Below are positions 1-64,000 of a stretch of DNA of 64,000 nucleotides, piece by piece. A program made the translations under genes and the position numbers. Source of the DNA: Oopsacas minuta (taxonomy: Eukaryota; Animalia; Porifera); NCBI GenBank assembly GCA_024704765.1, contig JAKMXF010000099.1:320432-384431 (forward strand). The letters run 5' to 3'. Each line of letters begins with the position of its first letter. Position 1 is the stretch's first letter. The notes below the pieces were generated by a model. It did not search any database, was not told the origin of the DNA, and worked only from the letters and a program-made list of their open reading frames with translations.

Positions 1-112
1 GAACCAATACTATTTTATGTGATCAATAGTTGGTTTCGATATCATTGACTGATTCATCAAAATAATCGTCTTGATCACAATAACCTTGAAAATGTAGAAA
101 ACAAGATTTGTA

Positions 113-249
113 CAGTCGACTCCCGTTATAAAGAAGAAGAAGGTATCTAAATGCTCATTTATGTTGCAGTATTTCTTTTATATTGTCTCCACTTTATCGA
201 AGTAATTATCGTGTTCACTTGAGCTTCGATATATATCGGGAGTTGACTA
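113..249. mobile_element. Small MITE with pogo/Tigger-like ends
   Basis: TA then CAGTCGACTCCCGTTATA at 113; inverted match TATATCGGGAGTTGACTA ending at 249 (about 3 mismatches); no coding capacity; right TA flank imperfect. Confidence 0.5.
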
Positions 250-1262
250 TATTGCGTATTTAAAATAGAACAATACCTTGTGATACATTAAATTCTTAAC
301 AAATGGTTTACTGATAAATTTACTTTCGTAATATCATCTGTCTTACAACATAGACTGTCTTCTTCACTATTTTCAGCCTTCGCCATTTTTTATTCCAGAG
401 ATATATTGTTGTGTAGGCTACGTTGTCAGCCATTTACAAAGCATTAACCAGAAATGTTAATCTCACTTGAAATATTATTTAAATAATACTTTAAGGGAAT
501 CAAAATGTCTTCGAGATTGCGAATGTTCGAGTTAACGGATGCCATAAGTACTAAAAGTCATATATTTACAAGTACTCAGCGCGTAGTTCGACGCGTAGAT
601 TAGGTACGCCGTAGAAATTAGTGTTATTTACAATGCGAATTCGACTTTTGTTTCTTTACCAATAATTGTTACGAATTTTAGGTATTTTGAATTATTATTC
701 AAACCTTCTATATTTGCTATGCCTACAATTATCTATTACTAGCGTCGCTAACCTGTTACTCTCAGTAGCTAAACCTCTGTTTCACTGAAGGAACGGCTAA
801 GTTCCGCTTGAGGAAAGTCTACACCAGAGGTTGTCAACAAAATTTTGGCCCCTGACTTTTGGTCCGGACCAGAAATACCAAGTTTAACGGTCTGTTTAGA
901 CTCCAGGTCGGCCTCTATCCCGCGCGGTTATATTTCCAGTCTTGCTTAAGATGATTATATTCATGATAATATTTACAACGGACCTTTTGACCTTAGCTCA
1001 GCTCATACTCAGCGAGTACCTAATCTGCGCGCTGAAATTGCTGATATTTTAGCTGTGAATTTGACTTTTGGTTCTTGTCCAACTATATAATTTGAAATGT
1101 TTTATTTGTATAATGATTATTACCATCTGTTATCTTAATTATTATTGTACTAGTTTCTCCCATTGGCACAAGCAGAATTATTTCATAAGGAATAAATGCT
1201 TGAGAATCAAGCTATTCCAATGATAATTATGGAAACAGATGATAATAACCATTGTACAGATA

Positions 1263-2741
1263 CAGTATACCCTCGCTAATCCGAGCACCATTGTTCCGAT
1301 TGCAAAACAATACGTTCGGATAGCGAAATGCGCTGAAACAATACTATAGAATCTGGGAGGACTTTTTTCGAAAGTTGTACAAACGATTGAAAGAGGGTCA
1401 ATACACGTATATACTACGGGCGTTCATTAACTATTCGTTATCACATTGTAATTCAAAATTTTTCTAGCAAAATTGTGTAGTCAGTGATGGAGTTTCTCAA
1501 AGTATTCCTCTTCGTGCTGTAAAACCAATTTCGGCCTTTTTATCCAATTGAATAATACTTTTTTGTAGTCTTCGGTTGGTACACCTTTCATATACTGGAA
1601 ATCGCCGATCCCATCTGAGCTCGAGTCCCGAATTTTCTGCCTGATAGATGTTCCTTTAGCTTTGGAAACAACCAAAAGTCACAGGTAGCTAGATCTGGCG
1701 AGTAGAGAGGGTGATCTAGCACCACAATGTTCATAGCTTCCCATTTTTCTCTAGCCAGCTTTTTCTCGTGCGGTTGGGCGTTATCATGCGATATTCGCAA
1801 TCCACGAGTTCCAGTCATTGGTCATCGATTTTGGTAGAATTTTTCAACCTCTGTTAGACACTCATTGGTATAGAAGGAGCTGTTATTGTTTGGCATTTGG
1901 GGACACAAATCTGGCACACTGGACCATTAGAATCAAAAAATATACAGTACATAACCTTCGGGTCCCGAAAGTCATGTCGAAGGATCATTGGTGGGTCCTG
2001 TCCTTTTGCCACCCATACTTTGTTTGCTTCTTTTGATAAAGTCTCAGAATAACTACCCAAGTCTCGTCACCTGTTACTATCTCAAATAACCTTCTGGAGT
2101 CAGCTCGATCAAACTCAGAGAGCAATTTAGTAGCGCATTGGACCCTCTTTGCTTTCTGGTCCTGAGTTAGTAAATGCGTCACCCATCGAGCACATATCTT
2201 TCGGAATTTGATATTATCATGTACAATCGCTTGAGCAGTTCCCGTTGAGATCCCAACCGCATCAGCTATATCCACAAGCGTGATATGAGGGTTTTTTTCA
2301 AACCCAGATGCCTCAAGGATGTTTTTGTCACTGGCGCTGGATACTGGTCTCCCTATTCTCGCCTCATCTTCAATGGACACTCTGCCTTCACATATGCTCT
2401 CTGCTCAATATTGAAATCGGTACTTTTTGAAGCCATTAAAATGTTACTATTACAACTGTCAGAATATAAATAGGTACAATATTAGAACAAGACATCAGAA
2501 TAAAAAAGCTTTGCATTATTGAATTCACAATGGATGGATTGTTATTAGAAAATTCAGTTTGATCTGGATCGAAATATTCCGACTTACAGAATTTGGAATA
2601 ACGACTACTTATTGAACGCCAGTAGTAGTGTTTGATATTGCTCTGTATAAGAATTAGATATATATCGGTTTTCATGTTTGAAACAATTTTCCAAGGATTT
2701 TATACGCTCTAGGCCCTGTTCGGATTAGCGAGGGCCTGCTG
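1263..2741 (-). mobile_element. Mariner (DD34D) transposon
   Basis: TIRs CAGTATACCCTCGCTAATCCGA (1263) and TCGGATTAGCGAGGGCCTGCTG (to 2741), TA on both flanks, 1479 bp. Confidence 0.9.
1481..2436 (-). pseudogene. Mariner transposase, frameshifted and internally deleted
   Basis: Fragments MASKSTDFNIEQRAYVK, IEDEARIGRP, KICARWV, VTGDETW, HDNAQPH...YSPDLATCDF (34 residues between 2nd and 3rd Asp), EYFEKL* in different frames. Confidence 0.9.
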
Positions 2742-3510
2742 TACACATATTTTTCATTAAATAATTGTGCAAGGGTCAAATTCACAACTTAGATTTCAAC
2801 GATACGAACTGAAGTCTGGCAAAAGGTTGGTTGTGTTTATTATCATGAATATTACCATCTTATGCCAAATATGTGAGACCGTCACTGAAAGATTGTCATC
2901 TCGGAACAGAAGTCAACTGGGCGCGTAAATAAGGCGTTATAGTTGGTATTTCTGGATAGGGCCAAAACTTTGGTGACAACATCTGGTGTAGACTTTTTTT
3001 AAGCAATAATTGGCCGTTCCTTTTCAGTAATCCAGAGAATGCTTTGTTCTTTTGTGATTGTACCATTGAAATTATTGTAATTTTGTTATTCAAGTGAATA
3101 TACTTTGTGACATAGTTGTGGTTTTGCTTCTAAGAGTAACATGCTAGTGAGGCTAGTAATAGTTAATTGTAGGCATAGCAATTATAGAAGGTTTTAACAT
3201 TGCTTCAAAATTTATAAATGACGTAAATAATTATTAATAAAAACAAAAGTCGAATTCACATTGAGAATAACGCTAATTTCCACTGCACACCTAATCTGCG
3301 GGCTTGGTGAGCGCTGAGTACTTTTAAATACTCCTATAAACGGTAGAACGATAGGAGGTTAATATTCGTTCGAGTTAACGGGCATTTGAGTAACGTCAAA
3401 TGCCTGAATATTGGCCTATAGACTTGAGTTCATTAACTCTGGCCCTGGTTCCTAGGGTTTACTTGACAATTATTATTCACTTTCTAATTGTCCCTTGTTG
3501 TTTAGCAAAC

Positions 3511-3912
3511 ATGAATCAAGATTCTATCTTATTACCAAGCAACTGTTACAGTTTTTCAAGTCTCATTTTACCATCAATATTCATTTTTTTAACCCTCGGG
3601 TTTTTAAAACTATATTTTGTGAGAAAAACACTACTCCTTAATATTGTCCAACATCCTCCACCTCTTGACAATGTTCATGAATATATGCTAAACATTACAC
3701 CTCTATGTTCTTCCAGAGGTTGGAAATGTGTGGGGACGCACAATGGTTTTAGACTTTGGTCATCTACCCTACTTTATTCATCTTTGTTCCCTGGAGAAAT
3801 ACTTACTTCTCTTTCCTTTCTTACTCATACATCAGTCAATAATCTTATGAGTATTTTTGTTGATCCGAAGGAAATAATGGAATGGAATTATTTATTTGGT
3901 GTCCCTAATCAG
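3511..3912 (+). CDS. Probable first coding exon of START-domain protein: N-terminal TM anchor plus start of START-like domain 1
   Basis: Within ORF 3400-3954: ATG at 3511, hydrophobic run SFSSLILPSIFIFLTLGFLKLYFV followed by RK, then RGWKCVGTHNGFRLWS...SVNNLMSIFVDPKEIMEWNYLF (START GW motif and D-x-x-x-x-x-W region); donor CAG|GTATCT after 3912, phase 0. Start codon choice is inferred. Confidence 0.65.
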
Positions 3913-3997
3913 GTATCTTATATATTGATCCATATTTGCTTCATATGCTACTAATTATCTGTTGAGATTTTTAATGGTTAGTATGTAGATTTATCAG

Positions 3998-4250
3998 TAC
4001 TTGCCCGCTTCGCTTGCTAGGTCGCTGCGCAACATAGTGTCTCAGGTTGGATTAAGTATTAATCAGAGGAATTCCTAAGTGATTTTGGTCGCTACGCGGC
4101 GGGATAAACTCGGCACTTTTTACCTCAGGTTCATCATCTAGCAAATTTAAGATAAACTCCATGGTCCATCCAAATTACAATCATTGGCCTTCTGTGGTGA
4201 CACTGGAGATGCTTTGCCGCTTTGAATTAGTAATCTCTGTACTTCGTAAT
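3998..4250 (+). repeat. Interspersed ~250-bp repeat family (TACTnGC..CGCTTCGCT head), copy 1
   Basis: Aligns by eye along its length with 59174-59425 and with the reverse complement of 8810-9083 (shared TTAAGTATTAA, TTTTGGTC(G)CTACG, TCCAAATT, TGGCCTTC(T/C)GTGGT, TTAGTAATC). Confidence 0.7.
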
Positions 4251-4476
4251 AAGCTTTGATAAAATGGCTATTGAGGGTGAAACTTTGTCTAGACTATAAT
4301 GGAGAGTGCTTTGAGAAAAATGCGACGATTTAAGTTAATTGAATGAACATAAGTATGCAAGTCTAAAAACTTACGGTAGGGCCCTTGTATTTACATAAAT
4401 CAATATATATTCATGGATTAATTGAGTTTTAATAGTATAGATAAATATATTTATATTTTAGAACGCAATTAATCTA

Positions 4477-4545
4477 TACTAGCGCGCCTCGCTTGCTGGG
4501 TCCTTCCGTTACAGCTTACTACTCCAGGTTGGCTTAAGTATTAAA
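4477..4545 (+). repeat. Truncated copy of the same repeat family
   Basis: TACTAGCGCGCCTCGCTTGCTGGGTC...CAGGTTGGCTTAAGTATTAA matches the head of 3998-4250. Confidence 0.6.
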
Positions 4546-4599
4546 AGATTTCATCGTAGAACTAACTTCTGATGGAAAAGAGCTTACAGTTTATCCTTC

Positions 4600-5284
4600 C
4601 CGACACGAGCTGGAAACACTTATGAACCTGCAAGTTCGATTAAAATCCTTCCTATTGCACCTTTACACTCATACTTACGTATACTTGATTGGTTCCTGAA
4701 AATATTATAGCGGATAGCTGCGTGAAGACGTAACTGGGCTGCTCATGTAAATATTAGGACCAGGCATGAACTGATTACACAACGGATTTTAGAAGTTACG
4801 AATATTCAGTTTGACCAACCTGGGAGGAACTGGGAGCACTAACACCGGTAGTTCAGCTCGTTTGTTTTTTCTGATGATCTCCCTTTGAAAACAGCGGTCT
4901 CCAATATACCTCAAGAAGACGTTGAAAATCTTAAATTTTGTATAGAAATATTTCTGCTCTTCTTCGTGTAACTGAATCCTCTTAGAAGATCAATATTAGC
5001 ACCTTCAAGGCACTATATAGAGAAATATATCTCTTTTGTTAGATCATTGCTCCTGGGTTTCAATAACTCGCACAGGGCATAAATGTATAGCACATGTCTG
5101 TCAATTTGTTGAACTGAATGATAGTCGTGGCCTTCTGAAATTATATGAAGAAGGTTTCGAACAGGCACATAAGCGCATACGCAGGGTTAGTGATTATCTA
5201 TCGAGAAAATCAGATTTTCTTTCAGAAGTGAAATACATAATCTCCCGAATGTACGTAGTAGGAGAGCCAGTACTCAATGAGTAG
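4600..5284 (+). pseudogene. Transib/RAG1-like transposase, C-terminal remnant
   Basis: Manual translation: KILPIAPLHSYLRILDWFLKIL*RI (4645-4720), GTGSTNTGSSARLFF (4828-4872) and ORF 5036-5284 WVSITRTGHKCIAHVCQFVELNDSRGLLKLYEEGFEQAHKRIRR. These match Transib/RAG1 motifs LH, TNxGNxARRFF, HKxLAH and EGxE. Stops and frameshifts present. Confidence 0.75.
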
Positions 5285-5433
5285 TTTCGTTAGTCTCTCA
5301 AATTTATCAAATGTTGAGATTTGGATCATCAACGATGTTGTAAAGTATACTTAAACTGTGACAGTTCAGATATTGATTCTATTGTCAAACACTTGCTAAA
5401 AGTCATTGATTATGTTTAAACAAATGTAGTGAC

Positions 5434-8400
5434 CAGGGTTTCATACAGAGGGAGGGGGGCCCTGGAACCTTCCCCACCCAGGCACAATTATCCTCCCCCA
5501 GAAATCTTGAATTTAAGTAGGTTATTATTGTTTGTCGTGTATTAAACAATAATATTGAACGTGTGACATTACAACAAAGATGCTATGTGTGATACTTCAA
5601 TATATACTAATTATGATCACAAAAATAGGGAGATTAAAATATTGCTATCACTAATAATTATATGCTAAACTATGACTGTATTCGACGATTTTTCTCTTTA
5701 AATACTTTAAGAACTTCATCAAAGTTAACCGAGGATAGTTCTGGCCCTTCAATTGCGATCCTCATTAAATGAGCCAAATTAGCATCATTAAGTCTATTTC
5801 GAAGTCTTGTTTTAATTTGCTTCATATGGCTGAAAGATCTCTCAACTGAAGCTGTTCCTACTGGAAGAACAAGAATTATGTTGAGTAACTTGAATATCTC
5901 TGGAAATATTCAAGTGTAAGCTCCAGATGACTCCATGTGAACTTTGACATCCTGTAGGCTTGGTGTCTTGGTAGTCTCATTTTTTTCCCTGATCAACCTT
6001 GATTCTTGAATCAATGCTCGCTTGAACAAGCGCCATTCAATAGCAATTTCATCTTTGTCAATAAGTGGCGGAGAAGAGAAAGTTACACCATTATGGACAA
6101 CTATAGCTTCATTACCATAAAATTGGGCCAGAACTTCCACTTCTCTTTTACCATAATCTGGTAAAGCTGCTTCTTCTGAATGAAGAGATGCTGGATTGAA
6201 AACAGAGGATGATACAAGGAGATCTACCGCTTCACCCGAGAATCGGTTGCCGATGTTGTGTAGTAAAGCATCGACATAAGGAAGAGCAACCTTGTCACGA
6301 TAATCAGTTAAAGATCCAACACTAGCACCATCCACAAAGCTACGAGCTGAGCGACTCATTGTAATCATCATTCCATGATCGATCTCTAGCTGGTCAACCT
6401 GAGTGAGCATTCTAGAACACCAGTCGGCTTTTTCTTCCTTGAGTTCCTCTAGCGCTTTTATAATGCTTTTAAGAATCAAAGGTAGCCTACTAAAGTCCGC
6501 AGTCTGTCCCTGCATGTAGCAATTAAGCCTAGCAAGGAGATCAAGTACTTCTGATAAAAGAAAAATACTAGCTACTCCGGATATGGAGCTCAAGATAAGA
6601 GAAATTCCATATGCTTCTGCATCTCCTGACGTCTGTTAGAGCTGCTGGAGAGTGATAATAAGAGCAGGAAGATCTTTACGGATTGCACTTAGACACCGCT
6701 CATGGGACAACCACCTCGTACTGCTTGGCTTTACTACCTTCAGCTCAGGTAAATTTAGAACTGACTGAACGACCTTGAGAGCTTCTGCTTTCTTTGGCGA
6801 ATAGTAGAATAGTTTCCACAGGCTGGTCATTGTGCCAAACATTTTGTTGATTACAGTGATGGGCTCAGCAGCTTGAATAGATGCCAGCTGAAGTCGGTGG
6901 CATGCACAGTGTATATAGACTACATGTGCTGATTGTGTTCTAATTCTTCTTTGGACACCATTTGTACAACCAGAGAAAGTTGCTGCCCCATCGTAGCCTT
7001 GCCCAACTAAACGTCTATAGTCGAGATTGTTCACCTCAATGAAAGTTGTGAGAGCTTGTGTGATTGATGCAGCATCTACATCCTTGACATGGAGTATATC
7101 TACAAAGTGTTCTTCTGGATAGCCATCCACAATCCACCTGCAGCAGATTGATAGCTCTTCCTGTGTGAAAATATCCTGACACTCATCTGCTAATATAGAA
7201 AAACACGGGCTTGACCTTAGACTCTGTATTTGCGTTCTTTCAAGCCACGTGTCACGAGCATCCAGAAGCATAACTGCACTGAATTTTGAGGTGTACTGAG
7301 CATTGGAGGCACCATGAGTGAGGTGCTCTTCCAGCAATGCATCTCCATTGGCAACTTGCAAGGCAATTAAATTTAGGTAACAGTGGTGTGAGGAATTTTG
7401 TTTTTTGCTAGGAAATAGATTGACCTCATTAACTTAAGCACGATGCTGCGATTCCTCTCTGCTCTGCATGCAGCCTCTTTTGCAGCAGCAGAACACTGCA
7501 GCTCAAGTACTGATTTGCCGCACTCCACCTGCTTTGACATACCAGCAGTGACTGCTGCATCCCTATGACACCGTGACTCTCCGTATGCTCTCAATAGTTC
7601 AGTAGCATGACTCCAGTCAGTAACTCCCCTGCTTGTCCAAGCGCCCCTTGATCCTGCAGATGGATTGCCCCACTTCTGGCAGATGGTACAGAACACACCT
7701 TTTCTAGGATCTTCGCAAATTACCCAGGATAGATTTTTTCCCACTCATTTTTATATAAAGATTAGCCTTATATTGCTTTCTCTGCTCGCTAGATGACATA
7801 TGATACTTTTCGAATGAGGTGGCGTTGGATCATGCTTGGTAACTTCTGGATTTTGAGAGGAGGATGGCAAACATCTTTCACTTGTTATCTGTGAAAGCTC
7901 TTCAGATGTACATTCATCCATGTCTTGTAGGTTATTGTTCGACCGCTTTCCAGAAATGAATGGCCGGATATCCATACTATAATAGTATACTTCTAAGTAT
8001 ATTAAATATTGAAATAGGTTGGTAAAATAATATTTTGGTGGGTGGTACTATTGATTTTAGGGCTGAAACGCATATTTGATATTCGTTCGTTTGGGTGTGT
8101 TAGCATTATTAACCTGAATTTTCACAATTTAAGAAGAAAAACAAAAACTGATGAAAAAAAATAAATGAAATCCTATGTAATTATTGAATGGGACCATTGA
8201 GTTAGTTAATAACAAACAAATATTCAAATTTCACAAGCTATTAAAAGAAACTTAAAAGATTGTGGTTCTCTAAAAAGGTAGTAAATGACTTTTGAAATCT
8301 CTCGGTGTAACCCTTGAAAATATCTAGTGTACGCTGTACCCCTAGGGATACGCGGGAGACCTATTCTTTCGCAAACTACTGTTTTCCAGTCGCAATTTTT

Positions 8401-8439
8401 TTCTTCCCCCCCCAAATCAAAATCCTGTATGAAACCGTG
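5434..8439 (-). mobile_element. hAT transposon (ZMYM1/ZNF862-like transposase type)
   Basis: TIRs CAGGGTTTCATACAG (5434) and CTGTATGAAACCGTG (to 8439); flanks GTAGTGAC/GGAATGTC (5/8, degenerate TSD); about 3.0 kb. Confidence 0.8.
5670..7975 (-). pseudogene. hAT transposase, frameshifted
   Basis: Four ORF pieces with FSILADECQD, GQGYDGAATFSG, HCACHRLQL, TRWLSH, and C-terminal LPVGTASVERSFSHMKQIKTRLRNRL (hAT dimerisation domain) ending TAG at 5670-5672. Confidence 0.9.
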
Positions 8440-8809
8440 GGAATGTCGCATACTTTAGACATAAGATGCGTCACGCCATTGAAATTTACTCGATAGGTGG
8501 AAGTCTATGATAAATTTCTTAAAGTATCAATTTTTGGCCTTAAATTTTGAATTATATAATTATTTATTGCTGTAGTGAATTGAAATATTTGAGTTTCTCT
8601 GGAGAAAATTTCTTACAAATGTTTCTTTTCAACCAACATCATCAAGGCATATATAATAATAAAAAGTCATTAAAAACAGGTGTTAGGATGAATTGGCTAA
8701 TCAGTACACTCAATTATCCCAATCAAAGATCTACACTCCAAATTATGGTTAAAGGAAATTTGAATTTGAATTATTAATGAGAATATGCTGTTTTTGAGAA
8801 TTTCATAAT

Positions 8810-9083
8810 ACCTGAGGCACAAAGTGCCTATATTACTATCTAAATCCACTTAGCAGCTCCAATACATTGAAGTCCATTAAATGGAATTTAGAGGTATCAT
8901 GAATTTCAAAAAGATATTTTGCCTCAAAAAATTCCCCTCGAGGTGCATAGCGCCGAATATACTGGCCGCGTAGCGACCAAAAGCATCAAAAAGTTTTGAT
9001 ATTTAGTACTCATGCTAACCAGAGGCACTAAGCTAAAGTATACTTCTGCCCGCCTCGTAGTGACCTAGCGAAGCTCGCAAGTA
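8810..9083 (-). repeat. Interspersed repeat family, copy on minus strand
   Basis: Reverse complement begins TACTTGCGAGCTTCGCTAGGTC and contains TTTTGGTCGCTACGCGGC, as in 3998-4250. Confidence 0.65.
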
Positions 9084-9213
9084 TTAGGATAAAATTGTCC
9101 AAAATTTGTAAATTCTAGTTTATTGCCAGAATCCGTATTTGAATACTTTTATTATTTGCCAAAATAATTGAATTTAGTTGACATAAGAATGTTACATTCA
9201 ATGCTAAGTGATA

Positions 9214-9360
9214 TACTGCTTTCGCGCTTCGCTGGTAGCTAGCTGCTCAAAAGCTTTGTGCTTTGCTTAGTTTAAGTACGATACAACTAAATTTCTTATA
9301 GTTTTCGGTAGCTTCGCCATGGGATGTACTTGACACTGGATTCACATAATAGCGGAATTA
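9214..9360 (+). repeat. Diverged partial copy of the same repeat family
   Basis: TACTGCTTTCGCGCTTCGCTGGTAGC...TTTAAGTA...TTTTCGGTAGCTTCGCC; a further head at 11612-11690. Confidence 0.45.
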
Positions 9361-9823
9361 GATTAATTTCTTATCTATGGTTCACCGAAAAGTTGGCTCA
9401 GTCTTGAGTGAGTGACAGTAGTGACCTGGCACATTTTTTGAAATATCCAATAATAAGTTAATACGTCTATTAATGAATATTGTCAAATCAGTATACACTA
9501 TTTATACTATATATCCGCTTTCCCATACCTTTGTAGTACTTTTGTTATAGTATCTCTGAAACAATGATCATCGACGATCATATAGCCAATCCCCAATTAA
9601 ACAAGAGTGATTCTAGGATATGTATATTGATGTTGCCATAATGGAAAATGCCACTTTTTAGATGACTTGTGCTGTTATATATCATGCCAAGCGAGTGTAG
9701 AGAGCGGGCGAAATTATTTCCTAGATAAATACCTCATTATTATTAAAATGGCCAAATTCGGCTAGTTGAAATTGAAATGGTTCAGCAACATATGCCCAAA
9801 CTTGTAAATCGATTTATGTTAAG

Positions 9824-9988
9824 TTGGGGCTGCCAAGAAAAATGACTCCAGCAGATTCGATTTTAACGACTCGTTTACCTGAAAGTGGGTCACTTCCCCA
9901 CACCCCCCGCGAGGTGCTCCCCTATGGATTATTACTACTGGTTTATGACATTGTGTAGCAACGTCAGCAGCTTTGAGTCTGCGTGTGA
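9824..9988 (+). CDS. Candidate exon, frame and strand unresolved (possibly middle of START domain 1)
   Basis: GC-richer island; acceptor TTAAG|9824 gives LGLPRKMTPADSILTTRLPESGSLPHTPRE, loosely alignable to the START WP-x-x-x-RD region; donors GTGAGT (9985) and GTAAGC (9989) lie in other frames; minus strand is also open (9819-10097). Confidence 0.25.
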
Positions 9989-11103
9989 GTAAGCCTTCCA
10001 GTGGCAAGTTGCGAAGTCTTTTAAAGTCTGATATAATCGAATGCTCTTTGCTCATATTCATATTTCTTACTCTATTAATTTCAAAAACCTTTACCAAGCT
10101 GGCAATTCAGCATAGTATCCGTGTGATTTATGTGGAAAGTATATGACTATGTTTACAAACTAAGAAAACGAACTATATTCGCATTCCATTGAACTATTTT
10201 CATGATTTTCTGCTTGCAATTTACCTTACCAGTACTTTCTAATAATTCATCGGTATGATCTTCTCATAATACAATAACAGGGGAATGTATAAGTCGAAAC
10301 TCGGATTTAGTAAAATTTCACCACATTATTATATTAATCTTTATTCTAACTTATGAGTTCCTATATTCATATATCATCAAACCATAAGCGGTAAATATTG
10401 TATATTTTATGAAATCACGCTTAACTGTATGAAAGCAAAATGGTACATAAATTTTGGCTTTTCGAATCGATTTACTATAGAAACATAATTTCTAATATAG
10501 TGGTGCTACCTACATGCCTATTTCCCCAAAATGCCTGTTATTGCCTACTGTGACATGTTATGTCCGTGTTTACTTCTTGTTTTGAGTTTTTTGAGCCTGT
10601 TTTCAGATGGACTTTATCTGTTTCGGGACAATTATTGCTCTGGCGATATTTTATGATTTTAAACAGCTCCCAACAATCATAATCACTAAATAGATCGATG
10701 CGCCGATCCCTTGTGTTGTTTTGCCTTTTAATAGATCTTTTATCCACCTTTAGGTGAGCTTAGCACTTTTTAGAACCCAACGCCACAAACCTTCCCCATC
10801 TTGATATGCTTCCTCATATTCTCATGGATTGTTCAGGATGATATAGTTTGGTAGAACTTTCTCTCATCATGTTCTACTACATTTATATCTCTGTTGATTG
10901 AAGCCTTAGCGTTCCACTTACTTTTCCCCTATCTATCAGATCGTTCATCTCCAATCTATAGCAATACTTACAGTCTTCATTTATACATCATTATTATTAA
11001 GCATATTTATACTTTTAACATTTATCTCGCAATGAATCTATATATATGTGTGTTTGTATACACATGTTAATATGTTCCGAATTATTTTAAGAGTACTTTA
11101 ACA

Positions 11104-11163
11104 CACCAGAGCTCATTTTTGGTATACATGTGTATTATGAGCCTGGCTCGAACACCTTTGAGG
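11104..11163 (-). repeat. Short dispersed repeat with Pol III B-box-like core
   Basis: Minus strand GTTCGAGCCAGGCTCATAATACACATGTATACCAAAAATGAGCTCTGGTGT aligns with the minus strand of 63885-63932 (GTTCGAGTCAGGCTCCAAATACACGTATACCAAATTCAGCCCTGGTGT). Confidence 0.5.
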
Positions 11164-12239
11164 CTTGGAAGATAATTCACACCTATGACTAAATTTTCAC
11201 GTCATTATTACCATTTTCGAATTTCAAAAATCAGATTATATGCTACTGCTCAGCCAATTTATATGATAGATTGTTGAAATTTATGATACCCTACAAAATT
11301 TCCTAACTTCATCATTTGGACAATTGTTTGAAGCTCATCAAAAATGGCTCAATTTCAATCCTAACTTAAGCCCTTTAAATTATTGTCTTGAGTACATCTG
11401 GCCTGTTGCTCTTGGCCCCCACGCTTATCTCTTGTTTTTATGTTTCATTTTTTGTTTTTGTTTTTTCCTTAGAAATTCAATGACGTTTGGTAGACATAAT
11501 TTTCCTATGGTTATATATTCCAAGCGAAAATTGCTGAAACTAAGATGGGTATAGATTATACCATAGCTCTTAATATCACTTTATTAGTATTATGATTGTC
11601 ATCATACCTATTACTCGTGCACTTCGCTTGGCTAGGGCAATGCAATCGCGTACCTGTAGTGCCCATTTTAGTTTCAGTATATAACTGTGGCTTTTCTTCC
11701 CTATGTAATGATATTTCCTTGGTGCCTAGGATTTATAAATAGTTATAGATTTGTCATTTTTTTATCCTTTCACCTCATTAGTTATAATTTGGCATGAGGA
11801 TTATTATTTTCTGCACCTTCGGACAATTTCGAGGTTTTGAACAAGGTTCGCACCTATCACGAAATTATCCGAGAGATTTTTCGAAACATTACTATATTAT
11901 TCACTGATCTGATAAGTCAATAAATTTGATATAATTTTTAATAATTCAGCATAGATACATATTTTCTGACTCACTCACAATCAGTTCATTTATTTATTAT
12001 CACATTTCTTCTTATTTAGACAAACAACACTTGTGTTAATACAAATCAATCTCTTCTTGAAGGATGCTCTACCTTTGATAACAAATTTTCATTCTTTTGT
12101 GGTGGAGTTTACTTTGGAGAAGCTTTTTTCCCATTGACAATCAAATGGAAAAAATTTGAGAATAGTGCTCTGATAGTTTATTCACCTATCCAAACATATT
12201 TATTGTGCTTTTATCGTATTTTTTTCTTCCTCAATACAG

Positions 12240-12541
12240 TTTCAGAAACAAGAGGAATCTCAGATGTCACAGTAATTTTATGCAGATTCAAAAATGGCAG
12301 TTTTCTGTATAATTCATTATCTATTTTACAAATTGCTTCTAGCCTAAAAGATTATATTTATATGAAACAACATGGAGCCTATTTGTCCAAAATAAATGTA
12401 AAGAATACATGTAGTGATGAACATGCTCACTCTTTACAGGATCCTATCTCAACAAAATCAAGCAATATTAATAATCCCAGAAAATATTCCCACGAAACCG
12501 TTCACGTTTATGTGGACCTTATTGAAAAGAACGTTCTGCAG
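12240..12541 (+). CDS. Exon of START-domain protein (end of START 1, linker, first helix of START 2)
   Basis: Acceptor TTTTTTCTTCCTCAATACAG|, 100 open codons (SETRGISDVTVILC...QIASSLKDYIY...HETVHVYVDLIEKNVLQ), donor CAG|GTTAGA phase 0, matching the phase-0 exon at 23523. Alternative acceptor at 12439/12440. Confidence 0.65.
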
Positions 12542-13932
12542 GTTAGACTGCTTGAGATTTTCCTTTCGAATTATTTCTTTCCGTATATTTATTTTGTTTT
12601 GATGAGTCTTTCGTTCGTTTACCTTGTACTGTTAGATAACTGTCGCTTTGAGTTCCAATTATACTTGGGATCTATTCGAAGCAAATACAGTAGAACTCGA
12701 TTATGACTAAAGGCTGAAACGAATGTTCGATTTAATTTCGTTTTTGATTAGGGTTTATCGAATTTTCCTAATATTCCATTAAAAAATATTCTTTAAAATA
12801 TTCGTTTGATACTTTTTTAATGAACAACGTTTGTATTAACGCTTTTCATTTCTAATTGTGATCATAAATCATAATAGATCATAATAGATCATAACACCTG
12901 ATTATAATTATCATATTTCTATCATAATAATTTAAACTAACGCGCTTCATGTGTACACACTGAATCTATTTCGTGTGTATGCGTACACAAGAACCTTTTC
13001 GGGTCTACACCTACACATGATACAAAATCGGAGCAGTTGGTAAGTATGATAACTACCTCATCATGGAACATTTACAGTTACAATACTATCCCTGTCGATC
13101 AAACACATTTAATGACCCATATGCAGATTTTTCTAGTACACTGAATCAGTGGCTTCGTGTTATATGTGCCTGTGGGGTCCGTGCCTCCACAAATATTTTC
13201 CGACTTCCCACATCATTACTCCAAGGGACCAGAAAGATCTCCTTAGTGGGCTAATTGCAAATCAAATGTTATTTCTTGTGAAGAGTTTCGCTCCTTGACC
13301 TTACTGACTGTTTACAGTGCCCTCATCCAGAACGTGTTGCACACTAGATTGAATTTGAGTCCCCCCAGATTTTAATGCCACTGAGTGATTGTATCATTTG
13401 TACATGTACACCCGAAAAGGTTAGTGTGTACACTTAGACACTATATTCTTGAATATCTTGCGACATATATTCTTTTCTTTAGTTTGTAGGTATAAGTAAA
13501 CTTATACCAGTTGACAACTTCGCAATTACGAGTAGACTGTTTTAGTTATTTATCAGGTATATTTCCCTCTACTAAGCTATATGTCTCACAAAGATAAATC
13601 TGATTTGTAAACTTCACTCTCCAAAAGAATGCTGTTCATTCAATCTTGAAACAATGTGTACCATTGGCTAAGATATGATGATGAATGAGATGCACTATTC
13701 TGTTATGTATGTGAACTTGATTCTAAGAATCCTACATCTAACAGCACCTATATCGCGGAAGACTATGAGCTTAGAGAATCACCTCTATAGGCAATGTTCA
13801 CCTAAAAGCCGAGGCAGCTGTGCTTGCCACTGAAAGCCCTCATAAAAATATTTAAGCGGTTGAAAAGGGAATCATTGGATAACATGCGATACATATTCAA
13901 CACTGCATATTTTGTTGTCCTGGAAAATTTAG

Positions 13933-14085
13933 CTTTACGAAATTCGGAATGTTTTGGCCTCTCCAGCCTCTAAATGGAGTTGGAATCGGGGCTCTATACA
14001 CAAAGGATGAGCGTACCCTTGAATTTGCTGCATACATTGTCGAAGCTATGAGACTAATTCAGTCTGAACAACTAAAACAAGTCAG
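13933..14085 (+). CDS. Exon of an unidentified intron-nested gene or pseudogene
   Basis: TTTAG|C...AG|GTATTT, phase 2-2, 153 bp: FTKFGMFWPLQPLNGVGIGALYTKDERTLEFAAYIVEAMRLIQSEQLKQV. Confidence 0.5.
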
Positions 14086-14153
14086 GTATTTAGTGTTACG
14101 GCAGATTCTTCTACTGATAGATGTCTCAGTGAAAATGAAATGATTTGTATCAG

Positions 14154-14331
14154 ATACTTCAGTCAAGGAAATTACTTACCCAAGTCATTTTACGCAGGAC
14201 TTGGAACTCTTGGAAAGGCTGACGCCAAAGGAATTCTAGAAAGAATTGATCAAATTTTGCCGAAGCGAGTTTGGACAGATTTCACAGTGGCACACACCCT
14301 GGAAATTGATCAAAATTTCACCCGATATTTG
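14154..14331 (+). CDS. Next exon of the same unidentified nested gene or pseudogene
   Basis: 68-bp GT-AG intron (14086-14153) joins in frame to YFSQGNYLPKSFYAGLGTLGKADAKGILERIDQILPKRVWTDFTVAHTLEIDQNFTRYL; donor GTAACA at 14332. Confidence 0.5.
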
Positions 14332-15392
14332 GTAACAATTTAATGTTCATTGTGAAGTGAATTATCCCATTACTTGAAATATCCAAAAATTGTAATAATT
14401 CATCATCTAATTCAGCTACAATTGGAATGCATATACGCAGTGAATATTTCTTGCTCAGAAATTATTCTTGAAAACCGCAAATATTCATTTATATCAATGA
14501 ACTTAGATTCTGGTATCTAGGCAACTAACACATTTCAAGGGGTTAATCAATGTTCCATGTATTAGATGGAGCCATAGTTTGGAGATAAAGTGCATAACAT
14601 GACCATAGCTCAGGGGGACATTTTACCTCCCCCCTTCAAATCACCTAGAAAAATTCCTGCATTCCAAGACTTCATTCGATTGCATTCTCGACCACTTTCT
14701 TATTGCAGTGATTACATAAGCGGAGTTCTAAATAATGAATCCTTAAAATATCTCAAACATTTTGATAAAATTTATACTTGAAAGTACTATACGTTATATT
14801 GACGAATGCTTTCATGGAAATGAAGTATCATATGCTTTAGTGTTATCTTTCCAGCTGACTGGCCAAGTTAATTTTCCCTATTAGCCCGTATTGGTAAGCC
14901 TGAAATGTAATCTTTAACAAACCATTTTATTAGGGTATTGCCAAATGATTGATTTGTGGCAAGATTTTTTGCGAGTGGACGGAATTCAAGGTTGCAGTTG
15001 CATATCAACAGAAGAAGCAGGATACTATTGATCATATTGGAATGCAGAATCGAGTTCGAATGTTCTAGGAGTTCCATAAACTATATTTGCTTTGCTAGAA
15101 TTCGCTGGTGATGCCTTGGAGTACAGCTTCAAGTTAACGAGGATTCTCTGCTTTGAATCTTATCAAGACCTCTCTTAGAAGTTGTTTATAGCACGTTTTA
15201 AATGATGATTTATTGCACATTTCAGTAAATGGCTCACTTCTGAATACATTCTCTGCGGATGAAGCTCTAGAACTGTGATGTACAGGCATGTATACGGACA
15301 TAAAACTCCGAAGACGCTTCAAAGTGATCAAATTGTATGTGTTGCTATTGCCGATCACTCTATAGATACATCACAGTCTAATGAGTCTATGC

Positions 15393-17753
15393 CAGGGGGT
15401 TTTCAACCAGTGGGTCGCGAGAGCTTTTTCAGTGGGTCGTGGAAGGTAGGAATTTTACTGAATTTCAGTGATTCTATTACTATTAATTTGTGGTTAGTGT
15501 CGCATTGCGTAATTAGAAACCCTATTGTCATTATATGACATCATTGTATTGATTATGAAATAACATAGGAGAAATAGAATCTTGAAGGAATACATACAAT
15601 TCGTGACATGTCACGAATTGTAATGGCACGAATTGTATGTATTCCAATATTGAAGTGTAGTATTTTATTAAATACCCTATGCAGTCCAGGCTTGTATGTA
15701 CAACAAAGAATTATATAAAGACATTTCTAGGCCTTTCAACTTTAACAAGTCCTTCTAATTGTATTTTACTTAAATGGCAACTAAACGTGCTCCGAAGAGT
15801 GCTTACTCAGATGATTATCTGAAATTTGGATTCACAAGTATAGTAATTGAAGGTATTGACAAACCACAATGCGTGATATGTCTGAAAGTATTATCTGCAG
15901 AGTCTATGAAGCCGTTTCAGCTTAAAAGACATTTTGAGAAAGAACATCCAACATATAATAACCGAGATGTTTCTTTCTTCCAAAAACAATCTCAATCTGT
16001 CAAGAAATCTAGACTTGATACGACAGGACAGACAGCTATCACTATAAGAGCCGCAGTTGAAGCATCATATGTTGTGTCACTACGTATTTCTAAATCTAAG
16101 AAACCCCATACTATTGGTGAAGAGCTAGTTTTGCCCTGCACGAAAGACATTGTGCGCATAATGATTGGAGCAGATGCAGTAAAAAAACTAAGTTCGTTGT
16201 CAATTTCAGATAACACTGTTCAGCGCAGAATTCAAGAAATGTCAGAGGATATTAAGAACCAAGTTGTGGAGCAAATCAAATAGTCACCCATCTTTGTTTT
16301 GCAATTAGATGAGTCAACTGATGTTTCTTCTTGTGCTCAGCTGATGATATATGTACGTTATATCCACGATTCTAACTTCAAAGAAGAGTTCCTGTTTTGT
16401 CAGCCACTTGATTCTCAAACACGTGGAATTGATGTTTTCAACAAAGTAGACACCTTTTTTTTGTAAAAGAAGGTCTCGATTGGAAAAAAGTTGGGGCTGT
16501 TTGCACAGATGGCGCTCCTTCTATGTTGGGAAACCTTTCTGGGTTCCAGACACGCGTTAGACAGTTTGTCTCAGATGTGATAACAAATCACTGTAGGATT
16601 CACCGAGAAGCCCTTGCAGCGAAGACTTTGCCAGCCTCGCTAAATGTTATCTTGCAGGAGGTAATTAAAATAGTCAATTTCGTTAAAAGTAGCGCACTCA
16701 ACACTCGTCTCTTCAGAAATCTTTGTTTAGATATGGATGCTGCGTATATGAATCTGTTATATCACACTGAAATTAGATGGCTTTCAAAGGGCAATGTTTT
16801 GAAACGTGTTCTAGACCTCAAGGAAGAAACAACAGAATTTTTAAAACTCCAAAAGCGGACGCATTGGCATGATTTATTCGAAAATCACGAATGGATTACT
16901 AGACTTTGTTATCTTTGCGATATTTTTGAAAGACTCAATACTCTGAACCTCTCATTGCAAGGTAAAGATAGTAATATTATGGATTTTGTAGACAAGCTTT
17001 CTGCCTTTCTAGCAATGCTTGACCTCTGGAGAAACAGGATAAATAGTGGTAGGATTACAATGTTTTCTCACCTCTGTAGCTATGTTGAAGATTGCGAAAT
17101 TAGTATCAGCGAAGCTTTGCAAAATGACATTGCAACGCACTTGCAATCACGTAAAGATGAATTCTCTAGATACTTTCCAGAAACAACAAAATCCAAATTT
17201 AATCTTGTTCGAAATCCTTTTCTGGCCAAAATAGATGACTGCATTCCTGATAATCAGGATGCAGCACAGGAGGATTTCATCAAACTTGTAAACGATTCAG
17301 GAGCACAAACATTATTTTCAAGAGTTGATTTGCCATCTTTTTGGAGTTCTATGCTTGGAAGCTATCCAATAGTATCACAAATTGCCCTGAAGTTACTCAT
17401 GCCATTCCCATCAACTTATTTGTGTGAAGCGGCGTTTTCTAGCATGCTAGTAATCAAAACTAAGGCTAGAAATAGACTTGATGTCGAATCAGATCTACGC
17501 TGCTGCTTAGCAATAACACAGCCTAGAATTCAAAAGCTAGTTGATGAAAAACAACATCAAAAATCACATTAAATAATCATGTGTGACAATTATTATTATT
17601 GTAGATGTAGTAAATTTACATTAGAATAATATATACGAGTTAAGTACATACATTTTGAAGTTTACGTTTTGGGTATGCCTTCATCGGGTGGGGCGCGAAC
17701 GCTTTAAAAAGTTGGAAAGTGGGTCGTGGTCAGAAAAAGGTTGAAAACCCCTG
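15393..17753 (+). mobile_element. hAT transposon, Buster/Charlie (ZBED5-like) type, full length
   Basis: TIRs CAGGGGGTTTTCAACC / GGTTGAAAACCCCTG; perfect 8-bp TSD GTCTATGC (15385-15392 and 17754-17761); 2361 bp. Confidence 0.95.
15774..17572 (+). pseudogene. Buster-type transposase, nearly intact
   Basis: PQCVICLKVL...LKRHF (BED-like), LQLDESTD, CTDGAPSM, HCRIHREAL, TEIRWLSKG, STYLCEAAFS; only a TAG at 16281-16283 and a frameshift in a T8 run near 16455-16462 break the frame. Confidence 0.93.
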
Positions 17754-19687
17754 GTCTATGCATACGTATTTTGAATTATTAGAAGAAGAATTGAGATGTG
17801 GCTAGTGAGTCACTGAATAACCGTGCATTTCTACCATTTTCAATTCACTTTAATCACTGGTGGCTTATTTAGCCACCACCCAGGGACGTGGATGCCAGGT
17901 TACTACCAATACTTTTTCATTTTGTCGAGCACTGGTACGTATAGATATATTAATTGGATTTTGATAATACTATAGATCATTATTTCGAACGAGTATTCGA
18001 ATATTCATTATATTCGTTTCAGCCCTGGTTGAGACTTACTCTCGTGGGAGACCATGATAGCACATAGTACCCGGTTACGGCTTATTCGAGTACTTATAAC
18101 GAATACATACTAACCAACTATTCTTATCCGAGAACATATTACTTGAGGTTATCAGTTTCAGTATTATTCTACGTACATTGTATATTAATGAATAAACTAG
18201 AGATAGTTGATAACAGTTTGGACAGTGAAGCCTCCCTAATACCAACCTCATTAATCAGAATCCTTATAATCCGGACAGGTCCGAATGGCCAATGGCCAAA
18301 TCACCTAATTGTTTCCAATTACAAATTACAATATTACACAGTTTTACTGCCTTGCATCGTTGGTGTAATTTTCGGAAAAATAGCTCCTTTAACATACAGT
18401 ATTGTTTCAATACATTTCGCTAATCTGAACAAATTACTTTGCTATTGGAACAGCGCTGTTCGATTAGCTAGGATGTAATGTAATTTCAGATCTCTAAAGA
18501 TAGCTAAATTGCTTATGATATTGTGCTTTCATATATGATATCATGTAGGATGCGAATATGTACAAGTATACTTATCATTGAGAACCTCCTATCCAACTAC
18601 GTATTTAACGATCACGTCTTTTCCCAGTATGTATAGACCAAGTGTAAATTCAATACATTTTTTTTCTGCACCAATTACAACTAACCAGGATCGATTTCGT
18701 TTGGCCATATCTTTTCTCTTGACCAAGTAAAGAGTTACTCACATTCTTTAAATCTTGTTGTAGATTAAATTAATTGCATTAATTTAATTTCCCTACGAAA
18801 TTCCTTGCGACTTTGTATCTGCCATTCGTCAACATTTACCCTGGCATTATAGCAGTAGGAGAACCTATTATTTGATAATTATGTGTTTAGCTTCTAAAAG
18901 CAATAAGATTATTACGTAAGACATAGTGGTATAAAATGAATATTTTTCATTTACCTTTTCAAACTTATACCCATTATCTAAATGTTCTAGTCAAATACAG
19001 GGCTGTGAAATTCTTTCTCTTTCGAAAGGTGTTGAACATTTTTACATTTCCTTTCATAAGTTTCTTTCCATGCGAGACAAAGTTTGACCAGTGTGGAATA
19101 GTTGCATCTAGTATCCAATTGAATAGCAAAGAGGAGAAGCACACCCGACTGATATCAAATACATTTTCATACTGGCCCACAATACAATTACATAGCAGCA
19201 CAGTGAAACTTTATAGATATTTCTGTGTAATATGAGTGCTATGTTGCTTTCGGAATAATTTGTCTGTCGATGTTTTTGTTCTTAGCGGTTAAGACAATGG
19301 CAATGTATTTTACTATGTCCACAGTGAAAGTCAACACTTTTTTTTAATTCTAATTTTTGACAAGGGATGATGCATAAAGCGGACTCATATCCTTCTACAT
19401 AAGGCTTAATAGTAACATGTGGATTTTGGACCAGGATTGGGTTACCTGATTGTAACGAATTAGCAGCTTTGAGGTAACTATATTACCTCACTAAGTGTTT
19501 TTAGGATTATGATTAGATAATTTCGATTAATTCATTTATGATTATGTTTATGTAGACCCTACCCTTTATTTTACAAACATACTTTAATACAGGTGATGAT
19601 ATTATGTTTGAAAATATATATAACGATAACTATATAGTGAGCAACAAGAATACTACAAGTAAAGGTCTACATCATTATATTCTCGCA

Positions 19688-19757
19688 CAGTGTCCCTAAC
19701 CTTTTTGGCTATGAACACCCTATCACAGGCTGTAGACCCCAGGTTTGGGAATACTAT
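19688..19757. mobile_element. Tiny degenerate hAT-type MITE relic
   Basis: CAGTGTCCCTAACCTTT at left and AGGTTTGGGAATACTA at right form an imperfect inverted pair of Charlie-like ends. Confidence 0.35.
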
Positions 19758-20299
19758 TCTAGTAGATGCAAGACTATCACTTCACCAGAACTCATCATAT
19801 AGACAGTATTGAACACCAGAATCTGAAACTCTTCTCAAGCCGATAATTATATCTTGTGCTCTATTAACCAAAACACATACAAAATAAGCTAAAGATTCTA
19901 ACTTGTAAACAATACAATCTAAAATATGTAAATTAATAATGTTTTTCACTTCGGCTCATCGGTACCTTTAAAATCACCATTGAATTCTAATAAAAAATTT
20001 TATTTGCTAAAACAATCCCCAGCTACGAATTAAAGCCTCTGAAAGATAAATACACACTTACATCACAAAATGGACATTGTTCTCTCGCAACAATCATTTG
20101 CATATATTACGATATTCATGGATAAATTAACACTGATTTCCCTAGACTGGCCTTAATAACTTTCTCCATTAGTTCGCTGTCATTTTCATTGCCAAAATGA
20201 TATTTCAAGAATAAGCAATGGATTGTTGGACTACCTCAGGCAGATATTTCGAACTTTCACGATCGGATAACTCTATGTGCTTGAACTGATATAGAGTAT

Positions 20300-22779
20300 C
20301 GGGTTCATCGACAAGTATGTCTCTTTCAACAGTTAAGGAGTCTCAGCAAATACGAAATCGTTGATTACATTTTTAGTACTTTTGCACTGAAAGGCCAGTA
20401 ATAAACGCTAAGGACTGTATATTCTATGGTGAATAGATCTGAAAAAGCTATAATGAAAGGATCTAGGATTCTAGGTGGACTTCATTGCTAGCATCTGGAT
20501 TATTCAATGACGAGAAAGATTGAACGGACTCCTGTAAAGAGGTACTAGACACAGTCTGACTGGAAAATAGGATGAAAATATTGTATTATTTAAGCCAGCG
20601 CTTTGATTCTAATTTCTGATGGTATGATACATAATAATTTGCTCCTGGCATCATATGCTATAGTCCAGAATTGTGTTTCAACGGATCCGTCTGAAGGAAA
20701 GATGTTAATGTTAATGGATATTAGAAGCCGCAGTTCTCAACTAGAAATTTGCTATCTGTGGTAACACGAGACAAGCATGTTTGAAGCTCGAGAATGTTTA
20801 CTTGCTTAATTAGCCACATTTCTCCAGGTGGTTGCCAAGCCTCAAGCCACTAGACATTCGAGTCTGGAAGATAAAGCGGTCATCATTGAATGTTTCTTGT
20901 TTAGACAATGTGTCAGTCAAGCGAGTATTTTTGAAGGGCTAATCAACATTGATAGTCTTCCAGAGAGATAGGAGAATCCAAACGAAATCAGTAGTGTAAG
21001 AACAGGAGGACGTTTCTCATTCTGGATGGCTAGGACAGCACTTGTCGATTCATGAATAACCTCCAGCGCTAACTTAACGTTTTGACTTTCAAGATTGGAA
21101 GGATAACATGATTTAGAAGTCAAACGCGGATCAAGTTTCGCTAAGCTCTCTCTCTCAAAATTATATAGCATACAGATATGATCAGGGGAAGAATAACATT
21201 TTTAGAGGCTACGCATATTAGTCGATAGATATGAAATTCAAGCCAGGATAGTTATTCGTGATGTAGAAAATGGTTGCTTATTCGTCGAAATTATCCTCAC
21301 CGATAACTATCCCTTAATGTGAAACTTTTCAAATTCTTCTCTCCTAATCACAAACTGGAGGCCGGAGTACCAAATCCTTGTGATATACACAAGTCTTTTT
21401 CTCAAATTTTACTTTGTACCATTCGGAAAACCATTACCAATAATTGGTTAAATAATCAATGTGATAGTGAGCTCTTTCAAGGTATTATAGTGCCGAGTAA
21501 CTTCTCAGCAGATAGTGAAGCACAGGAAGTAGACGGACGATACACGACTACTTTTATACCAGCAAGAAATTATAATAGCTAAGGCTGTCTTCGTAGAATC
21601 ATCTGTACCTAGATTAGAAGCAACAATCTTTCTACTGTAAAGAAATACCTGATCCCACATGAATTCCATCCATTTGTATAATTACATGTCCTTGTTCTGA
21701 AGAAAACGCTCATGTAGATTGCTTGACATACGTGAATACCTCGCTTTCAAGACAAAACTTTAATATAACTTCTGTAGTCTATTGGAATAATTAAGAGATA
21801 GGCAAGACATGGTCTGAAGATGGTGATAAGCTGTTGGGGAGATGAGATGTGTTTTTGAGAGACAAAATCTGTGTCAGTACGTTATATCTTCGTTTATCTT
21901 TTGGATAAGACTGTTCTGGAGCTGACAAAGGACAAATTGAAACCCTGAAACATTAGTGCAAGCTATTAAGTCATCACCAATTTCAGAATCGGCATGTTAT
22001 CAATGACACATTGGGTTGGATATCGGCTGATGCAATATGAGATGCGTTATCAGAACTATTAGGAATAACCTTCAAGGTGCTGCATGCGGTTGATAAAGCC
22101 GAAATAACACTAAATCCGAATCAAGTTGTCGAATACCACAAAGTAACATAAGGAATTGGGAAAAGTTTACCATTATGATCCGAGCTTATAGTCAGGCCCA
22201 ATTCGACCGATATGTACGTATTCACTACAATCTTACAATTCTCGATATGAGGACGCATAAAAACTAATGTATATTCATTCGGATACCATGTAGACCATAT
22301 GTTATCAACTGAAAGAAAAGCTAACTTAGCTTCTAAATCTCTCAAACTTTGAATCTTGAACTTCTCCTTCCCTTTTACTCCTGGCTCTATGCTGAGTGAA
22401 ACAACTTTATTGAGAAGTTCGTCATCCTTGTCCTCTAGAGAGATAAGGCTGCGTCTGGCAAGGGTAAGTTGAATAGTAAGAAGGACTTCCAGGTAGTATA
22501 GTCGGTACAGCTCCATCTTTCAGTCTGACGGATGCAGAGTATCTCTCGGTAAGTTCTGTCTCCATTCTGCAATCTGTGGTGGTCTCGACTTCATCCTCTC
22601 TTAAATGGCTCCAAACATTTCACGTACACAATTTCAGTTTCTAAATATTCTCTCTCTGTAGTGCTCGTAGCCAAGCATGTCTGGGTTCATCAGGCTTCTG
22701 TGCATCGTGAATACAGTTATTCGGTCTTCGGGTTATAGTTACTTATACAACTTGTTGCAGAACACGTGTTGGGCATCAT
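20300..22779 (-). pseudogene. P-element (THAP9-like) transposase remnant
   Basis: THAP-like start MPNTCSATSCISNY...WLRALQRENI (22779-22640); IIQMDGIHV near 21670; RLTSKSCYPSNLESQNVKLALEVIHEST (ORF 20917-21171); FQTDPL...GANY near 20690-20640. Many stops; termini not found. Confidence 0.8.
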
Positions 22780-23522
22780 CTTAAGGTGACTAGTAAGAAC
22801 GATAACGTTTTGGAAGCGCCAGAAGGATGTGTGACAAAGAAAATACAGGATAATACCACAAAATAAATGTAATTAAATATTTTTTCAATAATGTGAAGAT
22901 ATGTTATGGAGAATATTTAATCATTTTGTGTTGTTTATATGTAATTTTATGTATGTTTACTTATGATTTTAGTAATTTTAGTTAATGAATAATTTCATCT
23001 TAAAACGCATCCTTGTTAAAGATTTCATTTTTGTATCCTAGGCTTGCATATGTCAGACACAACCAGTTAATGATCTTTAGAATGGAATCCCTTACCATCG
23101 GCTAACCTATCCCTGTTCTAAAATCCACATGTTACCATTTGGCCTTATGTAGAGTAGGATATGGCAGACCCTAAAAGTTGAAAACCGGACTTTTGGGACT
23201 AAAACCAGCACATTTCCAACATTTATCTAGTAACTAAATCTACTCTGATCCCATTCGCATGCAACTCTTTGACGGAAATAGTTGGGGCAAATTATCTGAT
23301 TGGTACTGTTTGGAACTTAATTCATATTCTTTTTGAGTTAATGATTTCTGGTAGATTTTATACTTTAAATTGTTTTATTGCAAGAATAATCCTACATGTC
23401 TTAATCGTTCTGGAATGAGACTATATGATTTAGCCAAACAATAATTTTTGAATGTTCTATATAATTTTCACTACTGCTAATATTTATATTTCTTATTGCG
23501 TTGTAATCCTTTTGACTTTTAG

Positions 23523-23683
23523 TTCCTTTCTATGACATCTGCTGGTGAAAATGAGGGATGGAGTTTTGTTGGAGTGAATAAGGATATTGAGATATGGAAA
23601 TTAGAGCCCAAGCCTGGTGAAACATCAGTATTAACTGTTCGAGGAAAGTGTACAATCAATGTTGCTCCACTCATATGTTTGAG
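23523..23683 (+). CDS. Exon of START-domain protein (START 2, N-terminal part)
   Basis: TTTTAG| ... AG|GTAAGC, phase 0-2: FLSMTSAGENEGWSFVGVNKDIEIWKLEPKPGETSVLTVRGKCTINVAPLICL (START GW...RG...I...P pattern). Confidence 0.88.
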
Positions 23684-24099
23684 GTAAGCATTATTTTCCA
23701 ATTTGTCTAATTTGTTCTTTAAAGCTGTAAAACATATACAGCCTAAATCGTCAATTTCAATTAGGGCCCTACCTTATTGGACCATATTTAGACTATGAAT
23801 CCATATGAAGTGGATGTTCACATTATTTGCATGGCATATATATATATGCATATTTCACCTAAAATGTATTTGTTACGATTTCTTCTAACTATCTTGAAAG
23901 TTTGATAGTATGTTGCTGTCCAACTGCGAATTTGGTCTATTCCCGAATGGGATGGCCCATATGCAAATGGATAACACATTGAATATTCGCGAATTGACCA
24001 ATTTGGATTGGTCCAGTGCGAAAGATTTTTAGATTACTCAATTAGTTTGTTAGTAAGTGTATTTATACATTACTATTAAATAATCTAGAAATACTAATA

Positions 24100-24560
24100 C
24101 TGTTCTGCCGGTTTGTTTTGTTGAGACAACTCTTCCTGTTGTGACATTTGAGTGACAAACTAAAGATGCTTTTCCACATGGACAACGAATAGTTGAACAA
24201 CTTTTGCACTTGCATAGGTCAGTGACACCTTGAGAAGCTTTTCGCATTCTTCGAGAAATGCTATTTTGAGGAACAACTTCTTGGAAATTGAATCCTACTT
24301 CTCCTTCGGTCATAACTTCAATACCTCTAATCCGAAATCTCTGATTAGAGATAACTGGGTTCCATATAGATCCTTTTTCGTGCGATGGAGCTGCTACCGC
24401 GACAGGAGACAATACAAAATATTTTCTGGTACGTCTTATTATTCAGAGTGACCCTCTTTTTGCAAGCTTTATGATAAATTCCGAAAAGGTGAAGTTTCGA
24501 GAAAATCAAGGTGATTCTTTTGTCAACTCATTTATATTTGAACAGATATGTGAATAATTC
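24100..24560 (-). pseudogene. Ginger/TDD-type (KRBA2/SCAND3-like) integrase C-terminal fragment
   Basis: ORF 24050-24412: VPQNSISRR...SQG...CKCKSCSTIRCPCGKASLVCHS, the Cys-rich C-terminus seen in Ginger-derived integrases; GACCAA(T/A)TT-type subterminal motifs at 23920-24020. Confidence 0.6.
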
Positions 24561-24723
24561 ACAAAGTATGTGAATAACTATCCCATAAGAGTTAAATATT
24601 TAATATATTCGTATATCACTGTGGATAAATGTGTATTAGGTAGACAGGAATTATTTTACAAAAAGTCTATTATTAGCTACAGTCCTATGACGTCATAACT
24701 TGACATGGCAAATACCTCTAGAA

Positions 24724-25297
24724 CAGTGGTTCCCAATCGGTTGTCCATGGCCCCACTTGGGGCCGCAGGACTATTTACATGGGGCCATCTGATCTCTTTA
24801 TAAACGAATAGTTTCCTCTGTCTACATATTACAATTTGTACCCAAAAATTTTTATTTTTTGAATATATGTAATAGTTTATTAGGATTTGATTAAAAGTAC
24901 ATTATCCTCCTCCCCAGAATTCTGACAATTTGTAAACCATTGATTCTTGTCACTTATTTGAGTGTCTATCGTTATTCGAAGTTTTTCCCATTCGAGTTGA
25001 TAAATATATTATTATATTGTATCCAATCCTAGCAAAGCAAAGTGCGCTCATACCGATATTATGCATTAACATTGATCGCATATAAAAGTGTTCTTTGAGT
25101 TTATCCTGAAAAAGCACAAGCAAACCTGATATTTCAAATTTCCATAATGGCAGAGTATTTTAATTTATTTTATATTACATGCCACAATAATGAGTTCGGT
25201 AATTTAACATTGTTTAATTTATGTTCAATGTATGAGGCCACCTACTTTGCTCCATGGCTCAATGGGGTCTTGGTGTGGCAAGGGTTGGGAACAACTG
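24724..25297. mobile_element. Non-autonomous hAT (Charlie/Buster-type) element
   Basis: TIRs CAGTGGTTCCCAA / TTGGGAACAACTG; TSD CTCTAGAA/CTCTAGAT (7/8); 574 bp. Confidence 0.8.
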
Positions 25298-25377
25298 CTC
25301 TAGATAATCTGATTCTACAAAAGAAGTTCTAAGGGTCGAGGACCTATAAGCAATTCATACATTGCATAGGGCTGTTG

Positions 25378-25505
25378 CGTAGGATTTGACCCGCAATACA
25401 AAATCCCTATAGCATATCCACGGTGCGGGTCAAAATCCTACGATGGAATATATGCGTAGGATTTTGACCCGCATATAATGTATTATTGTCATAGGATTTT
25501 GACTC
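25378..25505. repeat. Cluster of four TAGGATTT(T)GAC(CCGC) motifs in mixed orientation
   Basis: Direct copies at about 25380, 25457 and 25491 and an inverted copy GCGGGTCAAAATCCTA at about 25425; resembles transposon subterminal repeats. Confidence 0.6.
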
Positions 25506-25610
25506 TAAAGTGATCTTACTTCTCTGTCATTTGACTTTTTCGAATTCCATACACTCTCATTACGTTATTACCACTAAATGAACGTATGTAATTCAATTTT
25601 AGATTAGCTA

Positions 25611-26919
25611 CGAAGGGCACTCGAAAGGTTTTGACGTTGATCGACATATCAGATAGTAATAATAAAATTGACTATTACATTTTTTCAAAATACTCTCCCT
25701 GACAACCTATACATTTTTTCAATCTGGTAAACCAATTATCAAAACATTTTTTCCACTCTTCTTTGGGTTGTCTCCAATCGCTTGGAAAAGTGCCCCCTCT
25801 CAACTCCTCATTAGTCGAAAATCTCCTCCCACGTAATTGATCTTTGAGTCTAGGGAACAACGAGAAGTCACAAGGGGCTAAATCAGGACTGCAGAGCGAG
25901 TGAGGTAATGTTTTGAGTCCAGAATTTTCCAAAAACTCATGAGTTCTGATTGCCGTATGCGATGATGCATTATCATGATGAAGAAGAATTCCTCTAATGC
26001 CTCTCTTCTCCCGCTGTGACTCAATTGCTGTGATGACTTTGGGTAGGCACACTGTAGTGTACCAGTCGGCAGTAACAGTCTTTCTATCCTCGAGAGCAAC
26101 AGCTTCGACAAACCCACTAGATCTGAAAAAAATCGCCCACATCTGTTTCCCAACAGATCTAGCCCTCCGAACTTTGGTTGGAAGTGGGGCATCTTCTTCA
26201 ACCCACTCCTTTAACATTCCCTTTGTTTCCGAACATAATGGTATATCCATGTCTCATCACCTGTAAGGATCTCAGAAACAGCTTTTGAACTTCCATTAGC
26301 AAACCTTTTGAGCTTAATTTTGCAAAAGTCTATGTGGTATATTTTTTGTTGTAAGTTCAAAGAATGGGGGATCCATCGGGCACACAACTTCCTGACACAA
26401 AGCTCTTTGTGAAAAATGATATTAATTTTCCCCGATGATAACTCGGTTTCATACTCTAACTAAGCGTACGTAATATGAAGATCTTTAGTAATTAGATCTA
26501 ACATTTCGTTAACATTTTCTTCATTATGTGAAATATTCGGTCTTCCTGAACGAGGGGCATCTTCAAGAACAAAGTTTCCGTGAATGAATTCCCTGTACCA
26601 TCGTTCAACTGTACTTAGAAAAGGAGCTAGATCCGGGAAATGTTCCTGTAAAGATTCATAGATTTCTACTCTTGTTTTCTGTAGTTTTAATAAGATAAAA
26701 ATCATTGCTCGAAAATCACGTTTTGTGAGATCGGATTTAGATTGACATATTTTAGAAGCCATGTATACTAAAATTATCTAATTTATGACAGTAGAAGAAA
26801 TAAATGAATGAAAGTTTCAAAGTACAGGAATAAAATATGTCTGAAAAGATGGATGCGGAAAAATATCCGACAGATTAATGGTTTCATATCAAACGGTAAA
26901 ACTTTTCGAGTACCCCTCG
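25611..26919 (-). mobile_element. Mariner (DD34D) transposon, full length
   Basis: TIRs CGAAGGGCACTCGAAAGGTTTT / AAAACTTTTCGAGTACCCCTCG, TA on both flanks, 1309 bp. Confidence 0.92.
25675..26762 (-). pseudogene. Mariner transposase
   Basis: LEDAPRSGRP, KLCARWIPH, ILTGDETW, HHDNASSH...SPDLAPCDF (34-residue spacer), GEYFEKM*; premature stop at 26460-26462 and frameshifts. Confidence 0.92.
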
Positions 26920-27706
26920 TATACGTATACGTGACTGAGTAAACAAGTCAATTTAGAGTTGGATTCTAGAAAGTAGTGAATTTGTTTGACAAAATGTAAA
27001 CTATGTTTCCACTACGTATAAAAAATTTACAATATTTTTAATTATCCAAAATGCCAAAAATAGACAGTGTATATAAATATTTTGTAATAATATTACTTGG
27101 ACCGATGGTGGTAGGTATTTGATAATTGTATTTAATAACTCATAATAAATAAAATAATTTAGCATGTCAATCTACTATATATTGCAATATATTCTATCAA
27201 ATAACAGAAATTTACAAGCATTAGCATGGTAATGAATTTTCGGAAACTCTTGAGTACGAATTGTAGTCGATTTCTCTTTGCCCATTTCTCTATACTTACT
27301 AACAAGCTTTAAGGAATATACCACTGAAATATGTTCATCTATTTTACAAGCGTAGACTATGCATTTGTTACGGGAGTTTGGCATAATGTTGATACACATA
27401 TAGAGTTGAAGTGAAAACCGCGAGCCCCTGGCATTCTGCATACTCCTGGATAACACTAGATTTCTATAAACAAAACAAGTCAGCTGCGATGGCCTCCTCC
27501 TTCCCCTTACAGCCACCCCCTAACGCTAAATGTTTAACATTGACCTCACTTTGTTTATGTGTGCAGTGTTAGAGCGAGTTTGATGTGATTGCGATCACAC
27601 CAAATTCGATTCTAAGCTGCAACATAAACGAATACGTAAAAGATATCGTAATTTAACAGACAGGCGAGGAGCTAACGGACTCCGAACGGCTACAGACAAG
27701 GAGACA

Positions 27707-29326
27707 TTAAAAAATAAAATGTAGATAAGAAACTCGCTTGTATCTGATTCCATTCTGTATTTCGTCTCGGCGTAGACTCGTCAGTTGCGCTGCAGCTCTC
27801 GCAATATACTTAGATGGTAGAGTGATGATATTCGCCACTGGGGATGTGCTGTTGCAGGTCGCGTTTCCATTATCTGGGCTCAACATGATAGGGATTGCGT
27901 TGCCTGAAAAACTTCTGGCAAAGGTCCCCACAAAGTTCGATGTACCTTGCCTTTGAGCGCTTTCGAATGATGGAAAAGAGTCGTGAATCTCTAAGAATTC
28001 GTCAGAAGAATGCAAGAGGTAGAATACAGTATTGAGTGATCCCATGAAAGTGTCACAGCCCCAAAGTTGGATAATTGGTTCTCTCATTCCGTCATAATTA
28101 TAGAATTTCCCGTTTTGGTAAAGGATTGAATAGAAGTGTCTATTACTCAATATACTAAAGCCAGCAAGTTGATAGTGAAGTGTCCGTTGGTTGTGACTGA
28201 TGGTGAAGTGTTTGTCAATATCACTTGCAAAAATGTCTGGCAATTCGGGTAGATGTCCGAGTTCAATTATTAGCATGACAGGTATTGACTTGAATTGACC
28301 AGATATCCTCCCTAAGACAGCAGTAGTTGATCCACAAGACTTGCATTTAATAGGAACGAGACTTCGATTAACAGATGATTCCAGGTTTGTAATAACGCCT
28401 CCTATATTACTAATCATGGATTGTGTCTCAAAGATATTGGTGCATTAGTGGCATTGGAAGATAGTGAAATATTTGTCGTTACACAAATCTTCTGTTCGTA
28501 AATATTTGATAATGTTGCCTTCTGATCCAAAGAAATCATAAGACCGTATCAATCCTGAGGAATCATAAATAACTTCAAGCCCAATTTTAGTAGCAACATA
28601 TTCTCGAAGTTTCTCAAATTCACAATTAGCAGCCAATTGGAATATGTAGTGGAATTCAGCTTCAATATGTGTACTTCCGATTAACTTCAGTGAGTCTATG
28701 ATGGTTGCTTTATTCGAACTAAGAATAGCCAATATATTGTCGATAGAACAGGTGTTAGATTGCACGATGTTGTTATATTCTCCTCCCCATTTAGGATATG
28801 GGATAAGATCTGATGCATTTTGTATAGATTGTTCTGGTATTTCAGTGATCTCATGAGCTTGCTGAGTTAGGACTATTAACTCAATTATTACTGGTAATAG
28901 AACAGCAATCGGATAATCATGATTTCTTTGTGTCTCTTCAGGTATTTCAGTAGGATAGGAGGAACGATATTCTGCGTGCCAATTACCAGTTGATACAGCA
29001 AGTTTCCCCTTAATCTCAAAATTTAGTTCGTTGGATGCATGGTAAGAATATAGTATATTCAATGAAGTTCGAGATGCAGCTTTTGTAGCGAGTTTCTCAT
29101 GTAGTTGGGTTAAGTAGGTGTTATTGACAAGGGCTGATAGTATTCGAGGTTTCAATTGAAGTAGCTCAGAGTCGATATTTTCATAGATTGAGTGCTGTTG
29201 GGGTGTTTCAAATGTTTCTTCCATGGTATCCAGGTTAAATATATCATCCAATGAATCTAAATACATAATAAATATGTGAATTATAGGATTGCTATTACGT
29301 ATTAATCGAATCAATACAGAACACAA
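27707..29326 (-). pseudogene. Intronless USP-like (peptidase C19-type) cysteine protease ORF with one nonsense codon
   Basis: ORFs 28445-29326 and 27707-28417 are in the same frame, separated by one TAA. Motifs in order: WGG...QSNTCSIDNILAIL (Cys codon 28748-28750), C-H-*-C and CKSC pairs, YQLAGFSILSNRHFYSILYQNGKFYNYDG (His codon 28136-28138). Confidence 0.55.
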
Positions 29327-29449
29327 CTGGTTTATATGTACTTAATCATGGGCTGAGTCAATTGGTTATAGTTCAGTACAATATTGTCTCGCTAATATAT
29401 TTACCGCTAGGAGGGAATTTGCAAGATCTTTTGGGCTTCTTCAATTTGC

Positions 29450-29906
29450 CTGTCTTTGTTATTTTCTTAACTTTCTGGGTATTTTCTGGGTTAACCGCAT
29501 TTGCTGGACGTCCTGATCGCATCTCATCACTTAGAGTCTTTCGTCCACGGGTAATTTCACCGTACCAGTTGTACACTGGTGGCTAAAGATGGTGATTTTT
29601 GTCCAAATGTGTCCTGAAGTTAACTGTGTGATTCATTAGGACTAAGTTTTCTCATAAAGTCATAAGTAATCATTCCGCGTAGCTCCCTCCTTTCCAAATC
29701 TAAATCCATGAGAAATAATTCGGTACGAATTTAAATCAGACCCAGTGCTGACTATTTAAGTAGCCGTCAAAAAAGTAATAACAGATAAAAGACTTAGATA
29801 TTTTAGATAGGAGTAGTTATAAATAGTGTACTATAGATAAATGATGTATTGGTGTGCAAGAAATGAAATTACGGCAATCATTCTAAAAACTTTTTGGCGA
29901 ACCTCG
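29450..29906 (-). mobile_element. Mariner 5' fragment
   Basis: TIR AAAAACTTTTTGGCGAACCTCG|TA at 29906; HTH fragment MYNWYGEITRGRKTLSDEMRSGRPANAVNPEN; 3' part missing. Confidence 0.8.
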
Positions 29907-30263
29907 TATAGGCGAATTATCCTACACACCATCTAGTAACACTATTTGGGGCTGAAAATGTGTCAGATCGCCTTGGGGTGGAAACATTTGATACAGTGGT
30001 CATGTGGATTACTTTTTCAATAATTACTGCTCTTGTCCAGCTTGGGAGCCGCACATTTGCGTATATCACACTTGCGGACAGTATGTTATTATTTGTTGAA
30101 TTCAAACAAATGCATATATGTATTTAATGATTATGACAGAAAATAACAAGCATAATTAATATAGGGATGATTAAAATCTGGTTCTAAAAGCAAGGCCTCT
30201 TAAGTACACTAATATTGGCCTGTGAAAGAATGAAGTTACTAGGTCTAATATTACCTTTTCATA

Positions 30264-31571
30264 TCAATTGATTTTTCGTTTTTTGGGGACTTCACCGTGG
30301 GTAAATTTCAGTTGTTTTAGCTCGGCATTACCTTGTTCCGTTTTAAGGCAATTTATGAATTTCCAAATTGAAGGGCGATGACAACCACATGTGCTTTGAA
30401 ATCCACGATGCCATGCTTTTACTAAGTTTGTACATCTCGGCAAGCTTTGTGGAACAAGATGAAAATTGTTCCAAAGAGTTATTGGGGGGAGAGGAGGATT
30501 CCTTTCCCTATTCAAGTTTAGAATGCCTATGTAATTGTCTTCAAAATACCTGCAGAGAGGATATGCATTTTCTGGGAAAGTCATGATCAGTTGTTAGAAA
30601 GACCAGCCGACGAGTTCGGGTGGGACGAAAGCTAGAGCAGGCAGCATACGCATGGTTAATGCAAATTCCGGATTATTTTGATATTCTGACTGCACGCCAA
30701 GAGACAGAAGTTTCCTAAACTCACTGTGAGAGTTGGAAAAAGCACGCTTTCACTTGGGTTAATGTCCAAATTGAATTGAAAGAATTGATTGCTGCTTGCT
30801 CAAAGTCGACATAAACCTAGTGCGGTTGACAATTCAGACAGGCATCACGGATAACTTTCCACATTTTAGTATATGTGGCAATTGAGTTGTTCGGGAATAG
30901 CGCGTATACACATGGTAATAAATGGCCATTTTCAAAAGGATTGGGTCCTTCAATAAGACAATGAACAGTGTATAGTTGGCGAAAGAGAGTAAGGACTGTT
31001 TTGAATGTGCCATCGGCTAGCCAGATCTTTGACATGGTCAAAAATTCTATGTTCTCTTTGGTTGCAAATATCACTATCCTATTGGTGGCAATGCCAGAGT
31101 CGTAGAATAGAAAGTTCCTGTTAGAAATGTCTTGATGTTTTCAGCGTCTAATTGAAGTTCTTCAAGATATACTGGATTAGGTGGAGCAATACGTTGCCTT
31201 TTATACATCATTTTCAGGGCGTGTTGATTTGGAAGCAGAGACTTCGCAGATCCAGACAATAAACTGGTCATCTCTCCTATCGTAACGTGCGGATTGTCAT
31301 TAGTTTCTCTCGCTCGCTTCCTCATTAAATCTTTCATGGCTGTTACCTCATCTTTACCGTATTCCTGTTGGTGAGAATGTTCCCTAGACTTTTTGATGAT
31401 TGTTTCATCAACGGAGTGTATTCTATCTTTACATCCTCGCACGTCAGACCGCCACTCCTTTTTGATAGCTCCCCGACGATGGAAAATATACAAATATCCG
31501 TCGTGGGATAATTTGTTAGTCCCCTTTGAAGATTTGATCATTTGGAATGAAGTATCGCTATTAGCAGACAT
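30264..31571 (-). pseudogene. MULE (Mutator-like) transposase with FLYWCH domain
   Basis: KLSHDGYLYIF...EWR...GCK...H (FLYWCH), WLADGTFK...QLYTVH...PCVYAL, VDFEQAAINS, YFEDNYIG...LWN...RCTNLVKAWH; frameshifts; GTACG(C/T)A subterminal repeats at 31695-31745. Confidence 0.88.
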
Positions 31572-33234
31572 TTGATATTTGGTGATAAAATATCTAGCTC
31601 ATCCAATGCATTTTATAGATCTCGAAATAATTTTGTAATTAGAGTTTATTTATCTGTGAAACCTTTAATTAACTTGTCAAATATACATTACATTGTACGC
31701 AAGTGTTATGTACGCAAATATGTACGTAGATGTGCTAGACCCGTCCAGCTTGTATCACTTGGGTTTAATTTCGACGCTTGCTACCTGACTAAAATGGTTA
31801 TTACTGATTCAATTTAGCACGATTTGGTAACAATTTATAGGCTAGAATTGAGGCCAATAATATACATGGCAAATTAGTTTTTGAAGTTAAATTATTCCTT
31901 ATGGATAGTAAAGGGGATTATATATTTCAAATTTGCTAACTATAAAATTCTGGCGTGATGCATAAGGATTCGCAATTTACGAATGAATCTTTCCTCCAGC
32001 TCGAGCCTTTTTTGTCTGATTTAATATCTTCTGTAGATTTTCGCCTTGTGATTTAGCTTCTTCTTCACACTTCATCTTTAATGAGTAAATATCATCATGT
32101 ATTTAACAATTACATGGTTAAACTGGCTACATGAATGTACTCTATCGATCTGCTGATCAGGTTTTGTTGTTGATTTTCCAGCCTTTTCGGAAGATAATAA
32201 ATTTTAGATATGCATCGTTATCCTTTCTCTGCGTGACTCGTTATTTGTAGCCATCAGAAGTTGTGTAAATTCATCCACGATTTTGTTATTAACTAACTTT
32301 AGAAGGATATTCAGAAATATATACATTGTCTGTCATAATGATTATACATTCTCGAAAGCATACTAGTATGTGATTGATGTTTGATGATGAATGTGAACGT
32401 AAAGAATAAATTCTAGTCGAACAAATGACAACAAACAAATTCGAACAGTTGAAGCGCTCCCATCTCTACTATAGTAGAATAGTACAACATCTCCTTTTCT
32501 GCCCGAGAGGCTAAAACAGAATTATTTTATACTTATGATGTTGATTTATTGTTTTTATTGTATCATTAAATGTATAGACTGCACATAATTTTGCAATTTT
32601 CTCTATAATCCTTAATGCAGGGTGGTCTTTATTTTGCATCATAGAGTTGGTTGAGGTGGCCTATAAATTTGTATTTATTTTATACAGTAATATAGAATAT
32701 TTTATGTTTGAATATATTAATGCATCTGTAGTCCAAATATTTTAGTGACTGCCATTGCCTTAGAGTTTGGAATTCTATGTCTAAGGCAAAAATCCATCGC
32801 GCACCGCCCTATCAAGCGATGCACGTATATACTAACATTAGCTTTTGTCTATAGGGACTTTGGAAACAAAATTGTTAGTGCGGCGAGGTATATTGTATTG
32901 ATACGGCATTAATCACATCTCGCAAATTCAATAATAACAAAATTCTGATTTAGCCGCACCAATTCCTACTACCCTGGTCTACCAGACAAATATTGATGAT
33001 AATGACGCGTACATATACTCCGTTGATACCACAATCAGTTAAACTTGAGCCACCTGTTTAATAGGGTCACTTGACCATGAACCAAGCAATGCTAATTGGC
33101 TTAAGTTCTTTAACAATTAGGCTACTGATAGAATCTGCTATTTGGCAACTATTGTTATGTGTATATTCTTATTTTTCTAACAATTCAATCCAAATCTAAG
33201 AATACTATATGACAAATTGATTTTCAAATGCTAG

Positions 33235-33400
33235 CAACTCATTTGAATTTCAATTAACAACTCATTCAATTTGATAACTACCAACTCATATCAACTCTTT
33301 CAACTCATTCTATTTCGTTATTAACAACTCAGTTAGAGAAAATGAGTGGTATACCGACTAATTGTTTGAGAAATGAGATGGTTAATTCCACTCTTTGAAA
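33235..33400. repeat. Degenerate array of CAACTC(A/T) motifs with inverted copies
   Basis: About six CAACTC(AT) units at 33235-33330 followed by inverted AATGAG(T/A)(G)G units at about 33341 and 33373. Confidence 0.5.
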
Positions 33401-34074
33401 ATTTTAGAAAACCTTCAATTTGGTTACTATGAACACTTTCAATTTTGGCCCTTGAAATGTTTATTCCTATGGTCAGAAAGAATTGTTCCATACATTCGTA
33501 GCTATATCAATTATCCTATGGTTTTCTTTTACAAAACTACTATAGTTATTGATCTGTAATCTGTACGGTGGGTGTGAAATTTTCAGTTATTGTGCACTTC
33601 AGGTATATACTTGTGTATAGCCAATATCTTTTGCACCTTGAAGTATAGAACCTCAAATGTCCCATTATCACTATTTATAGTCCGTTAGTACCTTATATAT
33701 TCCATTAGCACAAACAATGCCTTTTAGGACTTCATATTTCGCAATTTGTAGCATCATTTATGCTAATTATCACTTTATTTGTTCCAATAGCATGTAATTT
33801 CCTGATAGCTGCATATAAGTGCCAATAGCGTCTTATATGTCCCGATAGTCCTTAATATTTTCAGTTAGCACCAGAGTCACAATTGTATTATTAATCTCCG
33901 GGTTATCGACTTAGATCTCCTTATAGTATTGTTACATTCCTTTTAACACATTGTATGATCTAATAACACTTAAGATGTAATTATATGACCTTATATGTCC
34001 CCAAAAGAGACAACATATAAGCCCTTTAGTAACATAAAGTCACCAAGCACAATTAATGCTCCCTTACCACTTTA

Positions 34075-34620
34075 GATTCCCAAATAGGGAATTGCTTCCT
34101 TTTGATAATATAATGGAACTGTGTCTCTGAAGCCATCATTAGTTTGTGAGGGATGTACACTCCTTTACCTCGATGCTAGCCTCATACGATTTCTTCTTCA
34201 TAATTTATGAATGTTTTCACATCCAAGCAAGAACCATTACACATGCTTTGCCTAGGATCGAGACTTCGCAGTAATATTATAGAAGCACTCACCCTAAGGT
34301 TAATTCGGTACAGAGGCAAGCTAGTTGGTGCAATGGAATTTAAGAATTTATTTGAATACACAGCTTCCTGAGCTTGCTTTACTGAGCCCGCACCCAACAA
34401 TTATTGTATATCTCCAGGGATTTGGTTCATAACAAATCGTTTATGTATTCAGTTGGTGCGTTTGAAGAGATATCAAATTTGTGAAGTAAAGTACCGCAAT
34501 GATTGTATTTTTCTCAAATCTTCACTAGGATGAATGTTTGGGATTGGATTCTTCGAATACTTAAGTTTCGCTCTAGTTTCATGCTGAATGATGAATCTAT
34601 CTTCGTAATGCTCAATGCTG
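34075..34620 (-). pseudogene. Helitron Rep/Hel PIF1-helicase C-terminal fragment
   Basis: MNQIPGD...AGSV, KFLNSIAPTSLPLYRINLRVSASIILLRSLDPRQSMCNGS, GKGVYIP...KRKQFP, matching the Helitron helicase FLNS...LLRNL...LCNG...RRQFP series. Confidence 0.8.
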
Positions 34621-35472
34621 ATTACTGATTATTTACTAATCTTATAATTTATTCAATTCAAAGACTCCATCAATTTTTTGGACAATTTTGGATGACCTGG
34701 ATACTTGAAAACTGTGTTCCCTCATTGAAATTAGGGCAACATCCTGTCACTGAACACTGATTGGGCATATGAAAGAACGTATACATGTTTGACTAATGAT
34801 GATTGTTATTAATATTCATCAAGAAATTGATTAGTTTATATGCTCAGATTGATAGAACTACATAAATGAAATTATAAATATTTCATTATCTTCAGAACTC
34901 TTGTAATGTACTATAATTACATTTGTATACATTCCTTTCAATCAAATCAAATAAATTGTGTTTTTGAGAATTTTTAGTATCTACTCACATTCCTGTTTAT
35001 ACTTTCTTAACCTGAGTTACACCTAAATTTATACTCAAAATATAATACATTTAAATAAATATTTTGCTGATGTCATATTTGAATGGCGCCTAAACCACTT
35101 AACTACAAATCTACCCACCTCAAAAATGGTCCTAATTGATTTCTCAAGCCGAATACCTTAATATTGCAAAATCTGTTAATATATTACGAATCATTCTTTC
35201 AAAAATGGGAAATACATTCTTGCTTCTCGTTTCAGAGCCTTCTTAGTGTCATATTCAGCCGCGTATTTAGTAGGCCATTCTACATTATTTGAATCTTAAC
35301 TTATGAAAATATTCAACTATCTTTCATTGTTTCAATTTTCAAGTTAATGATAGGAATTGTAGGAGTCGCTATGGTTAATATGATTATACATGAAGATTTC
35401 TTATCTGTTTGACTATTTCTCATTCGCCTAGATTAATACGAAAACCATTTACCATATTATTGTATACTGTAG

Positions 35473-35685
35473 ATTTATCGCTGATGAACGAAACTCAGCT
35501 ACTCTAGACGATATGTTTGATTCTGCCCCTCTTGTAGAAAAGATCAATTGCCACACTCAAGTAAGAAATCTACGTTACAAGACTATTTGGCCTCTCAGAA
35601 GCAGAGACTTTTGTACACTTTTGTGTGGACTACACCTCGAACCCAATTTGTGGAGTATTATTTGTTTTTCTATACAACACAGTGG
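35473..35685 (+). CDS. Exon of START-domain protein (START 2, central part)
   Basis: CTGTAG| ... GG|GTAAGT, phase 2-2, 213 bp: FIADERNSATLDDMFDSAPLVEKINCHTQVRNLRYKTIWPLRSRDFCTLLCGLHLEPNLWSIICFSIQHS, containing the START WP-x-x-x-RDF signature. Confidence 0.92.
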
Positions 35686-36499
35686 GTAAGTGTATTTAAT
35701 ATTAATTATTTACTATTTCAATATTCAAATAAATTAATCATCATAAATAAATCAAATATAGATAGAAACCTATAGTATCCTTATATAACAAGTTTCTAAG
35801 TCCAAGGAAAATATAAAATTACTCAAAATTGAATTCTTTATTATGATTAGGCCACTTTTGGATGATTATATTTCAAATCGCTTAATGTGACAGTTTTCCC
35901 ATCATGATCAACAAGAATGTCAATAATATCAAAGAAAGCTATTGGAATGGCTGAATATTTCTGGGATATGGCGGAATAGATTTTGCGACTTCCTAGCACA
36001 CTATGTCACAATATTTGCATATTGCCTGGCCATCTTTGGATATCCGGTTAGGATTATCCATTAAGTCGGATCGAGAAAAGTGTAAATCGTCGGTTCAACT
36101 TCTACCTAAGTGAAAAGTTGGCTTCGCCATTTTTTAGGAAAATGCGGGACTAAAATTTGAAAAATATTTCGATTTGACCCTTGCGCTTTATATATTCGTT
36201 GTGTCACTTTCGCAAAATTGATTTTAAATTGTCGAATTTCAAATTCCTTTCACTTAGCCCTTTATATATATTATTTGGTAATAGTAAGTCGCATATTTGC
36301 TATCGAATGGTATAATAATCTAATTTCTATGTCCAAGGATACTCAAGTTATCAAGATTTTCTCTGCATATTCTATCATATCCTAATAATATTACCCACCC
36401 CCCTTTTAATCCTATCATTTAAAAATTACTAGCTTTTTTATCTATCGTAGTATATGATTCAATTATGTTATATCAAGTATATTTAGTATGTATATTCTT

Positions 36500-38563
36500 T
36501 CTTTGATTCAAATGTGGGAATTTTTTCTCTTGATGTTGGGGTTGAAAGAGTTCATCCATCTATCCCTTCTCCTGTTATTGAACACGAACTTATAGTAACT
36601 TATTGAATAGTTCTTTCAATAGCTTGTGTATGGCATGGATATGCTGGAATTTCTAGTGGAGCACGTACACAATTAATTAGTACTTCTCTTGAGTGGTATT
36701 TTGTAAAAGGCGGCTCTGTGATGAATAAAGTCTCCCAATCAATCATATCCGCATATGTTTCAGCAGTGAACCTTATTGAAGGGAGATTAAATGGACGAAT
36801 TTCAATCGTCTAAATGATGAACTGTAAATTCGGAAATCTAAATTAGTCTTCACTCCCGTTGTATAATGTGTTCATCATATCTGCAAGCATCGATAACAGA
36901 AGATTTTCTGGATGACAAAAATATGAGTTTCTCTGTATCACATTGCGAATTGCTTCTTGGTCAGACTCCGATAGCTCTCGCAGTAAAGATATCACAAAAA
37001 CCATATTTTTAGGTCCATCTGTGCAAACCGGGTTACTCTTAATTCTAAACCAAACCGGTGCATAAAAATTGATCATATAATCGAAAATCCAGGATAATTC
37101 AGGTGTGGGATGTATAGTAGAAATGTACGACCTAAGTAATCTGTTGGTGCATAGGATAGATTTTTCTGATCTTTATTTAGATTCTTTAGATTTTCGCAAC
37201 CAAATAAGTTGAGTTTATCGCATAATTGATGATACACTGCAATTGGTTTCCAAGTAAAATCGCAATTAAGTTCTTTACCAATTTCTCCATTAAATGAATT
37301 GGGTCCACTGGTTTGTCTATCTATTATTTGAAAGAGATGCCTCAATGGAAGTTCATTACCATGTAATTGGCAAATATACCAGTGGAGTGGTTTTGTGAAC
37401 TCTACTTCAAGTAATCTAATACAACCATTTTAGATTTCAGTGTTAACTCGAGCTCCATCAGCTCCAACCGCCATTAAATTTGAATTACGCTCCCTGCAAA
37501 GATCAGTCAATTCCCTTGCTATGTCTTTGACTTTACCAGAACTTGATGTTACATGGGCAACATACTGATTCCCCTGTTCAGATAAGACAGAATAATGTTC
37601 TTCATTTGCAGTATCCTGATGCAAATGTCCATTTTCTCTTTCTACCAGTACTCGAGTTTGATCTTTACGGCCATCAAAACATATTGCAGATATATCATTG
37701 ATAGTCTCGTGAACCTCATTAGCCAATTCCTTTCTCACAGAGAATCTAGATCTACCGAGTTTGTTTCTATCAATAGTTTGACTATCTTCTTCGGGTGTGA
37801 TAATACCGTAATCCTGCAGTACTGAGTTAGCTAAAGCTGCGCCTGCCCGATCGCTAATTTGATATCTATCACACATTATGGGTAAATTTCGTAATTGATT
37901 ATGATTACGTGTATACTTGTGAATATTAGATGTCTCGAGTCAGATGATTCAAACTCTTCAAAGTCACATTCTATAAATTCTTGCGAAGTTTGAACAGCAT
38001 GAAATCTCTTCATTTCCCTTTCTTCTCTTTCATATTGTGCCCCTTTTCTTTTTGTTTAACAATATCTTTAGAAGTTGTCATGCAATCCAAGCTGAAAATA
38101 AATAATTTTCGAGCGTTTCGCTGATTAAAGAGAAATGACCACTCACGACGTGGTATCTTTTTATCGAGGGAGGAAAACATTTACCTCCCTGAATTAGGCA
38201 TTTGCAATTGAGACATCGAACAAGACATTGAATTCGGAGATAATAGGCTGTATACGGTCAGGTTGTTGCTTGTTTTGGATACTTTTTCGTAGTATTTAGC
38301 TCTCTCAATAATATCAGAAATGATGTACTGTTGTATTTTGAGCTCTGATATGGTGGATATGGAAGCCAAATTATAGATACGCATATTACTTTAGTTATTT
38401 CTTTTGCTATTTCGTCTCTAGTTGATTTAGAATCTTCATTTCTAAGCATTTTATGATGATTGTATAGATCTAGTTCTGTTAGAAGTTGATTTTCTGGAAT
38501 GGGTCCTGGATAACCAAAATCAGGATGAAATACTAAACTGCGCATATATTCTGTTATATTCAA
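36500..38563 (-). pseudogene. Transposase of the long-TIR hAT element
   Basis: HPDFGYPGPIPENQL, CDRYQISDRAGA, ICFDGRKD, EEHY, VGADGARVNT, LRHLF...TSGP, RNSYFCHPENLLLSML, PCHTQAIER; multiple frameshifts. The hATm label is from recall. Confidence 0.75.
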
Positions 38564-38599
38564 GAATAAATATATTATAGGAATATAATCACTCTATAA

Positions 38600-40884
38600 C
38601 ACAGGTCAAGAAAATTTAACTTCATTTTCTCATCAAGTATTAGATTGACATTTTCTCAGCTAGTTTTTACGCTGAATTCAAATCTGCTTTCAGATTCTTT
38701 CCAGCACGTCCAGTTTTTTTCCATCTACAAGTCAACGATTTTATGTATTTCCTAAATTTTTCCTGTTATTTTATAGTAGTGGGTGTCCTTTTGTCTTCTT
38801 ACATGATAGCCATCTGAAATAAATCAAAGTTACGATGTTTTAGATTAATGCCAAGATAATATCAGTTATTATCCTAGCTCTTACATATAATTATTCACAT
38901 TCATACATGTATCAACTACTCACAAACTAAGGGAAAATACATATCCATCTAGAAGTATAAAGGTAGCTAACTAATTTAAAAGTGTTGAGAGTACGACTTC
39001 CTTTTATATATCTTGTTAGGATTATCTCTGAAGAGCCTCCAACAGTAATCGGACATCGTACCCTCATTCCAGAAACCTTGGTATCGGGTTTCCATCTCCT
39101 GTATGTCTTGGTGGAATCTCTCACCCTGTTCATCACTTACAGCACCAAGGTCTCAGGGAAAAATCAAGGTGAGAGTGCAAGAAGTGAAGTTTTAGCGACA
39201 TGCGACAGCCCATCTTCTCGTCTGCGTTAAGCAAGGTTTCCACTCCTTCTCTGTAGTTGGACGACTTCATGTTGCCCAAAAAGTTTTCACAAACCCATGT
39301 GAAAGAATTCCCAGCACTCATTTCTAATTCGGATAATGTCTTCTCGAAATTTGGATCTCTGAATACTTGCCTGATTTGTGTTCCTACAAATACTCCCTCT
39401 TTTAACTTTGCCTCCCTTAATTTCGGAAATTCGCCTACCAGATGCAGAAATCCTGCTGAATTTGTTTTGCCCATTGTTTTAACGAATGTTTTCATTAATC
39501 CAAGTTTAATATGAAGTGGGGGTAAGAAAACTTTGTTTGGATCTACCAATGGCGAATGCTGTCAATTGGTTTTCCCACTTCATAGGTTCTCTTCGGCCAA
39601 TCACATTTTTTATAATATTCACCAGTTGCTCGGCTGTCCCATAGACATAGGAAACAACAATACTCTGTAAAACCTTGTTGCAAGCCCATCAATAGCCCGA
39701 TTATCTTAAGATCACCGCAGATATTCCATATATGTGTTCTATATTGTATTGCCTCCAAAACTTCCTGCAAATTGACGAAGGTTTCTTTGAGATAGACGGA
39801 GTGAGCAATTGGAACGCCAGGCTTTAGATTTCCGTTATGCAACAGAACAGCTTTCAAACTACGTTTTGACGAGTCGATGAAAAGGCGCCAATCAGAGGAA
39901 GAATGTTATTGTAATAGGTTTGCATAGAGTCCTTCGATATCATTACAATAGCATAGTGGACCATCAGTGGTGTAGTATTGAGCGAGATCGAAATTTCGCT
40001 TGCGATAGTGGGATACTTGGATATCTTTGTCGAGTAGGTTTTTCTGTTTGAGCCTGGATGCAAGGAGTTCAGCTTTGTCTTTAGATAAGTCTAGATCCCT
40101 GACCAGGTCATTCAATTCTCCCTGTGTAGATGTTTGTGGCTCTAGTAATTCATCTTCCAGGACATAATTAGCATCTGTAGAATCTGCATGAACATCTTCC
40201 ACCATATCAGACCCGATTTTAATTTGCTGTGGCTTGGGAATTGGGATTGGTAATGAGATATCGTATGGAATTGGCCTGCGAGCAGGATCCAAGTCTGGGT
40301 AAACAAGAGCGTGCTTATTCTTGGCTGAGAATCCTGTAATGTCGATAAGGCAAAAGTAACAATCATCAAGGTGATTTTTCTGTTCCCTCCAGACCATGGG
40401 TATTGCAAATGGCATTGAAACTTTCCTTTTGTTCAACCAATCACGTAGTCCACTTGAACAGGAAGTGCATATAACATGTGGTGCCCACGACTTGTCTTGG
40501 TCACCAAGTGGACATTCGAAGTACAATTTGTATATGTTCTTTAATTGATTTGTGATTGGTTGTCTTGGTGATTTTACGCAAAAAGACCACAAACGTAACA
40601 GAAATTGTCGAGATGAGTTCTATAATTACGATGCATGTTTATAATTTGATTTGCTTGAATTCAAATAAGTAAAGTCATTTATATTCCAGATAATTGAATC
40701 AAAATAGGCATGCTCATATAGCAATTTAGTAACTAGGTAATACTATACTATTGAAAGACGGATATTGGATTTCAGAATAACTAGACGTGCTAGAGAAATT
40801 CTGATTGCAGATTCGAGTTCAGCATTCAAAAGTATGCTAAGATACATTTATGTGATCTCTGTTAAGAAATCTTGTTGAGTTGTG
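38600..40884 (-). mobile_element. Chapaev3-like (CMC superfamily) transposon, copy A
   Basis: Ends CACAGGTCAAGAAAA (38600) and CTTGTTGAGTTGTG (to 40884), subterminal inverted GCTGAA(T/C)TC(A/G)AATCTGC; flanks TAA/TTA fit TWA but are not identical. Confidence 0.75.
39000..40636 (-). pseudogene. Chapaev3-like transposase A
   Basis: H..NFCYVCG...DQDKSWAPHVICTSC...W...HLDDCYFC (Chapa-type Zn region); LFIDSS; ICGDLK...YCCFLC; PPLHIKLG; SLKLHFLHSH; frameshifts. Confidence 0.8.
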
Positions 40885-42224
40885 TTATATGAATGATTTG
40901 ATTGAATATTGATTTAGATACTATAATTGACCATAAATATCATGATAGATAACTGGTAACTAAGTTAAGAACAAGAGATAAGAAATGTTAATACATTTCT
41001 TTGTGGTAAACTATTGATGAATTTGGACCTAGATACAGAAATATACTAAGTTTGGCGTTTATAAAGTTATTTTTCGTAAGAACATAGAATTTTTAAATAA
41101 TCGGAAAGAAGAGGGAGTGGGTAATATTATTAGGATGTGATAGAATATGCAAAGACAATCTTGATAACTTGAGTATCCTTGGACATAGAAATTAGATTAT
41201 TATACCATTCGATAGCAAATATGCGACATACTATTACCAAATATTATATATAAAGGGGCTAAGTGAAAGGAATTTGAAATTTGGACAATTTAAAATCAAT
41301 TTTGCGAAAGTGACACAGCGAAAATATAAAAGCGCAAGGGTCAAATCGAAATATTTTTCAAATTTTAGTCCCGTATTTTCCTAAAAATGGTAAAGCCGAC
41401 TTTTTCCTTAGGTAGAATTTGAACCGACGATTTATGCTTTTCTCGCTTCGGCCTATTATCCATATCAGTATGTGTATACAGCTTGATGCGCTTTGTCAGA
41501 AGTACGCGGCAACATCAGTCTTCATGTCACTCATAACAATTGCTCCTTCATAACACCGCCCTCAGCAAATTGTCAACTTTATGTTGAATCTACCAAAGTA
41601 TCACAAATTATTACCACTAAAGCTGTTGTATGTATACAATCGGTTTTATACATTCCCATGAACTCTTCATGAGCAGTTGGTGCACTTTTCATCATATCGA
41701 ATTCTTATGAGTTATAACAACTTATTCAGTTTAACGATGTCAGTTTTTCATTGATCATGACTGAAAAGTATGACAGTTGAAGTTGGGCAATAATATTTCG
41801 CACACATTCACTGGCCATAATTGACAAGAATTCATTCTGAATTTCAGCGAAAGTATACTTCAACTTTGTCGTATCTGAAATTGATGTGATGCAATAATTC
41901 TCTTCCCCAAGAAGAACTAACAATTGGTGAATGTTTGAGTCCTTTCCATCACAATCTCCTCTTAATGAAATCCATTAGCGAGCAAGACATCGGATAGTTG
42001 AAAGAATTATCAATGGATATTTACTGTTGGGATTATTTTCCTAGGCATGATAAACTGGAAGTACAGGGTGGCTCCAAAGTTCTGCTACAAAATCACAATT
42101 AATATAAACCCTTTATCAGGAAATATTCTCAATCGTTTGCTCTTCCATGACATACCTTGTATGCTTCCTAACGAATATTATTTCAATTTAGTGTATACTA
42201 TTTCGAAAATAATTGTGATTGACC

Positions 42225-43240
42225 ATGGAATCTGAGAGCTCAGCAATTATTGAGTTTGTTTTGGCGGGGAAAAGTCCCTCAGAAATTTTGAAGCTTAATA
42301 TTGCAAAATGACGTAGGGAATTATCTACAGGACGATAAATCGATATAAAGAAACTGGTGACACTGTAGACAAGCCGAGATCTGGTCGTCCATGCTCTGTA
42401 ACGACCCCTGCTATCAAGAAAGTGGTGCGAGAACAGATTCGGCGAAACCCACACTGTTAGATGAGGAAAATGGCCTGGTAGATCAATATATCTCGTCAAG
42501 TAATACAAAAGGTTGTCAAAAGAGACCTAGGAATGCGCTCTTTTAAATGCAAAAAGGTATAATTCCTATTTGGGTCGGTGAAAGAAAAGAGAGTGTCTCG
42601 GACCAAGAGCTTACTTGCTCCACACGCTATTGAGGTTATCGAAAATACTCTTTTCTCGGCTGAGAAAATTTCCTTCATAGAAGAGGCTACAAATAGCTAA
42701 AATGACATTGTCATCTCGCCTCAGTTTCAGCGATCCCTGATAAGTTCACATGTATTAGTCGGATGAAGAAACCGCTGTAGGTGATGGTTTCGGCTGAGGT
42801 CTCTGCTGTTGGTCGGACACCACTGATTTTAATCCCCCAGGAGTAAAATCAATGCCAAAAACATACCAAGAGCTTGCATTGTGCCTGTGGTAAAAGGTCT
42901 GAGCCAGACGATGTCCTCTGGACAGCCATTTGTCTTTCAACAAGATGGTACTCCCGCCCATACGACCCAAGATTGGCTGAAGCACAATATTCCCAATTTT
43001 ATACATAAGGATGAATGGCCACCATACACTCCCGATGTAAATCCCATGGACTATTCTATATAGTCTATCTTGAAAAACAAGGCTTGTTCTGTGTGACACA
43101 ACATAGTTAGCTCTCTAAGGATTTCCTTGTGTCGAGAATGGGAGAAGATACCCAAAGAAACTCTGCGTGTGTCGCAGTAGAAGGATTCCCGAACAGACTC
43201 TGGGCTGTCATTTCTAAAAGGGGCGGTTATATTAAATAAA
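42225..43240 (+). pseudogene. maT-type transposase
   Basis: IYRTINRYKETGDTVDKPRSGRP, FSAEK.F.IEEA, FVFQQDGTPAHT...EWPPYTPDVNPMDYSI. The spacer counts 34 here, apparently after a 3-residue loss relative to the maT consensus. Confidence 0.75.
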
Positions 43241-43278
43241 TGAATAGGAAATCTCTTCTTAATAGTATGTATTACTCA

Positions 43279-45594
43279 TACTGGTCAACAAACAATTTGT
43301 TGCCTAAGATGTTAGATTCGTTACTATGTATATTTACCTCAGGGGAATCTGAAATGGCATCGGCTTATCCGAATTGGCCCTAGTTTTTGCGATACCTAAT
43401 GTTAAATTTGGCGTGATAAGTATAAAAATAGTTAGGTATACTACAAATGAATATCTTCACATTACTAGTGGCATGGTGTTCCAGTAGTGACATCTAACTT
43501 AATATGCTTCCAAGTGTAAATTTGAATTATTGAAATTTGTAGTTTTTGATTGTAACTCTTGACTGCAAACCGAAATTTGGAAATTATAATTTTTATCATT
43601 ATAGCTACTCCGTATGAAATACATTAATCTTTGTCAAAACAATTAATCGGTTAAATGTAATAATATTAAAAAGAATACTAAACATGTTTATTGAAGAACA
43701 TCTAAAAATCGTCTCTTCTTTGATTTTCTGTTATGGGATATCAGAGGGCAATCTCTCTGGAGGCTCAAACAGTAATCTGCCATCATGTGGGTTTCCCACC
43801 TGCCTCCCTATCTCTCTTCAATGACCTTGATGTCCTGATGAAACCTTTCCTCTCTTCCTCACTTAAATTCCCAAGGTTTTCAGGGAAACGATCCAGGTGG
43901 CTAAATAGATAGTGAACCTTGATGCTCATGTTAACATCTAAATCTTTAAATTTGGAAAGCATTTCATTGACCAAATCTATGTAGTTGTTAGCTTTATTAT
44001 TACCCAAGAAGTTATTGACACCAAAATAAATGCGCACCTCGCAGAAGATTCTAAATTAGTCATGGATTGGACGAAACCAGTGTTTCTTATGAGACTGCGG
44101 ATCTGAGGACCATCAAAGATCCCTGCTTTCAGTTTTTCATTGCTCATTGGTGGGAATGATCTGCAAATGGTCTTGAAACAGGGGCCGGCTTTATCTAAAG
44201 ATGTTACTAAGTGCAATATTATACCCAACTTGATGTCGAGTGGTGGATGAATGATTTTTTCTCTAGGAACCAATGGTCCATACAGAATATTTGCTTCTCC
44301 AACTGTTAGATCAGTTCTCAAGGGCCATACTTCATTTACCCAATGATCTTTGCGCGCTCTGCTGTCCCATAAACATATAAAACAAGGGTACTTATTGTAT
44401 CCACCTTGTTGGCCAAGTAGAAAGTTTACCATCTTGAGATCAACACATATCAACCACTGGTGTTCATGATATTTCAATTTTTGCAATACCATTTAAAAAT
44501 TTTCATACTCCCCTTAAGTTTGTTGAATGTCCAATTGGAATAGTTGCATATTTATTTCCATTATGCAATGAAACGCACTTTGAGCTTCTCTTGGAATTAT
44601 CAATGAATAGAGGCCAATCTTCTGGTCTATATTGTGATACTCCGATTTCCAGGAGAAATCCTCCGATATCATTGCAGAAGAGGTAACCTTCTTGTTGGTT
44701 AGGGTAATGAAGGAATCCTTCTTTTCTATGACAATAATAGGTTATCTTAATTCCAAGGCTAAGAATATTCTTCTCATTGTTCCTGGATGCAAAAATTTCT
44801 GAACACTCTTTAGACAGGTTGAGGTCCCTGATTAGATCATTGGGTTCTTCCTGATTGAATTAACCAGATAATGAAGAGCTAACCTCGAGTTCACTTTTAC
44901 TGAAATGACATATTGTGTCCAAATCTTCATCTATTCCATCACATCTATTGAGAGGTCTGGTACGGGGCTAAATTTTGGCAGAGGAAGCTCCTCACAGTGA
45001 AGCACAAGACGCCTAGCAGAGTCCAAATCAGGGTAACTCTACATTCTTTTCTTATGTTGATTAAATCCTTTCATATCGACCATCAAAAATAGTAATCATC
45101 ATAATGATTCCTCTATTCTCTCCATGCCATAGGCATGCCAAACTTAAAGCTCTTCCTCTTGCCATTAGCCACAGCCTTAGATATTCACTACATGTTTTAC
45201 ACACAAAATGCGGAGCCCATGGCTTGTCTTGGTCTCCAAGCTTCACCTTAAAGTAATCAAAGTATGCCTTTCGCATGAAGTCAAAGATCCTCTTCTCTGA
45301 TCTTTCAACGTATATTCAGCACATATGTAACAGAACGTATTAGGAGCATTAGAACATTTTCTTCTTGACGATGCCATAGAGTTAGAATATGCTAGATACT
45401 TATCATTATAAAAGTATTGATTAAATTGAATATACATTTGAAAAAGGTAACTAACAATATAACATAAATGTGGACCAAAATTAAGAGCCTATCAAGCAAA
45501 TCCGATGTAATTTCGAACTCGCACAGCAAATATAGTCCAAATTCAATCTAAAATCTTAGGTAACGGAAATAAAAATATTTTTTGTTGGCCTGCG
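43279..45594 (-). mobile_element. Chapaev3-like transposon, copy B (different family)
   Basis: Imperfect TIRs TACTGGTCAACAAACAA...CCTAAGATGTTAGATT (43279) and AATCTAAAATCTTAGG...TTTTTTGTTGGCCTGCG (to 45594); subterminal GAAAT..CATCGG inverted pair; no clear TSD. Confidence 0.72.
43770..45377 (-). pseudogene. Chapaev3-like transposase B
   Basis: MASSRRKCSNAPNTFCYICAEY, DQDKPWAPHFVCKTC, ICVDLK...YPCFIC, PPLDIKLG, SIKVHYLFSHLDRFPENLGNLSEE; frameshifts. Confidence 0.82.
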
Positions 45595-46949
45595 TTTTAT
45601 ATATAAAATCAATGATGTAGGTCATGCTGTAAAACATTGTAGACAAAATGGTTTGTATCAGAACTTTGGAGCACCCTGTAGTTACAAATTTCAGTAAAAT
45701 CTGTGATTACTTTTGAGCCTACAAGGTAGGTAGCGTATACCTATTTCTTTTGGCTGTTTTCACCAATGTTTTCTTGCAACAGTTTCCTAATATCTCCACC
45801 TTTTTTAATCCGATACCACTGGCGGCAATATTTAACATGCATAATTACCTACCGCTACCAATACCTGCATCATACTCTTACTAGTTAGCGTATTAGCCAT
45901 AAAGTCTAAACTTCTAGGAAATTCCCTGACAAAAGCAATTTCTTGATTGCAGGACCTAAAAACAGATAATCTGGGTGTGGCGATGAATAAATATCATTGC
46001 GGAATTCTCAGACCTCTCCATTTGTAGAATAGAAATTGGTACTACTTCATTGGGGGCGCGCGCACTGAAATACTGACACCTGCGGCTCGTAGTATATTTC
46101 ATGATTGGATGAGAAAGAGAAATACATTTTTGATCAATTTGTGAGGCAGAATATTCGACATTATATACAAAATGTGTGGAGTAGATAGATTAGCGTATAA
46201 TCGTATGAAGAACAACCATCTGCTACGGACGTGCATAATGGCGTACTTAATATTCTGTTGTGTGTATCACCAAGGAGGCTTGAAAACGAGAAGGAAGACT
46301 GAAAATGTGTTTACCACATATCTCGAGAATCATGTATGATATAGCTTAAGTCATGACCTGATAAACATAAGGAAGGCCTGTCAGTAATTCGTAAATTTGG
46401 GATCATGAATGGAGTATTAGTTGAGAGCTTTTTTTCATGATTTCATTATTGAAACAGTCATTATTCCTGAATGAATGTATTTCGCATTTGTGGAACATCA
46501 CATTTTATACCAATCTATACTATAAATTTCAGGAATGTATCTAAATATGTACACACTACGCCTTTATTCAGTTATATATATATATCATTCTTTGACGCCT
46601 TCGAATGTTAAATATAGCATCTATCATCTCAAAGTTAGTTTACCAAAAGATTTATTTGCAGCCTATCAAAAAATTGTAATACCTAATTTTCTCGTTATTG
46701 AGTTTCGATAATAACCATAGTTAACAAATGTTTATGAATATTCAATTATAACTCATGAATCATTATAATTTGGGTAAAATCAGAATACATAATTTATATA
46801 CTGTATACCTAACTCCCATCCCATGTAAAGTTGTGATAAATTTTGAATTCTAATAATTGAAGAATATTACTCCTGAGCGAATTATTATTGCGCTAATGCG
46901 ATTGGGCATATCGTATGTCAAGTTTTGAAGAATGACAAGTTAAATATCT

Positions 46950-47520
46950 GTCCACACATTTTTTCAGAATCAATACGTTGGAATTTATTGTCCTAACTTC
47001 AGAGAGTTTGCTGAGCTTGTCTACAAGGATAGGCCATAAGTTTCGTTCGGATTCAAATCCGGAGAGTTACCTGGCCAGTCAATCTTTGCACAGTGGCTTG
47101 GTAGATACTCTCAACACCAAGCTCGAATGAGCTTGGTGGTGTGGACTGGAGCGCCTTCCTGCATAAAAATCAATTAGAACATCTGTTTATTAATCGACCA
47201 TTCCAAAACAGTGCCACAATTTGCTGTTCTTTTCATTTCATCCATGCAAAACCTTTCAATATTTCTCCAGAAATTATTCTCCATTTTTATTATGTTTCTG
47301 AGGGATTATATGGAGTCCTGAGAGTGCCTGATATGACAACATCCCCAAACTTTGATTTTTGGTGAATTTCACAATTTTGTAGTGCTGAACATGTGTGAAC
47401 TACGTGACCACACGATCGTCTTGTCTGCTTTGTGTTCGAATAGATGAAATAGTGATTCATCGGACCATAAAACCTTCTCCCAGTATGTCAGAGATCTATT
47501 ATTGTGTTATATAACTAAAT
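46950..47520 (-). pseudogene. Tc1-like transposase remnant
   Basis: Minus-strand SDESLFHLF...VW (47470-47410) and FMQEGAPVHTTK...DWPGNSPDLNP (47170-47055); heavily decayed. Confidence 0.7.
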
Positions 47521-48913
47521 AGATTCGATTTTGCATTATTTTCTTAGTGACTCTCTGCCTTTTGTTAGGATGAATATGTATCAGCTGTCTTGAAATAAAA
47601 TCAATTATTCCAGGATAGTATCAGAGATTATTTACATTTACTTGAGTACTAACTCCAATATCAATGTGTTTTCTTTAACTTTATTATCGAATTTAGACTC
47701 TGATATTTCTTTCATAGTGCCAACCAAAGGCTGACTTTCCTGTGACTTATAGCATTAAATTAACAGTTGCTTCATTCTCAAATTCTTCAATTATTTCATT
47801 ACAACTTTCTACCTCACCATTAACACACATTTCAGATTCTGCAAATGCACTATTACAATCAATGGATCGTTTCGCAACATAAAATATGACATAAAAATTT
47901 GAAAAGTAGGTCAACTTCATTCAATTTTTACAATTTACGATTCGAACAATAACATGCAGAACTATTCTCTTGATCTTATTATCCATTTTGAACTTTAGAC
48001 TATTTTGTACTTATCATGTCTATTACGTGAGCTATACACGTATGTCATACTGTATTTCCATGTAATTTCACCATTACATACAAACGTCCAACAGTTTTGG
48101 AGGTAATTCAGAATATGAAATATTTTATGGGTAAAGCAAGAACTATATGATTATAACTCTGCTATAATCCATTTCTATTGTATTTATTTTAAGTCTATTA
48201 ATGTCCATTAATAACCAATTTTGAACTTGAATACCATTTATTCAAGAATTATGAAATTTCAGCTGTACTTACCATAACACTGTCATTTCTCATTCAGGTA
48301 TTGTACTGCTTGAATGCTCAAAATGATGGATAGTAAGAGCATAAGGCAATATTATATTTGAGCAGGAAGGTAGTTTACTAATCGAGAGCCGGTAGCATCC
48401 AAATTTATAACTACAGCCTGGCCCTGAAACAATTTGATAAGATCTATTTGGTTGGAAGTATACGTACATATGTAAAACAAATTGATCTTGCACAAAGTAC
48501 TGAACATATCCTGAAATAGTTGATTCAGGAGGTAATGACGAAATTGCAGCTGAATAGTTACTACATCTTGCATGAAAGAATGAGAAAACCTACTAACATT
48601 TGTCATTTTTGATTAAACTTTGGTTTAAGAATCTGCCAATTTACATACTTAAAATTACCTAAAAATCCTCCTGTTTGTCAGAATAGTTGAATTGGTTTCT
48701 AAATTTTTTGCTCACTGAATATGTATCTGACAATCCCCCCCTTATTTCTGCGCTCTCTACAAGATAAATTTCGACTGTAAGCACTCGTATCATCTCTTTA
48801 GTGAGTTGAAAGAGATCCTTCTGGATACAATTTGAAGATAGGATTGTTTTTCTTAAGCTGTCTGATTTTATACCTATAATACTTGAAATTCAAAACACAT
48901 ATATTGTTTACAC

Positions 48914-50759
48914 CAGTGGGTCCAAACTGTGGGGTGTTTGCTTGCCTCAAGGGGCTCTGGGAAGATAATGAGGCATTGGATGAAGGTTTACTCTAACATC
49001 TATAAATTTTGCGAAATACTATTTTGTCATTATTGTGTTGTGCACTTTACCGATAATGACAATTCTAACACATTGCCCACAAGAAGAGCTAATTATTCAC
49101 CATTTACGATCAATCAATGCCTTCAATGGTATTGTTTCCTTGTTTTGAATTAACAGTTCAGACTGCTTCTTAAGAGAGAAGTTATAAAAAGTTATCATAC
49201 CATGTTATTTCATTAATTACCTCAATAGTAGACACGGCTTTTCTTGCATATCCAAACATGGCTGAAAACCCCAAGAAATTTGCAGTAATTATTCCATCGA
49301 TTATCTGGAATTTAGTGTCATCGCTTCACCTACTTCTCAAGTAATACCCTTTTGTTTACTCTGCAATCAAGTGTTCTCGAATGAAGGCATGAAACCTTCA
49401 CATAGATGCGGCCATTTCACAAAAAAACACTCAGATAAGAAAGACACGGACCTCAAATATTACCAGACTTTAAGCAAGCAGTTTGCAACCGTAGTTCCAT
49501 AGATGGAATCATTAACAAAATTTCTACAAAACCTACTATGGTCTTGTTGCTTCTTACAAAGATCTCTTTTAATCGCCAAATGTGGGAAGCCTCATGCAAT
49601 AGGTGAAATGCTCACCCTTCCAGCTATAGGAGGGGTTATATCTACTGTTATGCATCAAGATGCGTCTAGTGTAGTTAGATCAATTCGCTTAAGTAATAAC
49701 TCAGTTTCGAGCAGGATCGAAGAATTGGCTATAGATGTCGAACAACAGTTGTGTAAAGTTTCACAAACGACGAAAATCGCTTTGCAGCTTGATGAGTCAA
49801 CCTTACGTGACGATGAAGCCTTACTTATGGCGTATGTACGATATATTCACAATGATGTATCAAAAGAAAAAATGCTCTTCTCCAAGCCACTAGAAACAGA
49901 TACCAGAGGTGAGACAATATTTATGGTGGTAAAGAAATTATATGAAGAGAAGAACATACCAAATAGGAAATATTATTGCGTGTACTACTGATGGAGACCT
50001 TCAATGATTGGACGTCATCGTGGTTTCATAGCTCATCTGAAACGAGCTGTGCTGAATGTGAACTAACCTTGCGACAGAATATTGCCTTCTTGAATTTGGG
50101 CACTTACCTTGTTTACGTGAACTGCATATGGAAAATAATAACATAATTACAAATGACAACATTCAAATTTACTGTTCACATATTGTTTCCCTCAAAAGAT
50201 TTGACCGAATTAGTTATCCCTAATTTGTGATAAATCCATTTGGAACAAATATAGAAACTTTGGATCCACAATTTCAAGAAGAAATCATCGATTTGTAGAA
50301 CGATATCGAATGCTGGGCTATATTCACCCAATGTGGATATAGCGCATTCTAGATGAAGATGGAAGTCTCTGAACACTATCCCCATATTTTTCAAACGGTA
50401 AATTGATGTTTATTGTATTTCCATCATCATATCTTGTCAAGAAGGGATTCACCACAATAGTTAATCTGCTCACAAAACAAAAAAATCGACTGGAAATATC
50501 AACAAGAGGCGACTTGAGGCTCTTTCTGACGCAGTTAGAACCGGATGTAGTTAAACTGGTAAAGAGTCACCAAAGTAATGGATCACATGCACCAACGTAT
50601 TCTGATGCTTAGATTAGTCTCTAAATACTCAATTAATCTATCTTTTATATTTCCATATAGTCACTAATAAATACTGAATCAAAAAGTAGTAAGGAGGGGG
50701 CGTTCTGTAAGTATTAGGTCGATAAGGGGGCGTTAAATTGGTAAAGGTTGGGAACATTG
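48914..50759 (+). mobile_element. Internally deleted hAT (Buster/SCAND3-type) element
   Basis: Ends CAGTGGGTCCAAAC / GGTTGGGAACATTG; perfect 8-bp TSD GTTTACAC (48906-48913, 50760-50767); remnants KCGKPHAIGE, ALQLDESTLR, FPSSYLVKKGF, RGDLRLFLT. Confidence 0.9.
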
Positions 50760-53700
50760 GTTTACACCATGGAACTAAGAAGAACATACATTGGTCCAAT
50801 TACCTACAAATGATATTCTATTGTTCAAATCAGTAATATATACACTAATCCATTCTGTGATTTCAAGATAAAATTCTCCTGATTTGCGATTTACAAATTG
50901 CATTTCAACTTTGGAGCTGACCTCTGACAATTTATCCAGAACTTCACTTTCTACACTACAATTAGGACTGTGCCTGAGGAAGGAGAAGTGCTTACTTAAC
51001 TATACCTTCAACACGAATTAGGTATTCAGTATAATGATTTAAGCTGGTATTACCATGAGTATCAAATTCCTTTCTTTATTCTAATACACAACTAATGAAG
51101 AGGCTCAAAATCTCTCCACTTAATCACACATATTTGTTGCTGAACATTTGATAAACTAAAGTATGACAAGGTTGTATGACTACTAGATATAAAAATACCA
51201 GTGGAATACACTAAACTAATATATTGCTATAAGAACCTGTGATGATATTAATGAAATGACAATACGCATCAATAATTAATGGATCGGTGATTGTGAAAGT
51301 CCAAGAGTATTTCTAAAAAATATGCATGAAATTTACTTGATGCAATTTTCTGAATTCAGAAGTTTGTTTAAATATTTTATTTCCCATGTTCGTCCTTATT
51401 ATGTTGTGTCGTGTGATGAGTTCCGGATTGATCTCAATACCGCTAAGGATCGTAAGAATATATAACTCACAAGCTCAGAGCAGATGATAGGTCTAATGAA
51501 TTCGAAATAATTACTAAGTCAAATGATATTCTGGAAAGCCTGAGGCTATCGTTGGAAAACGCAAGCCAATACAAGCACGCTACAATTCGAGAGAATAAAA
51601 TGATGTCACGTCACTGAAATATAACTGCGCAAGAAATTCTGAAAGGATCAATAATTATCAAAAAAGTACATATGAAAATGAAAAAATAACGGAACAATAG
51701 TTATTGCAATAAAGTCAAAAGAGCAAAAATGAATTACAAAAATACATAAAGATCAAAATTGTTCTATTGATTGGATGATACCATATAATAATTCCATTGA
51801 TGGAGAAAAAGGTTGATTTGCAATAATATCATTTTAAAATCAAATTGAATAAATTTTGATGTATATTTGCATGAATATGATAAAGTAATACCATAATTCT
51901 ATTTTCTTAAATCATGTTGAAGGGCAAATTGATTATTCAAGTTGCAATAGAATGGTATTCACACAAATTTCATTTTATTGTTTCAAATCATTGATTTACC
52001 TTTTTGAAAATTTCAGAATTCATATATTTTTCACCTCCGTCGTACTTATTTATTTTACTTCAATGTGCGTAGTTATTTCCTGGGATAAAATTAAATCTTT
52101 TTTTCAGAATATTAGCACTATATGGTGACCCAAAGGACTTATTAGTAACGAAATTGGTTACATATTTACTTGTATGCACACTACTGGAGTATACAGTGGC
52201 AAATTGGATGCTCAAGATGTTCATGAATCTTTCAAAATATATTTCACGCCAAATAATTAGTACTACCGACCTCTGAATTCTTAAGGGAATTGAACCATAA
52301 GACACCAGAGAAGGTATCTACATAATTTGAAGGGGTTCTCATGATAAATAGTTTCAAGAAATAATCTCAAACTAGAATTCGTAATACACACAAAACAGAG
52401 ATTTATCGATTTATAGACTATCGTTGCAAATTATATTTTGTTTTTTCGATAATATCTTTAGTATTACAAACGTATCTCACTTATCGATTAGCATAAGCTT
52501 GAGCTTAACCTGCTTATATAGAATATGATTCATCCCACATCACTCTATCTTCTGCAATTCTGTCTTAAAAAAGGAATTACTCTAGCTCTGTGGGTTGTTA
52601 ATATTTATCATTGATATACAATATACATAAACTTCCATATCGCAACTAGGTTCTCAGAGCTGGGCGAGCATGACTCAGAGAGCGCTAACTTTTGGTGGAT
52701 GAATATTTCTTATCTTACCAATTTTCCTGACTATAATAGAATATTCGATAAAAGTACTCCATATTCAATAATTTCATTTCATTTTACTGTCCCGATTATA
52801 ATATGGGATTATTTTCCAGTGCTAAATATTACCTTATTCGTTTGTTTTCACCACTAGAATGAGCCAATTAGATAAGTATTTCGGGAAAGAGAAGAGTGAA
52901 ATTTCAATAATGAGATAGTCAAGTTTTGTGGACTCTTCTTGGTGCTACCGAGCACCACGTGCACAGTAGAACGGAGTTTCTCAACCATAAGAAGATTGAA
53001 AACTTTCAGGGGCTACCGTAGGGCAAAATCAGTATAATTGGTTATCAATGATATTTACACACCCGGAATTAGTTACTCCAGAAGTCAGAACTTTGGTAGT
53101 TTATGAATTTATCTATGGAGAGTACAAGAGGGGTAGCATTTTTAGTGCATTTGTTTAACTAATACATATTCTTTAGTTCCTTTATTTTATGTAAATCACT
53201 GATAAACGTATTATGTCTCCACGCACATCCGTAATTTGCCGACCCAAAAAGCCCCTAGTTGCGCCTATCTCACAGTATACAAAGAGAATTTCAGAATCGA
53301 ATTCTAAATTTAGTTGGGTAAATGAATGGTAACAGTTTCCTGAAAGCTCTAACCAAAACGGAGCTAGAGCTTGAAATATTCAACACAAAATATATTGTAT
53401 AAAACGTCAAACTCCTCTCTTTCGAATCATACTAATTTCGTTTAAATTTGACCAGTAGAAGCAGTTGCGGAACTACGCCCGTGAATCAATGGGCGTTGTA
53501 TCTTGGTAGGTGAAATTGTTCCTTAGTAGCTGCGAACTGACATTATTTTCAGTCTTTGTATAGTCTGTGATTCATGGTCGTTATTTTGTGGATATACAAA
53601 AATCTATTAGAAGTAATTGCTTATACCGTGATGGATCATGTCTTAATTAATATATTCTTAGTTGTTTATTTGTTCAGTGTTCCATGGCCAACTCTGCAAC

Positions 53701-56700
53701 AAATAAACTCTCGCGCTCCCTTCAAAATTATTGGGTACATAGCTAATCTTGCCCCCGGATCGGTCCCCTTGCTGAGAAAACAGCTGGCGATGAAGTTGTT
53801 ATTTTGACTATTAGGAAACACTCAAATTAGCCACCCCACTCTTCGTTCCAGATCCAGCTTCCCGGAACGCAGAACCTGGATTATATTTGAATGAAGTTGT
53901 TAGTTGTGATTATATTATTTTATGATCCTTCCTTTTCATATATTGTATTTCCTTAAGTAATTTTTAATTCCTACACGTTGCTTTATCAAAAATTTTAACT
54001 CAATCTTCTACCTGAAGTTCCTTATATGTTTCCTCTATTTACTTTCAGCATCCCTTAAGTGTTCCTTATTAACTAATTTTCGTGTTCTCCAAAATATTCG
54101 TTTATGCATCAGTACTTTTCACCCAATACCATTTTTTATATTACCTGGAATTTCTTATCGAATACCAGAATATTATCCAATATCCATATTTGCCAACCTC
54201 TGTCAAATCAATCTTTGGAAGGAGCTCAAAATTTCCCTGGAATTTGGGTATATTACCTGGACACCAGATTATATTCTCGCTCGCTACGCTTGCTCTTTAA
54301 TGAATTAAATTCCTGCCATCATATACTTTTCTCCCTGGACACTCCCTGGACACATTTTTGTGTGTTAATCTTAATTAGGAAATTTATTGTCCAGGGAATT
54401 TCTGAGAGCATTAAAGTTGTCATTTACGATCTAGAAAATAGGATTGATTGAGTAATGATAATCTTCATTATTCGTTCTAAAATAAATTTTGCTTAACGCA
54501 TTATGATAGATCATAGTTGAAATGCATAATTCAATTGTAAATTCTTATATGTCACTAAGACTTACATAAGCTAGCTCTAACATGCATATTTCTTGCGATA
54601 TGTGCTAAAAACATATTTACTGTCGATTTGTCGTTTCACGCCTTCTCGGTGAAATACATTGCCTTAAGTTATATATGCCATGACTCCATATTACTTTACA
54701 GATCATCTGGCCTGGTGGCATTCTGGGTAGGAATTACTTGTGTTGGAAATGTTAGAATTTATAGATTGAAATTGGTGGGAAGAAGGTTTGACAAAAGATC
54801 ATACAATATGTGAGAACACGGCGAGATGTGAAGACCAATAACCGATTAGAAAGCTGTAAAGGAACAGCTGAAGCATATATTCAATTTCATATCGAGTTCT
54901 CATTTGTGCTTTATTTATATACATTGAGGAAGTCTCTGCCATATCAAATAATTATCGAATTATCGAAAAAAGAAAGTTCCTGAATTATAGCACATACCAT
55001 GGATAGCACATGTTTGCTTTTACCCATTTATAACCGATAATCATGGAAATTTTTTGAAATTCAGGATAGCCACTAATTATACACCCCCAAATTCCCAAAC
55101 TCTTATAGTTCATTTTGATATGATATCTCACAAGATTATTGCTCAATCTCAAAAATGACTATTCGTGGGTGTGTTCACGATTACGTCACATTGCTGAGAG
55201 TTATCATTTTAAAATGTATTGTCAGAGTATGTGTACTTTGTGTAGTCGGATCCATACTATATCATGGCTATCCTGATATATAATAATTTCTGTGATTTCG
55301 AGTTATAGTGGTTTTTTGCAAAAATGTGCTATCTATGGTGTGTGCTATAAGTCAGAAACTTGCATTTTTGTAGTATTCGCTGAATTATTGAATACAAACT
55401 ATATAATTGGCATGTTTGTCAATATTTTGATTTTACGGAATGATGACATGTATTCTAAAAGTATGTTATACATTCATTCTGCCAAAAGTGATTGTTTCTG
55501 AGATATGCACTCCTTCATAATAGCACCAACTCGGTGAGCAAATACTTTGTACTGAAACAATAGCCAGTGCGATTGCCTTACTGTATTCGAAGCTATATTT
55601 TTGCCATTATTCCGAAGATTTTAATTTAAATCCATCAAAAGCTGATTGTTGTCTATAAATGGGCTATCTGGGACCTTTTTGTGAAAATGGATTGAAATTT
55701 GCCAAAAGTTTTCATACCATGACATTTACGTCAAAAAGTATTTTTTGTGTCTTATTCGCAATATGTGTGAATTTTGCAAAAATTTTGGTCAACAATGATT
55801 TTCGAACAAATTAACTGCAAGAAAGAATATTTTATGTTTTCTTCGGGTAGTGACTGCCATCAAATTTATCCCTTCGCTATGACAACGCTACAAAATTCGG
55901 TTAACAAATGCCCAAAATGACAACTTCATAACACAGCAATATTCAAAATTACTCTACTCATGGCATACTAAAGATAAGGATTGGTCACTACTTTGGACCA
56001 GGGATAAGAGGATATAGATATATTTGGAAAGGAATTCTAGAATCACAGATAATACAAACTTACTGCACTTTCATCCGAGTACATGTATTATTGATATGTT
56101 TAATTCACAAAAGCTCCCTATGTTCAATTTTTCACATCAAAGTAACGATATTTGTTAGCGAAATTGGCCAGTATCTACGATATACTGCTCCATCTTTGAA
56201 ACAATGTAAAACATGAATTATCAATCTATGTTCAAATGTTCAAATACCAAAATGATCTAAAACCGTCTCTGTACAAAATAGATGATTTTTGAATCACAAA
56301 ATTAGCACCTTTTTTGAGTTATCGCATATTCCATGGATATTACATGTTACAAATATCCCCTTAAAACTGGATAGCCATTTTATAGTATACCCCAACTTCC
56401 CATACTCTTATAGCACATATTCGTATGATATCTCTTACCAATATGACGAAATCATAAATATGCCCATATATGGTCATTTTAGAGATTCTGCAATAACCTT
56501 TAGAGAAATCATGTCAAAATGTATCACAAGGTTATGGGAAGTTGGGTGTATACTATAAAATGGTTATCCTTATTTGGCTATTATTTCTACGATTATCGAG
56601 GTGTATGTGGATATTGGCCAAGCATGTGACATCCATGTTCTGTCCGATAACTCAGTAATTTGCGAACCTTATCATGAAAAATTCATATATTTTTACAGAC

Positions 56701-57828
56701 GTTTTCAGATCATTTGAATTTCAACATTTGGAGCATAGATTCATAATTCAAGTTCTACACCGTTTCAAAGATGGTTTGAGAATATATTTTTCTATTACAG
56801 TAACAAATGATGTCAATTGGAATTATCATTTTCACAAATGTTGTTTTTGTGTATTCTTACATATCAAATATATTTAATCATGTGTAAATGTATCAGTTTC
56901 TTATTATCGTTGATTATAGAATTTCCCATAAAATATATCTACTTCCTTTATATCCCTGTTCCAGTGAAAATTAACTCAGTCATCATGCTTTATCTTTAGT
57001 AGACTATGGTTTGCTAAACCGATTACGGCCATATTTTATGTTCTTAATCTAAATGGAACACTGAATTTTACCAAATCGTTGTAACCGATTCCCGCACCGA
57101 AATAACGATTTTGCACCTTTTTACTACATAAAAACACACATCCTGTAATTATTCTATTGACTCTCTTGTTGAATGAATGTTTGGAGAATTTAGGCAATGC
57201 AACAGATAACTGATGATCTTTTAGATTGAGAAATTCCTTTACCCAATTTCTTGCTTATCACTTAAGTTTTCAAAGAAAAGGTTAAATTCGTATAGGGAAC
57301 CCATGGACTACCTTTTCCATACCCTTCCAATATCCTCCGATAACAAATATCAACAGAGCAAATTCCATGATTGTTGTCATTCGTTTTTATTGCTATTCGA
57401 ATCAATGCTATCAAATACACTATCACGTATTGACAAAGATATTGTGTGAGTTGACCTATTTTTTCCAAATTTATATTTTTCAATCTGAAATCTTAGGTGT
57501 TCGAATATTATTTTAAATTTTCTGGGTGTATGACTAGTAACATAGTATTATATATTCAATAAGGGGAGAGGAATATATGGCCAGTGTATCTAAATTGCAC
57601 ACTAGAGCCTCACTGTCCCTTCAGGATAGTGTCTAGCAAGTAGACTGTCCACATATTTACTGTAAATATACGCATATATAGTTAATTCTGGGTTTTATCC
57701 TCGACTTGTGTATAACACACGCCCCGTTTTAGTCTACGTACTGGCTGCTATTTTGGACACTTTATAATCCAAGTGATAATTTCTTAACTTGTTAATTGTA
57801 TATTGTATTCATAATGTAATTATTTTAG

Positions 57829-58110
57829 ATGCCCTGTCAAACCTAATTCAATTCGTGGAGATGTCCGAGCTGGATATCTTATCTCGGGTGATAATTCAGA
57901 TTCAAACATTTGTACTGTTACTTTCGTTTTAACCATTGATCTTAAAGGGTCGATTCCTACTTGGGCAATTAATCGCTTAATGACCTCCCAGCCCATGATT
58001 CTTGAGAGAGCGAAGAGAATTTTAGAAACTTCAGTTTCAAATGGTATTATTGTGAATCCACTCAAGCTTGTAGATGAAGCTGAATTACCACCTATTTCAG
58101 AAATTTCAGA
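57829..58110 (+). CDS. Exon of START-domain protein (START 2, C-terminal part)
   Basis: TATTTTAG|A, phase 2: CPVKPNSIRGDVRAGYLISGDNSDSNICTVTFVLTIDLKGSIPTWAINRLMTSQPMILERAK...; ends at donor GA|GTAAGT (or at TAA 58112-58114 if unspliced). Confidence 0.92.
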
Positions 58111-58394
58111 GTAAGTGACCAATGTATATTTGCGCACAAATATTCAGGTGAACACAACTCCAAATCCATGAGTGGGCCAAGGTTGGGAAAAGGAAATTAT
58201 AGGTAGGGCCATTTTTTCGTGGGTCAGGCCATTGGTCCTGCTAGTAATAGTTCAGCTGACGAAGTGGGGATCTGAGGAGCACTGCTCCTCTAGAAAGAAT
58301 TGTCTTTTGTGTTCTAAGGTTACATTTGTAGACTTGGGAAATATATATACATTATTTAACTTTTAGTTATTTAACATTACTTATAGGCTTAGCC

Positions 58395-58490
58395 CTAATT
58401 TTAGTGTTGTCTAACCAGCAACATAGGTTGCAATAGACAAATGTTCTGCCACCTAGGTTGCTTGGACTTTTTATAGCAACCTAGGAGCGA
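58395..58490. repeat. Short cluster of GCAAC(A/C)TAGG motifs in both orientations
   Basis: GCAACATAGGTTGC, CCTAGGTTGC and GCAACCTAGG within 100 bp; transposon-end-like relic. Confidence 0.4.
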
Positions 58491-59173
58491 CATTCTACTA
58501 AAATTATTTCATCATTTTTTATCTCAAATAATCGAAGTTATTTTAAATTTTGTATGTCAATCAACATGTATGTTTATAGAAAAAATACACATTCACTATC
58601 ATCTTACCCTCCTATAGTGTCTGAATTTCGAAAGTTTATCTCGTATTGCTTTTCGATAACCTTCTCCTAATTATTTGTATGGTTAGACTGTAAATTTTCT
58701 ATTCCTGTGTAATGTGTATGTAGATACAGCTTACGAAAACGGTGCACCCATGTATTTTACCATTGCACTCAGGGTCCCAGCCGATCGTTTATTATTTGCT
58801 CCGCGGAACTAAATTATACTTGTTCATAATATGAGACTTCATATTATGCGAACTTGATTTAATGCAGATGCTATGGAATGATTTTATATGGACCACCGAC
58901 TGGGTTCATAATAAGTGACACTGAAGTAGATGATCCCATTGCAGTTTGAACATAAATTCTCACTCATTTTCCTTCTTAATCACTTTTGTTGGTCTATTAT
59001 TTCCACTGAATTACAGCCCTGAAAACATGAATGTAATTAATGGTTAGCCAAATTTTGAGCAATAGATTGGGTTGACCAAATTAATCGGTTTAACCATTTT
59101 CGGTGTATTAGATATTCGGTTATGACAGTTTCAACCTTGAAAATTACTAATATTCTAATTCAAATATATAATA

Positions 59174-59425
59174 TACTAGCACGCTTCGCTTGCAAAGTCG
59201 CTGTGCCAACGCTTAGGGCCTCAAGTTAGGTTAAGTATTAAAGAGCTACATTTCTTGATGTTTTGGTCCTACGAGAGGGGAATACTCAGCACTACGTCCC
59301 TCGGAGTTAATTTGTGGAAATTTCAAATTTACTATTCATAGCTCATCCAAATTCCATTAAATGGCCTTCCGTGGTAATGCTAGAACTCTAACGTGGCTAT
59401 AAGTTAGTAATCTTGGCGCCTCATG
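59174..59425 (+). repeat. Interspersed repeat family, full-length copy
   Basis: TACTAGCACGCTTCGCTTGC...TTAAGTATTAA...TTTTGGTCCTACG...TGGCCTTCCGTGGT...TTAGTAATC, colinear with 3998-4250. Confidence 0.7.
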
Positions 59426-60671
59426 TCTCGAATTTTATGAAATTCTCAAAATATCGAAATTGGTAAAATTTGGAATTTTTTATAGTCATGATGATGTATT
59501 TTGTTCAGAATCATGATGTCAGGACATCGAAATTGAATTTCAAACTATCATGCATATTGGCTATGCAGTTGCCAAAGATGTGATTATTCAAAAGTCCAAA
59601 TAGGTTACTATGGCGTCATAATTTGTCAGGTTTGAATGTTCGTCCAAGACTCGAACTTGTCTGACCCCGGACTATTATACCCCTGGTAGGCCAAAAATCA
59701 CACCTTGGGGTCCTCCAGTTTCAATCAATTCTGAACCAAATGTATATCTACATACCAAACTGAAGTGACTTAATATACGAGTGAACTAAATTTATATTTG
59801 CTAACATTAGTAGATTTATGCCTGAAAAATCATTATTCATTTATTTAATGACAACAGCTGTGCTAAACCCAATTGCTCCGAGTTACCAGTTACATATCCG
59901 CATGCTATACTATTTTAACTACATTAGAACTATGTTTTATAATGACTTGTTTGGATGAGATGATATATCTCAAAGATGTATATTTAATATATTCCTTGGG
60001 ATGCAGTGCAGTTCGTTTTACTACATATTAAACATACTCATATACTTTTCAGATTATTCACACGGACACGATATCAAATTGCAAACTTGGTAAAAGATTT
60101 TGAATAAAACAATTGTATACTAATTCTAACACAATTGGCTCAACAAAATCATATAGACGATTCGATTTAACAGGCATTATATCATAGCAAGCAAATAGTA
60201 TGCATGTATTTGGGTGCCTTCAGTGCATCTAGAAAGCATCTAATAATAATAATGGCAATATCTTTTGCTGTCTATACATTTATGTATAATAACTGGTCAT
60301 GGTAGGTGACGATATTTTTCAGGACCTTGAAAGAAATGTGCAAACATGTCTGAAATGGCATTGAAGAAATCAGTCAAATAGAAATTACTTCACTAAATTG
60401 TAGATTGAACAAATAGTCGTATTATACTTAATTCCTCTTCATTGAAATACCTATTTACAATTCAAAATTTCAAGTGTCTACTGAAATCATCTGAGTTGGA
60501 TGTGATTATGAGACTATTAGAAAATATTGATTCAAATTTGGGAAATATCCGAATACATCGTGTATAACGTATTATAGATTTAATATGTATTATTCGTTAT
60601 CCGTGTATTATACAACTTAGATTTAACATGTCGAACTTGGTTAAATACCATCTTGTATATCTTAACTATAT

Positions 60672-60838
60672 ACTCTGCAACCTCGATAATCCGAACTCTT
60701 CAGTTATCCGAGCATGCCTTTTGTCCCAGTTCCCATTTTACTAGGTCTAAACGAATTCGATTATCCGAATTTTTATTATCCAGTCGCTTTTGACCATTCC
60801 CAACGAACTAAGATAATCTAGGACTCTAGGTTGTGCTG
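60672..60838. mobile_element. Degenerate TA-flanked MITE
   Basis: CAACCTCGATAATCCGAAC at left with an imperfect inverted match at right; internal TTATCCGA repeats. Confidence 0.4.
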
Positions 60839-60969
60839 TATTGGGCAATTGTTTTTAATAATTCTCACCAAAACAGAGGATGATGTTAAGTAACTGTGAG
60901 AAATATGTGAAAGAATTTTGGGCTACGGGGGGCCTATTCCATAAAAACTTGTTTAATGAGCATATAGAG

Positions 60970-61472
60970 CAGTGGTTCCTAAAAGGGGTTCCTCGAACAA
61001 TGCTTAGGGGTTTCACATCACATATTATTGTCAAATAGAACCTATTTGTATTTTTGATCAGATGTATGTCTCGATTCAATTTGAATCACCACTGAAAATG
61101 AATACCCTAACAAATTCAAAACGCTCTAAAGTCATGCTACTATTTCGGCAACATATATTTGTGAACTATGATTCTCTTCTATGACAACGATAGAAGTGTA
61201 AAATGAGAACGACTTTTGTCTGTTGAGGGAGAGATGCGAGTGTGTTCATCGACAATCAGTCCGAGGATAAATGTGATGCAAATATCACCAGGCACAAGTT
61301 TCACATAGGAAATGTATTAGAATGTATAAAGTAATTACAGGAATAAATAATTTGTTATAATGGTGTCTTTGTGGAAAATGTATGAGTAAAAGAAGATGGA
61401 GGGGGTAATGTTCCGCAGGTTGCCGCAACATGTTTATGGGTTTGGAGATTGAAAAATGTTTGAAAATCACTG
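60970..61472. mobile_element. Non-autonomous hAT element
   Basis: Ends CAGTGGTTCCTAAA / TTTGAAAATCACTG; TSD ATATAGAG/ATTTAGAG (7/8); 503 bp. Confidence 0.75.
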
Positions 61473-62368
61473 ATTTAGAGGGCCGATACGTGTATACATA
61501 GACTCAACTCCCTAGAAAACTATTACCAAATACAGATTTTATTTTGCAGTATTTCTGCAAGCTTAGCTTCAGGCTTCTAAATATTGCTAAATAGGATTCC
61601 TAACCCCCGGCTAATTGCGGCACTAAAGAAGTTTTGGGGTTGTATCATCTCTAAGGCTTTAAGTTTTCTTTAACGAATCTAGGAGCAAGAGAATTTATTT
61701 TCGAAATGAAAAATTCAACTTTCGAATAACTTTATTCCCTGATTCCATAAAAGTACTTAGATTCATTCGAAAAATATCCCTTGTGTTTGAAGCATGTATG
61801 GATGTATTTTGTGCATGTCTTGTCTGGCTTATATTGTACCTTATTCTACTTTGTTTAAAGAATCAATCGAAACCAATTTTCGCTCATATTTTTACATTGT
61901 GATATTCTCATAATATCAAGGCCTCTTGTATTCAAACCATTAATCTCCTCAATTTATGGAGCTCACTCCGGCTCCACCTCTAGGCAAAATGGAGCGCTCT
62001 CCAATTGTGCACCTTCATTCATTCATTCAGATTTACATTAGATTTCTCTTTTAATTAATTAGGATTGAATTTAACCATTGTACATCCGGAAATTTCTAAA
62101 TGTGCGAAAGTGAAACCATTTGAATACCGTTTGAATCATACAAAAGTCTCCCAGCATCCACTTATTATACCAATAATACTGAATTTTATGCAGAATAATG
62201 ATGAAATTTGTAAATTGTTTGAAATTCAATAGGCACACGCTGTGTGCTCCTTCAATAATGAGGTGCGGATTTTTGAGTGCGTTCCTTTATGCTCTGCTTT
62301 TTACAATTCTATATTTTCATATCAATAGTCATAACTTGTGTAAGTTGTTCATTATTACATTAATACAG

Positions 62369-62472
62369 ATTTGATGAACCTAATTCTGAATCCAAGCGAA
62401 TAGATACTGCTTCTCCCATCTTGACTTCTGATATACAAAGTGATCATGAGGATATTATTCGCATATCCGAAG
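62369..62472 (+). CDS. Probable downstream exon of START-domain protein (acidic linker)
   Basis: AATACAG|A ... G|GTATAC, phase 2-1, open: FDEPNSESKRIDTASPILTSDIQSDHEDIIRISE; phase matches the donor at 58111. Confidence 0.6.
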
Positions 62473-62910
62473 GTATACATTTCTTGGATATATCTAGTCT
62501 CATTTCTGTATAATGTTTCTTCACCGTTAGTATTTATCAATTTAAATTCCTATCCATGTATTTGAATTTCCAAATGTGTTGTATTTATGTCAGTTCTCAC
62601 TCTCTCATTGGCTATGTGACCACAATATGTACAAGTTTGGTTTATGACCACAGGTTTAGAATCCCTCATCATATTTAAGTAGTAAGATTGAAGATATGCA
62701 ATGTGTGCTTGTATATTTATCTTAGAAGAGGAAGTTCCTAATGCAACTGTCAGAGGCGTAACTAAATGTTTGCCAATTCAGTAACTTCCGAAATGAATTG
62801 TAGATTGAGACATATCAATTTGGTTGTAAACCTCCATTAGAACCACAACCTCTAATACTATTTGATTATCTACAATGTTACCAATATTCTCATGTGAAAT
62901 CTACAGTATA

Positions 62911-63070
62911 TACGAGGGGCATCAGGAAGGTTCAGAATTACTGAAATTATCACCCGTATCAACCTTCTAAAAATCGATAATTTCTCAATTTCTTTCGAAT
63001 CACGGGCTTTTAACTTTCAACTCATTCTGGAAATTATTTATCAACAGAAGCCCCTCAAAAGTTACAGGTG
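62911..63070. mobile_element. Possible mariner terminal fragment
   Basis: TA-CGAGGGGCATC..GAAGGTT resembles the TIR of the 25611-26919 element; no convincing partner end. Confidence 0.3.
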
Positions 63071-64000
63071 CCATGATTACCATTGCATTCAATTGTGGCG
63101 TGCTCGCATTGGATTACACTCTCTTCAAAAATGATCTAATTGTTCTAAAACTCCATCTGATTCTCTCATTTCTCTCAATCTATGTCTTTAATAATTTCTG
63201 CTCTATTCGTATGTGTAACTTCAAATCTGCTCTTCATTGGTGGTATCGAGATAAACCTAGGAACGAATACTCCTATTCAAGTTACATATTCTGAGCAAGG
63301 TAATTCATTCAATTTAATCATTAGTCTTGAGCGGAAATAACCTTAAATTACTACCTTCGTAACGCTTTCTCTTGATCTGGTTCGCAAATATGGTCACATA
63401 TAGCCTATCCAACGGATTCCCGCCAGGTCATGTATTAGTGATGTGTGCTATACTGTGATTAACGTGCAGTGTCTAGCAATTGCTTTGTTGAGTGTAGTCC
63501 ACTGTTAGTTTTGTGGTTAGTTGTAATACCTCCGGGTCATAGTTTAGTTTATCAAATGTTTGAAAAATATGTGTTTAAGTGGAGAAATTTTGGGCATTTT
63601 CATTAGTTGGGTATTGGGCAAAGAAATGAGTGTACAATTACACAAAGGTACCTCTATTTATTGTTAAGATATATCTAATCACTGTTAATTGTTTTGAATA
63701 GATTGTTTCAGGGAAGGATATTAATCGAATGAATTCACAAATCGGTTGAAAACTAACATAAAGTTGAAGAATACCATTGTCTCCCCAAATCCACCACGCT
63801 CCTAGGGGTAATCTATAAGATACAAACACGATACATCTATATGTATGTGTTTGTATGTTCAGAATTGATTGATGAAACTTGTAGACACCAGGGCTGAATT
63901 TGGTATACGTGTATTTGGAGCCTGACTCGAACAAGGGCCGTGGCCAGAATGTATTGTCAGGAGGTGCAAACTACATGTTTTCGGGGCGTTTTTAGATTTC

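Follow-up and report, generated by a model that had tools for sequence, protein, structure and literature searches.

A 64,000-nucleotide stretch of the Oopsacas minuta genome (the window) likely carries six of the seven coding exons of a single gene, whose seventh exon lies 1.6 kb beyond the window end and whose predicted product of ~788 aa comprises an N-terminal hydrophobic anchor and three START (helix-grip) lipid-binding domains with linkers between them. Judged by its sequence, this predicted protein is a full-length homologue of cnidarian and demosponge proteins of the same layout, and probably their orthologue. The first-pass annotation of the window had proposed that a gene of several exons, invisible among the open reading frames, encodes a membrane-anchored protein with tandem START domains. 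Open, phased exons as well as colinear homologues support this proposal; the tandem of two domains becomes a series of three, the third being encoded just outside the window. All seven predicted exons are open with intact AG/GT ends, and the phases are compatible at all six predicted junctions. The six stretches named in that annotation are open in the claimed frames and flanked by AG...GT, bar the ATG start of exon 1. Its phases (0, 2, 2, 2) are correct, the junction codons AGA, GGA and GAA contain no stop, and the motifs EGW, WPLRSRDF, IRG and DLKGSIPTW were all found in the named exons.

The exons, their phases and their colinear homology can be read from the sequence; all splice junctions are predicted. 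A family profile was built from six full-length proteins, those of Nematostella, Acropora, Hydra and Ephydatia and two metagenome proteins, and searched against 72 kb in six frames. It gave five significant matches only, all on the plus strand and colinear (exons 1, 3, 4, 5 and the last), with E values from 5e-10 to 3e-63. One Acropora protein matches exon 1, exon 5 and START 3, and one Nematostella protein matches these three as well as exons 3 and 4. When the exon fragments were added singly, they tiled the family alignment without gaps and kept 41 of the 64 covered invariant columns. The architecture, earlier called unusual, is so relative to mammals only: the homologue search for the anchored tandem-START layout retrieved public proteins with the same domain order, with colinear full-length homologues in Nematostella vectensis (LOC116604069; XP_032221821.2, XP_048585764.1), Acropora cervicornis (KAK2568953.1), Hydra vulgaris (LOC100208202; XP_065662101.1) and Ephydatia muelleri (KAL5483737.1).

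Like the Oopsacas protein, five of the six full-length profile members possess an N-terminal hydrophobic anchor, and the motif P-x-C-x-x-(K/R)-G-W just past it is shared by Oopsacas with the Acropora protein, the Nematostella protein and one metagenome protein, the homologues that were read for it. A divergent first START unit is followed by two Pfam-visible units in the homologues, the domain order being that of Oopsacas. The Oopsacas protein is more diverged (25-40% identity), with some invariant residues altered and shorter linkers, and its gene is spread by transposons over about 63 kb. The label "StAR-related lipid transfer protein 9" attached to homologues is an automatic name: they lack a kinesin motor, the STARD9 trait, for which Pfam scans found no match in any sponge exon or homologue. 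Two-START relatives occur in the unicellular holozoan Pigoraptor, and the anchored triple-START layout was not seen among the named bilaterian matches. No functional study of these homologues was found.

Exon 1 (3511..3912, plus strand) starts at the ATG at 3511, with an in-frame ATG at 3400 as an alternative start, and ends in phase 0 at the donor CAG/GTATCT. It encodes the anchor and the first third of START 1 (helix 1, strands 1-3 and helices 2-3). The claim that it combines a hydrophobic anchor with a GW-type START N-terminus holds: a hydrophobic stretch with a 19-residue Kyte-Doolittle mean of 2.06 precedes the GW-type segment, which carries the P-x-C-x-x-(K/R)-G-W motif of the family, and the exon matches positions 28-128 of the family profile (E 5e-10). 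In tblastn, exon 1 was matched by Acropora residues 15-112 (E 9e-6) and Nematostella residues 27-116 (E 1e-4); a sponge START paralogue is 37% identical over 35 aa, and the language-model look-alikes of the exon are START clusters (score 0.90). The surrounding open frame, 3394-3951, has 186 codons, and that of exon 2, 12020-12703, has 228. Both are beyond chance: 200 block-shuffled versions of the window contained on average 0.025 frames of 186 codons or more and none of 229 or more, the longest having 215. Each of the two frames is single-copy in the genome.

Exon 2 (12020..12541, plus strand, phase 0 at both ends) has a revised start and encodes the rest of START 1, a linker and the first helix of START 2. 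Its acceptor, ttatttag/ACA, has a pyrimidine tract and its AG at 12018-12019; the donor is CAG/GTTAGA. The first-pass annotation gave this exon as 12240-12541 and postulated a missing START-1 exon between 3913 and 12239. None is needed, because exon 2, which most likely starts at 12020, begins in phase 0 and would splice directly onto exon 1. The frame of the "12240" exon runs open back to the acceptor at 12018-12019, the acceptor 12239/12240 is internal to exon 2, and exon 1 joined straight to 12240 meets a stop after 11 codons. The stretch 12146-12409 matches the domain-1 profile of the homologues weakly and colinearly, with a score attained by 18 of 1000 shuffles (p about 0.02). That exon 2 starts in phase 1 at 12240, with undiscovered START-1 exon(s) between 3913 and 12239, is very unlikely. 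The AG at 12238-12239 does stand behind a strong pyrimidine tract, and a 75-base in-frame intron (12165-12239) is arithmetically possible; however, no open stretch in 3913-12019, much of it transposon, resembles START or the family, the open frame from 12020 has its own acceptor and a phase that suits exon 1, the family profile aligns across the acceptor 12239/12240, and the exon fragments leave the family alignment gap-free.

In the model with exon 2 starting at 12020, the family alignment places this exon after exon 1 and before exon 3, and the exon retains the invariant W150. Its stretch 12020-12400 gave no match by Pfam, hhalign or ESM Atlas, has an intron-like G+C of 0.31-0.32 and shows codon usage no better than that of random open stretches. 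Exon 2 folded by itself reached a pLDDT of 37, and Pfam scans of exons 1 and 2 returned no match for START 1. The sequence lends weak support to 12020-12400 as part of START 1, which is suggested mainly by the predicted fold of the coral homologue. A model of the Acropora N-terminal domain, predicted from 11 aligned sequences, can be superposed along its full length on solved START structures, best of all on StarD4 (Z 15.9, rmsd 3.1 Å, 175/199 residues, model residues 34-234 aligned) and also on STARD3 (Z 15.5); the model is of low confidence (mean pLDDT 48) and represents the coral rather than the sponge protein. The START order is kept in this model: a helix, three strands, two helices, six strands and a long helix.

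The next three exons, all on the plus strand, encode START 2. Exon 3 (23523..23683, phase 0 in, 2 out) covers the end of helix 1 and strands 1-3 with the GW motif; it matches profile positions 377-425 (E 5.5e-6) and is 33-36% identical to two intronless sponge paralogues. Exon 4 (35473..35685, phase 2 in, 2 out) encodes the middle of the domain with the motif W-P-x-x-x-R-D-F, matches positions 430-501 (E 3e-12) and shares 35-42% identity with START domains of multi-START proteins. Exon 5 (57829..58110) encodes the last strands, the D-L-K-G-x-I-P loop, the C-terminal helix and the start of a linker; its family-profile E value is 4.8e-15. Against Pfam START (PF01852), exon 5 alone scored 27.6 bits, above the cut-off of 22. 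Sponge START paralogues match exons 3-5 in profile order; one paralogue encoded by the same assembly has 100% identity with an Oopsacas minuta protein at NCBI. Exon-sized relatives of exon 5 from ENA/Logan assemblies are 51-65% identical and retain the core motif. The protein collection searched yielded no protein that includes exon 5. A complete START domain had been assembled from spliced exons of the window; of these, the exon at 62369 is a probable linker. This probable exon 6 (62369..62472, plus strand, phase 2 in, 1 out) would encode an acidic, serine-rich linker between START 2 and START 3 and is the least certain of the exons. It has AG/GT ends, an open frame and phases that suit both neighbours, and its codon-usage score exceeds the 95th percentile of random open stretches at a length of 34 codons only; homologue and family-profile searches gave no match.

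The gene had been suspected to continue past the window, and it does so with one further coding exon, the last (window-equivalent 65587-66269, contig 386018-386700, plus strand), which encodes START 3 and a TGA stop. Its acceptor is tatttag/GT and its phase suits exon 6. The exon matches positions 800-982 of the family profile (E 3e-63); over 182 aa it shares 40% identity with the last START of Ephydatia's protein, which is Pfam-positive. Against Pfam START the domain scores 14.7 bits only, below the cut-off; its best solved relative by sequence is STARD6 (E 5.7e-5), and some family-invariant residues are altered (R-D-F to R-Q-T, R-G to R-L). START 3 could be expressed alone, because its open reading frame has its own ATG (window-equivalent 65514) right behind a stop.

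This ATG is one of several features that would fit a locus made up of two or three START genes in their own right, arisen by fission or never fused: an anchored one of exons 1-2, running to the stop at 12704-12706, a single-START one of exons 3-5, and a single-START gene from ATG 65514. The frame past the exon 2 donor is open to 12703, a TAA (58112-58114) directly follows exon 5 if it is left unspliced, the intronless sponge paralogues have one START each and stop at the point where exon 5 does, and START genes occur in close pairs elsewhere in the Oopsacas genome. We nevertheless regard separate genes as unlikely. Exons 1, 3-5 and 7 correspond, in unchanged order, to parts of single proteins in Acropora and Nematostella, and all six junctions are phase-compatible. 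The acceptor of exon 3 is good, and most of helix 1 is absent from START 2 without exon 2. The GT of the exon 5 donor (A/GTAAGT) appears to be conserved in related exon-sized open reading frames, the residues that follow being compatible in all five sequences, as judged from protein sequences only.

In the single triple-START gene, the introns span 3-22 kb, 10-65 times the genome mean; the mean intron of Oopsacas is 341 bp (PMC10280926). Intron 1 (3913..12019, 8.1 kb) is inflated by a 3.0-kb element (5434-8439) with copies elsewhere that are 96-98% identical; it also holds a DUF4371 hAT-type open reading frame on the minus strand (6636-7361), an older 0.9-kb repeat (4544-5433) and another repeat (10071-10562). 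Intron 2 (12542..23522, 11.0 kb) contains a 2.4-kb hAT-type element (15396-17761; at least 13 copies, 93-98% identical), an open reading frame with a hAT dimerisation domain (16523-17572) and older repeats (19967-21251 and 21478-23024). In intron 3 (23684..35472, 11.8 kb) lie a 1.3-kb mariner-type element (25609-26922), a Transposase_1/DDE_3 open reading frame (25675-26250), a 2.5-kb element (26920-29460) with at least 27 near-full-length copies (92-95% identical) and a repeat (30131-31383). Intron 4 (35686..57828, 22.1 kb) carries a 2.3-kb element (38590-40888) with at least 34 near-full-length copies (93-96% identical) among 39 matches listed, an element with many copies 83-91% identical (48931-50754) and older repeats (46863-47577 and 56363-57011). 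Intron 5 (58111..62368, 4.3 kb) is delimited by the donor of exon 5 and the acceptor of exon 6, and intron 6 occupies 62473..64000 and continues to window-equivalent 65586; all introns are on the plus strand. The gene spans ~63 kb because each large intron took up DNA transposons, several of them young, and this stretching may be the reason why gene prediction missed it.

Introns so enlarged and filled with young transposons would also be expected of a decaying pseudogene, a former triple-START gene split by insertions and no longer expressed, as would the exon 5 protein missing from the collection searched, the intron-like composition of exons 1-2 and the loss of some invariant residues in START 3. 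Such decay is very improbable indeed. The young multi-copy transposons lie inside introns and none within any exon; each of the seven exons has an open frame, intact AG/GT ends and fitting phases; two open frames far exceed chance length in A+T-rich DNA; and exon 5 retains its core motif and 51-65% identity to related open reading frames.

Among known START systems, STARD3/MLN64 consists of a MENTAL domain and one START and transfers sterol at endosome-ER contacts. The sponge protein resembles it as a START protein with an N-terminal membrane anchor, but where STARD3 has four hydrophobic segments and a single START, the sponge protein has one or two such segments and three START units, and no MENTAL domain (PF10457) match was found in exon 1 or the open reading frame 3400-3954 at E up to 10. 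STARD4/5/6 are single-domain cytosolic sterol carriers; unlike the sponge protein, they are soluble and have neither an anchor nor tandem domains. LAM domains are classed as VASt (PF16016), and their proteins carry GRAM/PH domains and a C-terminal anchor. The LAM/Ysp2/GRAMD1 proteins, which sit at ER-plasma membrane contacts, share with the sponge protein a lipid-transfer type held by a membrane anchor and the same contact-site logic; the sponge anchor is N-terminal, unlike their layout. LAM domains form a distantly related StART-like family described apart from canonical START, and the two tandem StART-like domains of yeast Ysp2 both bind sterol (PMC4463742). Unlike that family, the sponge protein matches Pfam START (PF01852), and Pfam scans of the sponge exons and homologues returned START alone, with no VASt or GRAM match. 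Multi-START proteins are present in many protists. Several START domains per chain, sometimes with a membrane domain, are found, as in the sponge protein, in Diphylleia rotans (MENTAL and three START), in Perkinsus chesapeaki (four START) and in a protein with four START and Pex24p; their accessory domains and anchors differ from those of the animal family, and they are the next-best exon 5 matches behind the exon-sized relatives.

We infer that the anchor would fix the protein in one membrane, with the START domains in the cytosol. A lipid-transfer protein held in this way can deliver lipid to a second organelle only across a narrow gap between membranes (PMC4463742), so the sponge protein would most likely be a lipid-transfer protein at membrane contact sites; sterol as its cargo is a weak guess. 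Rather tentatively, N-terminally anchored triple-START proteins might represent an ancient and so far undescribed class of lipid carriers at contact sites that sponges and cnidarians have retained, with two-START kin in Pigoraptor, in which three pockets on one tether pass or sort lipids between two membranes.

Named but unstudied homologues were already present in public protein sets; what is new is the Oopsacas gene of the same layout. It adds to this genome a conserved gene apparently missing from the public protein set, and it indicates that the "compact" Oopsacas genome also has transposon-rich regions where gene finders fail and where some genes have introns tens of times longer than average. 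In lipid-transfer biology, the gene draws attention to a conserved family of early-branching animals in which one membrane anchor is combined with three START domains; mammals have no counterpart with this layout, none of the family's members has been studied, and the family is open to experiment in Nematostella or Hydra.

The gene under study is predicted to comprise seven exons on the forward strand, located at 3511-3912, 12020-12541, 23523-23683, 35473-35685, 57829-58110, 62369-62472 and, beyond the window end, at window-equivalent positions 65587-66269 (exons 1-7, respectively). Together they total 2367 bases, or 788 codons and a stop codon. The six introns of this model measure 8.1, 11.0, 11.8, 22.1, 4.3 and 3.1 kb, in contrast to a mean of 341 bp and 1.59 introns per gene in the published O. 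minuta genome (PMC10280926). The stretches proposed in the first-pass annotation were confirmed to have open frames and AG...GT ends, as were its junction phases: 0 at 12541/23523 and 2 at the following three junctions, where the split codons are AGA, GGA and GAA. All splice junctions of the gene are predictions from genomic sequence.

The complete START domain of the first-pass annotation (START 2, in exons 3-5) is borne out by two lines of evidence. Exon 5 alone matches the Pfam START model (27.6 bits, cut-off 22; profile positions 137-188), and no other exon scored above the cut-off when the exons were scanned singly. Two intronless single-START paralogues in the same genome, L007 (246 aa) and L008 (276 aa), align with exons 3-5 in the correct order, and a small profile of this pair matches exons 3, 4 and 5 at profile positions 25-75, 77-126 and 150-219; START 2 is therefore real. 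The paralogues themselves (G000:C365:993452-1002046) share about 89% identity, are separated by 5 kb, point in opposite directions and look like a recent local duplication; a third, partial copy of the antisense ORF is found in L007 at 2393-2698. After the shared end of exon 5 (58109-58114), all five sequences compared (exon 5 and its exon-sized relatives P0004, P0005, P0006 and P0026) carry a codon whose last base is or can be G, then a codon starting with T, and then diverge; these residues would fit a splice donor after exon 5 whose phase is conserved. Two scans of metagenome contigs returned no relatives of exon 5.

The reading of exon 1 as a hydrophobic anchor followed by the N-terminus of a GW-type START domain also held. 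Its hydrophobic stretch is membrane-like (19-residue hydropathy of 2.06), and use of the ATG at 3400 as the start would add a second one. The START beginning after the anchor shares 37% identity over 35 aa with a paralogue at the equivalent place, exon 1 scores higher on a START profile than 497-498 of 500 shuffles, and the language model places START clusters closest to it (score 0.90). Exon 1 is single-copy in the genome and lies in an open frame whose length, 186 codons, seldom arises by chance.

For the continuation of START 1, the first-pass annotation had begun the second exon at 12240 and supposed one or more middle exons still to be discovered. Splicing of exon 1 directly to 12240 leads to a stop after 11 codons, and a separate START-1 exon in 3913-12239 was sought by tblastn with the paralogues, reading by eye and two family profiles, none of which yielded a candidate. 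The frame used from 12242 stays open over 12020-12703 (228 codons), which exceeds every frame in 200 block shuffles, and this open frame is single-copy in the genome. Immediately upstream of position 12020, ttatttag provides a phase-0 AG acceptor and a pyrimidine tract, exactly matching the phase 0 in which exon 1 ends at CAG|GT. Exon 2 is thus assigned to 12020-12541, so that no exon is missing between exons 1 and 2, and the idea of a missing exon was dropped because this acceptor was found. The stretch 12020-12400 has an intron-like composition and gave no Pfam, hhalign or ESM Atlas signal, and the AlphaFold model of exon 2 alone is uninformative (pLDDT of 37). The domain-1 profile of the homologues aligns colinearly over 12146-12409, across the previously proposed acceptor, with a score reached by 18 of 1000 shuffles; the START homology of 12020-12400 by sequence is weak. 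The 5' half of exon 2, like exon 6, is without firm homology. Protein database searches with exons 1 and 2, limited by a length filter and a word index, gave no matches, and codon usage is too weak a test to set these two exons apart from random open stretches. Past the exon 2 donor the frame stays open for 54 more codons (12542-12703; hydrophobic and T-rich), and retention of intron 2 would give a 362-aa anchored protein ending at 12704-12706.

The suggestion that the gene continues past the window proved sound. The same strand carries, 3.1 kb beyond exon 6, a 251-codon ORF ending in TGA, in a downstream stretch overlapping the window end (L010:3514-4269, window-equivalent 65514-66269). No acceptor nearby has a better pyrimidine tract than tatttag|GT at 65586/65587, which requires one base from the upstream exon; exon 6 provides it (G+GT, Gly). 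Joining exon 5 straight to exon 7 was rejected, since the acceptors in the required phase have poor pyrimidine tracts. The Pfam START score of this ORF (14.7 bits) is below threshold. Longer proteins nevertheless match the ORF with their last START domain, at 36-40% identity across some 180 aa and E values as low as 3e-44, and STARD6 is its best solved relative.

These longer proteins emerged when exon 5 was searched against 1.84 billion representative proteins. The matches include exon-sized ORFs of ENA and Logan assemblies, at 51-65% identity, and numerous long proteins in which START is matched several times; none was 100% identical, and therefore no protein in that collection contains exon 5. 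Two Pfam START stretches each are present in Acropora cervicornis KAK2568953.1 (702 aa), Nematostella LOC116604069 (837 and 856 aa), Hydra LOC100208202 (1141 aa), Ephydatia muelleri KAL5483737.1 (885 aa) and a Pigoraptor protein (599 aa). An N-terminal hydrophobic anchor is found in the Acropora, Hydra and Ephydatia proteins, the longer Nematostella isoform and two metagenome proteins, and is absent from the start of the Pigoraptor protein and of the shorter Nematostella isoform. The motif P-x-C-x-x-(K/R)-G-W follows the anchor in Acropora, Nematostella and one metagenome protein, as in exon 1.

A profile of six full-length members (the four named animal proteins and two metagenome proteins) was run on the window and a further 8 kb, translated in six frames. 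Exactly five significant matches were obtained, all on the plus strand and in protein order: exon 1 (profile positions 28-128, E 5e-10), exon 3 (377-425, E 5.5e-6), exon 4 (430-501, E 3e-12), exon 5 (502-569, E 4.8e-15) and exon 7 (800-982, E 3e-63). The exon peptides, added singly, tile the family alignment without gaps and retain 41 of its 64 covered invariant columns. A rival reading divides the locus into several separate genes, and the last ORF has its own ATG; the colinear matches and the gapless tiling are the main evidence that the exons probably belong to one gene. Another rival reading is that of a pseudogene. Some family-invariant residues are altered in START 3, and none of the predicted exons contains a transposon insertion.

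Interspersed repeats make up 34% and DNA transposons 15.4% of the O. minuta genome (PMC10280926). One intronless START gene located elsewhere in the present assembly encodes a product 100% identical to an O. minuta protein at NCBI. In the assembly used here (61.46 Mb, 365 contigs; window at G000:C99:320432-384431), each of the four largest introns of the predicted gene contains multi-copy DNA transposons, several with copies 92-98% identical elsewhere in the genome and some carrying hAT and mariner-type ORFs. Elements were found at 5434-8439 (at least 5 copies listed, 96-98% identical), 15396-17761 (at least 13 listed, 93-98%), 25609-26922 (at least 6 listed, 91-95%) and 48931-50754 (many copies, 83-91%). 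The 2.5-kb element at 26920-29460, which occurs across the genome in at least 27 near-full-length copies at 92-95% identity, contains two minus-strand ORFs (27707-29326); these had been considered as an intronless USP-like cysteine protease host gene, and their position inside a multi-copy element identifies them as transposon cargo or core instead. A 2.3-kb repeat at 38590-40888, with at least 34 near-full-length copies among 39 matches listed (93-96% identical) and minus-strand ORFs at 39133-40592 lacking a Pfam match, appears to be among the elements of the genome that were active most recently. Mariner/Tc1-type transposase copies flank the gene on the minus strand, the upstream one (1481-2380) in pieces and the downstream one (L010:9088-9993) as an intact 301-aa ORF.

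At the family level, domain 1 resembles START by sequence only in its first ~64 columns (hhalign E 2e-4 to 3e-3). An 11-sequence alignment served to fold the Acropora protein; the pLDDT is 48 overall and about 55-70 across most of domain 1. Beyond the anchor helix, this low-confidence model has the full START order of helices and strands, and its residues 34-234 align over the whole length with the solved domains of StarD4 (Z 15.9, 175 of 199 residues, rmsd 3.1 Å), STARD3 (Z 15.5, 178 of 214, 2.9 Å), StAR (Z 14.8, 179 of 210, 3.4 Å) and CERT (Z about 14, 184-193 residues, 3.9-4.6 Å). Domain 1 of Acropora is thus a full START fold in this model, giving a family layout of an anchor and three START folds, which the sponge protein would share by homology.

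Tandem START proteins are widespread outside bilaterians. Other layouts seen in protists combine MENTAL with three START domains (P0009, Diphylleia), four START domains (P0007, Perkinsus), four START domains with a Pex24p peroxisomal membrane domain (P0012), and FYVE with two START domains (P0008).

Each START domain accommodates a single lipid in a closed pocket. The membrane, topology and cargo of the sponge protein are putative, and the resemblance to STARD6 and StarD4 is only a hint of sterol as cargo. Fixed by its anchor, the protein would reach a second membrane only at close apposition, as argued for anchored carriers of the LAM family (PMC4463742). It would therefore probably carry lipids at membrane contact sites, its three pockets being joined by flexible linkers.
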